Below are positions 1-64,000 of a DNA stretch of 64,000 nt, piece by piece. The stretch is from contig CAWFSF010000003.1 of assembly GCA_963818475.1 (NCBI GenBank), forward strand, positions 96,001 to 160,000. Reading direction: 5' to 3'. Both the position numbers and the translations under genes were made by a program. This DNA is from Nitrospirota bacterium. Lineage in GTDB: Bacteria; Nitrospirota; UBA9217. Numbering within the stretch: the first letter of the stretch is position 1; each line of letters begins with the position of its first letter. Below the pieces are notes generated by a model that saw only the letters and a list, made by a program, of their open reading frames with translations, had not been told where the DNA came from and ran no database searches.

Positions 1-899
1 CTCAGCTCAAGTTCGAAGTTCCTCACCCTGCCCGTCTGCTGCAATGCCGCAAGCAGGGCTTCCCGCTGCGCCGGTCTGCTGTAATGGCTTGCCGCCTTGC
101 CCGCAGCCATCAGCTGCTCCGCGGAATCGTACCCGAACATGCGCGCAAGCGCTTCATTCGCGTAGAGGAATCGACCGGACACCGTGGTGCGATAGATCCC
201 GACCAGCGCCGTGTCCACGAGGTCCCGGTATTTTTTCTCGGAATCCCTGAGCGCCTCCTCGGTCCGCTTGCGGCCCGTGATGTTCCGGACGATCTCGATG
301 CCCGCCATGATCCTGCCGTCTGCGTCACGCACTGACGACGCCGTGATCTCGACAAAGAGCGTTCCGTTGTCCGTCACGGCGCTGCGCTCGACCGTATGGA
401 CGCCGCCGTCCCGGTACGAAAGGGCAACGGGGCAGCCGTCACAGATCTGGTCGCCATGCTGGTATGCTGCGTAGCAGAATTCGCCCTGGTGGTCTCCCAC
501 CAGGTCCCGGTGTTTCTGGTTCTGGAACAGGATGCGGAAATCCGCGTCCTGGATGCTGATGCCGTCTCCCATGGCGGCAATGATCGCTTTGGTCCGCGCT
601 TGTTCCTCTTCAGCCTTCTGCATCGCTGCCTGCAGCGATGCACCGGCATGGCGGCGCTCTTCGGCAAAACGCCGGATGAGGGCGTAGACCAGCGCGGCGG
701 TCACCACGACGTAGAGCCAGCCTTTATAGGTTTGCAGCCGGGTCAGCGCCAGGGGATCGGCAATGAAGAAGGCAAGCACCCTGTCTGAGAAGAGGATCCA
801 GAACCCGCCGAGCAGAACATAGATGGCGGCGATCCTGAAAGGGGTGAGGCGCATACGGGGATGTGTTGGGTCTGCTGCTGGAACCGGATGGTCAGCCAT
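1..899 (-). CDS. Membrane-anchored multi-PAS signalling protein (histidine kinase or diguanylate cyclase), 3' end outside window
   Basis: Manual translation from ATG at 899: MADHPV...RIAAIYVLLGGFWILFSD...QTYKGWLYVVVTAAL (two TM helices), then PAS/PAC motifs (DGISIQDADFRILFQNQ, VRNITGRKRTEEALRDSEKKYRDLVD); open to window edge. Confidence 0.85.
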   Translation of the reverse strand, partial: MADHPVPAADPTHPRMRLTPFRIAAIYVLLGGFWILFSDRVLAFFIADPLALTRLQTYKGWLYVVVTAALVYALIRRFAEERRHAGASLQAAMQKAEEEQARTKAIIAAMGDGISIQDADFRILFQNQKHRDLVGDHQGEFCYAAYQHGDQICDGCPVALSYRDGGVHTVERSAVTDNGTLFVEITASSVRDADGRIMAGIEIVRNITGRKRTEEALRDSEKKYRDLVDTALVGIYRTTVSGRFLYANEALARMFGYDSAEQLMAAGKAASHYSRPAQREALLAALQQTGRVRNFELEL

Positions 900-1052
900 A
901 GGGGTCCTTTTTTCTTTTCAGGCCGGAACAAGCAACGGTGCTTTTTACCATAAAGGAGGGCACTGCAAAAAAACTTCGGTTTTACTGCTGTTTTTCTGCC
1001 TGTCCCCGTGGCAGCTCAGATCTTATTACCGGTGATATTATACCTTCCTCAC

Positions 1053-1082
1053 TTGAAAATTCAATACGGAAAACGGTATAGC
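1053..1082 (+). promoter_or_regulatory. Candidate sigma70 promoter TTGAAA-N18-TATAGC, overlapping a divergent TTGAAT-N16-TATAAT on the minus strand
   Basis: Consensus-like hexamers in an ORF-free intergenic region. Confidence 0.45.
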
Positions 1083-1087
1083 GATCG

Positions 1088-1305
1088 TACGACTAAAGGG
1101 AGGGGCCCCGATTCACGGTAACCGGACGCAGGAAAAAAGATCAGCAACAGGCAAGAGACCCGTAAAGGGAAGACGCGACAGAAAGGAATGCGCAGGATAC
1201 CGCACCGGAAAGCGAATTTGCAAGAGGATCGTAATCGTTCTCAGCCACAGTCTTCGGAATCTCGCTGGCAGGTCGCTTCATTGAGCTGAAACTCAGCTCT
1301 TTGTT
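1088..1305 (+). ncRNA. Candidate CsrB/Rsm-like small RNA
   Basis: No ORF; 9 GGA motifs in ~160 nt; upstream promoter; downstream hairpin with T-rich tail. Confidence 0.4.
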
Positions 1306-1310
1306 ATTTT
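1283..1310 (+). terminator. Intrinsic terminator
   Basis: GAGCTGA-aac-TCAGCTC followed by tttgttatttt. Confidence 0.6.
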
Positions 1311-1495
1311 CACGTGGGGCCGCAGTTCAGAGAACAGCTGTTTTTTGTTGTTTTCCGGTCGTCCTCGGGAAGATGGCATTTCTTATACTTCTTGCCGCTC
1401 CCGCACCAGCAAAGGTCGTTCCGCTCCGGTTTGGTCGCGGGGCCGGTCATTTCGCTGTTGCCGAACAGCGCGCTTATTTTTTCAAAAAGTCCCAT
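1310..1495 (-). CDS. SEC-C metal-binding domain protein
   Basis: RNDLCWCGSGKKYKKCH SEC-C motif; RBS aaggag upstream. Confidence 0.9.
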   Translation of the reverse strand: MGLFEKISALFGNSEMTGPATKPERNDLCWCGSGKKYKKCHLPEDDRKTTKNSCSLNCGPT

Positions 1496-1798
1496 ACGAT
1501 ACTACTCCTTTGCAGTTCTCATACAGCAATTGACGGAATTATACCGCACCCGAAACCATGGACACAAGAAAAAGTTACCAACTGATGCGCCCTGCATTCG
1601 GCACAGCGGCATGCATGACCCCGCTGATTTGCAGTATAAGCGGCAGAGTATCTCCGGTCGTGCCCGCGTGCGCTCTGTGCAAACGAAAAGCCGTCAAGGT
1701 CAGCGCCTGACGGCCTTTCAATGGAACATGCAATTAATTCGGACTTTGGCAGCTGAAGCGAGGTTCTCGACTGCCTTCGCAATTGCTTCCGGAAGCGT

Positions 1799-2002
1799 CT
1801 ACCCGCGAACTCTTTTGAGCGTGCCGTTGTTGAGCATCTGATGGAACTGGGCAAGCAGGGCCTGTTCTTCTTTATCCAGATGACCGTCAGCCTGCGCGTG
1901 GTCCATGATCTGCTGATATTCGCTCGGCGTTATCTCAAGGTCGCTGATGGCCTGGTTAATGAGCTCTTTCAGACCTGCTGCGGATTTGCTTGGCTTCTCC
2001 AT
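1799..2002 (-). CDS. Small helical hypothetical protein
   Basis: 67 aa, RBS ggagg, natural composition (ADGHLDKEE). Confidence 0.75.
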   Translation of the reverse strand: MEKPSKSAAGLKELINQAISDLEITPSEYQQIMDHAQADGHLDKEEQALLAQFHQMLNNGTLKRVRG

Positions 2003-2165
2003 CGATGTCCTCCCGGAAATTCAGTAGTGATTTAAGTACCGTAGTTTACCCGTACCCGCGGCCGCTGTCAACCCTATACCACGGGATGGTGCCGCTTCGC
2101 ACTTTGGTATGACCAGAGACTTTCCGCCCTGGAATAATGCGGAGTCTCAGGTGAGGTACTTTCCC

Positions 2166-2495
2166 CTAGCTGATCGAGAACAACGGCGCATGGATCGATT
2201 CGCTCCGACAGACCGGGCACCTGCCGGGCCTGCTGAGCCGCCCCCGCTTTTCGAAAACGAATCCGCATTTCACGCATTCCGCCGGTTGGACAATAAATTT
2301 CCTTCCCGTTCGGTGGAGCGACGTCCGGATGTGCTCAAGGTGGCCGGCGACCTCTTTTTCCGGGATCCCGACCATTCCCGACACATCAATTGCAGACAGC
2401 AACCCCGACTCAAGGGCATATATGATCGATTGACGGATTGTATCGTGCGCCGCGGGAAGATCGCGCTGGTCGAGATTTCGCTTTGCTTTCCCCAT
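2166..2495 (-). CDS. HTH plus Zn-ribbon transcriptional regulator
   Basis: HTH-like N-half (EKEVAGHLEHI); CVKC...CPVC zinc ribbon. Confidence 0.85.
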   Translation of the reverse strand: MGKAKRNLDQRDLPAAHDTIRQSIIYALESGLLSAIDVSGMVGIPEKEVAGHLEHIRTSLHRTGRKFIVQPAECVKCGFVFEKRGRLSRPGRCPVCRSESIHAPLFSIS

Positions 2496-2530
2496 CGAGG
2501 AACCCGTGAGAGCCCATTATCCTAAAAAGG

Positions 2531-2674
2531 GCATTTGGACACGGAAGAATCGGAAACATCTGATTAACGCGGATAAATTCTAAAGCAAAGCATTCACCTG
2601 TTGGGTGAACCTCTTATAAAAGAAATAATCCGCCGTTATCCGGCTCTTATCCGTGTTGATCCGTGTCCAAATGC
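2531..2674. repeat. Intergenic inverted-repeat element (ACACGGA-type)
   Basis: gcatttggacacgga (2531-2545) is the perfect reverse complement of tccgtgtccaaatgc (2660-2674); internal atccg units. Confidence 0.7.
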
Positions 2675-2757
2675 TTTTTTTAAGGATTATGCTGGCCGGT
2701 TATTCATCCGGCCCCGCGCTGATGACGCATCCGGAAACCCGGTTCCTTTTGCGGCCG

Positions 2758-3198
2758 TCACTTCGCGTACGTCGCGAGTGACAGCCGTTCCATCAGGAGT
2801 CCCTTGCACTGATCTCCGCTCCTGGTCGCGCGCGCGGACGGTCTCCCCGAGCGCAGGAACCCGTAGTGGGTAAAATAGCTGGCATAGCGGGACGCGTACA
2901 GGCGCTTCACTGCTGCGTGTTCCTGCAGGTGCTTGATGATCGTTGAGCCGATGCCTTTCCTTCTGCTGTCTTCGAACAATGAAACGCATCCCGCCTCGTT
3001 TTCCTTTTTAAGGATGCCAAAACCGATAATGCGCCGCTCTTCCGACGCGACCACGACTTCGGCAAGCTTGAGGTCGGAATCCGTATGGTGCTTTCTGAGA
3101 TATTCTTCGACATCCACAAGGTCGCTCTCCGTTGCATGCCGGATTGTTACCATTTTCCCTGTGATGCCCGATATCCCCGTTTTCTGAGGATCAGACAT
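2758..3198 (-). CDS. GNAT-family acetyltransferase-like protein
   Basis: IRHATESD start, IIGFG, RRKGIGS acetyl-CoA loop, YFTHYGF. Confidence 0.8.
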   Translation of the reverse strand: MSDPQKTGISGITGKMVTIRHATESDLVDVEEYLRKHHTDSDLKLAEVVVASEERRIIGFGILKKENEAGCVSLFEDSRRKGIGSTIIKHLQEHAAVKRLYASRYASYFTHYGFLRSGRPSARATRSGDQCKGLLMERLSLATYAK

Positions 3199-3343
3199 AG
3201 TATCCGCCCCCCCTCTTTCCTTCTACTTTCGATCCTGCAAAGCCGCCCGCAACCGCCCTTGGGCGTCCTTAACAGGATAGTTCAACTCTTGTTTTTAGGA
3301 TAACACCTCGTTCGCGTGCTGTCAAGGAGGTCGAGGGTCGCGA

Positions 3344-3643
3344 TCAACACCCCGCGGGTTTCCTGAAATAGGTCGCTTCGTTCTTGCCGTCCCTGTTGAT
3401 GTACCTCACCTTGATGTCATCGTCCACCTTGACCCGTTTTTCTTTCAGCTTGTTCAGGGTCGACGTATCTTCCGGTCTGATCGTGATCGTCACCTCCTGC
3501 CCCTCATAGGTGGTAACAACAACGGTCTTCGTTTCAAGATCGATGCTCTTTACCCTGCCGCTGATCTTTTCTTCCGCTCCGGAAGCACCGGCCAGGAACG
3601 TTAAACACAGCGCGGCCAGAATGAACGCGATCTTCCTTTTCAT
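3344..3643 (-). CDS. Small secreted OB-fold-like protein
   Basis: Signal peptide MKRKIAFILAALC; GRVKSIDLETKTVVV beta pattern; directly downstream of the cytochrome gene. Confidence 0.8.
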   Translation of the reverse strand: MKRKIAFILAALCLTFLAGASGAEEKISGRVKSIDLETKTVVVTTYEGQEVTITIRPEDTSTLNKLKEKRVKVDDDIKVRYINRDGKNEATYFRKPAGC

Positions 3644-3656
3644 AGCAATCCCTCCT

Positions 3657-5453
3657 TTAGTGCGTGAACGCCCCATCCTCGTAAGCCTTCTTTACCCGCT
3701 CATACTGCTTTTTATCCTTTATCCCGGGCAGGGAAAAACTCCCCTTGAGACTCCACGCATCCTTGAGCAATGCGAGCCCCTCCGGTATGGCCCCGCCGGC
3801 GTCCTTGAAATCGGCGACGCGGAGGCCTTGCCCATCGGCGATGATCGTGTACTCGCCGTCTTCAACGTCTTTGTACGACCCTCCCGCGAACTTGACCGTG
3901 ATCCGCTGTGCCGTCGATGCGTGGCAGCTTTCGCAGGCCCTCGCCTTCCCTGTTCCGTGTGCAACCCGATCGACATTCAGCCAGGCCATGGCGTTCCGGT
4001 CAATGTCGTCAAGGCTCCGTATGAGCTTGGTCACGGCGAAGGAGTCGTTCGAAGCATAACGCCGCTGAATAGCAACATCGGGCTTGTTCCGGAAAAGGAG
4101 CCTGCGCGATATTTTTACCTCCTCCGCCTTGACATTGCCCGACAGGTGAGGAACAACATGCACCGGTATCCACAGGCCCTTGGGGTTCCTTATCAGAAGC
4201 GGCGTCGTCGCGCCGGTCAGATAATCCTGGATCCTCGTAAGCGGATTTTCCTTGCCCCGCATGCCCACTGCCGACCAGAAGTTAAAGGCATATCCGCCGA
4301 TCAGGGCTGTGTGGCATGCTGCGCAGTCCACTTTTTTATGCGGGCCGCTGTTGTGGGCCCGGACGACAGGAGCATGGCATTTTTCGCACGCCACGTCCCT
4401 TCGCAGATCTCCGTGAAATCCGGTGGCTTTGTTGGGCTCATGGCAGTCCACGCAGGAGATGTTCTTTTGCATATGGACATCCGTCTGTTCCTTCAGGATG
4501 GCCGTTCCTTCGGGGCTTGCCTGGGTGAACTCCTGCCGGAGATACCCGTCTCCCCGCCGTCTCTCCAGCGGCCCGGCGTGGCAGGCGAACGATCTCCCGC
4601 CGCCGTAACAGGCAAGGGGCGCCGGCTTTTTAACAAAGGTATGGGGCCCGTCACCCGGGTTCTCTGCGCTCCTCTTCCGGACCTCGAGGTGGCAGTCCAG
4701 GCAGCCGACGTGGCACTGGTTGCAGTTCCTCTGCGAATTGTAACCGTCTTTTTCAGAGAGGGGCATGGTGGAATGCTCGTTGTAATACTTGATATTCTCA
4801 TCGCTGAAACGCGCATGGTCCGGCTTCGACAGAACGCCCATCCACAGGCCGCAGCTCTGCGGCCCCGTTCTGCCGGTCCATGTCCGGTACTGGCTCTGCG
4901 TATGCGCGCCTGTTCCCCCGCCCATCGGGCTCTTCAGAAAGCTCCGCACGATCTCAGCGTGGCATTTTCCGCAGGTCTTTTCTGTGATCACGGGATCGAA
5001 CGCAAGGGTGCCGGGGTTCTTATCGTGGTAGATGATGGTCTTATAATCAGGATTGTCTTTGAGCACGCCGTCATAGAGTCGCTTCGGAAAGAGCTGTGTG
5101 GCCCGGCTGTCGCCCCTCGGTTCCAGGTCCGGCCAATCCCTGACATCCTCCGGCGCCATGCTGCTTCTGGCTGTTGCCTCCCACGTCTTCTGCCGCACTG
5201 CCCTGAGCATGAGCATCCCCCCATGCGCATCCTCTTTGGAAGCGGCGCCGGCATTGCCCAGATGGCAGTCCGGGCAAGACGCGGGCATATGGGTCTGGGC
5301 CCTGGCCTCTGCCGGGGACAGGGCGAACTGCGGATAGCCTGAGTCCCTCATCTTTTGGGAACTTCCATGACAGTCGTTGCAGTCTTCAGCAATGGCCTTC
5401 CCGGCGTTCAGCAGGACCGCCATCATCAGCATGAACCATATTGAGTTTCTCAT
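3657..5453 (-). CDS. Periplasmic multiheme c-type cytochrome
   Basis: Signal peptide; 9 CXXCH motifs plus one CX8CH. Confidence 0.9.
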   Translation of the reverse strand: MRNSIWFMLMMAVLLNAGKAIAEDCNDCHGSSQKMRDSGYPQFALSPAEARAQTHMPASCPDCHLGNAGAASKEDAHGGMLMLRAVRQKTWEATARSSMAPEDVRDWPDLEPRGDSRATQLFPKRLYDGVLKDNPDYKTIIYHDKNPGTLAFDPVITEKTCGKCHAEIVRSFLKSPMGGGTGAHTQSQYRTWTGRTGPQSCGLWMGVLSKPDHARFSDENIKYYNEHSTMPLSEKDGYNSQRNCNQCHVGCLDCHLEVRKRSAENPGDGPHTFVKKPAPLACYGGGRSFACHAGPLERRRGDGYLRQEFTQASPEGTAILKEQTDVHMQKNISCVDCHEPNKATGFHGDLRRDVACEKCHAPVVRAHNSGPHKKVDCAACHTALIGGYAFNFWSAVGMRGKENPLTRIQDYLTGATTPLLIRNPKGLWIPVHVVPHLSGNVKAEEVKISRRLLFRNKPDVAIQRRYASNDSFAVTKLIRSLDDIDRNAMAWLNVDRVAHGTGKARACESCHASTAQRITVKFAGGSYKDVEDGEYTIIADGQGLRVADFKDAGGAIPEGLALLKDAWSLKGSFSLPGIKDKKQYERVKKAYEDGAFTH

Positions 5454-5541
5454 ATGAGCACCGTGTCCTTTTTATCCTGGAATGGATGACCTGATGCTTA
5501 ATTATACCCAAAACTGACGCAGCTGATCGCGCTGGAGTTAT

Positions 5542-6078
5542 TTAGTGGCCGAAAGAATCGCGAAGGTCCGGACCGGGGGATTCGAGCGTACGCTCCAGAT
5601 CGGGGTCCAGCCTGATATAGGTTCTGACAATCCCGCTCTGCAGGGAGTAGGAAACGAGCAGGACGTCGGTCCTTCCGAACTCCAGCGGGGAATAGAGGGG
5701 CCTCGCCTCATAACCGATCGTTCCGCCGGCTTCATCCATGATCCTGCGGAGCTGCGTCTGGACCACACGCCGGATGCTGCAACGAACAAAAGAATCAGCT
5801 TCCCTGAGGGCCTGCGGTCCGGTCAATCCCTTTTTTACCTGGTAGGAGGTCGGGGTATCGTAAATTTCAACGGGATACCTGCTCCCTTCGTCGACCAGGA
5901 CCGCAAGGTTCTTGATGTCGTCGGAATAATGACAGCCATAAAGCAGAAGGGTATAGGTGCCCTTCAGTTCTGCAGCGTCTGCCGGGCCGGTGGCGAGCTG
6001 TTTGCCGGCAGCACAGGCTTGCAGCGTGAGCGCGAGGAGCGGCACAAGGAACAAGCATCTCGTGGCGTGCCTGATCAT
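5542..6078 (-). CDS. Lipoprotein, hypothetical
   Basis: Lipobox LQAC after hydrophobic stretch; start at MIRHATR with RBS. Confidence 0.75.
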   Translation of the reverse strand: MIRHATRCLFLVPLLALTLQACAAGKQLATGPADAAELKGTYTLLLYGCHYSDDIKNLAVLVDEGSRYPVEIYDTPTSYQVKKGLTGPQALREADSFVRCSIRRVVQTQLRRIMDEAGGTIGYEARPLYSPLEFGRTDVLLVSYSLQSGIVRTYIRLDPDLERTLESPGPDLRDSFGH

Positions 6079-6231
6079 TTCGAATCCTTCTTTTGTCACT
6101 ACAGCTGAGCTCTGATAAAAAAGTCCTGCAGATCTGATCCTCTGCTGTTCCAAACGGCGACCCGAAGAAAAAAAAGAGCATGATTTTCATCATGCTCATA
6201 TTTTCATCCTAACCGGCTATTTCCCTTTCCG

Positions 6232-6501
6232 CTATGCAGCTTTCTTATGGAATGAACGGATCATATCCGGGGTAAACTTCCCAACTTCCACGATCCTTGC
6301 GGTGCTCTGCAGGAAGGTCGGAACGATCTTTACGGCATCTTCGCGGGTATTCGCGTCAACGATCGCATAGCCCGTATGGTCGCCGGCCATGCACCCATAA
6401 TCAAATTTGCCCAGGACGTCCGTTCCTTTTGCCAATTCCTCATCCAATGCTTTGAGACAATCTTCCGCTTTATGCGGTGTCTGGATCAAATAACGTTTCA
6501 T
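6232..6501 (-). CDS. Small hypothetical protein (possible dimeric alpha-beta barrel)
   Basis: 89 aa, RBS gaggagg, H...C...GC..GDH pattern. Confidence 0.75.
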   Translation of the reverse strand: MKRYLIQTPHKAEDCLKALDEELAKGTDVLGKFDYGCMAGDHTGYAIVDANTREDAVKIVPTFLQSTARIVEVGKFTPDMIRSFHKKAA

Positions 6502-6902
6502 AGTGACCCTCCTCTTAAAGTCCGAAGCGCTAAACCTTCGACCGACCTTCAGACTTGGATACAGGACGCATGTGGTCCTTTTACTATTTTAGTATAGCGC
6601 TCTTGAATGACATTGTCAAAAATGCAGGAATCCTTTAGCCGCAGATCCTGGTACGGTGCCTTCACCCTGCAGTTCTTCATTCTTTGCGGGATTGTGTTCG
6701 TGCTCGCTTCGCCTCCGTAAAAGAAATTAACTGCTTACGAGCTCATCATTGAAGTCTCTTTCTATCAGATAGTTGCAGGTCATCCCGATAGAATTAAATT
6801 TTTTCTTTCGGGAACAAAATCCGTCCTTATCCTGTCTCATACAGTAGAAACAGCAAAAGACGATTGTCTTTATTTCCCACCGGGACGACAAAGGAGAAGG
6901 CT

Positions 6903-7712
6903 ATGAGAAACAGATTGATCGGGATCGTCGTGGCAGTACTACTATCAGCAGCACCGGTATTCGGGCATGGCAGCGCCCCTCTGGCAGGAGACGTGTCTGT
7001 CGAGATCATCTCGGACAGCGGGAGCGCGTTCCGGAACTTTCCGGCTTCAGACCACAGGAAGGACGAAACCCGCCTTATCAAAAAGTATCTTGAGGCGAAA
7101 AAGGGAGAGAACTACGGCATCGTGATCAGGAACAATTCTGCGGAACGCCTGGGCGTGGTCATTGCCGTTGACGGCAGAAACATCATTTCAGGCGCACGAT
7201 CGGACCTCAGGAGCAATGAGGCGATGTACCTGGTGAATGCCTACGAGCACGCGCGATACGACGGGTGGAGGACCACGGACAACGAGGTGCACCGGTTCTA
7301 CTTTACCGAGCCAGCGGACTCCTACAGCGTCCGTACCTTTTCCGATTCATCAGCCATGGGCGTGATAGCCGTCGCTGTATACCGGGAGAAGGACCGGCCG
7401 CAGCCGCTGTTCGATATGAGCAGGAAGGAGGCTGCGCCAGCCGCGCCTTCAATGGACCATACCGGGCAGAGCCAGGGAAAAGCACTCGCCGGCGAGAGCG
7501 CGGGCACGGGTTTCGGTGACTCGCGTTATTCTCCGGTGGTGCAAGTCGCATTCGAACCAGAGAGCGTCCCGGTCCAGAAGACCCTGCTCAAATATGAGTG
7601 GCGGGAAACGCTCTGCAAAAAAGGCATCCTGCAATGCGGGAAGGAGAGGAAGAACCGGTTGTGGGATAACGATGGGTATGCGCCCTATCCTCCGGGATAC
7701 CCGCGGAGTTAA
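6903..7712 (+). CDS. Secreted hypothetical protein
   Basis: Signal peptide; conserved-looking VAVDGRNIISG, DGWR, GVIAVAVYRE, AGTGFG. Confidence 0.8.
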   Translation: MRNRLIGIVVAVLLSAAPVFGHGSAPLAGDVSVEIISDSGSAFRNFPASDHRKDETRLIKKYLEAKKGENYGIVIRNNSAERLGVVIAVDGRNIISGARSDLRSNEAMYLVNAYEHARYDGWRTTDNEVHRFYFTEPADSYSVRTFSDSSAMGVIAVAVYREKDRPQPLFDMSRKEAAPAAPSMDHTGQSQGKALAGESAGTGFGDSRYSPVVQVAFEPESVPVQKTLLKYEWRETLCKKGILQCGKERKNRLWDNDGYAPYPPGYPRS

Positions 7713-7981
7713 GCAAGCGCTCAATGTGCCTGAACTGCGACAGGCTTGGAAAAGCAAACCAGGCCTGTCGCGATCTTTCAGGGCAGGTGCTGGAAATGAA
7801 ACCACCCAATGACCAGACCTGCTTTAGCCCATAAAACGGGAACATCAAATTAAAGATCTGTTCCTCGAGCTTTCTGTCAGATACCCCGAAAATACCCCAT
7901 CGAAAACCTTGCAAAGACAGTTTGTCTACAGTAATATCTTCCAGCGGATGCATTTTTTCTCAGGGCGGCGAGAGGGAGTAT

Positions 7982-8755
7982 ATGAGCGAGACAATGCCAC
8001 AGAGCACGCCGAAGGATAGGGGCTCGCAGCAACAGATCGTCATGGTCGTGGATGCCCGGCCCCTCCGGCAATTCTATACCAGCATCTTCCTGCAGCGGCT
8101 CAAGTACCAGGTCATCATGGCCAGGACAGCGGAGGACGCCCTGCTCTTCCTGGGGCTGACCGTTCCGCTGATCATCATCGCCAATTACGACCTTCCTCAG
8201 ATAACCGGGCTTGAGCTCCTGAAGCGGGTAAAGCACGACCGCCGGACGCGAAGCGTCCCGTTCATCGTCTACACGTCCAATCGGTCGCCGGAGGTCCGGC
8301 AGGCCTGCGAAGAAGCCGGGTGCTCCGCGTTCCTGCGCCATCCCTGCAGCCTCGAAGAGCTGTATGCAGCGGTCCAGAGGTCCACCCAGGCGAAGCCCCG
8401 TCGCTTCGTCCGTCTTACCACCGCCCTGAACGTGGTCGTGGGGAATGAGCGGACCGCGGACCGCGCACCCAACGAAATCATTACCGCCATCTCGGAACAG
8501 GGGATGTTCGTGAGTACCGCTGTCCCCCTCGCGCTCGGCAAGATACTTCCCTTCACCTTTTACCTGCCGAACGCGCCGGGCTGGATCATCCGGGTCGAGG
8601 GGCAGGTCCTGTTCTGCAACTTCGGCGCGAACAAAGCCAAGATCCCGGGCATGGCCGTGAAGTTTCTGAAGATCGGCGATCATGAGCAGTTGCTCGTGCG
8701 GGAGTTCATCAAGCAGGAGCTGATGGAAGGGATCGTAACCCCTGAGAGCGCATAG
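7982..8755 (+). CDS. Degenerate response-regulator receiver plus PilZ domain protein
   Basis: Receiver fold pattern; PilZ RRFVR and ISEQG motifs, GMAVKF. Confidence 0.85.
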   Translation: MSETMPQSTPKDRGSQQQIVMVVDARPLRQFYTSIFLQRLKYQVIMARTAEDALLFLGLTVPLIIIANYDLPQITGLELLKRVKHDRRTRSVPFIVYTSNRSPEVRQACEEAGCSAFLRHPCSLEELYAAVQRSTQAKPRRFVRLTTALNVVVGNERTADRAPNEIITAISEQGMFVSTAVPLALGKILPFTFYLPNAPGWIIRVEGQVLFCNFGANKAKIPGMAVKFLKIGDHEQLLVREFIKQELMEGIVTPESA

Positions 8756-8827
8756 CACGGAGTGATAAGTTTCTTCTTGTCATGCTGCCTCGAAGCTGCT
8801 CGGAAGGTGTCATCAACAAAGATTCAT

Positions 8828-9889
8828 TCACTTGCGCGTCTTGAAGTTCCAGGAGTAATCCTTCGGCATCGCGTTGCCTGCCAGGTCCCTCACCCCGGCG
8901 CTCACGCGTGCCGTGTACTGCGTATCTTTCTTAAGAGCGCTGGACGGCGTGAAGATTGCCGTGGCACCGCTGTAACTCATCGTGGTGGCCTTCTCCTCCT
9001 CCTTGCCTGCACTGAGCGTAAATACGATGGTTGTCCGGTCCACCGGCTCGCTGAACGTCACGCTGGGGGCTATGTCCACTGCCACGCGCGTGGCTCCTGC
9101 CGCAGGAGTAGTGGCCGTGACAATGGGTGGGGTGATGTCCTCCTCCGATCCGGCAATGGTCGAAAAGCTCCAGGAGTAATCCTTCGGCATCGCGTTGCCT
9201 GCCAGGTCCCGTACCCCTGCGCTCACGGCCGCCGTGTATTGGGTGCCGTATGCCAGGATATTCAACGGAGTGCAGATAGCGGTCGTGCCGCTGTAGCTCA
9301 TCGAGCAGGGAACGGTGGCGCCGCCTGCGCTGAGCGTAAATACGATGGTTGTCGGGTCCACCGGCTCGCTTAAGGTAATAATAAGGGGAGCATTCAGCTG
9401 AACATTGACACTCCCGTTTTCAGGAGTGGTGTCAGCTACGCTGGGAGGTGTCGTGTCCGATGCCGCCGTCCCCGTGCTGAATGAACTGAGGTAGGGAGCG
9501 GCCATGGGAATCCCGTACGAATCCATTACGCTGCTGTCGACGGTGATTTTATAGAGAGTCGCCGGGTTCAGCATGGACGACGGCGTGAAGACAGCAGTGG
9601 AGACACCGGCGCTGTCCTGGTACGTGATCGCTCCCGGGACACTGTTTAGGCCGGTAGTAAGCGCGATCGTTTGATCATTGATGGTTGAGGCATCCATCGC
9701 TTTGCTGAACTGTATCATGATGCCATTACTCAGGTTGACCGGGACATTCACCGATCCGTTCGCAGGAACGGTGGAGTTCACCTGCGGCGGTGTCTTGTCT
9801 GGAGGGGGAAGTGGTCCCTCGCGGCCGCAGACTGCGGTCAATGATGCCACGACGAGAACAACCGCTAACAGAATTAACGATTTTTTCAT
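8828..9889 (-). CDS. Ig-like (Big_5) repeat surface protein, probable lipoprotein, 3 domains
   Basis: DxTPPxV..TxP.NG...V, FSEPVD, VRDLAGN repeats; signal peptide ending AVC. Confidence 0.9.
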   Translation of the reverse strand: MKKSLILLAVVLVVASLTAVCGREGPLPPPDKTPPQVNSTVPANGSVNVPVNLSNGIMIQFSKAMDASTINDQTIALTTGLNSVPGAITYQDSAGVSTAVFTPSSMLNPATLYKITVDSSVMDSYGIPMAAPYLSSFSTGTAASDTTPPSVADTTPENGSVNVQLNAPLIITLSEPVDPTTIVFTLSAGGATVPCSMSYSGTTAICTPLNILAYGTQYTAAVSAGVRDLAGNAMPKDYSWSFSTIAGSEEDITPPIVTATTPAAGATRVAVDIAPSVTFSEPVDRTTIVFTLSAGKEEEKATTMSYSGATAIFTPSSALKKDTQYTARVSAGVRDLAGNAMPKDYSWNFKTRK

Positions 9890-9973
9890 ACCCTTCACTC
9901 TTTTTACCCATGACGGGGGAGGCATTATCAATTGACCTGCATCGGATCAAGAGAAAAGTTCTCGTCTAAGCAG

Positions 9974-10088
9974 CTACTTACCTAATACCTAGCGCGCAGC
10001 GAACGTAAAGTAAAGTTTCCGAAATGGCATAAAGAGGGAATTCTTTCATTTTCATCCTCTCCATTGCTACATTGGTACTATGACTCAG
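9974..10088 (-). promoter_or_regulatory. Conserved upstream element of Big_5 gene, copy 1
   Basis: High identity to 13843-13955; TTTACG-N16-TATTAG boxes conserved while the spacer diverges. Confidence 0.6.
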
Positions 10089-10231
10089 CCGGACAGCGAA
10101 TCCAAAAAACGACCGTCTTTCCGGGTTGACGTTTTTACTGGAAAAAGGATTTTTTTTATCCGGTTTAAAAAAATAGTGCTATACTCGAACCAAAGAGGTT
10201 GCAAAAGTTGCAAGAAAAGAGGTGACTTGAA

Positions 10232-10642
10232 ATGAAAAAAATTTTATCGATGGTGGCCGTAGTAGGGTTCGTTCTTGCTTTCGGAATGGCCTATGCTGAT
10301 TCCCTGTTGGACACGCTTGATCCGAGCAAAGTTCCCGGCTATGTGGAACTGGAGACCGGGGCGGTTACCCTGCCTGCGTCACACCCGTTTATCATGGAAC
10401 GGGGGTCAGCGGCAGGCGGCATCAGCATGGAGCCTGACACGTTCCTGAACTATATCGACCCGAGCGGGCTTCGCGGTTATATTGATCGGGAGACCGGGGT
10501 GGTCAACGGAGGGCACGTGATATTTACCGCACGAGGGTCGGCGGCAGGCGGCATCGGCATGGAGCCTGACACATTCCTGAACTATATCGACCCGAGCAGG
10601 CTTCCTGGTTTTGTTGACCTGGAGACGGGAGTTGTTAACTGA
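10232..10642 (+). CDS. Secreted tandem-repeat protein (RGSAAGG repeats)
   Basis: Signal peptide; ~45-aa repeat; RBS; downstream terminator. Confidence 0.85.
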   Translation: MKKILSMVAVVGFVLAFGMAYADSLLDTLDPSKVPGYVELETGAVTLPASHPFIMERGSAAGGISMEPDTFLNYIDPSGLRGYIDRETGVVNGGHVIFTARGSAAGGIGMEPDTFLNYIDPSRLPGFVDLETGVVN

Positions 10643-10671
10643 CGGGGAGAAGTTTCACCGGCTAGAGTATG

Positions 10672-10702
10672 AGGCCTGCCAGAGCTGGCAGGCCCTTTTT
10701 TT
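10672..10702 (+). terminator. Intrinsic terminator
   Basis: ggcctgccag-ag-ctggcaggcc followed by T run. Confidence 0.85.
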
Positions 10703-10767
10703 GTGTTTACCCTTGACCCGGTTGCGGGAATGGCAAATTTTTCCTGCTGTATTTTTTTACATTCCGC

Positions 10768-11166
10768 TCAGGGGGTTTTCCTCTTTTTGAAATCGTTCAT
10801 CGAAACGACCTGCGCGGCATCCGTTTCGGGCGATGCCGCCGGTTCGCGGCTGCTGTCGCTTCTCATAAACTGCACGCCTGCTTCCTGGGAAAACACGCCG
10901 ACCAGATCATCGTGATGAATGTACACCTCTTCTTTGCGTGCGCCAAAGGCGAGGATGCAGGTGAGATTTCCCTCGGCATCCCAGTCCAGCGCGGCATTGG
11001 TTTTGTCGTTGAAGACCAGGATCAGCCCTCGCTGCATCTCTTCTTCTGTAAAGCCGCGCTTGCCGATACTGGTCCTGCTCGAATGCTTCACGAGGAGATA
11101 GACGCTTCCAAAATCGTTCCAGATATCGTAAAACAACTTCTGCAGATACGCTACTTGTTTCTTCAT
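10768..11166 (-). CDS. SspB-like (ClpXP adaptor) protein
   Basis: L.W...G.L...L.FG...E.V.I pattern; C-terminal VVSMNDFKKRK resembles an SspB ClpX-binding tail. Confidence 0.55.
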   Translation of the reverse strand: MKKQVAYLQKLFYDIWNDFGSVYLLVKHSSRTSIGKRGFTEEEMQRGLILVFNDKTNAALDWDAEGNLTCILAFGARKEEVYIHHDDLVGVFSQEAGVQFMRSDSSREPAASPETDAAQVVSMNDFKKRKTP

Positions 11167-11244
11167 GATAATTGCCGCCCTCTCCAAACGAAGGGAGTCA
11201 CTCTCCGTGGATGATGCAGGTTGCACAAAAAAAGACGCCGCGTG

Positions 11245-11769
11245 CTACGAGTCCAGACCCCCCCTGACAAATGTGCTCTGCTGAACCGAATGCTCCAGAA
11301 CGGCAATTCGTTTTCCATTCAGGTCCAGCATCGATTGTATATTACTGCCTTTGAGAGCATAGACCTGCGACCAGGAGGACAGGACCGGGACCTCGTGAAA
11401 AGAGTACATCTTTTCCCGGTCCGTCGTATACGCCACATCCGGCATGAGGTCGATCTCCCCTTTTGCCAGGCGGTCCAGTCCCTCCGCCCAGGTGCCGGAT
11501 ACATAGCGCAGCTCCCACCCTTCGCTTTTCGCTATGTGCTCGATGATATCGATAAAGATGCCTGAGGCTTTGCCGGATCCGGAGGTGAAGACCTTCGGGG
11601 CGTTTTCATAGACGCCGACGGTCACGGTCCTGACATCGGCCCCAGCGGGAGTGGCTGCAAAAAATGAAAGGATCAGCAGGACAAAAAAGGTGAAAGAAAG
11701 ATCGGTATGCGGGAAGGAAACAGGGAGCTGGAAAAAGGGGAGGCCCGTTCTGTGGTTACTGATCCCCAT
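11245..11769 (-). pseudogene. Truncated periplasmic-binding (PBPb) sensor domain gene
   Basis: VGVYENAPKVF, GIFIDIIEHIA, GEIDLMPDVAYT; ends abruptly mid-domain. Confidence 0.65.
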
Positions 11770-12131
11770 GCGAGGTCCTCTCAGCCGAAGCAGTCATAGC
11801 GCAGGCCGGCTGCAAAGCCGGCATCCAGGGAAAGCTCAGAAATGAGTTCGGTTTTTGATATGTCCGTTCGCCGGTCCATGGTCGTATCCGGAGGTCCTTT
11901 GAACAGGATCAGCCTGTGAGTAAAACGCCGATCTGAACAAGGAACCTCGTATCCTGGTTCTAAGAATATACCAGAAAGTCGATCACATGCAATCGAAAAT
12001 GTTCCCCCGGCAATCGTGACAGGTGCGACTCGGAAACAAAGCGGCCAATTCCGATCGCTGTTTTTATGACCCTTGAGCGTTTTCGAATTTTTTAACGTAG
12101 TAAGTCTAAAATAAAACACAACTTCCCCGGG

Positions 12132-12581
12132 TCACCCCCGTCGCTTCAATGTCAGGTCGATCATCGCGGAACGGTGCAGCGCGCGGGACCTGCGTTGAGT
12201 CCTGCCCTCCAGGCTCATCGGCCCCGAGCCGAAATAAGCGATCAGGAAGGCTGCGCCGAGCAGGGAGAGGTTCTTCATGAAATCGACCTGTTGGAACGCG
12301 GCCGCGGCCGGATCGGCGATATTCCAGAAGTTATGGTTCAGCAGGGTCACCGGCGCGAGAAAAATAACGATGAGCATGGCGCCTTCTTTTGCCTTATACC
12401 CGACGAGGATGCACACTGCTCCCAGCAGCGAGATGATTCCCGCCAGCGGGACAGAGACCCAGGCCATGGGAACGCCCTGGTTCGCTGCATACTGGATCGT
12501 GCTTTGGGTGAAATGACCGGGTACGGAGAGCAGAAACACCGCGGCATAAAGAATCCTTCCGAGCAGAACCAGCAGGTTCAT
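12132..12581 (-). CDS. DoxX family membrane protein
   Basis: LGRIL, HNFW, FMKNLSLLGA, GSGPMSL motifs. Confidence 0.9.
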   Translation of the reverse strand: MNLLVLLGRILYAAVFLLSVPGHFTQSTIQYAANQGVPMAWVSVPLAGIISLLGAVCILVGYKAKEGAMLIVIFLAPVTLLNHNFWNIADPAAAAFQQVDFMKNLSLLGAAFLIAYFGSGPMSLEGRTQRRSRALHRSAMIDLTLKRRG

Positions 12582-13004
12582 AGCTTATTCCTCCTTATTT
12601 AAAAGGACATGGTGATCACGCGGGCACCAGCAGGCATCGCGGAGCGTCACTGATAGATTACGCTCATTCTTTTTTTTCTGCAGCTAAAATTCTCTCTCCT
12701 TTCAGCACGAACCTTTTTTATGTTCCCCGCAAGTTTTCGACGTCTAGGGTCGAAGAGGCTGCGCCCCAAATTCATTATGATGCTCCTCACAGCCTTATTG
12801 ATCCGCTCGAGAACGCGGCACGTCAGTACCTTAAGAAGGATGGATAGGGGCTCGCGTTTTTTTGGGGTCAATAAAAGAAGGGGCTTCCGGGTTTGGTGTG
12901 GGTGATTTTTACCTGGTTTTAACTCAGTTGGTCAGAGATGAAGTGCATTCCGCGAGTATAGGTCCGCTCCGGAGACGTGCGGGGTTTACGATGCACGATA
13001 AGGA

Positions 13005-13772
13005 TCATTTCCTGGTCGAGAAGCTCAAGAAGAAATCAGTTGCCATCGCATTGCCTGTCAGGTCCATCACCCCGGCGCTCAGCCGGGCCGAGTACCGCGT
13101 ACCTTTCTTAAGATCGCTGTACGGCGTGAAGGTGGCCGTGGTTCCGCTGTAACTCATGGTACAGGGAGTGGTCTCGCTGCCTGCAGTGAGCGTGAATACT
13201 ATGGTTGCCGGGTCCACCGGCTCGCTAAAGGTAATACTGATGGTAGCATTCGGCAGAACGACACTCCCGTTTTCAGGCATGGTGTCTATTACGCCGGGAG
13301 GTGTCGTGTCCGGCGCCGCTCCGGTGCTAAATGAACTGATATAGGGAGCGGCCATGGGAATCCCGTACGAATCCATTACGCTGCTGTCGACGGTGATTTT
13401 ATAGAGAGTCGCCGGGATCAGTATGGACGACGGCGTGAAGACAGCAGTGGAGACACCGGCGCTGTCCTGATAGGTGATCGCTCCCGGGACGCTGTTTAGG
13501 CCGGTAGTAAGCGTGATCGTTTGACCATTGATGGTTGAGGCATCCATTACTTCGCTGAACAGTATCGTGATGCCATCACTCTCATTCAGGTTGATCGGGA
13601 CACCCACCGATCCGTTTGCAGGAATGGTCGAGTTCACCCGGGGCGGTGTCTCGTCTGGAGGCGGAAGCGGTCCCTCCCGGCCGCAGACTGCGGTCAATGA
13701 TGCCACGGCGAGAACAACCGCTAAGAGCAGTGACGATTTTTTCAATGCCAGAACTCCTTCAGACTCCAGCAT
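13005..13772 (-). CDS. Ig-like (Big_5) protein, 2 domains, paralog of 8828-9889
   Basis: Near-identical DNA to the first domain of the 8828-9889 gene. Confidence 0.9.
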   Translation of the reverse strand: MLESEGVLALKKSSLLLAVVLAVASLTAVCGREGPLPPPDETPPRVNSTIPANGSVGVPINLNESDGITILFSEVMDASTINGQTITLTTGLNSVPGAITYQDSAGVSTAVFTPSSILIPATLYKITVDSSVMDSYGIPMAAPYISSFSTGAAPDTTPPGVIDTMPENGSVVLPNATISITFSEPVDPATIVFTLTAGSETTPCTMSYSGTTATFTPYSDLKKGTRYSARLSAGVMDLTGNAMATDFFLSFSTRK

Positions 13773-13842
13773 GCCGCTGGAAAATTAACGTAACAGAGAA
13801 ATACAGTCTTTCAGGATTAGTTCACTTTTTGGATTTCCACAT

Positions 13843-13955
13843 CTACTACCTAATACCTAGCGCAGGCCGGGCGTAAAGTAAAGTTGCCGGAAGGCGTAAA
13901 GATTGAATTTTTCCATTTTCATCCTCTCCAGTGCTACATTGGTATTATGAGTCAG
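13843..13955 (-). promoter_or_regulatory. Conserved upstream element of Big_5 gene, copy 2
   Basis: Matches 9974-10088. Confidence 0.6.
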
Positions 13956-14000
13956 TGGAGAAGTCTGACTGCAGTGATGATCTGAAACAAGTCGCAGCAC

Positions 14001-14993
14001 TCAGCGGCTCTGCTTGCTGTCTATGACGACCAGCCGGTCGCTCCCCGATTCCGCGCCCCAGACCTCTCCCGGCCGTCCCAGAAGCTGGCGCACGTTCGCG
14101 CCTTTGCGGTCACTCGGAAAGCCGGTAAATTTTCCGGTCTTCAGCTCAAAGCGCACAATGGCGTTCGCTCCGAAATCCGTCAACCAGACATCGTCCCGCT
14201 CATCCACATACACAGCGTAAGCGCGGGGAGATCCGCCCGGCAGTTTCCAGCCCTGCCACTCCCTGCTTTCCGGATCATAGACGCTCACCTGTCCCGAGTT
14301 CCATTCGCTTACCCAGATCCTTCCCTTCGAATCAGACCAGACGCGGCGGGCACCCTGGTCCGGAGTGGGCGGCTGGATCACGACGGCCCTGCCCGTTGCA
14401 CTATCGATCCGTGCGATGTGGCTGCCGGCGAGAGAGGCATAATAAACGTCCCCGCGCAACGTCGCGGCGATGCCATAGGGGCCCCGGCCGCGGGGAGCAT
14501 CGAACACCTGCATGCCCCCTGTTTTCGGATCAAACCGACCGTACACGCCGCTCTGGCCGGTGAACCAGAGGATGCCGTTCTTGTCGAATGCCGCGGTGTT
14601 CAGGTTTGCGTGTGCTTTGTTTTCGGGCAGCGGAAAGACCTTGATCGCTTTTGTTTTCGGATCGACGCGCACGATGGCGTTGAGGCCGCTGTCCGTCACC
14701 CATGCCGCGCCGTCAGGACCGACGATCACCCCGTGGGGCGCAGACCCGCTGCCAAGGGGGACTTCCTCGACCTTGCCTGTCGTGGGATCAAGCCTGCCGA
14801 GCGAAGCCCGGGCCTGGGCAGTGTACCAGACCGTTCCATCAGGCGCCGGAGCAACATCATGGGGCTGGGAGCCCCGGGGGACAGAGTAATAGCGGACCTC
14901 CTGCGCGCTGGAAGCTGCACTGAATGTTGTCAGGGCCAGAAACGCGGAAAGAGAGAAGATCGATTTTGCTCGTGTATTCCTGGAGTACAGCAT
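14001..14993 (-). CDS. Virginiamycin B lyase-like (Vgb) beta-propeller, secreted
   Basis: Repeated PH.....PDG..W blades; signal peptide. Confidence 0.85.
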   Translation of the reverse strand: MLYSRNTRAKSIFSLSAFLALTTFSAASSAQEVRYYSVPRGSQPHDVAPAPDGTVWYTAQARASLGRLDPTTGKVEEVPLGSGSAPHGVIVGPDGAAWVTDSGLNAIVRVDPKTKAIKVFPLPENKAHANLNTAAFDKNGILWFTGQSGVYGRFDPKTGGMQVFDAPRGRGPYGIAATLRGDVYYASLAGSHIARIDSATGRAVVIQPPTPDQGARRVWSDSKGRIWVSEWNSGQVSVYDPESREWQGWKLPGGSPRAYAVYVDERDDVWLTDFGANAIVRFELKTGKFTGFPSDRKGANVRQLLGRPGEVWGAESGSDRLVVIDSKQSR

Positions 14994-15117
14994 GACACCC
15001 TCCTTTCCGAAGCATCAGTTTCATCCCTGGACAGAGACAAAGAGAAACCAGCCGAGTTAGGTCAGTACTCCCTGCAATGGTTCTAAGCTGTTTTTGGTTC
15101 GGGTGACAGATTCTCTG

Positions 15118-15738
15118 TCAGAATCCGATGCCGACCGTCAATGCCAGGAACAGGTAGTACTCAACTTCGGTATCCTGGTTGCATGAAGTTCCGACCCGGG
15201 ACGCGGGAGCGGTATATTCGCACGAGGTGGACGAAAAGAATTTACCGATATTGAGCGCGGGCATGATTGAGACAGACGAGGAGCCGATCGGGAAGCGTGC
15301 GCCGATATCCACATTCGCTCTGAGGGAATCGGTGTCTCCTGTGCCCCGAAACTCGTCCGACCTTCCCTTGTTCTGGGTGAACGTCCAGTCCGAGCTCCAG
15401 TATCCCAATGTTCCGCCGATGAAGAGCCCCTGCATGCCGCCGGAGGGATAGTAACGCGCGCCAATGTCGGCGCCCTTCGGCCTTCCTTCTTCAAGCAATA
15501 CACTATCGTCGGACTTGTAGACAACCTCGCTGGCCCGTCCCAGGAACGCGATCTTCGAGCCGAGCATATGTTCGTACTCAAGAATGTAGACAGTCGCTTT
15601 ACAGTGCGGCATGGTCTTTATCACTCCGCCAATGCCGAAATTAATGGAGTTCTCGGGTTCTGCAAATAGGGTCCCCGGGGTCATCGCCCCTGTAGCAACG
15701 GCTGCAACGAGCAGAACGATCGCCAATGGCCTCTTCAT
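15118..15738 (-). CDS. Outer-membrane beta-barrel protein
   Basis: Signal peptide MKRPLAIV; amphipathic strands; C-terminal VGIGF. Confidence 0.8.
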   Translation of the reverse strand: MKRPLAIVLLVAAVATGAMTPGTLFAEPENSINFGIGGVIKTMPHCKATVYILEYEHMLGSKIAFLGRASEVVYKSDDSVLLEEGRPKGADIGARYYPSGGMQGLFIGGTLGYWSSDWTFTQNKGRSDEFRGTGDTDSLRANVDIGARFPIGSSSVSIMPALNIGKFFSSTSCEYTAPASRVGTSCNQDTEVEYYLFLALTVGIGF

Positions 15739-16015
15739 GATCTTCTCCTTTCTTTTATCCTGTGTGAAGTCTGCATGTAACCAGTATAGCACTGCATGTT
15801 TCTTACATGGTTCCCATGCGGAACAAGAAAGGTGACAAGGACCACAGGTGCCAGGGGGAGATACCAGATCATCAACACGAAGGAAGTGATGCAAAGACGC
15901 AGAAGTTTGCAATGGGTGGCGGATGAAGATAACAAAAAGACACAGCGAGAAACGTGCAGTTTCTCGCCGCAAGATGACCTTTTTCGCTGAGCCGATGCCT
16001 GAGCTGCTTATGCTC

Positions 16016-16696
16016 CTAATCCTTAAAGAAACCTTTTCTCGGTTTCGGTTCCGGAGACGAGAAAAAACCTCTTCTCGGCTTCAGCTCCTCTTTTTGCACG
16101 GGCTTTTGTTCAAGTTTTTGTTCGACTTTTTGCTCGACTTTTTGTTCGGGTATTTGTTCGGGTTTTCGTTCCAACACCTGCATCCGTATCGCTTCGCCAC
16201 CGGCACGAGTGATCTGGCCTTCCATTTTTGCTCCCTTTTGTATGCAGAGCGTCTCCTTGTAGAAGATCTCCCCCGTGCCTTTCGCGGCGGATCCGAGCTC
16301 CACGTCGTTGCTCTCAAGACTGCCGGTGAACTCGCCGTTTATGTGGATCCTGTCTTTTGCCTGGATCTTGCCGCCGAGGAACTTGCCGGTCACCTTCACG
16401 TACCCTCCGGCGCTGATATTCCCTCCGCTCATTTCGCCTTCGATCTCGACGCTGCCTCCCTTGGCATCGATGTTCCCCTTGTACGTGCCTTTGATGAAGA
16501 TGCTTGCATTGTTCTCGGCAATGATATCCCCCTCGAGGTCGCCGTTCATCTGCAGGTCCTGGCTGACGACCATGTTGCCGGTAACTTTGCTTCCCTTGAA
16601 TATCGTGTTAATTCCCTGCTCGACGGTTTTATCCGCGCTCGCCGCGATATTCTTCTCTGCTACCCTGACCTCGATCATCTCTTCCTGTTTTAGCAT
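16016..16696 (-). CDS. Bactofilin (polymer-forming cytoskeletal protein), extended beta-helix
   Basis: NTIFKGSKVTGN, GEFTGSL, IQKGAKMEGQI; EQKx tail repeats. Confidence 0.85.
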   Translation of the reverse strand: MLKQEEMIEVRVAEKNIAASADKTVEQGINTIFKGSKVTGNMVVSQDLQMNGDLEGDIIAENNASIFIKGTYKGNIDAKGGSVEIEGEMSGGNISAGGYVKVTGKFLGGKIQAKDRIHINGEFTGSLESNDVELGSAAKGTGEIFYKETLCIQKGAKMEGQITRAGGEAIRMQVLERKPEQIPEQKVEQKVEQKLEQKPVQKEELKPRRGFFSSPEPKPRKGFFKD

Positions 16697-17038
16697 TTTT
16701 ACCCTCCGAGATCTGAATTTGACGGCTCCGCTGCCGTATCGCACAACCTTGCGTCACATAAGAATTCTGCCTCTCCTTTCAGAATGAGAATAGAGGAATC
16801 TGAGAGAACAATCTGTGACCAAGATCACCTATGACCGAAATGAAATTTGTCAGGCCGCACGAGTTGATTCTAAAGAGGCTCGAAAAGGAAGGGAATGGCA
16901 GAAGGGATTGAGCTGGCGAGTTGCTTCATTGACGACAGGTTTTTCAAGGACCTTGGCGGAAAGGAGCAATTACGGTGTTAAATATCATCTAGCGACAATG
17001 ATGTCATCAGTGAGATTTGATTCCAGAAGTTTTTGAAC

Positions 17039-17242
17039 CTATGAGGTTTCTTTGCGGGTAGTTGAGGCCGCTGGTGTGTCGGCAGAGAGGGATACCTGGA
17101 CTTGCTGTTGGCGGAACCGCGGGCAGAGGGCAAACCAGAGGCCTTTACAATATTCCTCCGATGAGAAAAGAGTGTGCGCGAACACATCTCTTGTAGATCT
17201 GCAGGGTTTCAAACGACTGCTTGGGAGTAGTGGGCAATCCAT
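17039..17242 (-). CDS. Small Cys-containing hypothetical protein
   Basis: RBS gaggag; 4 Cys (CP, C, YC, CP); sigma54-like TGGCA-N6-ATGCA at 17292-17307 on the minus strand. Confidence 0.55.
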   Translation of the reverse strand: MDCPLLPSSRLKPCRSTRDVFAHTLFSSEEYCKGLWFALCPRFRQQQVQVSLSADTPAASTTRKETS

Positions 17243-17456
17243 ATTTTCTCCTCATAAATTTAAAACTCATCACATTTACAAGGGCTATTTCTGCATTCTT
17301 CTTGCCATTTTAATCTGTAGGAAAATTAAGTGGTTTCAGGAAGGCGCTCCGGAAATTGTGCCATTTTTCGCGAGCGGATGACATAATACGGCACTCGAAA
17401 GGAAACAACACGAGTTGTGAAGCAAGGAAAGTACACGAGAGAAAGAAAAGTCGTTT

Positions 17457-17481
17457 CACGCGGAGGCGCGGAGACGCGGAG
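17457..17481. repeat. Short tandem cgcggag repeats
   Basis: cacgcggaggcgcggagacgcggag. Confidence 0.55.
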
Positions 17482-17598
17482 AAAACCTTACGATTCGTGT
17501 TTAGCTTCTCATCAATGGATAGTGCTGTGCCTTGACAATATCCTTTAAATGGGTGACCCTACCGCCTCACCATAGTCACCTCGATCTATTTTCAATGT

Positions 17599-19574
17599 TC
17601 AGGATTGCTTTTCCGCTTTAGGGAAGAGCCTGGCGATCACGATCATCAGGATCAGGGTCACCGCGCCGAGCACCGCGTAGAGCCCCCAGCTCTTGTCCTC
17701 GAACGCTCCCACGAAAGCGTTCTTGAACCCAGCGGAGCTTGCCGATTCGACGCTCCCCATCTCCACGGTCTTCGGCAGGACATCGGCCAGGTGCGCCTGC
17801 ACCAGGGTCAGGTCGTACTTCGCCGGCGCTGACCTTCTCGTTCCCGCCGTAGAGCGCGTACTCCCCGGCAGCAGACGCCAGGAAGAGCAGCGCCGGCGCG
17901 GCGTAGCTCGCCTGCAGCTTGCGAAGCTCGATAGGCCGGTTGTCGCCGTGCTCCATGGTGATGCGCAGCTTCTTCGCATCCAGCGGCAGGCCGGCGAGCG
18001 ACAGCCGCAGGACCGATGAGGTCTGCGAAGCGTTCTGCCAGCGCATGGTCCTCCAGACCTGCCACCCCGCGCGCCCCTGGAGCGGCAACTCGAACTGCAC
18101 CGTACGGTCGAAGATCCCGGCGGACTCGGCGGTGAGCTCCCGCAGGTCAGCTGACCGGTCCGGCAGCTCGACGGTCCAGAAGGTCCTGTTTTTCTTCTTG
18201 TCGTACTCAGGCGCTGCCGCAAGGTCGATCACCTGCTCCTCGCTCGGGCCGGAAAAGTAAGGGACCTGGAGGCCGTCCTTCACGATCCGGACCGTGCCGA
18301 AGCCCGCGCGAAGGCTTGCGTCGCGGTTCAGCACCAGCCGGTAGTATCCTGCCTCAGTGACCTTCAGCCGCGATCTGCCAGCGGAACCCCTTCCCGTCAA
18401 AGGGCCCGCCCGCGACAGCATACTTCGCGAGCAGGCTTTCAGGCTGCCACTGGGAATTCTCCTGCATGGGAGAGAATGCGACAACGGCACTGACCTTCCG
18501 CTCCTTGTCCCCCGGCGTCTCCTTGATGTTCACCTGGGTCCCCAGGCCGGTCTGCGCTTGGTAGGTGCCGGCCTTGTCAGCGTAGAAGGTCATGCGCGGC
18601 AGGTTCACGACAATCGCCATGGACTTGACCGCGCCGACGTACCTGTTGCCCGGATCGAGCCGCAGCACGAGCGAGCGCGTGGCCCAGTAGCCGTTCACGG
18701 GGATCTCGAGCAGCGCGCCGTTTTTTCCCACGGTCGTGACGCTGCCGGAGAACAGCTTCTCGAACTGCAGCTTGCCGCCGCTCACCACCTCGGACGCCCA
18801 GCTCCCAGTTGCCCTGGAACTGCGCCTCCGTCGCGAGCTCGATGTTCTTGATCCAGAGCCCCAGGCCCGGCAGGGTGGCAGCGAGGACTCGAACGCGGTC
18901 GTCGGTCTTGTCCGAGAACTTGAGCGGCACGGACTGCTGAGCGTAAGTCCTGCGCAGCGTTCTTGCCCGAAAGGGTCACCGAGGTCACCGGCAGGGTCGT
19001 CTCGCGGAAACGTTTGTCGTAGCCCTTGAAGCTCAGGCGGAGTTTCTCGTAGATGGCTGGTTTGATGATGATCTCGGCAGCAAAGCGTCCCCCGGTCGAA
19101 TAGAGGGCCGCGTTCTCAGCCAGCACGCGCCAGCCTTTTGCGTCCAAGCCCTCGATCTTCACGGTCCCCATGGTCTGCAGGGCATCCACGTCGATCCGGA
19201 TTGTCTCGACGAGCAGGTCCTTCGGCGCGTCGGCTTCCCAGACGAGCATGCGCTTCTTGTCGAAGAGCAGGCGGCTGGGCTTGAGCGCAACGCTGCGCGG
19301 TCCGGTGTCGCCTTTCCAGAAGAGCTCGAAGGAGCGCGGATTGTCGTCCGGCCCGACCAGGGTCAGGTCCAGCTGCGAGGTCTTGGCCGCGCCGTCCGTC
19401 CCGAAGAAGACCCCGGCAGGCAGCACCGTCTCGATCAGCCCCGGCTGGGTGACCTGCGCCGATGGCCTGATAGTGCCATTGCTGGTCGGCCAGAGCGGGA
19501 TTTGGAGATGCGATAAGGATAAGAACGAGGATGATGAAGAACGTTGAAGTTCGGTACTGTTTCATGCAGGTCAC
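17599..19574 (-). pseudogene. DUF3999-like membrane-anchored protein, split by several frameshifts (possibly sequencing errors)
   Basis: Pieces in consecutive ORFs: signal peptide, HGDNRPIEL, YALYGG, KYDL, C-terminal TM WGLYAVLGAVTLIL. Confidence 0.75.
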
Positions 19575-19643
19575 CTTTCTTCGAGGCCTTTATGATGTCA
19601 TTGCGATAAGTGAAGCGACAAAGCGCGTTCTGCTTCGATCCGA

Positions 19644-20045
19644 TCAAACGCTCCAGTCCGCAATCTTCAGGTTCTTTATTTGCTTAAACTCTTTGGTATT
19701 ATTGGTAACGAGGGTCGCGCCAAGCGCATGTGCGTGCGCACCGATCAGCATGTCCATCGACCCGATGGGCTTTCCCGCTCGTTCGAGCTCTGCCCGGATT
19801 GCTCCGTATTCCTGTGCCGCCTTTTCATCGAAGTCCGCGATTTCGAGCGAAAGAATGAACTCATCGAGGGCCTGCTGGTTTTTCTCTACGTGCCGGCTCT
19901 TGGATACGCCGTAGCGAAGCTCAGCAAGGGTTATGGATGAAATGCCGATATCGCCGATAGCGTGAGATTTGAAATGTTTGATCACTTTGGCGGGATTTTG
20001 TTTGATGAGGTAAATGCAGATATTCGTATCCAGCATATACTTCAT
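19644..20045 (-). CDS. vapC: VapC PIN-domain toxin
   Basis: YMLDTNICIY, ELRYG, IGSMDMLIGAHA, LVTNNTKEF. Confidence 0.95.
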   Translation of the reverse strand: MKYMLDTNICIYLIKQNPAKVIKHFKSHAIGDIGISSITLAELRYGVSKSRHVEKNQQALDEFILSLEIADFDEKAAQEYGAIRAELERAGKPIGSMDMLIGAHAHALGATLVTNNTKEFKQIKNLKIADWSV

Positions 20046-20272
20046 CAAAAGTCCTCCCGTTTTTGCATCTTCGGCTGCTTCCGTTCAACCATGAAGTCAT
20101 CGGAAAATTTATCGAGGCTCTGGATCAGGGTGTCCCATGAGTTCTTTGTCGGGATCAGCACTACGACGTTTCCTGACTTCTTCACGTACACGTGGTCATC
20201 CTCGAAACGAAATTCCTTAGGCAGGCGAACAGCCTGACTTTGTCCATTTTGAAACAGCTTTGCGGTCTTCAT
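20045..20272 (-). CDS. vapB: VapB (AbrB-type) antitoxin
   Basis: AKLFQNGQSQAVRLPKEFRF; overlaps vapC start. Confidence 0.95.
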   Translation of the reverse strand: MKTAKLFQNGQSQAVRLPKEFRFEDDHVYVKKSGNVVVLIPTKNSWDTLIQSLDKFSDDFMVERKQPKMQKREDF

Positions 20273-20460
20273 TACGCACCTCCAATTAGTCTATACGGTC
20301 AATATATACTAATTGAAATCAGATCGCAAGAGGCTTTTAGGTAATTGCAGTGCGATCAGTTGGCAATGTGCAAAGCCTAACATTAAAAGCTGGTCCCGTC
20401 GTCTTCGAGAAAAGGACTAAATGCTACAAAAGAGACTTGACCCTAAGATGTTCCTTCGCT

Positions 20461-21648
20461 CTAATGTTCCAAGCCGGTTACGATACCATTGGCTATGAAG
20501 CTGGAACCCGCCTCCAGCTCGAGTGTAAATGTTTCCTCCGTTGAATCCCGTTCTATGATCTCGCGCAATCTGGCCTGCTGCATTCCTGTTCTGTCATTAT
20601 AAAAATAGAAAGCATCTCCCGGTTGATACAGTCCAACGCTCCCTGCCTGGCGTTTACCCGGTTTATACGAACACCACCCCCTTCCCGCAACCAGAAATGG
20701 ATGGTCCTCGGTTGTCGTTATTTCCGCCCCGTTGTCGAGTTTCAGCGTCAGCAGGCGCGAGTGAACCGCCTTGACAACCTTGGTAACTGTTGCAGCAGTC
20801 AGGGCCGGTTTACTGACATCGAATTGCTTTACCCGGTCGCCGACCGCAATTGCTTCGATCGGCTTTTCCCCGTTTTCCAGCGCGATCTTCGTTCCTCTGG
20901 CAAGGCAGTGCACGTCCAAGCCGTCGAAACGGATCTCGGTGATCACCGTGTCATCGTATGCATCGCCTTTGTACACTTCCATGATCTCGAATCTGAGCAC
21001 AAGATCCTTGCCGTCGCTCGTCCTTCCGAGGGGACCCGCCAGCTTGAACGTCTGGAGCGCACGTGTGTCCTGGAGTTCAAGAATCGCGTACGGCCTGCCC
21101 GTTACCCACAGTTTCAGTTTTTTCACGCGCGAGTTCTTTTTCCAGGCTTCTTCGCTTTTTATATACCCGTTGTAGATCAGGATATCCGTGACCCGCGGAC
21201 TATTGTTTTTGAAGAAGCATTCGAGATACTGTCCTTCTCCATACCCCTGCACGCCCTCGACCCAGGCATTCTTGAAACTGTTGTCATGGGCATTCTCCGC
21301 GTCATAGGTGACATTCCCCGAGGGTTTGAGCGCGGACGACGCGGCCACCTTGTACGGCCCCCCGCCGCAGTACCAGCTGCAGCCCTGATCTTCGATGTCC
21401 CAGATTCCGAAGTCTTCGGATTCTCCCAGTCTAAGCATCAGCTCTTTCTCCCGGTCAGTCAATTCGTCCGAGAGGCCCTTTCTCACCTTTTCAATCGCTT
21501 TGTCTCTCTGCTCGAATTCATTCTGCCTCCGTATGCTCAGATCGGGAACGTCGCCGATTTTCGGCTTCAGAACAGGCAGGTTCTGCGGCTGCCCGAAAGC
21601 CGAAACGACAAACATGAAGAGCGTTAAAAAAAAGCCAAATTTTTTCAT
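20461..21648 (-). CDS. Secreted protein: discoidin-like/NADase-type glycan-binding domain plus C-terminal Hint domain
   Basis: Signal peptide; AWVEGVQGYGEGQ, NGYIKS..W..NSRVKKL; Hint blocks CLARGTKI, TTTEDHPF, FIANGIV. Confidence 0.85.
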   Translation of the reverse strand: MKKFGFFLTLFMFVVSAFGQPQNLPVLKPKIGDVPDLSIRRQNEFEQRDKAIEKVRKGLSDELTDREKELMLRLGESEDFGIWDIEDQGCSWYCGGGPYKVAASSALKPSGNVTYDAENAHDNSFKNAWVEGVQGYGEGQYLECFFKNNSPRVTDILIYNGYIKSEEAWKKNSRVKKLKLWVTGRPYAILELQDTRALQTFKLAGPLGRTSDGKDLVLRFEIMEVYKGDAYDDTVITEIRFDGLDVHCLARGTKIALENGEKPIEAIAVGDRVKQFDVSKPALTAATVTKVVKAVHSRLLTLKLDNGAEITTTEDHPFLVAGRGWCSYKPGKRQAGSVGLYQPGDAFYFYNDRTGMQQARLREIIERDSTEETFTLELEAGSSFIANGIVTGLEH

Positions 21649-21700
21649 TTTGGTAATCTCCCTTGCCGTTGAATATCTGCCCCACGTTAGTTTATTGCTA

Positions 21701-22324
21701 CTATTCCTTAACGGCTAATCGCGCATTCACACTTTCCAGAAATGCGGCAGCTTCCGCTGCATGAGTCATGGCAAGCAAATGACCGGCTTCTTCAACGATC
21801 TCGCATCCGGCTGCCGGACAGGGTATGACGTGGTCCTTCCTGCCGTGAAGGCGGTATATCTTACCTGTCGGACCACCTGGCCATCCCATGAAGGCAGGTA
21901 GGCACACATCGCTCGGATGAATTCTGGATCGGAATCCGCAAACATCGTACTCACCAGACTTCGATGCTTTCCGACGAGAGCCTGAATTATCGTTACAGGG
22001 GCTGCGTTAGCAAGCGGAGACAGCAGCGAAAGCATCGGCTGTACTTCCTTTCGGTTTACGGCACTGCCGAGCAGGATTACGGCCTTCGGACTCGACCAGT
22101 TGGGCGATCTCAAGAGCAACCATGCCCCCGAGGGAAGATCCACCCACAACGTCATCAGCGCCGATATCGTTTTCCTTGATGACTCTCCGGGCCACGTCTG
22201 CGTACGTTTTCTCACCGCGATATTCAGGCCAGTTGAGAAAGTTGACTTTGAATCCCAGCTTATGCTTCAGCCCGTTGTACATGGCATCTGTTGCGCCCAT
22301 TCCGGGCAGTAAGAACCATCTCAT
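21701..22324 (-). pseudogene. Alpha/beta hydrolase, two frameshifts
   Basis: LLPGMGA, GSSLGG nucleophile elbow, HGRKDHVIP, AGHL across three frames. Confidence 0.8.
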
Positions 22325-22539
22325 GATGACTCAGCTTTCTTTTCCAACTCTGGCTAAAACTCACGCAAGGAATCGAGCAATATTGGCGAAGAACGACAAA
22401 TGTCAAGACGCAAGACCCTAAAGGTTCCACTAATAGCTCTTTAGAGCCGATACCATAACAAAGGACCTGACCCTGTTGGGCCCCATGTCTCTAGGAAGAA
22501 ATACTATGAAAAGGGAATTCACTGCGGATTAACGACGTT

Positions 22540-23644
22540 TCATCTTCTTCTGTGAAAACTAATAGTATCAATGGAAAATTCGAGGATCTGTTCTGACCGT
22601 GTATTAAAAATTACACTGGCTTCAAAATCTGCAGAGAAATATGTTTCAACGTGGCTTTCCATGCCTTCTAGCTCTGCATTGATGAACACCTTGTCGAATG
22701 CTATTATATTGCCAAAGTACTCTTCGATAGGAATCACGAGCTTTGCTACTACAGTGAGGAGAGTGAATCGATATTCGATATAGATATCATCGCCGGAAAC
22801 TTCGGTAAAATTAACTATTTCGGGATATTCAACTCCCTCAAAATCAACAAAACTGATTCGCTCCATGTGCTTTATACATTCTTGTGGATAGTCATCCTCT
22901 TCGAGAAGAACCTTGCATTCATGAATAGGCAGCTCGTTCAAAGTGTTTATCCCAGCGTCGGTAGCGAAGTCTTCAAGCATGTTGCCATATTTTTCTTGGA
23001 ATTTATCGTGATTGAAGCTATGTATGCCTTTCTCGATATTTTTTTCGACGAAATCTTTTAGTGAGATGTATAGCTGGAACTCGTTCAATACGTTATTTGA
23101 AGTAAGATCATCACGTAAATCTTTATGCAAAGCGACTGTCGAATCATTGATCTCAAAAAAATCATTCGTATTTGCGTTGATGAATGCGACGCATTCATCT
23201 TTATTAAGTTTTTTTAGATGCTGGATTGTGGAAAGCCAGATCAGGGCATCTCGATATCCTTTTTCTTCGAGCACGAAAGGGTCTCTGACCTTTTATAGCC
23301 TTGCGTACAAGAATATCGTGTGTTACTAGATCGTGTTCTATAATATCAACGTTATCAAATTTTTCTGCAATTATTTTGGCAAAATCATACTCTATGCTGT
23401 TTTGTGCCGGCCCTTCGATTTTCATATCGATTTTAAGGTCGCTACATCTCCTCGATATTTTCTCGATTTCTTCGAGCGTCGCCTTTGATTCGGAATCGAA
23501 CTTATTTTTCAATTCCATGCAAACGACTCTCGGAAGCAGAAGCCTTGCATTCGTATTGTTTGCGAAGTTAGCAAGCAAGGAGAACTGTGGACTCTTCAAG
23601 AACCAGTTGTTAAAGAATATATTGGTATCTATTATAATGTACAT
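22540..23644 (-). pseudogene. PIN-like (DUF4935-type) protein, frameshifted near 23275
   Basis: IIIDTNIF N-terminus; KGYRDALIWLS and FINANTNDF in second frame; low GC. Confidence 0.75.
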
Positions 23645-23938
23645 ATCTCTTACCGTCTTAAAAGAATCAACTAAGAGCTAGTCGTCCGTTGCGTTAATGT
23701 ATATATCCCTGATTCTACCATCCCATATAACGTTGTTGTTGAAATTGCATTACGTAATGAAACGCAACGGGTGCAACAACGTCACTCGGGCGCGGACAAT
23801 TTTTATGCTGCTGCGAAATAGGTGCAGAATGTTCAAGGACATCGTATATTCATAACAGTACCTAATTCCCCCTGATGGTTTGTGAAGAAAATCACAAATT
23901 CCATCAACATCCCGGAAACGGTCTCACGCGGCGGTTTT

Positions 23939-26425
23939 TCACTCCCTTCTTACCCTGACAGGTATCGTCGTAGTCACGCCGATCTGAATTGCGACCGGCG
24001 TATAAATATCCACAGCCAGATCGGGGGTATTAATGGAAACAATTAAGGAGTAACGGCATCGTTTATTCCATCGCTCTAGTTGATGTCGTTCCCTCCACCA
24101 GCCAACAGCAGGATAAACGGCAATTAAATTCGATGTTGCAAGATCGGCAGCTGTTCCTTGCCAAATATCGGAGTGTATGGAGCCGACGTTACGGGCTTCT
24201 CCAATAAGCCATTTGTCCCGTGGACCTTCGGTACCCGGATGTTCTCCCTCATCATCTCGTGCTTGCGTATTCACGCGCTGCACAAACTCATCTTCCGTTT
24301 CGCTTGGTCCATTCATTTCAAATCTAAGAGCATGGGAAGCATATCTATAGCGGTTGTCCCATCCGATTTCGCCCGGTCCTGGCTCAACAAAGTAAGAGAG
24401 TGTGATCCGCATTTTTACCAGCGTCTCACCCAATTCAGTTAAAACTTCGGATGGCCACGGCAGTTTGTACAGATGCATATCCTTGGTAACATATCGAGAG
24501 TCTATCTTATCAAAGGGTTGCAAGTCAGTTTCTGAAATCAAAGTCAATGAATTAGCCGCGCAGTATAACGCTCGCTCAAGATTCGGAACGCCGTATCCGC
24601 AAATGCGAAGCAATCTTGCGTAATCTTGTTTGGTAGGTTCAAGAGTGTTTATGAATTGCGCTTTCATCACATCGGTCCAATCGGCGGTGTGCACGATCAT
24701 GGCGCGTACCGTTTCAGGCCAGAAACTCGGATATTGAGTCTGTATTTGTGCAGCCATCCACGCGGCCTGTCCAACTGCGGCGCTTGTAGCATGAAATGGT
24801 GCAAATTGTTCCACATGTGGTTCATGCGACGTGGAAAGTAGCTTAAGATCCTCAGGGTCATACATAGAGTCATTGGGTCCGCGCGCTACATTCCCCCCTT
24901 CAAAAACAACGTCAGGTTTGATAGGCCATTTGCGCGGACTCCAAGTAGAAGAAGTAGTGCTATATGGGGAAAGTCCGCCTGAAGGTGCGAGGGGAGTAAA
25001 AGCACTGAGAGTCACGTCAGCTATATGCGTTTTTTCGGTAAAGGCACCGACCGTAAGGGCATTCCAAGCTTGCCCCGGGTCATGAACTTGGTTCGTAAGG
25101 TTGTCAGTTGGATAATTGCGCCAATTGATCGGATCTTCAACATTACCTGCGCTCAGCACTATGAGCCGGTGAATGTCGCCTTCATATCCCGAGGCTAATT
25201 CATCCACCATGGCCGACCAAGAGGAAGGTCGTCCTCGATCACGGTCTTCCGTTGAAGTTATTGCCAGGCACACAATTCGCTTACGCTGAGGCGCTTGAAT
25301 TTCAGCGAGCGAAATTCCTTGTGAGGTCATGTGACCCCATAATCTTTTTTGATTTTCTGCGGGCGGAGGTGGCAGGATTTTTGCGGATTCCAGACGATGG
25401 CCTACGTAGACCGGGTCTCGGCTATTGAGTAAAGCAAGCAAATCACCATAGGCTGCTGTTCCAGCCATCAGGGTCCCATGACCCTTATGGTCATGCACCC
25501 CCCATGAGGGATCGATTGCGTGGCGGTCGCTGTTGTTCAGGACTGGCTGGAGGAGTAAGTGCCCGTTGTTTACTCCCATGTCGAGAATGCAGATTGACAC
25601 GCCCGCGTTATCATTAAAGTCGGTACGGCTTAGCAATTCCCGTACACGTTCCACTTGCTCGCGATTTTGCAGTTCAATAAAAAAGGTTGCTACTTGCTTA
25701 GCAGCGCGATACTCAGAAATGTCATCAGAAGACTCGGCCAAGCGTTCCAATTGGCTCCGATTTGCTTTTATAAGCATCACTTGTCGTTCGGGAAACTTCA
25801 GGACACCCTCAGATGCCTCGATGTTAACCTCTCTAAGTAATGCTTCAAAGCGCGACAAAATCTCCACCTTATCGCCTTGCAGCCACACTTCGACCCATTC
25901 AGGATCGTCACCTGGTATCAAATCATTTTCATCTGAACGCCAGAAGGATTTCAAGACCGCTTTGCGAATATCGGAAATGCTATCAACTAATTTGGCATTT
26001 TTCGGCTTATTGCTTGGCCCATGCTCCAGCGCGTATGCCTCAATCTTCTTGAGAAAATACCCCCGTTGCCTGTGCGGGACATAAACGGTTGCGAGTGTGC
26101 GTTGTGACGATTCGCCTCCTTCTTTACGAATATTCAGAAGACGAATTCCTGATCGAATATTTTCGAGACTTTGAATTGCTAAATCGAACCCCGGTTCGCT
26201 CTCAAATTCAAGATACGCACCATGACGTTCAACCTGAACAACGGCCAGTTGCCGATCAACTTCACTCCACGTTTGCCGAAGACGCTCTTGCAGATAAGCA
26301 CTGTGAAGATCGCGGTCTCTATTTTTCGGGATGCGGTCGGTAGAACTGCCCCGCCGTGGGTTGGTATACCCCTGAGTGCGTGAAGGTCCTGACAATAATA
26401 TGTGTCTATAATGCTCTCCAGCCAT
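23939..26425 (-). CDS. S8 subtilase, IetS-like
   Basis: ILDMGV, HGTLMAG, SAGN, IKPDVV, ATSAA catalytic motifs; GYGVP; follows AAA ATPase. Confidence 0.9.
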   Translation of the reverse strand: MAGEHYRHILLSGPSRTQGYTNPRRGSSTDRIPKNRDRDLHSAYLQERLRQTWSEVDRQLAVVQVERHGAYLEFESEPGFDLAIQSLENIRSGIRLLNIRKEGGESSQRTLATVYVPHRQRGYFLKKIEAYALEHGPSNKPKNAKLVDSISDIRKAVLKSFWRSDENDLIPGDDPEWVEVWLQGDKVEILSRFEALLREVNIEASEGVLKFPERQVMLIKANRSQLERLAESSDDISEYRAAKQVATFFIELQNREQVERVRELLSRTDFNDNAGVSICILDMGVNNGHLLLQPVLNNSDRHAIDPSWGVHDHKGHGTLMAGTAAYGDLLALLNSRDPVYVGHRLESAKILPPPPAENQKRLWGHMTSQGISLAEIQAPQRKRIVCLAITSTEDRDRGRPSSWSAMVDELASGYEGDIHRLIVLSAGNVEDPINWRNYPTDNLTNQVHDPGQAWNALTVGAFTEKTHIADVTLSAFTPLAPSGGLSPYSTTSSTWSPRKWPIKPDVVFEGGNVARGPNDSMYDPEDLKLLSTSHEPHVEQFAPFHATSAAVGQAAWMAAQIQTQYPSFWPETVRAMIVHTADWTDVMKAQFINTLEPTKQDYARLLRICGYGVPNLERALYCAANSLTLISETDLQPFDKIDSRYVTKDMHLYKLPWPSEVLTELGETLVKMRITLSYFVEPGPGEIGWDNRYRYASHALRFEMNGPSETEDEFVQRVNTQARDDEGEHPGTEGPRDKWLIGEARNVGSIHSDIWQGTAADLATSNLIAVYPAVGWWRERHQLERWNKRCRYSLIVSINTPDLAVDIYTPVAIQIGVTTTIPVRVRRE

Positions 26426-26444
26426 GCGGCTTTTATCCTCTTAA

Positions 26445-27401
26445 TTACTGGTGAATGCTCTGACGTTCCTTCAGCATTTGTAGCAAGAAAGCTGGGCTAA
26501 CCTTCTCCTTATCAGAGAGAATGGTCTGTTTTATCGCATCCCGACAGGCTTGGTCGATTTCAGCATGACTCAAACCATTCGATTCAGAAACCGCATCTTT
26601 CCATGAAAATTTAACCGCGAGAAATGAACTCAATAGATTTTGCATTAAGCGCTTCCTGGCCTGATCATCCGGTAGTTTATAGTAGAGCACATCGTCAAAG
26701 CGGCGAAACAGTGCCCGGTCCAATAATTTTGGGCTGTTTGAGGCAGCGACTATCAAGCTATCTGAAGTGTCCTGTTCGATGAATTGCAAAAAAGCATTCA
26801 GAACCCGGCGCATTTCACCTACGTCGTTGTCCATAGATCGCTCACCGCCGATAGCATCGAATTCATCGAATAGATACACCCCTGGCTCCTGCTGGATCAG
26901 CTCGAATATCTGTCTGAGCTTGGCACTGGTTTCTCCCATGAACTTTGTAACCATCTTGTCGACCTGAACGGTATTAAGAGTTAGTCGTAATTCATTTGCC
27001 AATACCTGAGTTGTCATTGTTTTGCCCGTCCCGGGTGGCCCTACAAGTAATATTTTTCGCCGATGGGACAGACCGTGGCTCTTCAGTTTTTCCTGCTGCC
27101 GATATTCATGAATAATCCGATCAACCCGGTTCATAAGACTGTCCGGCATCACGAGGGTCGCCTTGGACGTTTTCGGTTGCTCTGACAGCACGAGACCCCG
27201 CAAATCTTGAGGAAACTTCAGTACTCGCGGACCCCTTTCCTTCCGTGCCTTATCAACAATTTCACGGATATCGACCGCTAAAGCACCGTGCCCCTGCTGA
27301 GATTCATGCGCCGCTACCTGAAGAGCTGTAGTGAAAAAACGCTCAGGATCGCTGCTGAAATGCGATCGGATAAGTGCTTTTAATTGTTCCGCAGTCGCCA
27401 T
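26445..27401 (-). CDS. AAA ATPase, IetA-like
   Basis: GPPGTGKT, LFDEFD, LDRALFRRFD. Confidence 0.9.
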   Translation of the reverse strand: MATAEQLKALIRSHFSSDPERFFTTALQVAAHESQQGHGALAVDIREIVDKARKERGPRVLKFPQDLRGLVLSEQPKTSKATLVMPDSLMNRVDRIIHEYRQQEKLKSHGLSHRRKILLVGPPGTGKTMTTQVLANELRLTLNTVQVDKMVTKFMGETSAKLRQIFELIQQEPGVYLFDEFDAIGGERSMDNDVGEMRRVLNAFLQFIEQDTSDSLIVAASNSPKLLDRALFRRFDDVLYYKLPDDQARKRLMQNLLSSFLAVKFSWKDAVSESNGLSHAEIDQACRDAIKQTILSDKEKVSPAFLLQMLKERQSIHQ

Positions 27402-27613
27402 ATTGTTACCTCATGCCTACATATAAAAGCTCAATTTGTAGTAGATTAACACACCTCACTAAAGATTTATAGTTTTTTTCATCTACGAATTCAGGGGACG
27501 TTGTGGCCCAGGTGTCGTTTCGTCCCACCCCCAAGAAGAACTCAAAGGGTCTTTTGATATAACGCTTCCGTTTCTCTCGGCGCGACTCCGTTGTTTCTAA
27601 TTATGCTTCCCCC

Positions 27614-27904
27614 CTACGCTATCTTCAGCTCTTTGCGTATATTTTCCGCGACCCACTGCCGCACCAGGGTTTGATAGGGAATTCCCTTCTTCGTGGCGAC
27701 TTTTTTGATCGACAAGAGATAGAGCGGGTCTAGTTTGATCGTTATGTTCCGCAATTTTCTCTTTCGTTTTCCCGAGAGAATATCCTGCTTGAGCGCGTCT
27801 TCAAGACTCAGCGCGACTTCACCTTCCACGATTTCACCGAGAATACCTCGTTTATCGTAGTACTCCTCATCAGTCACTTTTTTCTTTCCTGTTTTCGCCT
27901 TCAT
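27614..27904 (-). CDS. BrnA/CopG-type antitoxin
   Basis: ITIKLDP...KGIPYQTLVRQWV ribbon-helix-helix. Confidence 0.85.
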   Translation of the reverse strand: MKAKTGKKKVTDEEYYDKRGILGEIVEGEVALSLEDALKQDILSGKRKRKLRNITIKLDPLYLLSIKKVATKKGIPYQTLVRQWVAENIRKELKIA

Positions 27905-27922
27905 AGCTTCCGCCTCCTCGCA

Positions 27923-28195
27923 TCAACCTCGATGTTTCTGCCAGTACCTGATTTCCGCTTTATCCATGTCCCAGCCCGTTATGACCCGCGCCACGCCGTT
28001 CTTTTTCAGGACAAACACGACGGCAAGGTAACGCCCTTCCTCTGTCGGCCCCATCGCGACGTAGTGGCCCTTCTTCGTTTTTCGATATAACGGCCTGCTC
28101 GCGAAGACTTCTTCCGCCTCTTCGGGCTTTACACCATGACCAAGCTCGATATGCACGACATTGCCCTCGTCCCATTCAAATTCCTTGATGAACAA
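27923..28195 (-). CDS. BrnT-family toxin
   Basis: FEWDEGN..H...HGV..EEAEEVF, GRYLAVVF, RVITG. Confidence 0.9.
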   Translation of the reverse strand: MFIKEFEWDEGNVVHIELGHGVKPEEAEEVFASRPLYRKTKKGHYVAMGPTEEGRYLAVVFVLKKNGVARVITGWDMDKAEIRYWQKHRG

Positions 28196-28362
28196 TGTAG
28201 TCCCTCCCGAGGTAATACATAGTATTACTATTTTTTCCGAAAGTCAACGGGTCGATACGTATCAACGACAGGATTGCCACGCTCCCGCCCGGTCGCTCGG
28301 GGACCGCCAAGGGGACGTAGTTGCGCCCGTTGCGCGGCGGTTTAAAAACCTTAACAGTCCGC

Positions 28363-29589
28363 CTAAAGTATGCTTTGCCCTATTCTCTCCCAATTCACCC
28401 TTCCATCCACCCCGTCCCATGACCAATAAAGCTTCAAAGCTTTCCCCTCAATTGTATTCCTCGGCACCGCTCCCCATACACGGCTGTCCTGGCTGTTATC
28501 CCGGTTGTCGCCAAGAACAAAGACCTCGTTGTCAGGTACGATCCACGGCCCCTGGTTGAAGGTTGCCAGATCATCCCTCAGGTATTGGATACTATGAGCT
28601 TTGTCACCAAGTTGTTCCTCGTAAACCATTATGTTTGAAGTCCTGCCAGGGAGATTACCCGGCCGTGTCTGAATAAGTTTTTTTGGAACGATATTGTCAT
28701 TTATATAGAGGTCGCCGTTTATGAACTGCACTTTGTCACCGCCGATTGCTATTGCCCGCTTAATGAAGTTCTTCGCTGGATTCTCAGGATAAGGGAAAAC
28801 AACGATATCTCCGCGCTGAAGACCGTCCACTGCTTTTTGTCTCTTGTCGATCAGAAGGTGATCGCCGATCTGGAGCGTAGGGACCATGGAGCCGGCCGGG
28901 ATTTTATAGGCCTTCAGGAAATTTTCCTTTATGATAGGCCCATAAGGCATCGTTTTCAAAAACAACATTACCATAATAAAGACCAGCAAGCCGTTGCCTT
29001 GATTTAAAAACCGTTCCGATGAGCCATTGCGTTTCTCAGCTGAATCAAAAGCGTCCTTTATCGAGAAAAAGTACAGCGCCAAAGCCAGGAGGGAAAACTG
29101 ATAAAAGATATCTTCCCCTGCAAACACGCAAAGAAGAGCGACAACAAATCCAATTCCCTTCACCACCTGCCCGTTATAAAACTGGCCCATTCCCGGAAAC
29201 AAAAATAAGGACAGGAACGTTGCCATCCATGCTTTCTTCCGTCCTGTCGTGTCAACGATCAGACCGTAAACGCTATTGAATTTCCCGGCCACTTTGTAGG
29301 CATCGAAGAGAGCAGCAATATGAATCACCGAGATAAGAAGCAAGGAGCCGAGACTGACAATCAGGGAGGCCCTTGCCGCAGCCTGAGCATCCAAGGCGAG
29401 GAAACCCGCCATACCCCCAAAAGCCGTGAGGGCAAGAATGATCGCAAATGCGATTAAAAAGATCCCGCGTAATCTTGCCCCTGCGTAGAGATGCCCTGCT
29501 CCCGTAAACAAACCAGTGAGAAATACTGCTTTCCAGGGATGCTTGATCGCAGCTATGTCATCCATCTGCCCGCCCTTATTCGTTTCCAT
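28363..29589 (-). CDS. lepB: Signal peptidase I with extended N-terminal membrane domain
   Basis: GSMVPTL (Ser), FIKRAIA (Lys), GDNRDNSQDSR. Confidence 0.9.
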   Translation of the reverse strand: METNKGGQMDDIAAIKHPWKAVFLTGLFTGAGHLYAGARLRGIFLIAFAIILALTAFGGMAGFLALDAQAAARASLIVSLGSLLLISVIHIAALFDAYKVAGKFNSVYGLIVDTTGRKKAWMATFLSLFLFPGMGQFYNGQVVKGIGFVVALLCVFAGEDIFYQFSLLALALYFFSIKDAFDSAEKRNGSSERFLNQGNGLLVFIMVMLFLKTMPYGPIIKENFLKAYKIPAGSMVPTLQIGDHLLIDKRQKAVDGLQRGDIVVFPYPENPAKNFIKRAIAIGGDKVQFINGDLYINDNIVPKKLIQTRPGNLPGRTSNIMVYEEQLGDKAHSIQYLRDDLATFNQGPWIVPDNEVFVLGDNRDNSQDSRVWGAVPRNTIEGKALKLYWSWDGVDGRVNWERIGQSIL

Positions 29590-29704
29590 AGATTTGTATT
29601 ACAAAGCCCCCGTTCCCACACTTGCAGAAACTCCTGAGGATCAGGTGCTAAATTTTGATGTTCGCCTCTTCCGTGGCGAAGCTGCCCTTATCCTTTCTGC
29701 TTCT

Positions 29705-29817
29705 CTTCCTCATTCTTCCCCGTCATGAACTGCTGATACAGGAACGACACCAAGATCAGCACCGCGGCGAGGCCGACGAAGGATGCCACGCGGTAGAGCT
29801 GGCCGAGCCCAGAGGTC
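29705..29817 (-). repeat. Diverged duplicate of the DUF2339 3' end (other copy 32133-32247)
   Basis: ~113 bp with 6 substitutions and a 2-nt indel. Confidence 0.9.
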
Positions 29818-30309
29818 ACGGCATAAACGCTTTAGCCGGCACGACCTCTCCGCGCCATTTGCGAACTACTTGTTTGCCTCCCCAGACAAACCATCCGAAG
29901 AGACGTACCGCGATCCAGTAGACATACCGCCACAGAAACTCTGACTTCCCCATGAGCAGGAGGAAACATTTATCTGCCTGACGTCGTTTGATCGGCGTAC
30001 CTTCGCGAAGGAACTGATAGAGCGCATCATGCACCAGTGACGCATAGTAGGCCTTCGGCTTCCCGGTCTCCGCAGAGACAATCCCGTCCGGAGTACCTAT
30101 ACAGAGATCGAGCAGACAAAACTTCGGGCTGCAGCCATTCCAGGTGTACCCCTTCATCACGGTCAGCTTTCCACTTACCTCGATGATCAATCGCACTTTT
30201 TTCTGCTCATCCCGAAAGACGAGGTCTTCGCTGACCCGCAGCGGGGAATCCCAGGTATAGTTCTTCTCGATGCGATACAGCCACTGAACTGCATTCCTGC
30301 ACATCATGA
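29816..30309 (-). CDS. DUF1353-like hypothetical protein
   Basis: GYTWNGCS, ASLVHDALYQ, RRQADKCF, YWIAVRLFG. Confidence 0.7.
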
Positions 30310-30429
30310 TGCATCCACCACCTTTCAGGGAACCCGGAGGGTTTTGAATGTTGATGTTCTTCTCTTCTATGCTTCCCGTTTCTCTTCCTCGAAATTCTAA
30401 TGGAACTGATAGGGTCAGGTCCATACTGT

Positions 30430-31203
30430 TTACCTCTGGACTTCGACTTCCCTCGTTCCATTCTGGTCAATGACCCGCACCTTGTTTTCCGCATAACTTC
30501 TAATGTTGGCCTGTATTGGTATGTTTCGGTCATCCTCGTAATAGAAATCGGTCCTCACAATCGGTTCCCTGGTGTCCGGCCCGTACATGATCATCTCACG
30601 CAGCTGTCCGAGGTCATTATATTCATATTCGGTGTACGTAACGATCGCCTCCTGCGCTCGCAGTATGCTCTTTTGTGTCTCTTCAAAAGCTGAAGGTGTG
30701 CTTGCCGCCAATCCGACCACGAACCCGCCTGCTGTGCCGACAACAGCCCCTGCGACCAGGCCTCCGGCCATCAGTTCCAGATCGTTGCTGCTGTTTTCCT
30801 CGGTCGAGGCGTCCGCCAACGCGAGGGCCATGACCAATCCAACCGCCGCACCATTCTCGAACCCCTTACCGGTCCAGTCGTACACGATTCGCAAAGGGAC
30901 CCTGAAATCGCCATGAGACCGCTTGATCGCGATATCAAACGTCTTGACAGGAGTATCGCCACGAAACAACCCTACCGTGAACCGTTCTCCCGGATCGACA
31001 GGCCGCTTGTTCAGCGTCTTCACAAACAGGGGCAATCCCCTCTGATCATATTCCACTTCCCTCAGGATGACCGTCCGGAGAGAGCCAGAGGACTGATCTG
31101 CCAGGTTCACCTGTTTGGTGCCGCAGGCGGTAAGAAGAATCAAACAGAGGCTCGAAACAAAGATTGCTCGCATATCAACCCGCATATTAATTAGTCGAGA
31201 CAT
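30430..31203 (-). CDS. Lipoprotein with glycine-rich hydrophobic segment
   Basis: Lipobox LTAC; GxxxG-rich hairpin. Confidence 0.75.
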   Translation of the reverse strand: MSRLINMRVDMRAIFVSSLCLILLTACGTKQVNLADQSSGSLRTVILREVEYDQRGLPLFVKTLNKRPVDPGERFTVGLFRGDTPVKTFDIAIKRSHGDFRVPLRIVYDWTGKGFENGAAVGLVMALALADASTEENSSNDLELMAGGLVAGAVVGTAGGFVVGLAASTPSAFEETQKSILRAQEAIVTYTEYEYNDLGQLREMIMYGPDTREPIVRTDFYYEDDRNIPIQANIRSYAENKVRVIDQNGTREVEVQR

Positions 31204-31396
31204 TTGAAGTTCATGTGTTCTTTGAGCACCGAGAGGACGATGTTACTTACATTCGGTCCCCGCCCCAGACATTCCACGTTGCCTGCCTTCTGGAGATCGC
31301 GAAGGACTTCGCCGAGGTCTTGCCAGATACCACGACGTGATCATGGAGATCGTCTCGGGCTTTGCTGTGAATTGTTTCAAGGTCATCATGGTTTTT

Positions 31397-31744
31397 GTAG
31401 GGGCGAACGGCCGTTCGCCCCTACGATACAATACGATCGGGGTTATTTTCATCCATTTCCCATTTCATTGGATTGTTTTGTATGTATTCTCGAATTCGCT
31501 GCATTTCTTCCGGATTTCTTATGATATGTTCATAATAATTGCGCTGCCATACCGGCGAACCGGGCGACAATCGTTGCTCGTTGATTCTTTTTGTAACCAC
31601 GGATTTGAAACCCGCCATAAACGATGACAACGATTTGGGTTTCATGCATACAATCGGTTCATTGCATGTCTGTAGGGGCGAACGGCCGTCCGCCCCCGCA
31701 ATATGCCGCGCATCAAATTCAGGGCGGACGCCGTCCGCCCCTAC
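31397..31744. repeat. GTAG-family REP palindromes, three copies (31397-31424, 31672-31699, 31721-31744)
   Basis: gtaggggcgaacggccgttcgcccctac perfect palindrome and two variants. Confidence 0.9.
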
Positions 31745-32015
31745 ATGATGTATCAATAAAATACCATGAATGTGATTCGGCATAACGATAAATTCATCCA
31801 ATTTCTATTTCCCGCCGGATCGCTGTTGACCGGCTCCATTCTTCCTTTACAGTCCTTCCCTGTTCGTTCAAACAGATATTGCCATCAATAATATCTCCAA
31901 ATAAACATTCCCGGTTCCATGCGCATAGTGTCAGAAAATACGCTCCTGACTGGGAATAATCATACGTCCTCAGACGTATCGATTGTCTATGATGTTTATC
32001 GCGGTCATATATCAT
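31421..32015 (-). mobile_element. REP-associated tyrosine (Y1/HUH) transposase, frameshift near 31797
   Basis: HHRQSIRL..YDYSQ.GAYF; MPNHIHG (HUH); WQRNYYEHIIR; YIQNNP. Confidence 0.9.
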
Positions 32016-32061
32016 GCGGTCATTTTGTCGTTGGGGCGCAGCCGCTCACCCCGGCATAGAT

Positions 32062-35000
32062 TCATGCTGCTCGGCCTCCTACATTCCTCTTCCCGATAAC
32101 ATACTCGCACTGTTCACACCCATCCAGCTTCACTTCCTCATCCTTCCCCGTCATGAACCGCTGATACAGGAACGACACCAGGATCAGCACCGCGGCGAGG
32201 CCGACGAAGGACGCCACGCGGTAGAGCTGCCCCAGCCGCCAGAGGTCCATGAAGAAGATCTTGACCGTGGTCCCGACCATCAGGATCAGCGCGGCCCAGC
32301 GCACCTTGCTGGTCTGCCACTTGATGCCGACGACGAGCAGCCCGATGCTGTAGAGCAGCCAGCTCAGGCTGTAGGCAAGCTGGTGCGCCAGGTTGTCATG
32401 GGTCTCGAGGCTGAAGCTCCGTCCCGTCTCAATGAAGACGCTCGATATCTCTATGTTCAGCACGCAGAACGTGACCACGGCCAGCAGCACGCCCCAGAAG
32501 GCACGCAGCGTGGGAGAGATAAAGGGCCATTGCTGCTGCGGCCGATTCAGGGTGAGCGCTATAAGGACAATAACGATCGCCAGGTACAGAAGCGACGGCG
32601 TGTTCACGAGCGGCGTCATGGCGCCGAATGCGGCGCTGTACAGGAACGGATAGGTCAGCGCCTTGACGAGCCCAGCGAGGACGAGCACCACGCCGGCGAT
32701 CCGGAAGGGCCGGTCCAGTCCGCGCGGCCAGTACAAGAGCCCCAAACCGTAGGCAAGCCAGCCTGCTGCCGAGCCCACTGCCATGTTCGAAGACTGATTG
32801 AAGAAGAACCGGAAGGGCTGGCCTGGCTGCACGATGGAGCTCATCTGGATCTTCACGGCCACGAAGCCGGTCAGGAGCAGCAGCAATACAAGCAGATTGT
32901 AGAGGTCCCGCGAGGTCTGCTGCTTCAGTTCCAGACGCACCAGCAGGGCAAGCACGACCAGCGCGTACAAATACGCCGGAAGGCCGAGGTTCAGAAAGGG
33001 CGACATTGCCGGCACGAAGGCTGGGAAAAGCACAGGGAGAACGAGCAGAAAGCCCGTGCCGATGCAGAGAAGGATGAGCCCGGCGTGGCGCATGACGGAC
33101 GTGATCTTCAGCCGTGACCAGATCAGGCCGCCGTAGGTCAGCCAGACCAAGGCGTAGCATATTGCCTGCACGGCATCAGGACCCGGTGCGATGCGGAAGA
33201 GCTGATCCGTCTCGGCAAAGATGTCCGCGATGGCAAGGTTCAGCAGGAAGAACCCGCTGCCCACTGCAAGCCAGCGGAAATACTCCGGCAGGTCAGCGTC
33301 CTTGAGCTTCCGGTCCGGGAAGCCGCTGAGCGGCACGCTGAATGCGAGCGCCGCGACCGCGCCGGCAACAGCCAGCACCGCTGCGTTCAGGATCGCCATG
33401 TCGCCTGCATGCTTCATCTGCGGCAGGGCGAAGAACAGGAGCAGCAGCCCGATGGGCGCCATGAACGATGCAACCCAGCGCAGGCCCTCGTGCACCACTC
33501 TGCGATTAAGCCAGAGCAGCAGCATGGACTCGATCACGAGCGTGAGGCCGATCCAGCCCTGGTCGAGCAGCATCACCGGGACCGAAGAGATATAGAAGAG
33601 CAGCACGCCGCCGTGGAAGGCGAGCACGGCGTTCCGTTCGGGCCGGTCCTTGAGCCGCGACTGCAGCATGGCCACGGCCGGCAGCTTCACCACAGCCAGC
33701 ACGAGCGGCAGCCACCCGCTCGTCTCGCGCGGCCAGATGTGGTCCGCAGCCCAGATGGCGAAGAGCCCCTGCGCTACCTCGAAGAGCGCCCAGGCCATCC
33801 AGAGGCGCGACCATTTTTCGATGGACCGGAAGAAGAGGAAGGGCGCGATGACCGCGACGACGAAGAACGCCGCTGACCAGAGGAAGCCGACGACATGCAG
33901 GTCCACCGACAGATCGGGCCGGAACGCCCATGCCGCCTGGCTGACGAGCGACGACAAGAGGACCACCATGCCCATGACCGGCGCGGAGAGCCGCCGGCTG
34001 AGGAAGATGCTCAAGGCCAGGAAGCAGGCGAGCGTGACCATGCCGGGTTCGGGATGGAGCGGCCTCTGCAGCCAGAAGGAGGCGGCAAGGAGGATGAAGA
34101 CGGCCGATGCGGGGAAAGCGGAGAGCCATTCCGTCACCACGGGTCCGGCGGTCCACGCGGCGGCATCCGGAGCGTCCTTTGTCAGCGCGGCCCGCCAGTC
34201 GTTCATTTTCTTGAAGGCGTAGACCATGGCGAGCGCCGTGGCCGCTCCGGCGAACAGCAGGAACCCGAAGAAGACCGGGCTGCCGAGCTCCGGCGGAACG
34301 CGGAAGAGCCAGGTGAGTCCGCAGGCAAGGAAGAACAGCACGAGGAGGCCGGCCTGCAACAGCGCGCCGAAGATGAGGCTGATCATGATGCCCATGACCT
34401 GCAGTACCAGGATCACGGGCCAGAGCCAGAAGGCTATATCCTGCTCCTTCATCACAATGGCGAGCAGCATCACGCCAAGGGCCACGGGAAAGACGCGGAA
34501 CCATCCCAGGTTCACCTTGTCGAGCCCGTAGCGGCGGATGAGCAGCACCGGCCCCAGGCCGCCTGCGGTCCCGTACAGCAGAAGGCCGAGAAAACCCCAG
34601 GACAGAGTGCGGGGATCGAAACGGAGCCAGGTCCAGAGGAAGGCGACCACGAACATGATCGCGCCGTACGGGACGACCCCGCCAAACCATCTGCGGTCGC
34701 GGAAGGCGAGCACCACGCTTCCTGCCATGCCGAAGATCGCGATCAGGAGCGGACCGATACCATCCCTGTCCAGGAGCAGGAGCGCGGTAAGGGCGGCCGA
34801 AAGATAGAGCGTGATGCCGGACCAGAGCAGGACCTGCGAGAGCTCCCATTTCGCGGCCCGGTCGAGAAAATAGCTGAAGAGGGCCAGGTTGGCCATGAAG
34901 ACCCCGGCGATCTCAATGCTCTCGGGATTGATGCGTCCGGAGAAGGCCGCGAGGAACAGCGTAGCAAGCGTCCCCACGGTCGCGATGAACAGCAAGAGCC

Positions 35001-36048
35001 CCGAACGCAGTCGCTGCACGACCTGGAAAAGACCAACGTTCACCACGGCGAGGTAGACGAAGAGCCCGATGAGGCTGCCTTGGCCGGTGCTTACCAGGAT
35101 AGGCGTCAGGTACGCGCCGAGCGCTCCGAGCACCGAGATGGGGATGCCGCGGAAAAAGACGGCTAGCACGAAGGCGGTTGCGGAAACGATCGTCAGCAGG
35201 CCGAAGCCGACTGGATTGGACAGGTAATGGTAGTAGAGCGTGGCCGCGAATACGACGCTGTACAGCACGCCGATGCCGCCCGCGCCGAGGGTATGGCGCA
35301 GCACGGAGAACCGTTCCTTGTTGATGCGGGCCGACCAGATGATCAGCGCCAGGCCGATGCACGGCGCTGACGGCCAGCCGGAGCGCCGGCGGGAATGAGG
35401 TTCCGGTCGATGGAATACTTGACGAAGAACCCGGCGCCGATGAAGAGCGCGAGCCCGCCGAGCCCGGCGAAGAGCTTGACGCCGGTGAAGAGCTCCCAGT
35501 CCACGTTCGCCTTGAACTGCTTCCCAGCGGTCCAGCAGGCTCGGACCGGACGGAACCGACGGCTCGGCAGCCACCGATGAAAGATCGACCCGCGCGGCAG
35601 CGGCATATGCAGGCGCGAGAGGAAGTGTGATCGCTGGTGACTCTTCTTCCTCCGGCGTTTCCGGCGCAGAGGGAGGATAGGACCCTTCGGGCAATCCGGA
35701 CGGCGTTAGTGTTATCGGAGGCGGCTCCACCTCGGGTCCTTCAGGCATTGGCGACGGAGGAGGAACAGGAGATGCGGGCGGTACCACGGGAGGGGGAGGC
35801 ATCTCGACAGCGCGTGAGACAGACGCGACCGGTCTTTTCATCGCCTCGGCCCGCTCCGCTGCGCTTTCCCGCCGCGGCGCAGCCGCGGCCGCTCTCAGCT
35901 CCGCGATCTCCCGCTTGAGCTTCTCAACGTGCGTCTCCAGGTCGCGTCGGATATTGATGGAGCGGATGAACAGAACTACGACACCGACGACCAGGAAGAA
36001 CAGACACCATTCGTTATGCACTATTGCCTCCTCTGACGACAATACCAT
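32062..36048 (-). CDS. DUF2339 large integral membrane protein (compensating frameshifts ~35370-35530)
   Basis: Pro-rich N-terminus; WELFTGVKLFAGLGGLALFIGAGFFVKYS in alternate frame; C-terminal KIFFMDL...YRVASFVGLA..LILVSFLYQR. Confidence 0.9.
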   Translation of the reverse strand: MVLSSEEAIVHNEWCLFFLVVGVVVLFIRSINIRRDLETHVEKLKREIAELRAAAAAPRRESAAERAEAMKRPVASVSRAVEMPPPPVVPPASPVPPPSPMPEGPEVEPPPITLTPSGLPEGSYPPSAPETPEEEESPAITLPLAPAYAAAARVDLSSVAAEPSVPSGPSLLDRWEAVQGERGLGALHRRQALRRARRARALHRRRVLRQVFHRPEPHSRRRSGWPSAPCIGLALIIWSARINKERFSVLRHTLGAGGIGVLYSVVFAATLYYHYLSNPVGFGLLTIVSATAFVLAVFFRGIPISVLGALGAYLTPILVSTGQGSLIGLFVYLAVVNVGLFQVVQRLRSGLLLFIATVGTLATLFLAAFSGRINPESIEIAGVFMANLALFSYFLDRAAKWELSQVLLWSGITLYLSAALTALLLLDRDGIGPLLIAIFGMAGSVVLAFRDRRWFGGVVPYGAIMFVVAFLWTWLRFDPRTLSWGFLGLLLYGTAGGLGPVLLIRRYGLDKVNLGWFRVFPVALGVMLLAIVMKEQDIAFWLWPVILVLQVMGIMISLIFGALLQAGLLVLFFLACGLTWLFRVPPELGSPVFFGFLLFAGAATALAMVYAFKKMNDWRAALTKDAPDAAAWTAGPVVTEWLSAFPASAVFILLAASFWLQRPLHPEPGMVTLACFLALSIFLSRRLSAPVMGMVVLLSSLVSQAAWAFRPDLSVDLHVVGFLWSAAFFVVAVIAPFLFFRSIEKWSRLWMAWALFEVAQGLFAIWAADHIWPRETSGWLPLVLAVVKLPAVAMLQSRLKDRPERNAVLAFHGGVLLFYISSVPVMLLDQGWIGLTLVIESMLLLWLNRRVVHEGLRWVASFMAPIGLLLLFFALPQMKHAGDMAILNAAVLAVAGAVAALAFSVPLSGFPDRKLKDADLPEYFRWLAVGSGFFLLNLAIADIFAETDQLFRIAPGPDAVQAICYALVWLTYGGLIWSRLKITSVMRHAGLILLCIGTGFLLVLPVLFPAFVPAMSPFLNLGLPAYLYALVVLALLVRLELKQQTSRDLYNLLVLLLLLTGFVAVKIQMSSIVQPGQPFRFFFNQSSNMAVGSAAGWLAYGLGLLYWPRGLDRPFRIAGVVLVLAGLVKALTYPFLYSAAFGAMTPLVNTPSLLYLAIVIVLIALTLNRPQQQWPFISPTLRAFWGVLLAVVTFCVLNIEISSVFIETGRSFSLETHDNLAHQLAYSLSWLLYSIGLLVVGIKWQTSKVRWAALILMVGTTVKIFFMDLWRLGQLYRVASFVGLAAVLILVSFLYQRFMTGKDEEVKLDGCEQCEYVIGKRNVGGRAA

Positions 36049-36132
36049 CCGTTCCAGCCTGCTCAGCCTGTTACAGGCAGAACCTCAGGTGTCTACAATG
36101 TTTATGTTCCCTATGCCGCGCCTTTGTGTGCT

Positions 36133-36474
36133 TCAACACGCAGCCGCACCCGCTCCATTCGCCTGCCCGATCAGGGGCGGCATCTGACGGATGCGGGAGT
36201 TGAGCGTCGGCTGTTTGCCGAATAAGCCTTGCCCTTCTGCTGCCATTTTTAGTTCGTCATCCTCGCGCACGCGGGGATCCAGAGAATTTCCTGAAGAGTC
36301 CCTGGATTCCCGATCAGGTCGGGAATGACGGCTTAAAGAATTATTTGTAAGCCAATCAGCAAAGGTTTCGGGCTTATGAAAGAAGTTGACCGCTTTCGCG
36401 TCTTGAACAGCCCACCCTGCCACCAGCATGCGGTCGATCCGTTCGCGGGCTATGTCTTCGGGGCCAAGGGGCAT
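36133..36474 (-). pseudogene. Internally deleted type I HsdR N-terminal remnant
   Basis: PEDIARERIDRML.AGWAVQD joined to FHKPETFADWL...PTLNSRIRQMPPL. Confidence 0.6.
36256..36329. repeat. Inverted pair of GTCATTCCCG...GGAATCCAG-type REP palindromes
   Basis: 36256-36282 and 36302-36329; same family as 48893-49037. Confidence 0.85.
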
Positions 36475-36671
36475 GCATTCATCCTTAAATACATAACGAG
36501 CGTAAAAACATTGTGCAAACACGAAATTACAGGAAATAGCCGCAAAAGGCAAGGGCAATGAACCTTCCGAAGACAGAAGGCGACCCCTGTTGCAAGCTTC
36601 ATGACAAATTGATGGGGATGGAAAGGGAACCTCGACACTATGTTGCAGGATTGTAGTTGGTTTTTCACTTT

Positions 36672-36698
36672 CTGTCACCTGTCAAAAGTGACAGGTGT
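36672..36698. repeat. 27-bp palindromic repeat, copy 1
   Basis: ctgtcacctgtcaaaagtgacaggtgt; 25/27 identical to 61246-61272. Confidence 0.8.
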
Positions 36699-36833
36699 TG
36701 TTAGAGATGAATTATTCGGTTACTGGATGTGAATTCATGGGTCAGAGGTACTGGGATTGCACGGCTTCCGAAGTATAAGGCTCCTACTTATGCATGCAAA
36801 TTACCCGTGCATGACCACGCTCTCGACCCTCCC

Positions 36834-36862
36834 TTGACAGCCTTCACGCCCGGTGCTAGCTT
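36834..36862 (+). promoter_or_regulatory. Sigma70 promoter TTGACA-N17-TAGCTT with extended -10 TG
   Basis: Perfect -35, 17-bp spacer, TGn before -10. Confidence 0.65.
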
Positions 36863-36947
36863 TAAACCACAATATTACCGGCCTTCTCGCGAGGAAAGCG
36901 TCGGAGTACCGCGGGTTTCCTGCACAGGGACTGCGGAGAGATAAGAA

Positions 36948-36987
36948 CCGGACTGCTAAAGGATGAAACTTTGGTAGCCGGTTTTTT
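36948..36987 (+). terminator. Terminator-like hairpin upstream of osmC
   Basis: ccggactgctaaag...ctttggtagccgg followed by tttttt. Confidence 0.55.
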
Positions 36988-37050
36988 GTTTTCAATGTGA
37001 GGAAGTAATTCCACCAATATGCGGCATAGCCAGAAAGAAGGAGGTGCACC

Positions 37051-37491
37051 ATGTTAGTACGCAGATCAACTGCAATGTGGGAAGGCGGCCTGAAGAACGG
37101 CAAGGGGACCATGAAGATCGGTTCGGGCGCATACGAAGGAAAATATTCCTTTGCCTCGCGGTTCGAACAGGGAGTGGGGACCAATCCCGAGGAACTGATC
37201 GGAGCGGCCCACGCCGGATGCTTCTCCATGTTCCTGTCCATGGTCCTGGAGCAGGCAGGCTTCAAGCCCGAACGCATTGACACGACCGCCCGGGTGACCC
37301 TTGATAAATTGCCCGAGGGTTTCAAGATCACGACGATCGATCTGGAGACCGAAGGCAGGGTGCCGGGCATTGACGAAAATACGTTCCAGGAAAAGGCCGA
37401 AGCAGCCAAGAAGGGATGCCCTGTTTCCATGGCGCTGACCGGCGTTGAGGTCAAACTCCGGGCGCGGCTCGCAGCTGCGAAAGCCGCCTGA
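37051..37491 (+). CDS. osmC: OsmC peroxiredoxin
   Basis: WEGGLKNGKG, GTNPEELIGAAHAGCFSM, CPVS. Confidence 0.95.
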   Translation: MLVRRSTAMWEGGLKNGKGTMKIGSGAYEGKYSFASRFEQGVGTNPEELIGAAHAGCFSMFLSMVLEQAGFKPERIDTTARVTLDKLPEGFKITTIDLETEGRVPGIDENTFQEKAEAAKKGCPVSMALTGVEVKLRARLAAAKAA

Positions 37492-37565
37492 CGTGCTTGC
37501 GCGGTGAAAACGACCTGACCACCCTGTTTGACAAATATTCTTGCGATGAAAGGAGTGTGAGAACC

Positions 37566-37979
37566 GTGAAACAGAGTACAAAAAGCATAGTGATGATCCT
37601 TGGGCTTTTCCTGGCGACCGCGTTGTTTAGCTGCGGCGGCGGTGGCGGTGGCGGATACGGCGGCGGCACACCGGCAACGTCCACGGTAACGGTTGTGGCC
37701 TGTCCTGTCAGCGATACCACCAACATAGCGATCGTGGACAGCTCGGCTTCGGGCTTTAATCCGGGCAGCGTGACCGTGCCGATCAATACCACGGTGAAGT
37801 GGACCAACAATGATGGAGTACAACACACGGTGACCAGCACGACTGTGCCGCCCAATGGCACATTCGATGCGACGGTGAATCCCGGCGTATCGGTCTGTCT
37901 GAAGTTCTCCGCAGCGGGCGCGTTTAACTATCATTGTTCAATTCATACCGTCATGCTGGGATTGGTGACGGTACAATAA
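37566..37979 (+). CDS. Cupredoxin (plastocyanin-like) lipoprotein
   Basis: Lipobox FSC plus poly-Gly; VKWTNND..QHTVT and YHCSIHTVM type-1 copper ligands. Confidence 0.9.
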   Translation: MKQSTKSIVMILGLFLATALFSCGGGGGGGYGGGTPATSTVTVVACPVSDTTNIAIVDSSASGFNPGSVTVPINTTVKWTNNDGVQHTVTSTTVPPNGTFDATVNPGVSVCLKFSAAGAFNYHCSIHTVMLGLVTVQ

Positions 37980-38269
37980 GACGGGCTCTGTGATTATAAC
38001 GTCGCTGCGGCTGTTCGGGCGCGGGCTGGAGAACACGCTGCCGGCATGCAACTCCTGAGACGTCCGCGCCCTCTTTTCGAAAAGCAAAGCGGAAAGCAGG
38101 ATAAGACAGACTCCTAAAATGATTACAGAGAGGAGGTGAAAAGGCAGTCTCAGGGATAAAAAGTTATCAGGAGCATGAATAAAGTCGGAAGAACTTTCGA
38201 AATATCTGCTACGTATGCATTTTAAAACTAAGCCTGAAAATTTTCCAAATCGCAGAAGGAGGATTTACC

Positions 38270-38707
38270 ATGAAAAAGATATTGGTGTTTGCTGCAGTAA
38301 TTATCTCCGCCACGGTTCTGACGCTCTCCATTGGGGTCAATTTCACCCAGGCGGCAGAAAAGATGATGGACAAAGATACGACGATGAAACATGGCGATAT
38401 GATGATGGAAAAGGGACAGATGATGATGGACAAGGGCAAAATGATGAAGGAAGGCATGATGGATAAGGACGCGATGATGAAAGAGGGCGACATGTTGATG
38501 AACGAAGGAAAGATGATGGAGAAGAACGGCAAAATGATGAAGGACAAGAAGATGATACAGGATGGAAAGATGATGATGAAGGACGGGAAGATGATGAAGG
38601 AAGGCAAGATGGAGAAGGACATGATGATGAAACAGGGCGACATGATGATGAAAGAAGGAGAAATGATGATGGATAAAGGCAAAAAGATGAAGGGAGAAAC
38701 GATGTGA
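38270..38707 (+). CDS. Secreted methionine-rich repeat protein
   Basis: Signal peptide; 39 Met in ~117 mature residues; GxMMMxx heptads; RBS aggagg. Confidence 0.9.
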   Translation: MKKILVFAAVIISATVLTLSIGVNFTQAAEKMMDKDTTMKHGDMMMEKGQMMMDKGKMMKEGMMDKDAMMKEGDMLMNEGKMMEKNGKMMKDKKMIQDGKMMMKDGKMMKEGKMEKDMMMKQGDMMMKEGEMMMDKGKKMKGETM

Positions 38708-38796
38708 AGCAACGATCCATCAGCGGGAAGTGTCGCATGCGGACTTAAATGAAAAGGAAAAGCTCGCTTGTTTATTGAGAAAGGGAAGGGCAGGCC

Positions 38797-40422
38797 GTGA
38801 AGATGCGCGGAACGCCGGGAGTTTTCATCGGAGCACTGGTCGGAGCATTGCTGACCGCGGCGCTGATCGCTGTTTTTTACGCGGGCTGGCGGCTTGCGGA
38901 CCTGCCCTTCGTCCCCTTTGACGTGTTCGACTGGACGGCACGGGTGCTGCCGGGAGCGCTCATCGAATTTGTCATCAGCGCCATGGTGGCAGCCATTCGC
39001 GGGCTGCACCTGGGCCCCACTTCGGTAGTCGCCAAGATCATTGAGCAGGCGATGGGGATCGCCGGCCTGTTCGCCACCGGCGTCGCTGCCGGCGCGGTTC
39101 TCTTCGGCGTGCTGCGCGCGCTGCGCGGCCGGTACGCATACGTGTCGGGTTTGTTCCTCGGATTGATGGCGGCCGTTCCCGCCGTGCTCGTCAGTTCCTT
39201 TCTCGGTAAGACAGCCGCAGCCCCGCCTTTGGCCGGCGCGCTCTGGATCCTGTTCGTCTTCAGCTCCTGGGGGCTGGCGATCGGCTGGGCTTATCTGTGG
39301 CTTGCCGTTTTCAGCGCTTCCACGGGACCGGGCACGGACCTGGAACCCTCTGTCCAGCGGGTCAACCGGCGTCAATTCCTGATCCGGCTTGCGGGGTACA
39401 CGGCGACCATCACGGTCTCCGGTGCACTGGTGGGGCTTCTGTCGGAGCGCCACAGCAGGATGAAACTGGAGAGCCTGATGCCCTGGTCCGCAACGCACGC
39501 CCTGCCGAACGCCGGCGCCGCTCTCAAGCCCGCGCCCGGCACGCGGCCCGAATACACCCCACTGGAGCGGCACTACCGCATTGACATCAACACGACCTCG
39601 CCGAAGATCGACGCCATGATGTGGCGGCTCAAGATCGAAGGACTGGTCGAAAAGCCGCTGTCCTTCACGCTGGACGAGCTCCGGCGCTATGAACCCATGC
39701 ACCAGTTCGTCACGTTGTCCTGCATCTCGAACCCGGTGGGCGGCGATCTTATCGGCACGACCCGCTGGACCGGCGTCAGCCTGAAAAGCTTCCTGAAAGA
39801 CCTCGGCCTGAAGCCCGGCGCCACGCACTTGAAGATCAGCTCGGCTGACGGGTTCTTTGAGATCGTGCCCCTGGAAACGGTTATGGCCGACGAAAGGGTG
39901 ATGCTGGCCTACGCCTGGGACGGGGTGCCGCTGCATGAGGATCACGGCTTTCCGCTGCGCATCTACATTCCGGACCTGCACGGGATGAAGCAGCCCAAAT
40001 GGATCGAGTCCATCGAGGCAATGGACCATTGGGAGCCGGGCTACTGGGTGGTCCGCGGCTGGGACAAGGTCGCAAGGATGAAGGCAACGTCGGTGATCGA
40101 CACCATCGCCGTGGACATGACCATCATCAGCGCTGATCAGCAAAAACTGGTGCCGATCGGCGGCATCGCCCACGCGGGTGCCCGTGGCATCTCGAAGGTC
40201 GAAGTCCGGGTCGATGACGGCCCCTGGCAGGGGGCTGCGATCAGAACTCCGCTGTCGCAAACAACGTGGGTGCTCTGGCGCTATGACTGGCCGTTCCAGC
40301 CGGGCAAACATACCTTCACGGTGCGCTGTTATGACGGGAGCAGCGCTCAGCAGATCGTTCAGGAAATGCCGCCTGCCCCGAGCGGTGCGTCCGGACTGTT
40401 CAACAAAGTCCAGAAATTCTGA
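38797..40422 (+). CDS. Membrane-bound sulfite-oxidase-family (MsrP/YedY-like) molybdopterin oxidoreductase
   Basis: N-terminal TM bundle, internal RRQFL Tat motif, TLSCISN Mo-ligand Cys, HGFPLR, KQPKW, C-terminal Ig-like dimer domain. Confidence 0.9.
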   Translation: MKMRGTPGVFIGALVGALLTAALIAVFYAGWRLADLPFVPFDVFDWTARVLPGALIEFVISAMVAAIRGLHLGPTSVVAKIIEQAMGIAGLFATGVAAGAVLFGVLRALRGRYAYVSGLFLGLMAAVPAVLVSSFLGKTAAAPPLAGALWILFVFSSWGLAIGWAYLWLAVFSASTGPGTDLEPSVQRVNRRQFLIRLAGYTATITVSGALVGLLSERHSRMKLESLMPWSATHALPNAGAALKPAPGTRPEYTPLERHYRIDINTTSPKIDAMMWRLKIEGLVEKPLSFTLDELRRYEPMHQFVTLSCISNPVGGDLIGTTRWTGVSLKSFLKDLGLKPGATHLKISSADGFFEIVPLETVMADERVMLAYAWDGVPLHEDHGFPLRIYIPDLHGMKQPKWIESIEAMDHWEPGYWVVRGWDKVARMKATSVIDTIAVDMTIISADQQKLVPIGGIAHAGARGISKVEVRVDDGPWQGAAIRTPLSQTTWVLWRYDWPFQPGKHTFTVRCYDGSSAQQIVQEMPPAPSGASGLFNKVQKF

Positions 40423-40629
40423 GGTCTCCGGCCGGAGGTGATGCAGTGCACCGGGCGCATCGAGCCGCGCTTTACGACTGTCTGAGCCGGCAGGGCGAGT
40501 TTCCGAAATGTACCGGGGACGACCAGGCATGGCGTATGCGCCATGGGGGGAGAGCGCAGGTTACAGAAGGCCACGGTGACCAAACGGTCGCCGTGGCCTT
40601 GGGTGCGTTGCTCGAACGGGTTGTTGTAA

Positions 40630-43600
40630 TTACGGCGTGCTGAAGCTGAAGCTATGCTGGGCGTTCGGGTTGCCGTCTTTGTCTCTGATCGCGTCCGCCG
40701 GGACGGTGACAACATAGGTCTTGGCCGTTTCAAGATTTGCGGCCGGGTCGATGACGATAATGCTGGTGTCAACGATCTCAGCCCATTCCTCTTCGTCAAA
40801 TACCCGGTAGTAATCGATGCCGGCGCTCACGGTATTGCCTGCCTGATCTTTCAGAACGATTCCTGCAAAATTAGGCCCTGCGGACGTCCCTTCAGAAAGA
40901 TTCACGGTAATGGTCGTGTCCACCGCCACGTTGGTCGCGCCGTTTGCAGGAGTGCTGCCGCTTATAACGGGCGGTACGATGTCCAGCGTCCTGAAGCTGA
41001 AGCTGTAGGCGGCCAGGGACACGCCTGCGGCGTTCCTGATGGAATCGGCCGGGATCGTTACGGTGTAGGTCGTGTCGTTCGCAAGGTTCGCCGCCGGGTC
41101 GATCGTGAGCACGTTTCCGTTCAGGCTGATGGAGCTCTCTATGGTTGCTTCGCCGGCCTTGAGCGTGATGCTGCTGAACGCGGGGCCCTGCAACCCGTTT
41201 TCGCTCAGCGTCGCGGTTATCGTCTGGTCCGCCGGGAAACTGATCACCCTGTTAGCGGGATTGGTTGACGTTACCGAATACCGCGTGCTGAAGTGGAAGA
41301 TGATGCGGCTGTTCGGCCTGCCATTCTCATCCCTGACCGCGTCCGCCGGGACGTCTACCGTGTACGTGGTGTCGTAGGCGAGTTCCGAGGCCGGGTCGAT
41401 CGTGAGCACGTTTCCGTTTATGCTGACCGCGCTCTGGACGTTCGCCCCTCCCCCTGCCCTGAGCGTGATGCTGCTGAACGCGGGTCCCTGCACTCCGTTG
41501 CCGATCAGGGTTACAGTGATCGACTGGTCCACCGGCACCCCGGTCGCGCCGTCGGCCGGGCTGGTTGCCGTTACAACGAACGGCGTGCTGAAGCTGAAGC
41601 TGTACTGGCTGTTCGGATTGCCGTCCTTGTCCCTGACCGCATCCGCCGGGACGGCGACAATATAGATCTTGCCCATGTCAAGATTTGCGGCCGGGTCGAT
41701 GACGATAAGGCTGGTGTCAACGATCTCGGCCCATTCCCATTCATCCCAATACCGGGAGTAGTCGATCGCCGCGTTCACGGTATTGCCGGCTTCGTCTTTC
41801 AGGGTGATGCCGGTAAAATTCGGCCCTGCTGCCGTCACTTCGCTCAGATTCACGGTAACGGTCGTATCCACCGGCACGCTGGTTGCGCCGTTTGCCGGAT
41901 TAGAGCCGATTACCACGGGCGCCACGATGTCCACGGTTCGGAAGCTGAAGCTGTACTGGTTCACGGAGACCCCGAAGGCATTCCTGATAGAATCGGCCGG
42001 GATGGTGACCGTGTAGGTGGTGTCGGTGCCGAGGTTCGCAGCCGGGTCTATCGTTAAAACGTTTCCGCTCAGGCTGCGGGCCGCCTCGATGGCTGTTGTT
42101 CCGTCCGTCAGGGTGATGCTGTTGAAATTGGGACCCGCTGCCCCGTCTTCGCTCAGGGTCATGGTGATCGTCTGGCCAACCGGGACCATGGTCGCGTAGT
42201 TCGCGGGACTGGTTGTTGTTACGATGAACGGCGTGCTGAAGCTGAAGGTGTACTGGGCGTTCGCGTTGCCGTCCTTGTCCCGGACCGCGTCCGCGGGGAC
42301 GGTGACAGTATAGGTCTTGCCCATTTCAAGATTCGCGACCGGGTCGATCACGATGATTCTGGTATCGACTCTCTCTTCCCATTCCTCTTCACCTACTTCT
42401 TCCCAGTACCGGTAGTAGTCGATGGCCGCGTTCACCGGATTTCCGGCTGCGTCTTTAAGGGTGATTGCGCCGAAATTGGGCCCTGTTGACGTTTCTTCCG
42501 TAAGATTCACCGTGACGGTCGTGCCCACCGCTACGTTGGTCGCGCCGTTCGCGGGACTGGTGCTGCTTACCGCCGCCGAACTGATGTCCAGGGTCCTGAA
42601 GCTGAAGCTGCAGGCGTTTATTGAAACGCCTCCTGCATTCCTGATCGCGTCGGCCGGGATGTTCACCGTGTAGGTGGTGTCGTTGCCGAGGTTTGCAGCC
42701 GGGTCGATCGTGAGCACGTTTGCGTTCAGGCTGATCGCGCTCTGGACGGTCGTTGCTCCGGCCTTCAACGTTATCGTGCTGAAGTTGGGACCCTGCACCC
42801 CGTCGCCGCTCAAGGTTACGGTGATCGTCTGGCCGACCGGGACCATGGTCGCGTTGTTCGCGGGGCTGGCTTGCCGTTACTATGAACGGCGTGCTGAAGC
42901 TGAAGCTGGACTGGCTGTTGGGATTGCCGTCCTTGTCCCTGACCGCGTCCGCGGGGACGGTGACAGTATAGGTCTTGCCCATTTCAAGATTCGCGACCGG
43001 GTCGATCACGATGATTCTGGTGTCGACTCTCTCTTCCCATTCCTCTTCACCTACTTCGTCCCAGTACCGGTAGTAGTCGATGGCCGCGTTCACCGGATTT
43101 CCGGCTGCGTCCTTAAGGGTGATTGCGCCGAAATTGGGCCCTGTTGACGTTTCTTCCGTAAGATTCATCGTGACGGTCGTGCCCACGGCCACGCTGGTCG
43201 CGCCGTTCGCGGGCATGCTGCCGCTTACTGCAGGCGCTATGATGTCCAGGGTCCTGAAGCCGAAGCTGTAGGCGTTTATTGAAACGCCTCCTGCATTCCT
43301 GATCGCGTCGGCCGGGATGTTCACCGTGTAGGTGGTGTCGTTGCCGAGGTTTGCAGCCGGGTCGATCGTGAGCACGTTTGCGTTCAGGCTGATCGCGCTC
43401 TGGACGGTCGTCGTCCCGGCCTTGAGCGTTATATTGCCGAACGCGGGACCCTGCACCCCGTCGCCGCCCAAGGTTACGGTGATCGTCTGGTCCGACCGGG
43501 ACCATGGTCGCGTTGTTCGCGGGGCTGGTTGCCGTTACTATGAACGGCGTGCTGAAGCTGAAGGTGTACTGGGCGTTCGCGTTGCCGTCCTTGTCCCTGA

Positions 43601-46600
43601 CCGCGTCCGCGGGGACGGTGACAGTATAGGTCTTGCCCATTTCAAGATTCGCGACCGGGTCGATCACGATGATTCTGGTGTCGACTCTCTCTTCCCATTC
43701 CTCTTCACCTACTTCTTCCCAGTACCGGTAGTAGTCGATGGCCGCGTTCACCGGATTCCCGGCTGCGTCTTTAAGGGTGATTGCGCCGAAATTGGGCCCT
43801 GTTGACGTTTCTTCCGTAAGATTCATCGTGACGGTCGTGCCCACGGCCACGTTGGTCGCGCCGTTCGCGGGCATGCTGCCGCTTACTGCAGGCGCTATGA
43901 TGTCCAGGGTCCTGAAGCCGAAGCTGTGCGGGTTCACGGACACGCCGCCGCTGTGCGGGTTCACGGACAAGCCGCCGGCATTCAAGATGGAATCAGCCGG
44001 GATGGTCACCGTATACGAGGTGTCGCTGGCGAGATTCGCGGCCGGGTCGATCGTTAAAACATTTCCATTCAGGCTGACCGTGCTCTGGATCGTCGTCGCT
44101 CCGGCCTTAAGCGTGATATTGCCGAACGCGGGGCCCTGCACTCCGTCCTCGCTTAACGTAACAATAATTGTTTTATCCGCCGGGACTTTGGTCGCGTTAT
44201 TGGCCGGGTCAGTGGAAATTACGGCAAAGGGCGTTCGGAAGCTGAAGACATAAACCTTATTGGCCAGACCTCCCGCATCCCTGACCGCGTCCGCCGGAAT
44301 GGTTGCGATATAGGCTTTGCCCATTTGAAGGTCCGCGGCCGGGTCGATTACGATAACGCTGGTATCATAGAACCATTCCTCGTACTCGTCGTCCCAGTAC
44401 CTGGCGTAGTTGATGGCTGCACTTGCCGTATTGCCGGCTGCATCTTTCAAAACGATGGCGGTGAAGTTAGGCCCTGCTACCGTATTTTCTGTAAGATTAA
44501 CCGTGATGGTCGTGGCCACCGGCACGTTCATCGCGTTGTTTGCGGGATTGGTGCTGCTCACCGCGGGCGGGACGATATCCGCGGTCGCGAAGCTGAAAAC
44601 GTGCCCGGATTGCAGCATATTGCCCATCATGTCTTTTATCGAGTCCGCGGGGATGGTTACGGTATAGCCGGTTTCGCCGTTCAGGCTTGAGACCGGATCA
44701 ATATTCAGGACGTTTCCGTTTATGCTCAATGCTGCCTCGACGGCTGTTGACCCAGTCTGCAGGGTAATAAGACTGAAGTTTGTCGCCTCCTGTATACTCT
44801 CGCTGAATGTTACCGCCAGGGTCTTTGTAACCGGCACGTTTATCGCGCCGTTTAACGGATCGCTGCCTGCCACCGTCGGCGGAAAAGCATCCGGCAATGT
44901 GCTGAAACCGAATGTATAGGCTGCAAGGGCGTTGCCCGCCGGATCGGTTATTGCGCCCTCGGGGATGGTAATGGTGTATGCGGTATTGTTGCCCAGATTT
45001 GAAACCGGATCGATGATTAAAACAGCTCCGTTTATGCTTATCGTTGACTGCACAACCGACGTGCCGACCTTTAAAGCTATCTGGCTGAAATTGCTTCCCT
45101 TGACCACGTTCTCGCTGATCGTGACCGTGACGGTTTGAGTTGCGAGTATGGTTTCAGATCCGTCAACCGGATCGGTGCCTGTCACGACCGGAACTATGGT
45201 GTCCGGCGTTTTAAAGCTGAAGGTATATGATGCCAGGGGTGTTCCGTCCATCTTCTGTACGCCGTCTGCCGGGATGGTTACGGTATAAGCCTTGTTCAGC
45301 TCAAGATCAGCCACGGGGTCTATGGTCAGGACGCTGCCGCTTACTTGTGAAACGATTGCAACCGTTGTTTCCCCGGTCTTCAAGGTGATAGCGCCGAACC
45401 CGGTCCCCGCCTGCACCTCCATGTTGTATGTTACGGTTATAGTCTTATCGACCGGAACTTCGATTGCTCCATTCGCCGGGTCGGTGGACCGCACGTCCAG
45501 CTTCATCAAAGCGGCGCCGGCCTTGGCCATGCCGCCCGAAACTGTTTTTCCCTGAAGTGACGCCAAAGGCGCCGCTGATTCCATGATCAGATCGCGGACG
45601 TCTTCGGCGGTTCTGGAAGGGGCCCGGCTCAGGATCAGCGCCGCAATGCCCGCCACATGCGGAGTTGCCATGGAGGTTCCGCTTAGATATCCGTATGCAT
45701 TTCCGGGCATGCTGCTCAGAACATCCAGTCCCGGCGCGCCGACATCCACGGTAGTTGCGCCGTAGTTGGAGAAGTAGGCCAATCCTCCCTGGTTATTAAT
45801 CGCGGCAACGGAGATTATATTGCTGCAGTCATACGCCGCGGGATACATGGGAGATACATCGGCATTCAGGCTGCTGTTGCCGGCCGCTGCCACAAAGACG
45901 CCGCCCCAATTCACGATCGCATCGTGTAAAGCCTGGGAATAGCCGCCTCCGCCCCACGAGTTGTTGGTGATCCTTACTCCCATTAATGCGGCATAGCCTA
46001 CCGCGTCGATAGCATCGTCGATCGTGCCATACCCGCCCGCGCCCAAAAATTGTATGGCCATTATTTTCACGTGGGGCGCGACTCCCGCGACGCCGATGCC
46101 GTTGTTCGCAATACCGGCGATCGTACCCGCGACGTGAGTGGCATGGAAATGGTCGCCGGCTTCAAATACGCTGGCATGGTCGTTGGCGAAATCCCAGCCG
46201 TGCACGTCGTCTATAAAACCGTTGCTGTCGTTGTCGATGCCGTCCCCCGCGATTTCTCCCGGGTTGGTCCAGATGTTATCGGCCAGATCGGGATGGCTGA
46301 TATCCAGACCCGTATCGATGATCCCGACAACGACCTCCGGCGACCCCTGTTCATTGTCCCATGCTTCGGGACCGTCGATATCGACATCCGCGACTCCCGC
46401 GGCGCCCTGTATGACCTGGCCGGTGTTATGGATGCCCCATAACTCGTTGAGTCTTGGATCGTTAACATCGGCCTGGACCCGTACAATGTAGTTCGGCTCG
46501 GCGTAGAGGACGTTTGAATTCTTTTTCAGCTTCAGGATGACATCTTTGACATTATCTTTATCCTTATTCTTTATTTTGACCAGTTCGCTTCCGGTCAAGG

Positions 46601-46838
46601 TATGCTTCTTTACCGTGCGTATGCCAACCTTGTCCTTTAATGCCTGCTTTTCAGCCTCATCCATCTCCGGCTTGAACTTGACTATGACCTCGTCCTGCAC
46701 GTATTCGATCTGGTCTTCAGCCAATATCTTATCATCCCCGTCCTTCATGACAGCGAGGCCCGGTGAACCGGTGATCAGGATGACAGCAAGGGCAAGCAGA
46801 ATCCATGAAGCAATCGATCCGTTCTTATTTTCTTTCAT
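40630..46838 (-). CDS. ~2000-aa secreted S8 serine protease with long Big_5 Ig-like array (frameshifts near 43490 and 42870, likely errors)
   Basis: IIDTG, HATHVAG, GTSMATPHVAG; Big_5 repeats continue across ORFs 43113-46898, 42455-43471 and 40630-42846. Confidence 0.9.
42180..43925. repeat. Near-identical ~659-bp tandem units within the S8/Big_5 gene
   Basis: The YYRYW(E/D)EVGEEEWEERVDTR-coding DNA recurs at ~42360, ~43020 and ~43680. Confidence 0.85.
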
Positions 46839-47362
46839 TGTCGCCTCCGTATCAGCACTGTTCAAGAATAAAAATAATTTTGACTTGGTGACGCGCAAGT
46901 TGCAAAGGATGGGAGGATCCAGGATGAGTTAGACTGATACTTTTGTCGTCATGTGGAAAATATCAGGGTTTTTTTAGCATGTCAAGCATTAACTATGCAA
47001 TTACGAAACAGTGTGCAACAATCTGAAAATGACCGCAATATAGAGTTAATCAGGAAAGAAATTTCATTAGGCGGGAAATAAAAATGGCTCAGCGGGGAAG
47101 CAGCAAAGAGCTTACACATGCTTTTTTATTTAGTGCGAGAACGTTTGCCCAATGTGCGATCATCCGAATTTGTGCAGTATGAAATTCCATACATTGCCGT
47201 AACCGTCTGTTTGTATGTTCTAAATATTTATTTTAGTCACTAAGACCAAAGTGTTACTGCAGTGAAATCCATACAGTCTTATTCGGTCATGAACTGCCCT
47301 CTAGAAACGGGAAAATAAAAATTACCCATAAAAACAGGAGAGTATCGCAAGTACGCAACTTA

Positions 47363-47378
47363 TGGCATTTCACTTGCT
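47363..47378 (+). promoter_or_regulatory. Candidate sigma54 promoter
   Basis: TGGCATTTCACTTGCT with GG-N10-GC spacing. Confidence 0.5.
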
Positions 47379-47689
47379 ATGTGCTACGAAAGTATTGCGC
47401 GACAGATGCAATTTATGAGCTTCCTGACCTGAGCATGGGGGATCCCACATTTTTCAAGGCTATTTCGTATAAAAGTAGATGAAACGGATTTAGCTTCAGA
47501 AACAAGAAGAACCTTTCAGGAGAAAGGGAGACGAGAGGTGAAATGGAGATTAACTGCTTTTAATAATCCGGTTACCCCCTTTTTCCCAGCTTCCCCCTTT
47601 CTCCTCCAGAGAGGTTGTTGATCTTGGATTTCGGTTTTACGAACTTTTCAACTTAAATTTAATACGAATGAACCTTTTTGACGAAGGAG

Positions 47690-48679
47690 ATGAAAGTGAA
47701 AAAGTTTTTCGCCCTATCAGTGTTCGTTCTCATGTTGCTGTCTTCCTTTACCTCATCGATCCATGCAAAGCAACCGGCCGCGGAAGCTCAGCAGAAGATC
47801 GACCTTGCGATGACCTTGAAATTCGTTCAGGGCTGGTCCGCGGCAAACAAATTCCCCGAGTCCCCTTCGTCTGCCTACTATACCGTCTATTCCCTGAAAG
47901 CCCTGAACGGTGAGATCAGCCCGGCACTCAGGCAGAAGATCGTCGATGCGATAAAGAATTGCCAGATGAAAGACGGCGGTTTTTCCGCGGGGCCGGGCGA
48001 TGAAACGGGATCAAATACGATATTCACCTATTACTCGCTGGCGGCCCTTGATCTTCTCAAAGCACTGGATGCAATAGACCGGCAGCAGGCCGTCGCGTAT
48101 GTCAGCTCGCTGGTCCAGACAAACGGCAGCATCAAGGCGAAGGCCGCGGACACCGGAGCGACCCTGGCCACGACCTATTACGGGGTCGCTTCGCTCGGGC
48201 TTCTCCATGCCCTCGACACGGTGGACGGAAAAAGCGTCATTGTCTACATCAATACCTACCGGGACGAGCGCAAGGGATATTGCCTTATCCCCGGCAAGAT
48301 CTCCATGACCGGGCCGACGTTTATGGCAGTAAAGTCCCTTTCCCTTCTCAACGGGTTGACCCCTTCCATCCGGAAAGAGGTCGTGAACTATCTGAAGGGG
48401 TCCCGCTACTCCGGGCGCATGAAACAGAACACGTATTCAACTCCGCCGGGCATTCAGGACTTGGCTGCGGTGATCGATACTCTCGCGGAGCTTTCATCGC
48501 TGAACGTCATCGATAAATACAGTGTATACAAACTCATTGAATCACTTTATATCCCGAAGAACGGCGGATTCGGCCCTGAGCCGGGCCTCGGCTCGACTCA
48601 GTCGAGCACCTATCAGGCAATTAACTGCCTGGCAAAGATCGGGAAACTTGATGCCTTGTACGCGCCGCTCAGGAAGTGA
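47690..48679 (+). CDS. Secreted prenyltransferase/squalene-oxidase repeat protein
   Basis: Signal peptide; CQMKDGGF, TYYSLAALDLL, KNGGFGPEPG..S....TYQAI repeats. Confidence 0.8.
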   Translation: MKVKKFFALSVFVLMLLSSFTSSIHAKQPAAEAQQKIDLAMTLKFVQGWSAANKFPESPSSAYYTVYSLKALNGEISPALRQKIVDAIKNCQMKDGGFSAGPGDETGSNTIFTYYSLAALDLLKALDAIDRQQAVAYVSSLVQTNGSIKAKAADTGATLATTYYGVASLGLLHALDTVDGKSVIVYINTYRDERKGYCLIPGKISMTGPTFMAVKSLSLLNGLTPSIRKEVVNYLKGSRYSGRMKQNTYSTPPGIQDLAAVIDTLAELSSLNVIDKYSVYKLIESLYIPKNGGFGPEPGLGSTQSSTYQAINCLAKIGKLDALYAPLRK

Positions 48680-48723
48680 AAGTTTGGGAGTCAATTCATA
48701 TTACGTAAGGAGGAACAAGGTTA

Positions 48724-48848
48724 CTAATGCAAACGCATTTAGATTCGTTACTGATTTGCCCCTCACCTTTGTCCTCTCCCCAGCGGGGAGAGGGTAGGGC
48801 GAGGGGGGACTTTCCTGGATGTAACAATATTTAATGCGTTTGTATTAG
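48724..48848. mobile_element. MITE-like element with internal CCCTCACC...GGGAGAGGG palindrome
   Basis: 16-bp terminal IRs ctaatgcaaacgcatt / aatgcgtttgtattag (1 mismatch). Confidence 0.7.
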
Positions 48849-48892
48849 AACCTATCTCAAAATCAGTTTTTTGCTTTCGTCCGTCTTTTTGC

Positions 48893-49037
48893 GTCATTCC
48901 CGTGTAAACGGGAATCCAGTGTTTTCAGCCTTGTCTGGTAAAGCATCAATATCTTACCTCATGCCGTCATTCCGGGCTTGACCCGGAATCCAGTTTTTTT
49001 TCGCGAATCTCTGGATTCCCGCTTTCGCGGGAATGAC
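48893..49037. repeat. Three GTCATTCC...GGAATCCAG REP palindromes
   Basis: 48893-48919, 48966-48993 and inverted 49011-49037. Confidence 0.9.
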
Positions 49038-49066
49038 AGACACTGAGTAGGACAGCAGAAAAAGCA

Positions 49067-49090
49067 AAAGCCCCTGATTTCAGGGGCTTT
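49067..49090. terminator. Bidirectional terminator-like hairpin
   Basis: aaagcccctg-attt-caggggcttt. Confidence 0.7.
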
Positions 49091-49132
49091 CGCACGGACG
49101 TTGATGGGGTAAGGGAGATGTGACTTACTCAC

Positions 49133-49594
49133 TTATTTGAACAATTTCAAATAGGCTGAAAATACGTATTGCTTTCCCCTTTTACCACCGGTGATTTCCT
49201 TCAATATTCCGAACCGATCCAGATCAGCAATCAGTTTATATGCAGATGCCGGCGATATTCCCGTCACTTCTCCAACCTTGGCAGCATCGATCATTGGACG
49301 TTGATAGAGGTAATGAACAACCTTCTGTGCATTTGCCGTTCTGCTTCCAAGCGTCTGGATCTGGGTTTCCACCTTCTTTTGCAGCTTGAGAATGTTGTCA
49401 AACGTCGCAATGCTGCTTTTCGCGGTTTCGATTATTCCTATGAGGAAAAACTTGAACCATTGAAAAAGGTCGTTCTTTTCCCTCGCACGCATGAGATTAT
49501 CGTAATACACCGTTCGATTACGCTCGAGCTGTTTTAGTATTCCTCTGTTGACAAGGTAAAGGGTGATCAGTAACCGCCCCACGCGGCCATTGCG
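49133..49594 (-). pseudogene. Fic-family protein C-terminal fragment
   Basis: NGRVGRLLI end of the Fic motif plus wHTH (GILKEITGGKRGKQYVF); N-terminus missing. Confidence 0.8.
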
Positions 49595-49678
49595 CGCTAT
49601 TTTAGTTTTCGTGTAAAATCTAAAATAAGCATCGTAGTTATTTTAGCCTGACGAGGTCGTTTTCTTTTGCACCCCTCA

Positions 49679-50605
49679 GTGTCAGGCCTATAATGTTTAT
49701 ATTTCTATTTTTTCATAAGCTGACTGACGTACGTAAAGTGCATCCCCAGGTGATCAGCTATCGCCCGCTGGGTATATCCGTATTTCTCAACAGCCTCCGC
49801 AATCTTCCGGCTGCGCTTTTGCTTGTCTTTCAGTACAGCCAGCGAAAAGATTTTTGCGAGTTCAGGCCTATGCGCATATCGCTGGCTTCTTGGTATTTCC
49901 GGGACATCCTTGTGTTTTCTCAGATGATCGAGAAGCTTATCGGCAAATTCCTCTTCCCCGAGAATGATCTGACCTCTGACTTCAGTCCAGATCGTCTGTT
50001 TTCCAATTCCCCAATGGACAAACTGTTTATATTCTTTCTCAGCCTTGCCCCTCTTTCCACTGAACTGACCGAGTACCCAGTCGGTCGTAAGGCAGGGATG
50101 CGCTCCTTCCCTTCCAACTGTAGCCCGGTAGCTGCTCCACTTCCATGCTTCGGGAGCATCCACCATCTTTGCCCTTACCGGATTGAGGACGACATATCGG
50201 CAAACCTCCAGAAGATGGCTGTCTTTCTGGATAAGGATGGATTTGTATCTTCCCTGAAAGAGATGGCCGGCACGTCCATGAAGCTTATTGAAGAGCTGAG
50301 TATACACGCCGTTCAACTGCCGCATGCCGATTGCAAGGTTTCCGTCCGGCGTCTCGACCAGAAGATGGTAATGGTTGTCCATGAGGCAACAGGCGTGGCA
50401 GATCCAGTTGTAGCGTTTTTTGACATGCTGAAGGGTATTGAGGAAGTTGATGCGGTCCTGGTCGCTTTTAAAAACGGGCTTTCGCTCGTTTCCACGAGAA
50501 GTAATATGGTAGACAGCACCTGCATACTCTATTCGCAAAGGTCGAGCCATTGGCCCAGAGGATATCAGAAGAAAAGATAAAAGTCAAACATTATAGACCT
50601 GACCC
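49679..50605 (-). mobile_element. Y1 (HUH) transposase with C-terminal HTH (CDS 49705-50550), bounded by 20-bp terminal inverted repeats
   Basis: MARPLRIEY.GAVYHITSRGN, MDNHYH, FQGRYKS, YVVLNPVRA; IRs gtgtcaggcctataatgttt (49679-49698) and aaacattatagacctgaccc (50586-50605), 18/20 match. Confidence 0.9.
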
Positions 50606-50662
50606 TATGAGTTGTTCGGTTTTCTACTTGCGTCTTTTACTTGCTATCTTTCTGGCAGCTCA

Positions 50663-51424
50663 CTACATGACAGTTTTGCGTAGATAACCCAACCAGTCCA
50701 GTGTCCTTGCATATTTCTCCTGGGATAGTGGGTCTGGAGCGGCTAACTTCATGATCCCAAGTTGATGAGCTAGATTTGAGTGTGATAGGGTATACATCCC
50801 CCAGTTACGAACGTTGGGATTCACCGGCACAACAACATAACCATCAAAGTTACCATTGTCATAAGTTGATGTTTTATGAAAAGGTATTTCTCGGTAGGGC
50901 TGTAGATGCATCGCAAAAGAATAATCTTTAGCCCATTCAATGCCACTTTCACTGGCCTTGGGCTTAGTTATTTTGCAGCGATTATCCAGATGCTCAAAAT
51001 GAGCCACAACTGAAGGTGTCAGAATGGTACCTATCCAATTCTGAGAGTGTTGATAATGATTGGCCTCTACAATCGGTCGTCCTGCCAAAATAACACCCTG
51101 TCGCGTATTTGGTGAACGCATAAATGTACCGTACGCGATTGCCCCACGAACAGCGATGCGTTGCTGAGAAAGTTGATATGACAGATGTGAGCAGGTGCGA
51201 ATGATGTTTGCAAAGCTTTCATCAGTTTCATCAATTGTATTAATAACGAGATTATCTGAAAAAAGTACGAATTGCAGTGATGGATTGGCACTGTCAAGTA
51301 TGGAAATGACTGACTCGATGTATTTTTGCACTTGGTCGAGCCCATCATCCTTGCCCACAAGCTCGCGAAAACCCAGAACGTCTATTAACGCAACGAATCC
51401 TGTAATCCTTTTCACATCATCCAC
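50663..51424 (-). CDS. Class III nucleotide-cyclase-like protein
   Basis: IDVLGF, FSD, RGAIAYG, GRPIVEA motifs; low GC. Confidence 0.7.
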   Translation of the reverse strand: MDDVKRITGFVALIDVLGFRELVGKDDGLDQVQKYIESVISILDSANPSLQFVLFSDNLVINTIDETDESFANIIRTCSHLSYQLSQQRIAVRGAIAYGTFMRSPNTRQGVILAGRPIVEANHYQHSQNWIGTILTPSVVAHFEHLDNRCKITKPKASESGIEWAKDYSFAMHLQPYREIPFHKTSTYDNGNFDGYVVVPVNPNVRNWGMYTLSHSNLAHQLGIMKLAAPDPLSQEKYARTLDWLGYLRKTVM

Positions 51425-51513
51425 GGCAAAGATTCCTCCAGATATTTGTCCGGTAGAGAACCGGAGAATAGTTTAGTCCTCGCCCTACATAAAGACTTGG
51501 GCTGCGGGACGGT

Positions 51514-54444
51514 TCACAGCGTCACCGCCAAATGGTGATCTATCACCGTGACGGACATAATGTCGAAAATACCGCCAGTATCTTTGTATTTTGGATCGGT
51601 CAGATCTTCATATCGTCCGATTTGATTGTAGGCGTCCTGAATTTCACCGTTGACTTGTCCACGATATGCGCCATTTAGAAAAACGACATCCTCCCGGTGT
51701 GCCCTGACGGTACTATGGATGTCCGGGTCTGCTGCCTTCTGCTCGGTAACTTGCTTAATATAAAGGGCCTGTTCTTCGCTGATATCGAACTTAGTTCGAA
51801 TCTCAGCAATCATATCCTGAACAGTAACTTTTATGAGTGGTGGGCCAGATCCTTTCTGGCTTGTGCCAGTTTTTAGTTTGACGGGGCCGCCGCTGCGTAC
51901 CACGCCTTGGTATTCCACGGCCGCCTTGACAACCTCTGTCTGTCTAATCTGCCTCATCAAATCAGATACGCTGCCTTGTTTGATGAGCTGCGGTCCAACG
52001 TATTCCGCGAATGTCGCGAACTCTTTGATCGCTGGCGAATAGGTAAAAAAGCAAGTGAGGAAATGAAAGCTTTTAACGAAACGAGCAAGCAAGTAAACAA
52101 AATCTTTGCGCTCCTCAGTGTCGACAAGCTTCTCCTGGCATCGCGTCCGAAGCGAATTTACTATGAACTGCACCTGGGCGTCAGTGCCCGTAGCGAGCAC
52201 TTGCACAAAATCTGTCGCATCTTTCTGAGTAAACACCCCTGCCGTTAGGATCTCAGCGTATAATTTCGGACAAAGCTCCTGGTCCGGTTCTTCTGGTTCA
52301 AACGGTGTACCTTTGCGGTACTTGGAAAATGCCTTGAGAATGGCCTTTGCATTGTTGGTAAAGTCCACTACTATGACATCTTTTTTCCCCTCATAGCAGC
52401 GGTTCAATCGGGACAATGTCTGAACGGCATTGCGGTCCATAACGGGTTTGTCTAGGAACATACCGGCAAGCAGTGGTTGGTCGAAACCTGTTTGAAACTT
52501 ATTAGCAACGATCATCAGCCGGTAGTCATCGCCCTCAAAGCGCTCCTCGATCAACTCCCCTTCCTTCAATTCATTCACTGCATGTTCATTGATATTTGCG
52601 TTCGTTACAGTGTGAACGAAATCTGAAAATGCATAGAGCACCTTGTAGTCAGCGCCACGCTCTTTAAGCTTTTCTTTAATGATCTGGAAATATCGCAGCC
52701 CAGCCACGCGGGAACTGGTTACGATCATAGCCTTAGCGCGATTATTAATAAGATGCTTCACATCTTTCTCAAAGATACGCAGCATCACTTCAGCCTTGTA
52801 TTGAATCAGCCCTTCGTCATTGAATGCTACATTCTTCAGCGCCTTTGCGACAATGCCTTTAGGATAGAGCTTTTCCTCCTCGTCCGAGTTGGGCACTACC
52901 TGACAATGCAGATTGTAAAGTGTTTTGTAGGAAATGATGCTGGCTGCCACATCTACGATATAACCTTCTTCGATTGCTTCAGCTTCACTGTATGTGTCAA
53001 ATGGTTCGCCGAACAAGCTGACGGTCGCCGGCGCTGGCGTAGCTGTGAATGCAACGAATAACTGATTAAGGTCGTGTTCCCGGATAACCTTGGCTATTTG
53101 TTCTTCCTGGTCTTGTTCAGTAGCTTCTTCATCCGGTTCGTTTGCCTGTCTGAAAGGCAGCCGGATGGCCGCCCCCATTTGGCCTTCCTGCGAACGGTGA
53201 GCTTCATCTATTAAGAAGGCAACTCGCAGCTTTTTCAGTTCAGGATTTCTTTCTATCTCTTCCAGCACCCATGCAAATTTCTGTTGAGTCGTCACAATGA
53301 TCGGCTTTCGCTCCGCGAGGAAGCGCGGCAGGTCGGCGGACTTCCGTGCCAGACCCACAATGTCCTTAAGGTGCGTAAAGTGCTCGACCTCATCTTTTAT
53401 GTTTGTGTCCAGCGACTTGCGATCGGTAAGTATGAATACCTGGTCCACCAGTTTCTCGTTCGTGCGAGGCTTAAAAAGGCTGTGCAGGCGGTCCGCCAGC
53501 CAGCACATAGTGAGCGTTTTGCCACTGCCGGCGGAATGGTTGATGAGATACTTGCGGCCGATGTTGGCCTTCGATGCGAATTGTGCCGAGATGTCTTCTG
53601 CCACCTTTCTCACCGTACGACTCTGGTGGTAACGGGGAAATAGGGTGAAAGCAGCGTGCGCCGGTTTGTCTTCATCGGCCTCTCGTTCCGGCACGCGGAC
53701 CAGAAAGAATGAAAGCGCTTCGAACAACTGCTCCTTGGATAGCACCTCGCCGTAAAGGAATTCCACTGGGTATTCGCTGCCATCCTTAGTGACGGGCTCG
53801 TTCTTCAGGCCCGTATTATGCCAGCGGAAGTTTTGTTCGCGGCGCGGGTCTGTGGCAGCCATCACATCGCTTGTGTCAGCAGCAAGGTAAAGGAACGGGT
53901 GTTGGAAAATATTGCGTGCATGATCGCGTGCAGCAAATTGTGCCACAGCATCATGCACGGTCTGATTCTTCTCGTGTTTCAACTCCAACGCCACGATAGG
54001 CAGACCGTTGAGGAAAACGACGAAATCAATCTCCTGATTGGTTTCGCCGAAGTAGAAATGTGGCCGAAAGGTAATGCGGTTCTCGCCGAATTTGCTGGTG
54101 GCTGTGCTCTCATCGGAGCGGGGCTTTGGATAGAAAAGCCGAAACTCCTGCCCGCGCACTTTTAATCCATGGCGGAGGAGTATCCACAACGGCGTGTGCT
54201 TCAGTTCCTTGCGTAGGGCTTTAAACACCTCGTCTCGCGCGTCTGCTCCGTAGTCATCTGCAAGCTTTTTGAGCGTACCGGACTGCGTGGCTTTGAGGAA
54301 TCCCCAAAGCTGATCTTCTGCAATGTAGTGCTCGGTGTCCGTGATATCAGACTGTTCGAGCAAACCATAACCGTGTTCGCGGATCAGGAAGTCCGCGATA
54401 TGCTTTTGAAAGACCAGTTCAGGTGCTTTCTTTCGATTAGCCAT
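51514..54444 (-). CDS. hsdR: Type I restriction endonuclease subunit R
   Basis: EIDFVVFLNGLPIVALELK, HSAGSGKT, DEAH, FTATP, KFQTGFDQP. Confidence 0.95.
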   Translation of the reverse strand: MANRKKAPELVFQKHIADFLIREHGYGLLEQSDITDTEHYIAEDQLWGFLKATQSGTLKKLADDYGADARDEVFKALRKELKHTPLWILLRHGLKVRGQEFRLFYPKPRSDESTATSKFGENRITFRPHFYFGETNQEIDFVVFLNGLPIVALELKHEKNQTVHDAVAQFAARDHARNIFQHPFLYLAADTSDVMAATDPRREQNFRWHNTGLKNEPVTKDGSEYPVEFLYGEVLSKEQLFEALSFFLVRVPEREADEDKPAHAAFTLFPRYHQSRTVRKVAEDISAQFASKANIGRKYLINHSAGSGKTLTMCWLADRLHSLFKPRTNEKLVDQVFILTDRKSLDTNIKDEVEHFTHLKDIVGLARKSADLPRFLAERKPIIVTTQQKFAWVLEEIERNPELKKLRVAFLIDEAHRSQEGQMGAAIRLPFRQANEPDEEATEQDQEEQIAKVIREHDLNQLFVAFTATPAPATVSLFGEPFDTYSEAEAIEEGYIVDVAASIISYKTLYNLHCQVVPNSDEEEKLYPKGIVAKALKNVAFNDEGLIQYKAEVMLRIFEKDVKHLINNRAKAMIVTSSRVAGLRYFQIIKEKLKERGADYKVLYAFSDFVHTVTNANINEHAVNELKEGELIEERFEGDDYRLMIVANKFQTGFDQPLLAGMFLDKPVMDRNAVQTLSRLNRCYEGKKDVIVVDFTNNAKAILKAFSKYRKGTPFEPEEPDQELCPKLYAEILTAGVFTQKDATDFVQVLATGTDAQVQFIVNSLRTRCQEKLVDTEERKDFVYLLARFVKSFHFLTCFFTYSPAIKEFATFAEYVGPQLIKQGSVSDLMRQIRQTEVVKAAVEYQGVVRSGGPVKLKTGTSQKGSGPPLIKVTVQDMIAEIRTKFDISEEQALYIKQVTEQKAADPDIHSTVRAHREDVVFLNGAYRGQVNGEIQDAYNQIGRYEDLTDPKYKDTGGIFDIMSVTVIDHHLAVTL

Positions 54445-55132
54445 TCGTTTTTACCTGGTTCAAGTCCGCAGCTGTGACCCGCCTCTGGCCGGCGATGCAT
54501 TCATTTATCAACGCTTTGCGATACGCAAATAGGGTTCCCATTTGCCTATTCAGAACTCCAATTGGTCGGGCGATTTCGTTTGGTGCCTTGTGTAGCGATG
54601 CCACCGAATCCAACACGGTGCATTTACTGTCCAAGTATGTCACTATTAATTTTTGTTCTTGGACCGTTGGAAGCGGCAATACAAGGGACCCAAATTCTTT
54701 GTCACCAACTGCGGGGTAACCAACACCCGTTGCTGATGCCTCAAAATACTGGCGAGCATAATCTGATATAAGGACGTAGTAAGCAAACTTGGGCCAAAGT
54801 CGGTTCTCATCTGTCTGCACGACGTTAAATCCTGTAGAGCAGACTAACCCTGATGGGTCATTCGGAAAGAATGCTACCGCCTGAAGATTGGGGCGAACGG
54901 AGGAAATGATTATGCTGTTCTGAAAAACTAATCGGCGTGCTCGCGATGGTGCGTCCTCAAACCGCAGTTGCTCGATGGCATTTAAATCTACGATGCCGAA
55001 ATAGTCCACGTTGGATATTTCAAGATAAGGAAATTCATAATCGGGAGATGTGCTGGCTGACAAAGAGGCTCGATTAATAGCACAAAGATCCTTCATCCTA
55101 TCATCTTTCCAATCGGAGGGAAAGACACTCAT
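54437..55132 (-). CDS. hsdS: Type I specificity subunit, half-size (single TRD)
   Basis: P.DW, APSRARR, STGF, PLPTVQEQ..IV.YLD, ALI...IAGQ; overlaps both neighbours. Confidence 0.85.
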   Translation of the reverse strand: MSVFPSDWKDDRMKDLCAINRASLSASTSPDYEFPYLEISNVDYFGIVDLNAIEQLRFEDAPSRARRLVFQNSIIISSVRPNLQAVAFFPNDPSGLVCSTGFNVVQTDENRLWPKFAYYVLISDYARQYFEASATGVGYPAVGDKEFGSLVLPLPTVQEQKLIVTYLDSKCTVLDSVASLHKAPNEIARPIGVLNRQMGTLFAYRKALINECIAGQRRVTAADLNQVKTNG

Positions 55133-57126
55133 CGAGAAGCCCCTCCCTTTTCAAGCAAACCAACCATTTTCTCTGCTTCCTTCTCCAGTGTCCAAAACTC
55201 TGCTAACAAGTCCTTAGCTGGTGTGGGCGGTTGGTAGCGGTAGAAATATTTGTTCGGCAATATTTCATAGCCGAGCTGCGGGCTGTCTTCCCAGCGGATG
55301 ATGGGCTTGGCGATTTCGCGCTTCAGAAACGCTTCAATATCCTCGCCGTGCGGAATGTACTCGTCATCCTGCACGTAGTGCCTGTGCGTCCATTCGACAG
55401 AAAGGACTTCAGGTCGATCTCCGAGAGCTTCCTTTAACTTCTTAGCGGCGCTGTCTCCTGGTTTGAGGACGAACTCCACGGTCTTCTCTTTGATATCAGT
55501 CTTCACGCGCACGCGGAAGGTGATGTCGTTTTCATGAAACGTCTGTTCTTTGGAAAGGTTGGTTGCGGTGAACGCCTTCTCGTAAGGCTCGGTGACGATG
55601 GCGGGCTGGTCGTGCTCGTCAGTCTGCCAGAAAACCACCTTGACCTTATGAAACGCGAAGTCCTTCCCACGGTAGAGCTTTACATGCTCATCATCAAAAC
55701 TGGGTTTCCAGCCTTTGCGATAACGCTCCTCGATCCATTGCCGGTGAGTGTCAGTCATCCGGTTGCGTTTGTTGCCGAAAGACTTCGGCTCTTTCTCGAA
55801 CTGTTGGCGAGCGTCGATCAGCATCACACGGCTGCGATGGGTGACGGGCTTCTCGTTTCGTAGCAGCCAAATGTAGGTAAAGATGCCAGTGTTGTAGAAC
55901 ATCTGGTCGGGTAACATAACGATAGCATCGAGCCAGTCATTTTCCAGAATCCATCGGCGGATTTCACTCTCGCCTGAGCCACAATCCCCGTTGCAGAGTG
56001 GAGAACCATTGAAGATGATAGCGATGCGACTGCCGCCGTCTTCGGGCAAGACCATCTTCACCAGCATCGTTTGCAGGAAGAGCAGCGCGCCGTCGTTCAC
56101 GCGCGGCATACCAGCCTGGTAGCGAGTCCCCTCCAACTTTTTCGCCTCTGTTTCATATCCGTCCTTGCCGCCCCACGTAACGCCGAAGGGCGGATTGCTG
56201 AGCATGCGGTTGAAGCGGTATTTCGTTTCCGAAAACTGGTCTCCAGGCTCTTTGCTGCGCGAATCGTGCGGAATGAGAGAATTGCCAAGCAGGACCGTCG
56301 CCTGTTTGTCGTTCTTAATAAGAAAGTCGGCCTTACAGATGGCGTAGTTAATAGGCGATAGCTCCTGGCAATGAAGGGTAAGGAACTTCTCAACGCGTTC
56401 CTTTTCCGCCGGAGTGGCAGCGCGATCAAGCATGTGCTCTTTAGCAATGGATACCATGCCGCCTGTTCCGCCAGCCGGGTCGTAAATGGAAAAATGCCGG
56501 TCCGGGATCGGTATCTCCAATAACTCGACCATGAGCCGGATAACCTCACGCGGGGTGAAGTGCTCTCCAGCTTCCTCGCCGCTTTGTTCTGAGAATCGCC
56601 GGAGCAGCTCCTCGTAAATGTACCCCATCTCCAGGCCGGAAAGCTGATCCGGCCCAAGGTTCAGTTCCTTGTATTGATTCAGGATCGGGGCGAGCCGGTT
56701 GTTCTTCACCATCGTGCCGATGATGGCGCGGTAGTTAAAGTGCTCAATGATGTCGTCAACATTCTTTGAGAAGCCGTTGATATAGGCGCGGAAGTTTTCT
56801 TCGAGCAGCGTATGGTCTTCCTCGTACACTTTACGAAGCGTCCAGTCGGTCTTGTTTGAAAATGGTGACTGCTTGGGATTCAGCTCAAGTTCTTTTACAA
56901 GCTTTTTAAGCTCCTTCTCTGTGAGCTTTGGCCGCTTAGCCAGCACCTCGGCTCGCTTTGCCTCACGCCATGCAAGCAACACGCACTCCAGACGTCGTAT
57001 AACTATGATCGGCAGTATGACGCCTTGGTATTCGTAAGCCTTGAACTTTCCGCGAAGTCGTTCGGCAGATTTCCAGATGTCACCGGCAAGGTTGTCGAGC
57101 TTTGGTTTGTTAAGGGAGAGTGCCAT
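55129..57126 (-). CDS. hsdM: Type I methyltransferase subunit M (N6-adenine)
   Basis: GEHFTPREVI, YDPAGGTGG, NPPF, MFYNTGI. Confidence 0.95.
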   Translation of the reverse strand: MALSLNKPKLDNLAGDIWKSAERLRGKFKAYEYQGVILPIIVIRRLECVLLAWREAKRAEVLAKRPKLTEKELKKLVKELELNPKQSPFSNKTDWTLRKVYEEDHTLLEENFRAYINGFSKNVDDIIEHFNYRAIIGTMVKNNRLAPILNQYKELNLGPDQLSGLEMGYIYEELLRRFSEQSGEEAGEHFTPREVIRLMVELLEIPIPDRHFSIYDPAGGTGGMVSIAKEHMLDRAATPAEKERVEKFLTLHCQELSPINYAICKADFLIKNDKQATVLLGNSLIPHDSRSKEPGDQFSETKYRFNRMLSNPPFGVTWGGKDGYETEAKKLEGTRYQAGMPRVNDGALLFLQTMLVKMVLPEDGGSRIAIIFNGSPLCNGDCGSGESEIRRWILENDWLDAIVMLPDQMFYNTGIFTYIWLLRNEKPVTHRSRVMLIDARQQFEKEPKSFGNKRNRMTDTHRQWIEERYRKGWKPSFDDEHVKLYRGKDFAFHKVKVVFWQTDEHDQPAIVTEPYEKAFTATNLSKEQTFHENDITFRVRVKTDIKEKTVEFVLKPGDSAAKKLKEALGDRPEVLSVEWTHRHYVQDDEYIPHGEDIEAFLKREIAKPIIRWEDSPQLGYEILPNKYFYRYQPPTPAKDLLAEFWTLEKEAEKMVGLLEKGGASR

Positions 57127-57158
57127 TATGTTTCTATATATCCTTTCAACTGTTAGTT

Positions 57159-58094
57159 CTATCCGTTATTGGGCCAGGCTTTTGAAAAAACCTGTTTGAA
57201 CTTAATGGCTGCAGCGACAAGCCATGCGAATGCTTCGTCCCGTTGTCGGCTACTTATGTCAAACTTACGCGTCAAGCGTATACGGCTAGCTTTTTTCTCT
57301 GGCAATTCCTGCCACAACAGCGCACCAAGACCAAGCTCTTTCTCAATTGCCTCTTTGTTTGAAAAGAGTGTCGCGTACAAAGCTTTTGAGTTTGGAATAT
57401 ACAGCTCGCAGCCTATTTGATCTTCTAACGTAAGCACTGTCAGAGTGAGATGACTATCCGACCGCCCTATTGAGACATCGTACCAATGTTGTGCTCGTGG
57501 TGTGCGCAACTTTAGGGCCGAATTAACTGCGGCATAATCACGAAGTTGTGTCCAAAATTCAAGTTGAAGAAGTTTCGTATCTGTTAGTTCATTCGGGTCA
57601 GTACTCGTCCCGCCACGAACGGTTTTTGTCCAATCATTGGGTCTGGAAATAATAACAAACTTTGGAGCAGGATCAGACTCGCCTATTTTCCAAAGCTCAA
57701 TGCGGACAAGGAAGAAATTCAGTTTTTCATCAGTATGTTCATTGAGCCAGTCGACTGCTTGCTTGTGCTCATCTCTTACATCTTTAACGATCCATACGAT
57801 GTATTCCGCTTCAATTCCTGCTGCATAGGTGAGAATCTGGCCCAGGTGACAATGGTCTGTTGCTTCCAGCTGGTTTTCAATAACGATTTTCTTGCCGGTA
57901 TTCTCTTCCTGGGCCAGGATATCTGCGCTGAATCTGCCTACTCCTGCCTCGGTTTGTATTAACTCAATATCAAGTCCTATTTCATCCCCTAATTCCGCAA
58001 GGTTCTCCGGTTCGGCAAGCCAGCTTGTAAAGTTAAGCGCCTCATGCTTCCAGTACTCGCGCAGATCTACGTTTGTCAGTTTTCCGAGCTTCAT
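57159..58094 (-). CDS. DUF4268 domain protein with N-terminal PD-(D/E)xK-like domain
   Basis: W.HEA..FT.WL, ADIL...IENQL..TDH.HLGQ, LEFW. Confidence 0.85.
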   Translation of the reverse strand: MKLGKLTNVDLREYWKHEALNFTSWLAEPENLAELGDEIGLDIELIQTEAGVGRFSADILAQEENTGKKIVIENQLEATDHCHLGQILTYAAGIEAEYIVWIVKDVRDEHKQAVDWLNEHTDEKLNFFLVRIELWKIGESDPAPKFVIISRPNDWTKTVRGGTSTDPNELTDTKLLQLEFWTQLRDYAAVNSALKLRTPRAQHWYDVSIGRSDSHLTLTVLTLEDQIGCELYIPNSKALYATLFSNKEAIEKELGLGALLWQELPEKKASRIRLTRKFDISSRQRDEAFAWLVAAAIKFKQVFSKAWPNNG

Positions 58095-58137
58095 TGTGTC
58101 TCCTTTGCAGATAGAGCAATGGTATCGTGAGGATGTT

Positions 58138-58464
58138 TTATTGGGACTGACTACATAGGTATGCCTCGCCTCTTACAGCAGAACCGGACGTGCCCGTTGT
58201 AACGTTTAGGAGATGAACTGTATTTGCTCTCATGTTGGCTGCATTATTTCTAATTTCCCGCATAGCATTCTCTTCTGCTGCTCCTTGGCCGGAAATACCG
58301 CCATTCATGTGGTCAGTGCCTTTTACTTGGCCAATGTATTTGCAGTTTCGTACTACCTCTGCGTTAGAGGTGAGGCGAACTGCTTCGCCTTCCGGTGTAA
58401 GCCCTACGGTGACGCACGAGGAACAAAGTAAGAAAACAAAAAGTAATAAGCATTTTTCTATCAC
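58138..58464 (-). CDS. DUF4156-like lipoprotein
   Basis: Lipobox SSC; CKYIGQV, RNNAA..RANTV, GEAYLC. Confidence 0.75.
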   Translation of the reverse strand: MIEKCLLLFVFLLCSSCVTVGLTPEGEAVRLTSNAEVVRNCKYIGQVKGTDHMNGGISGQGAAEENAMREIRNNAANMRANTVHLLNVTTGTSGSAVRGEAYLCSQSQ

Positions 58465-58572
58465 AACAGTCTCCTTTTATTACCACAGTAAAACCGGACA
58501 CATCAGCATTATGCCGCTATCGGAGATCGTAATGGTGATGATCGTACGCTGCCGCAGGCTGAAACATGAAGC

Positions 58573-60380
58573 GAGTCTGTAGAAAAAGCCAGTTTGAATA
58601 GCTTGCCTGTTCCCCGTTATCTGGTTCTTTGTGTATCCTGGTGTGGGGACGTTTTTATCGATTCTGCTGATTTATCGGTTTAGGAGAGCTGATTTGTTCT
58701 CGCTACCGCATTTTTCATTCCCTTTCTGCTTCCCTTTACCTCAACTACCCGCGAATCCAAACCCGTATCGATGCACCTTCAATAGATTGTGCACGACGCA
58801 ATAGAGCCGCCACTGAATGCTTACCTTCTTTTTCCCTCGGAGGCTGAAGCGATCCAGGCCGAGGCTGCTCCGGACATTGGCAAAGACGGGTTCGACCGTC
58901 GCCATTCTTCGTCCGTAGATCAGCTTGCCGGCTGACCGAGTCTATCTTCTCCCGCATCTTCTGAGTAAACGTCTTCTCCTTGTTCTCGGTCCTTCCGGTA
59001 AAGTGCGCGAACTGTCGAACTTCAGTCCGGTCGGGTTTCTTCAAGCACTTCTCTCTAAGTTGACAAGGGATGCAATCTCGTCTTCGCTCCTTTGAACCTG
59101 ACAACCTGTAATCCGTGAAACGGTACATTCCCGTGACGGTACATCCGTTTCCCGGCAGGGCAGATGCAGAAGCTTTTGTCAGGGCTGACCGTGAAGTCTC
59201 TCGGCTGAAAAATGATCGGCCGGTCGAATTTTTTGGCCATTTCTTTGTTGAACCTCTCCTTGTGTTTGTCCGCATCCGCAAACCGGGGATCGCGGTGACG
59301 AAACTTGTTGTCGGCGATGTATGCGTCGATGCCGTCCTCAATTACCATCTCCACGTTCTTTTCGGAGTGAAAGCCGCGTCGGTGGTCAGTTTGGTCTTTT
59401 TGAATATGTTCTTTTCCTTGCCGATTGTCTCGAAGTTTTCTCGGGTTCCTTCGACCATGGGTTTTAGTATTGCGGATTCGGAGTCTCCGGTCGCTTCCGC
59501 ATGGACCACTACCTGGTGCTTGCTGTCTACCATCGCCACGCCGTTGTAGCCCTGGACCACACCGTGTGAGGTCTTCATGGTGGCGCTTTCGTTGTCGGTT
59601 ATGTTGCTCTTCCGGGGTTTGCCCTTGCTGCCGGGCTTGTCGTCGTTTTCAGCAAGCCAGGTCTTGATCTTCTTGATCTTCGCCTTGAGCGTTGAAATGT
59701 ACTGTTCTTCCTTCTCGATGACGGCCTTGTCGGTCTCGATGCCATCTCGTTCCTTGTGCTTGGTGATCATCTCCCGGATGGCCTTCTCCATCTTCTCTTT
59801 TTTATGTTCGAGTTCTTCCCTGGTTCCGCTCCATTCCTTCGAGGCGTTCGAGGGGAGCTTGCAGCCGTCTACGGCGAACATCTCTTTGCCGATCAGGCCC
59901 ATCTCGTCGCAGATCAGGAGGACTTCGAGGAAAAGCTTGATCGTCTCCTGGTCGTGCGAGGAGATGAAGTCGGCTATCGTGGTGAAGTGCGGCCGGGTGT
60001 CGGCGGAAAGGGCCATGAAGATTACGTTATCGTTGCAGCAATCGGCAATCTTTCTGCTTGAGGTGATTCCTTTGGAATAGGCGTAGAGGACGATCTTTAA
60101 GAGAATCCGGGGATCGTAGGCCGGAGCGCCGGTCTCATCGTTCTTGTACTGGAGGTCGAAAGCGGAAAGGTCGATGTCGTTGTCGATGAGATAGTGAAGA
60201 GTGTGTTCGAAGGTGCCGTGAAGGATTTGTTTGTCGAAGTTGATCGGAATGAACTTGCCTTGGGAATAATTGTAATCTTTATACTTCGCCATACGCCTCC
60301 CGTAGGTGAGGGGTTTTGATGATGCCTTACAGCGTTTTGATGGCGTCATTATAGCATAAAATGACTTTTCCTACAGGTTC
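58573..60380 (-). mobile_element. IS1182-family insertion sequence (transposase 58745-60292, frameshifted)
   Basis: GAPAYDPRILLKI, PHFTTIADF, AVDGCKL, NITDNES; 18-bp imperfect IRs gagtctgtagaaaaagcc / gacttttcctacaggttc. Confidence 0.9.
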
Positions 60381-60434
60381 AACGCGCGGGTGAGACGCGC
60401 GTCTTTTGCGTCGATTTCGACCCGATGGCTGGCT
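60377..60434 (-). other. attC-like integron recombination site (degenerate)
   Basis: 58 bp, 7 nt after stop codon; GTTCAAC core; cgggt/acccg stem with extrahelical G and T on the bottom strand. Confidence 0.55.
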
Positions 60435-60441
60435 TCTATTT

Positions 60442-61026
60442 CTAAAATTTATAATTAATACCGTACTCGATATTATTGAAGGTCGTTCCGTTGAAATTAT
60501 TCTCTGTTACGCGAAAGGTAGATGGAATCGGAATCAATTCAGCATTTTCTGCTTTTTCTCTATAAAAATATAAAATGAGCACAAAAAGACCGGCTGCGGC
60601 ATTCAGGCAATTTTTCAGATTGCCTTTATGATAATCTGTATTTCTGTGATGTTTAACTTTATTGTATGCGGTCCACCAATCGGGCACTCCCGTCGGTTCG
60701 CTCCAATTAGACCACGGTGTGAGCTCAAGACCAAATCTAGGAATCGTAACTTTGAAATTCTGAAAGCTTGGATACGCAGCCCGAATTTCATTTCGATACT
60801 GATTAATATTTGAAGCTGAAGAATTCGGATTTATTTTTGCGCAAAGTTGCTTCGCAACAACATCTGCTTCTGAGGCAGCAGAGAAAAGGACCCTTGATAT
60901 TTCAAGTGAATAACAATTGAAATTGTTTTCGGCGAATTCAATGTATCGTGACAGCACTTCAAGATCCTTCTCTAAAGCGAGAAAGTAATTCCAGTGCGCC
61001 AAAGACGGGCTTGTCAGAATCACCAC
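60442..61026 (-). CDS. Hypothetical protein, possible HEPN-like
   Basis: WNYFLALEKD, WWTAYNKVKH motif; AT-rich. Confidence 0.75.
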   Translation of the reverse strand: MVILTSPSLAHWNYFLALEKDLEVLSRYIEFAENNFNCYSLEISRVLFSAASEADVVAKQLCAKINPNSSASNINQYRNEIRAAYPSFQNFKVTIPRFGLELTPWSNWSEPTGVPDWWTAYNKVKHHRNTDYHKGNLKNCLNAAAGLFVLILYFYREKAENAELIPIPSTFRVTENNFNGTTFNNIEYGINYKF

Positions 61027-61245
61027 GTTATTCCTCCTGCCAACGATGCAAGCCTACAGTGTCAGGTCTTTTATTTTGGTGTTTCAACTTTTTCCGCCAA
61101 CACAAGCCTTTATTCCCTGGCCCATATCCCAACTTCTGTCCGATCTGCACCCCTGATTGCAGCAGGTTCTCATCGTGGATCGTTGATATCGTGGCCGACC
61201 CGCCCGCGACAATTTGCTGCATGAGTGTAGCTGATTGAGTACTCG

Positions 61246-61272
61246 CTGTCACCTGTCGAAAATGACAGGTGT
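61246..61272. repeat. 27-bp palindromic repeat, copy 2
   Basis: ctgtcacctgtcgaaaatgacaggtgt. Confidence 0.8.
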
Positions 61273-61283
61273 CCAAGCCATGA

Positions 61284-61372
61284 TCAAATCTCCTTCAGTC
61301 TCTTATGGATGATATCCAGCTCGCGCCGCGGAATGGTCTGCTCCGTGAAAGCCTGTGGATTTTCCTTGAACA
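61284..61372 (-). pseudogene. RelE/Gp49-like toxin C-terminal remnant
   Basis: Manual translation QAFTEQTIPRRELDIIHKRLKEI-stop. Confidence 0.4.
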
Positions 61373-61481
61373 AAGAAAAGCCGGTCAAAGATGATTTTAC
61401 TCATTTTAACCGGCTCGGACTGTTCTTATAACGATAGTAAACGACCGCGCACCTGTCAAGTCTTTGCTTAACACTTTTATA

Positions 61482-61667
61482 TTATAGTCCTATCGCTTTC
61501 TTTAAATCCTTGTGACTTGTCCATTTTTTGTTCTTCATTTTCACCTGCAACGCGGAATAATAGTCCTTTTTATCTTGCTCGATTTCCTTGAGCCGCAGAT
61601 ATTCCTTATAATCGAGGACAACGGCAACCGGCTTGTCGTTTTCTTTCACGATCTGAGTCTTAATCAT
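61482..61667 (-). CDS. Phd/YefM-like antitoxin
   Basis: KPVAVVLDYKEY.RL, WTSH.DLKK.IGL. Confidence 0.7.
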   Translation of the reverse strand: MIKTQIVKENDKPVAVVLDYKEYLRLKEIEQDKKDYYSALQVKMKNKKWTSHKDLKKAIGL

Positions 61668-61756
61668 GGTATGCCTTCTGCCTGTGCTTTACTTCGAAAG
61701 CTGTTTGACCGCTCTTTCCGAATATTTTATTTCCATAGGAAATCAGCATCTTGAGG

Positions 61757-61975
61757 TTAATGCTTCTTCTCAAACAGAGTTATCTCTTTATAAAGATCGG
61801 CAACGCGTTTACCCTTTACGGCACCCTTCCTGATTTTTGCGTAATCTCCGTATCCGGTTTCAGACTGCATGATAAATCGCGTTGCATTGACCAGTCCGAG
61901 ATTCTTTACCAATGCCTCCCAGCCTGCATCTCTCAACGCATAGCCACTTAGGTTTTTCTGATGTGTTTTAAGCAT
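61757..61975 (-). CDS. Putative antitoxin paired with PIN toxin
   Basis: GWEALVKNLG..NATRFI....G.GDY; overlaps the PIN gene stop. Confidence 0.7.
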   Translation of the reverse strand: MLKTHQKNLSGYALRDAGWEALVKNLGLVNATRFIMQSETGYGDYAKIRKGAVKGKRVADLYKEITLFEKKH

Positions 61976-62430
61976 TCTTAAACACCTCCTCTACGAGAAA
62001 TTCAAGGGGACTGCATACCGACAAGGAAACCGCATTCCGCTCTTTCCTGGCTTTTCTAATGATATTATCGTCACAGGTGATGAAGTATTCCGCGCCGCCG
62101 GATTCAGCACAGGCAAGATGCATTGCATCGAGCGAGTCAAAACCGGACTCTTCTAATAAGGTTGCTCTCTTCTTGATCGTATCGCTCATTTTCACGGACC
62201 GCGACGCCAGAGCAACATAATGGGAAACCCGTTCTTTGCGCTCAGGAAAAGGTGACAGGCTGTTCTCATAAGCCAGCACTGATGAACTGATGATGCTGAC
62301 CACCAGTCATCGTTTTTTCTAAAATAGACAGGAAGGCCTCCGCCTCAAGCCTGATTCTGGCCTGGCTTTGGTCGTCAAAAGGCCGGTTATACACGCTGGT
62401 ATCCAGATATATTTTAATGCGTCGTCTCAT
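61968..62430 (-). pseudogene. PIN-domain toxin, frameshift near 62305
   Basis: IYLDTSVYNRPFDDQSQARIRLE followed by DAMHLACAE, FITCDD. Confidence 0.8.
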
Positions 62431-62605
62431 ACTCAAATATCAATGGAATCAATCTGAACATAGAATATCATGATTCAGCACAGGATGACAAGCGACAAAT
62501 GCACTCAATCTATCTATAAGAACCGCTGACTCCTGACTCGTCCCCTGTTTTAAGAACGGCCATGAACAGTTTGTCCAATCACCTGAATTACCGCCTATAA
62601 TTAGA

Positions 62606-62765
62606 AATCAAGTTATTACAAACTACCCCAAAAACTACCCCAAATTATGAACACTGGAAAACAAAAAAAGAGCTAAGTCTTTTAATGACTTAGCTCTGAT
62701 CTCCACCTGAGTTCGATGGAGACTTTCAGAAAATATCAAAATAACCATGTAAAATCAACTACTTA
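62606..62765. other. att-like region: two IHF consensus sites and a tandem 12-bp repeat
   Basis: WATCAA-N4-TTR at 62606-62618 and 62753-62765; aactaccccaaa x2 at 62621-62644. Confidence 0.6.
62663..62697 (-). terminator. Terminator downstream of tmRNA
   Basis: agagctaagtc / gacttagctct stem with U-run on the minus strand. Confidence 0.75.
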
Positions 62766-62766
62766 A

Positions 62767-63118
62767 TGGTGGAGGCGGCGGGAATTGAACCCGCGTCCGA
62801 AAACCTTTAGCCAGAAGCTCGTTACATGCTTGTCCCCTCATTTAAAGCTCTCGCCTCATCCAGCGCCTCAGGGAAAGCTTTGGATTCGGCCAGCCCGGTT
62901 TTTCTTATCTTCCCGCCCCGGACGAAGTCGGGAAGACCAGCCTGGTTTATAACGTCTCTGCGGCTGTTCAGGCGCCGGCCGCGAAACGCGCTACCTATTT
63001 AGGCTGCGAGTGCCAGTTCGTTATTGGCAGTTGATCTTTACCATGTGTTTAACGAGCCCCATGGTACCTCGGCATGCAACTCCTGACCTCCGTGTCCCCG
63101 TCGAAGCCTGTCGCCCCC
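62767..63118 (-). ncRNA. ssrA: tmRNA, tag peptide (A)ANNELALAA
   Basis: 5' GGGGGCGACAGGCTTCGAC; 3' GACGCGGGTTCAATTCCCGCCGCCTCCACCA with G3-U wobble; tag frame 62999-63028. Confidence 0.97.
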
Positions 63119-63131
63119 CTTTCGTAAAGCA

Positions 63132-63162
63132 TTGCGGATTTCGGATTGCGGAATGCGGATTG
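63132..63162. repeat. Heptamer tandem repeat (tgcggat-like)
   Basis: ttgcggatttcggattgcggaatgcggatt. Confidence 0.6.
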
Positions 63163-63231
63163 AACACCCGAACACCACAGCCACTGCGCAATGCGGATCT
63201 GCTATCCAGCATCTCCTATTTATATAGTACG

Positions 63232-63543
63232 CTATTTACTCTCTTTATACAACAGGCTTTCCGCGTCAGCACTGCTCTTCCCGCTGATCCTCACGATCTT
63301 GTCGCGCGACGTGTGGCCCGAGACGATCTCGACCCGGGATTTGGCGACCGAGAACCGGTCCGCGAGGAATTTGACCAGGGCCTCGTTCGCCGCACCGTCC
63401 ACGGGCGGCGCCGTGAGCCTGATCTTGAGGCTGCCGTCCTCGAGCCGGGTGGCCTCGTTCTTCGACGCGCGGGGCTGGATGCGCACCGAAAGGGTAACGC
63501 CCGGGGAGTCCTTATCCTTTGGCCGGCTCTTCGGTGGACGCAT
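63232..63543 (-). CDS. DUF167/YggU family protein
   Basis: VRIQPRASKN, APPVDGAANEALVKFLA, SGHTSRDK. Confidence 0.9.
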   Translation of the reverse strand: MRPPKSRPKDKDSPGVTLSVRIQPRASKNEATRLEDGSLKIRLTAPPVDGAANEALVKFLADRFSVAKSRVEIVSGHTSRDKIVRISGKSSADAESLLYKESK

Positions 63544-63991
63544 TGCCGCCTTCCTCGTAGTTCACCATCTCCAGGTGCATCTGGATGATCTTCTTCAGGT
63601 CTTCCAGAAAATGATGCCGCATGCGCTTGAGGTTCTGGATCTCGGCATCGAGCTTCACCTTCTGTTCGTGCGCGCTTGCGACGATCTGCTGACTGCGGAT
63701 CTCGGCGTCCTTGATGACGAGCGCTGCCTCGCGCCGGGCATTGTCCTTCTGGTCCTCCATGAGCTTCTGGGTCATGACCATGGTGTTCTTGACCGTTTCC
63801 TCTTTTTGGCGGACCTCGGACATCCGGTCGTCGTAGACCTGGCGGAACTCGCGCAGTTCGGCCACTTCGCGCATGAGCGCTTCCATCTCCTCGCGCACCT
63901 GGTCGAGGAACGTTTCGACCTCCTTTTGTTCGAACCCGCGGAAGGTCACATGGAACCGTTTCTGTTGAATATCGATCGGTGTAATGTTCAT
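63512..63991 (-). CDS. divIVA: DivIVA domain protein
   Basis: ITPIDIQQKRF...FRGF...EVETFLD plus coiled coil. Confidence 0.9.
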   Translation of the reverse strand: MNITPIDIQQKRFHVTFRGFEQKEVETFLDQVREEMEALMREVAELREFRQVYDDRMSEVRQKEETVKNTMVMTQKLMEDQKDNARREAALVIKDAEIRSQQIVASAHEQKVKLDAEIQNLKRMRHHFLEDLKKIIQMHLEMVNYEEGGNASTEEPAKG

Positions 63992-64000
63992 GATTGGCCT

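Follow-up and report, generated by a model that had tools for sequence, protein, structure and literature searches.

A TIRtron and its orphan ends at module junctions in a Nitrospirota genome

In a 64,000-nt stretch of a Nitrospirota bacterium genome (the window), a transposase gene is enclosed by inverted repeats, and motifs that resemble these repeats lie between genes elsewhere. What are these motifs, and do they move the genes beside which they are found? The initial annotation saw in them a possible integrase-free cassette-capture system, perhaps fed by integron cassettes. The element proved to be a TIRtron with a RAYT-like transposase, TIRYT. All but one of the other sites are orphan ends of several subtypes, probably products or relics left at module junctions, and not instruments of gene capture.

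An intact TIRtron in the window

One intact TIRtron of about 940 bp (49674-50610), with TIRYT as its sole gene, is present in the window. Its parts are given here with their scores against a 32-column end profile that was run on the window alone:

49705..50550 (-): gene of TIRYT (281 aa), a HUH/Y1 tyrosine transposase of RAYT-like type; HTH-like tail at the C terminus
50579..50610 (-): left (5') terminal inverted repeat; gene-strand core TAGGGTCAGGTC; profile match 50581-50609 (+), 23.3 bits
49674..49705 (-): right (3') terminal inverted repeat; arm 49678-49698; profile match 49675-49704 (-), 17.4 bits
50559..50587 (-): promoter-like site from a consensus scan, probably the promoter of TIRYT itself; TTGACT, 17 nt, TG-TATCCT; -35 within the inner part of the left repeat

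The product matches Pfam Y1_Tnp (E = 7.4e-13) and passes the NCBIfam model NF047646 for REP-associated tyrosine transposases (88.9 bits, cut-off 80). H60-Y61-H62 and Y119 are invariant across 17 homologues. The top PDB profile match is 4er8, E. coli TnpAREP (E = 0.0087), to which both the HUH and the Tyr motif can be aligned. A repeat search found arms of 21 nt at 49678-49698 and 50586-50606, 887 nt apart and 90% complementary (19/21). A Y1 transposase enclosed by inverted repeats was correctly recognized by the initial annotation; the HTH assigned to its tail reaches 16.6 bits against HTH_3, under the cut-off of 23. To our knowledge, no TIRYT has ever been assayed biochemically.

Arm 50586-50606 terminates in GACCTGACCC, and the core of the right repeat is degenerate (GGCCTGACAC). 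The conserved outer core of the repeats reads (T/G)(A/G)GGGTCAGGTC. Over 27 nt the left repeat is identical to an orphan end in the congener G003. The same architecture was found in homologues: at 14 of 17 homologous loci the gene is enclosed by an exact inverted repeat of 13-24 nt (26 loci were collected, of which 9 partial ones were left out of this count). In these elements the outer core GGGTCAGGTCT is conserved. The inner part varies between elements and agrees between both ends of one element.

The genome encodes TIRYT paralogues with 72%, 71% and 62% identity and four with about 40%; in addition, N-terminal transposase fragments follow ends. No sign of recent movement was seen in this genome, where paralogues are at most 72% identical and the right core of the window element is degenerate, and no empty site was found in relatives. 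Records from Nitrospirota, Smithella/Syntrophobacterales, Desulfobacterales and Nitrospinota contain close homologues in a patchy distribution, which suggests that TIRYT spread horizontally. The element is a TIRtron/TIRYT, a kind already known, and a new member in a Nitrospirota-type MAG lineage.

Orphan ends in the window and the genome

Six matches to the profile were found in the window (17.4-23.3 bits); the best in the reversed window scored 8.2 bits. A 10-mer search allowing at most one mismatch yielded 9 sites compared to 3.16 +/- 1.73 in 100 shuffles (largest 8). Apart from the two TIRtron repeats, the sites and one neighbouring module are:

20417..20448 (+): orphan end, subtype tgctACAAAAGAGACTTGACCCTAAG; profile match 20419-20447
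19644..20272 (-): vapBC toxin-antitoxin (TA) module; NCBIfam VapC 189 bits (cut-off 140), VapB 118 bits (cut-off 100)
22398..22424 (+): orphan end of another subtype, AAATGTCAAGACGCAAGACCCTAAAGG; missed by the profile, read by eye
22447..22478 (+): orphan end, subtype ATACCATAACAAAGGACCTGACCCTGT; profile match 22449-22477; synteny break 91 nt off
30407..30438 (-): orphan end between two minus-strand genes; profile match 30409-30436
61054..61085 (-): orphan end, subtype CASGTCTTTTATTTTGG; profile match 61055-61083; right edge of a 13-kb variable island
29634..29660 (-): previously listed site 29637, chance level; 3.4 bits, E = 8.9 in the window alone
17803..17814 (-): coding Asp-Leu-Thr-Leu core, chance; 7.1 bits, GC-rich coding context
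19358..19370 (-): coding Asp-Leu-Thr-Leu core, chance; 7.9 bits, in ORF 18782-19426 (translation ...SQLDLTLVG...)

Seven of the eight motif sites proposed at the outset are real ends, whereas 29637 is indistinguishable from chance. Both Asp-Leu-Thr-Leu sites score at noise level, so the caveat attached to them was right. A separate canonical GTAG palindrome is located at 31397-31424.

The inner side of the end at 20417..20448 faces vapB, and about 45 nt of its inner flank resemble the 5' UTR of a paralogue at C5:403932. The region upstream of vapBC runs into the inner part of an end in three genomes of the genus; the sequence at the matching place in G003 and G002 is aaaagtctaaca(c/t)ta(a/t)aGACC... 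The end at 22398..22424 (22407 in the initial annotation) agrees by eye in 22 of 23 positions with TAGGGTCTTGCGGCTTGACATTT, the left end at C2:845909 that precedes an N-terminal transposase fragment. The end at 30407..30438 overlaps the annotated start of ORF 29816-30424, and that at 61054..61085 is the tip of a unit of about 235 nt (61049-61285) conserved in three contexts.

As had been proposed, the profile was then tested genome-wide for intergenic enrichment, and the copies proved non-coding and clustered. In the 4.66-Mb genome 25 copies were detected at E <= 1, six of them in the window, whereas the reversed genome gave none. When the longest ORF across each copy is taken, the median length is 228 nt compared to 990 nt at 5000 random positions (Mann-Whitney P = 1.6e-13); this ORF is shorter than 300 nt at 17 of 25 copies, but at only 7.2% of random positions. 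A neighbour within 25 kb was found for 22 copies; in 2000 trials with random placement this number averaged 5.6 and never exceeded 16. The GC content around the copies is 51.1% versus 55.5% (P = 3.6e-7). The family comprises about 25 or more copies and is concentrated in low-GC, flexible islands rich in TA and defence genes. Among the 25 matches, inward-facing pairs are confined to two intact TIRtrons; of the other 13 neighbouring pairs, 7 have the same orientation, 6 face outward and none inward.

Edges of variable DNA and a group II intron

Orphan ends mark module junctions in variable islands: ten of 11 are no more than 100 nt away from the edge of a block shared with a congener, compared to 448 of 1205 control non-coding positions (37%, P = 3.7e-4), and six of 11 no more than 50 nt, compared to 25.7% of controls (P = 0.039), in a statistic built on clustered, non-independent ends, BLAST-type block edges and incomplete congeners (completeness of G003, 71%). 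Three junctions show homology with a congener breaking off 5-10 nt beyond the profile match, at the outer end of the motif. One of the window ends illustrates this: homology with G003 restarts at 61049, 5 nt outside the match of 61054..61085. The synteny break with G003 lies 29 nt from the end at 20417..20448, and the end at 30407..30438 is part of a 1.8-kb stretch missing from G003. At two of the same junctions, among them that of 22447..22478, G003 carries ends of other subtypes. The earlier proposal that the motif marks gene boundaries thus holds for orphan copies, which lie between genes and near edges of variable DNA; gene capture by ends is not supported.

A small module between two ends (C5:764292-764709) recurs in G005 and G002 without an adjoining end. 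A RelE/ParE-type TA module is accompanied in three genomes by ends of three different subtypes with non-aligning spacers, which argues that module and end are not one unit.

TIRtron ends demonstrably act as landing sites for a group II intron. This intron of 1909 nt, endonuclease-less with RVT_1 and GIIM domains, is inserted at one fixed position, directly behind ...TGACC^C in the end core; this holds for five of six full copies in the present assembly (G000) and for five of five visible junctions in G002 (10/11). Its targets are tips of TIRtron ends, those of gene-less dimers and of orphan copies among them, and at intron position 191 an EBS1-like stretch, GGTCAAAT, is complementary to the target. 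Class C group II introns insert at terminators and attC sites.

Beyond these observations on element identity, end census, clustered non-coding location and closeness to variable-DNA edges, a mechanism can be proposed. By analogy with RAYTs and IS200/IS605 enzymes, TIRYT most likely recognizes the ends and would nick single-stranded DNA, either at the conserved tip or immediately beyond it, as these relatives do at hairpins. When single-stranded, an element could pair its two ends into a hairpin-like stem, and so could a gene-less 'mini' dimer. Orphan ends may be products or relics of TIRYT activity that persist between genes. Their position at junctions would be due to an accumulation of flexible DNA there and to use of the tip as a landing site by other mobile DNA, as demonstrated for one group II intron; ends also lie nested beside ends. 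This explanation does not account for the missing inward-facing pairs or for the surplus of outward-facing ones (6/13). It is also weakened by single ends being neither palindromic nor giving a fold signal, given that related HUH enzymes act at hairpins.

Other readings and known systems

Alternatively, a vertically kept transposase could maintain the ends as short non-autonomous repeats for the benefit of the host, as in a domesticated RAYT/REPIN system. TIRYT passes the REP-associated transposase model, gene-less inverted dimers with a spacer of 19-26 nt exist, and some orphan ends are common to G000 and G003 at orthologous places. The ends also form discrete units in several contexts: seven copies of subtype CASGTCTTTTATTTTGG share about 30-38 nt and then diverge. 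G000 and G003 contain 7 copies each of this subtype, G005 and G012 3 each (reversed pattern 0). However, cognate genes that carry this end are present in G003 and G005, and none was found in G000, where the seven copies are orphans. In addition, the gene is multi-copy and diverged instead of single-copy, its patchy homologues suggest horizontal spread, and the repeats are few (about 25), absent from the abundant k-mers of the genome and different from palindromic GTAG REPs. Domestication is therefore considered unlikely.

It is still more doubtful that TIRYT uses the ends to capture, mobilize or stack genes as an integrase-free cassette analogue, perhaps by re-using attC sites. For this speak the excess of ends at module junctions over other non-coding DNA (10/11 versus 37%), the three homology stops just outside the ends, the same-orientation pairs (7/13), which resemble attC sites in an array, and the TA modules, typical cargo of large integrons, that adjoin many ends. 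Ends that actively exchange flanking DNA would also predict closeness to junctions and differing subtypes at two shared junctions. However, inward-facing pairs beyond the two TIRtrons are lacking, and no end had a hidden inverted partner within 80 nt (0/25 with z >= 3). In seven cases read, the inner side of the end points toward the 5' end of the flanking gene in four and toward the 3' end in three. The module at C5:764292-764709 recurs without ends, the same TA module adjoins different subtypes in three genomes, and no passenger block was seen in two places with ends on both sides. Mobilization or stacking of passenger genes, as initially suggested, thus found no support. The idea that passengers are scavenged integron cassettes fared no better. 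Of the attC-core-like words said to abut several ends, only GTTGGGC (22475) fits the consensus, unlike gttcggtt and GTTGGCA. One of eight sites thus has a genuine GTTRRRY or RYYYAAC no more than 25 nt away, compared to 0.42 sites by random placement (P = 0.35). Single ends are non-palindromic with unremarkable ssDNA folds (z -2.1 to +1.8), giving no hairpin signal, and no integron integrase reached the cut-off (best 105 bits versus 265).

That the ends are mainly portable promoter/operator modules, whose -35 box drives neighbours such as vapBC under regulation by the HTH tail, is highly improbable. The -35 of the promoter-like site falls in the inner part of the left TIRtron repeat, TTGACA or TTGACT occupies this inner edge in most homologous elements read, and the inner side faces a gene 5' end in four of seven cases and vapBC in three genomes. 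Against this, it faces a 3' end in the other three cases, and the promoter matches rest on consensus, their number being not above shuffles. When sequencing runs were searched for words of the stretch, no run contained more than 0.11 of them.

A chance or codon-driven origin of all sites has practically no probability left: only six of 26 exact GACCTGACCC sites in the genome are profile matches, the others being by eye mostly GC-rich and coding, and two coding window sites score like noise, but the census (25 versus 0 reversed), the non-coding and clustered location and an architecture identical to that of the repeats around homologous genes in other genomes refute it.

The relic reading can be placed among known systems. 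With integron attC arrays, the ends have in common that short site-like repeats lie between small modules, many of them TA, and form same-orientation runs. They differ in that IntI was not found, attC-type imperfect palindromes are absent, R'/R'' cores are not above chance, end polarity relative to genes is not fixed and modules recur without sites.

An HUH/Y1 catalytic core in a small one-gene element is shared with IS200/IS605 insertion sequences (PMC5027513). Those elements transpose by Y1-catalyzed peel-and-paste; their ends are asymmetric and carry subterminal hairpins, terminal inverted repeats are lacking, and the copies in a genome are usually almost identical. By contrast, the TIRtron is bounded by inverted repeats, and its copies share at most 72% identity.

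RAYTs with their REPs or REPINs (Nunvar 2010; Bertels and Rainey, 2011, PMC3116915; Ton-Hoang 2012, PMC3333891) belong to the same enzyme superfamily and likewise have short extragenic repeats related to gene-flanking sequences, and REPs are landing sites for insertion sequences (Tobes and Pareja, 2006, PMC1525189). The repeats described here are non-palindromic, lack a GTAG tag and number about 25 in the genome instead of hundreds, and the TIRYT gene is multi-copy and diverged.

The closest agreement is with TIRtrons/TIRYTs, named by Di Nocera, De Gregorio and Rocco (2013, PMC3733652) with the repeat motif GGGGWSAS and equated with TnpA-Y1 subclass 2.1, which has a C-terminal HTH (Quentin et al., 2018, PMC6006769). 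As far as the available parts of the 2013 paper go, common features are a RAYT-like Y1 gene whose product has an HTH-type tail at the C terminus, terminal inverted repeats other than GTAG hairpins, a GGGGWSAS-type core, moderately abundant end copies that are single, paired or clustered, and several different TIRYT genes per genome. In the window, the left core (AGGGTCAG) differs from GGGGWSAS in one base and the right core (AGTGTCAG) in two. New with respect to those parts of the TIRtron literature are the closeness of ends to edges of strain-variable modules and their role as a homing site for a group II intron.

A TIRYT gene between terminal inverted repeats

The TIRtron of the window (~49674-50610) consists of a transposase gene (TIRYT) and the repeats that bracket it:

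49705-50550 (-): TIRYT gene, 281 aa, RAYT-like HUH/Y1 tyrosine transposase
49678-49698 and 50586-50606: inverted repeats around the gene, 21 nt, 90% complementary
-35 within the inner part of the left repeat: promoter-like site TTGACT-17-TATCCT, by consensus match only

The TIRYT protein matches Pfam Y1_Tnp with 49.1 bits (cut-off 23, E = 7.4e-13) and the NCBI model for REP-associated tyrosine transposases, NF047646, with 88.9 bits (cut-off 80). In an alignment with 16 homologues, from which locus L019 was omitted because of stops within its frame, the HUH triad H60-Y61-H62 and Tyr119 of the RYxxLNP helix are invariant. The protein thus has one invariant Tyr in the catalytic helix. A PDB search with the single TIRYT sequence of the window matched nothing, and with a profile of the alignment the closest structure was E. 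coli TnpAREP (4er8), a marginal match (E = 0.0087) in which the HUH and Tyr motifs are aligned. The last 30 residues match HTH_3 with 16.6 bits, below the cut-off of 23, and this tail is kept among homologues.

Relatives are encoded at 26 loci of other genomes, and the full-length ones share 45-86% identity. By title, the MAG records belong to Nitrospirota, Thermodesulfovibrionia, Smithella, Syntrophobacterales, Desulfobacterales and Nitrospinota. At 14 of the 17 near-complete loci inspected for repeats (the remaining nine are partial and were left out), exact inverted repeats of 13-24 nt flank the gene. These elements have the outer core (A/G)GGGTCAGGTCT in common. The inner part of the repeat varies from element to element, yet the left and right ends of one element agree. 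TTGAC(A/T) is usually found 3' of the left repeat.

TIRtrons and TIRYTs were named by Di Nocera et al. (2013; PMC3733652), passages of which describe TIRs that sometimes form dispersed families and that mostly share the motif GGGGWSAS. According to passages of Quentin et al. (2018; PMC6006769), who also use the name, TIRtrons are TnpA-Y1 subclass 2.1, whose C-terminal helix-turn-helix is of the Bac_DnaA_C, HTH_23 or HTH_28 type. The left end of the window element agrees with GGGGWSAS at 7/8 positions (AGGGTCAG), the right end at 6/8. A full 8/8 match, GGGGTCAG, is present in homologues L016, L018, L021 and L023 as well as in copies at C5:632049 and C5:187451 of the same genome. The window element and its relatives share the TIRtron/TIRYT architecture, and as judged by sequence the family assignment is clear. 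In the literature searched, no works other than these two use the name, and no report of an experimental test of a TIRtron was found.

The genome of the window (G000; 4.66 Mb in 7 contigs, 91% complete, 6% contamination) contains several paralogues. The copy at C5:403096-403932 (72% identity) has both ends intact, and two further copies share 71% (5'-truncated) and 62% identity. Four copies with ~40% identity have a different end (GGGGACGTTGTT...). A second TIRYT subfamily at this ~40% level, 271-330 aa long, is located at C5:530812, C6:903299, C5:627500 and C1:263731 and has its own inverted ends, cttGGGGACGTTGTTgcta ... tagcaACAACGTCCCC, with TTGACA just inside the left one. In addition, there are several N-terminal transposase fragments, all of which follow an end. 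G000 shows no trace of recent movement: identity among the copies does not exceed 72%, and the window element has a degenerate right end. A distinct short Y1_Tnp gene (C5:67392-67748) lies within a perfect 14-nt inverted repeat, AGGTCGGGTAGAGC ... GCTCTACCCGACCT (C5:67211-67853).

Number, location and nature of orphan ends

A profile of the ends, built from 9 ends and extended by one iteration to 23 sequences and 32 columns, detects 25 copies in G000 at E <= 1, whereas the reversed genome has no match. Six of the 25 are inside the window, compared with 0.34 expected from its share of the genome. When this profile is run on the window alone, the six ends score 17-23 bits and the best match in the reversed window 8.2 bits. 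The motif observation of the initial annotation proved largely right, including the caveat that the core also occurs as Asp-Leu-Thr-Leu codons: These coding sites reach 7-8 bits, against 8.2 in the reversed window. Its site 29637, with 3.4 bits in the same run, is indistinguishable from chance. Site 22407 is an end by eye, since it agrees at 22/23 positions with the left end before the transposase fragment C2:845909; it belongs to another subtype.

The exact sequence GACCTGACCC occurs at 26 genomic sites, six of which are profile matches, and most of the others are GC-rich and coding-looking by eye. The short core TAGGGTCA was discarded as a marker, as it was found 55 times vs 64 times in the reversed genome and hence is not over-represented. 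Information comes from the longer profile only. Counts of 12- to 20-mers are led by a CRISPR-like repeat and by heptamer arrays, and the motif is not among these top words; a REP-like high-copy family was therefore rejected. The CRISPR-like repeat (28 nt, CGGTTCATCCCCGCACGTGCGGGGAACA) is present in 63 copies, and the heptamer arrays are long runs of AATCCGC/AATCCGA. Some ends form gene-less inverted dimers with spacers of 19-26 nt, e.g. at C6:878157, C6:880781 and C6:1163039. A loose scan for inverted end pairs was too noisy (84 matches vs 28 in the reversed genome) and was kept for such short-dimer examples only. Just outside the repeats of several elements, "stuttered" ends were seen, i.e. 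partial copies of the outer tip in tandem (e.g. CTGACCCTGTATGCTC three times) or whole ends doubled (L016, L019, L025, L029, and in G000 downstream of C6:80573 and at C5:764793).

The end copies are non-coding. The longest ORF spanning an end has a median length of 228 nt vs 990 nt at random positions of G000, and for 17/25 copies it is shorter than 300 nt vs 7.2% of random positions (P = 1.6e-13). This annotation-free statistic replaced a codon-score gene caller, which called only 77% of the genome coding and missed island genes, e.g. the S8 peptidase gene at 23939-26425. The ends are clustered: 22/25 have a neighbour within 25 kb, whereas 2000 random placements gave 5.6 on average and 16 at most. 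Local GC content is 51.1% vs 55.5% (P = 3.6e-7). Genes beside ends largely encode toxin-antitoxin (TA) or defence functions: VapBC, PIN, Phd, ParE, RelE/ParE, BrnT/BrnA, AbiEii, OLD-type ATPases and a type I restriction system.

No tRNA genes were found near end clusters across 11 loci. The second island of the window adjoins a tmRNA gene:

62767-63118 (-): tmRNA gene, tag ANNELALAA

Downstream, it is closely followed by the variable island 47732-61048 (13 kb) and by a TA stretch that is conserved (Phd-like antitoxin, PIN genes); no integrase was seen in between. Just upstream of the TIRtron, 47458-47674, 48759-48848 and 48964-49037 occur in many copies, 77-96% identical, in all five congeners and are candidates for small repeats or small RNA genes. 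A PIN_12 domain is divided between the overlapping ORFs 22540-23274 and 23204-23644 (-), probably by a frameshift.

Orphan ends lack a transposase gene, and some are probably relics: The end at 20417 has retained ~45 nt resembling the 5' UTR of the C5:403932 paralogue, and several ends outside the window are followed by N-terminal transposase fragments. Others occur as discrete short units. Seven copies of CASGTCTTTTATTTTGG have ~30-38 nt in common and then diverge. This subtype is found seven times each in G000 and G003, three times each in the relatives G005 and G012 and in none of 17 other relatives; the reversed pattern is not found at all. It brackets a transposase gene in G003 and G005, and no transposase gene with such ends was found in G000. 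The end at 61054 is the tip of a ~235-nt unit (61049-61285), which terminates in a hairpin and was found conserved in three contexts. Its inner end, 61207-61285, belongs to a repeat family of ~70 nt with ~10 genomic copies (C2:833408, C6:737655, C6:741060, C5:163258 and others), which terminate in the hairpin GTCACCTGTCgaaaaTGACAGGTG.

A second mobile element, a group II intron of 1909 nt identified by Rfam domain matches, is present in six identical full copies in G000. Its maturase comprises RVT_1 and GIIM, has no endonuclease domain and scores 397 bits on TIGR04416.

C6:241300, C6:266832, C6:268959, C6:271793, C6:880829 and C2:835847: intron copies in G000 (loci L055-L065)
L056, L058, L062, L064 and L066: loci of intron junctions in the relative G002

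In five of the six G000 copies, ...TGACC directly precedes the intron and C(T/C)A comes after it, which places the insertion inside the end core. The sixth copy sits downstream of a tRNA-like 3' end, in a terminator-like hairpin. All five 5' junctions visible in G002 are in ends (three dimers, two singles; one beside a RelE/ParE-type module). In all, 10 of 11 readable 5' junctions share a single position in the end core (...TGACC^C). This target is complementary to GGTCAAAT at intron position 191. A T-arm-like stretch at C6:266.8 kb, considered as a tRNA, proved to be intron domain I. The orphan ends of G000 act as landing pads for another mobile element, and intron homing into the end core is a concrete reason for foreign DNA abutting end tips.

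Ends and strain-variable DNA

Compared with G003, a congener whose assembly is 71% complete, the window is a mosaic in which blocks with 90-97% identity alternate with unrelated DNA.

Stretches of the window unrelated to G003, and distance of orphan ends to a G003 break
20388-22099: unrelated stretch
22356-28298: unrelated stretch
29602-31391: unrelated stretch
36096-47158: unrelated stretch
47732-61048: unrelated stretch
20417: orphan end, 29 nt from a break
22447: orphan end, 91 nt from a break
61054: orphan end, 5 nt from a break
30407: orphan end, 805 nt from a break

At the breaks beside 20417 and 22447, G003 has an end, too, of a different subtype and with unrelated DNA beyond. The inner end part (aaaagtctaacattata...) is found upstream of vapB in G000, G002 and G003.

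The comparison of strains proposed in the initial annotation was performed for the window and three other 20-kb regions of G000 against five congeners, with blocks of at least 80% identity. Breakpoints do adjoin ends: 10/11 orphan ends are within 100 nt of a block edge vs 37% (448/1205) of the remaining non-coding positions there (binomial P = 3.7e-4), a figure to be read with the provisos that the ends are clustered and hence not independent, that the congeners are incomplete and that the edges stem from local alignments. Within 50 nt, it is 6/11 vs 25.7% (P = 0.039). In three cases, homology ends 5-10 nt beyond the profile match on the outer side. Among public sequencing runs, the largest share of the sampled words of the window in any run was 0.11.

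The variable stretches have features of their own. A polymorphic-toxin-like ORF with NADase_transloc and Hint/intein-type domains (20461-21648, -) fills most of the 1.7-kb stretch missing from G003. The gene at 21766-22324 (-) has a conserved 5' part (22100-22355) and changes frame downstream, so it may be a breakpoint fusion or a pseudogene. The 1.8-kb insertion 29602-31391 is bordered on its right by a canonical palindrome with a GTAG tag (GTAGGGGCGAACGGCCGTTCGCCC..., 31397-31424), and several copies are present at the equivalent junction in G003 (locus L010). True REPs thus coexist with the TIR family.

The only inward-facing pairs among the 25 ends are the two intact TIRtrons. The other 13 neighbouring pairs comprise seven in the same orientation, six facing outward and none facing inward (P ~0.02 for 0/13 at random orientation). 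The six outward pairs, whose outer tips face each other, span 8-17 kb of variable DNA:

22478-30407 (window)
50610-61054 (window)
C5:764793-774854
C2:832946-846483
C6:2210580-2221056
C6:274067-290783

How ends arise and act can be outlined as follows. TIRYT probably nicks single-stranded DNA at, or just outside, the tip, and pairing between both ends of one element or dimer would create a stem of the kind usually recognized by HUH/Y1 enzymes. The HTH-like tail might bind the double-stranded end or the promoter. Orphan ends would then result from one-ended or abortive events plus decay. A bolder reading regards the tips as active recombination joints: TIRYT would nick the tip and occasionally join it to another end or to foreign DNA, and TA and defence modules would be swapped between islands by an HUH-based, integrase-free process looser than an integron. 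It would explain why two genomes have ends of unlike subtype at the same junctions, why homology stops 5-10 nt outside the profile match and why outward-facing pairs are in excess around variable blocks of 8-17 kb. Nevertheless, we consider it improbable. Should TIRYT indeed cut the tip, recombination seams in poorly known phyla could be marked cheaply by their ends, and TIRYT would be a test bed for an HUH enzyme that handles inverted repeats rather than hairpins.

Comparison with integrons and other mobile elements

The initial annotation had proposed that the ends capture and stack passenger genes, perhaps scavenged attC cassettes. Neither the orientation of end pairs nor polarity, module recurrence, attC sites or IntI supports this. 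A degenerate inverted partner within 80 nt was found for 0/25 ends at z >= 3. The small module C5:764292-764709, located between two ends in G000, recurs in G005 and G002, and no ends were found beside it in the stretches examined there. In G000, G003 and G002, the RelE/ParE-type TA module (C5:774970-775638) is followed by an end after 47-85 nt. These three ends are of different subtypes, and the 94-96% homology stops abruptly at the stop codon; therefore, module and end are separate pieces. The attC-like words noted beside the motifs did not hold up, as a core word within 25 nt was found at 1/8 sites, with 0.42 expected (P = 0.35). In attC arrays, each cassette has one site with fixed polarity, whereas among seven orphan ends read in detail the inner side points toward a gene 5' end in four and a 3' end in three. 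Unlike attC sites, which are imperfect palindromes (RYYYAAC ... GTTRRRY), the ends have unremarkable ssDNA folds (z-scores -2.1 to +1.8). Furthermore, unlike in integrons, no IntI reaches the cut-off in the 91% complete G000 (best TIGR02249 match 105 bits vs 265). The integron-like interpretation of the ends is not supported, and the finding corrects an attractive analogy.

Rolling-circle gene capture of the IS91/ISCR type involves oriIS/terIS ends and a Rep-like HUH transposase that has two catalytic tyrosines. The window protein belongs to the Y1_Tnp family and has a single invariant Tyr. IS200/IS605 and RAYT/REPIN systems differ from the window element. IS200/IS605 elements have asymmetric ends with subterminal hairpins and no TIRs; here, inverted repeats are present and the ends have no hairpin signal. 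In RAYT/REPIN systems, a single-copy gene accompanies each family of high-copy, GTAG-tagged palindromes. By contrast, one genome contains here three further copies with 62-72% identity, four with ~40% and fragments, and the ends are non-palindromic, amount to ~25 copies and are absent from the top k-mers.

The closest likeness is to TIRtrons: The gene product is a RAYT-like HUH/Y1 tyrosine transposase, the gene is flanked by terminal inverted repeats instead of GTAG-tagged REP hairpins, and the end copies, single, paired or clustered, make up a dispersed family. G000 provides a countable case of such orphan TIRtron ends at the seams of islands with toxin-antitoxin and defence genes.
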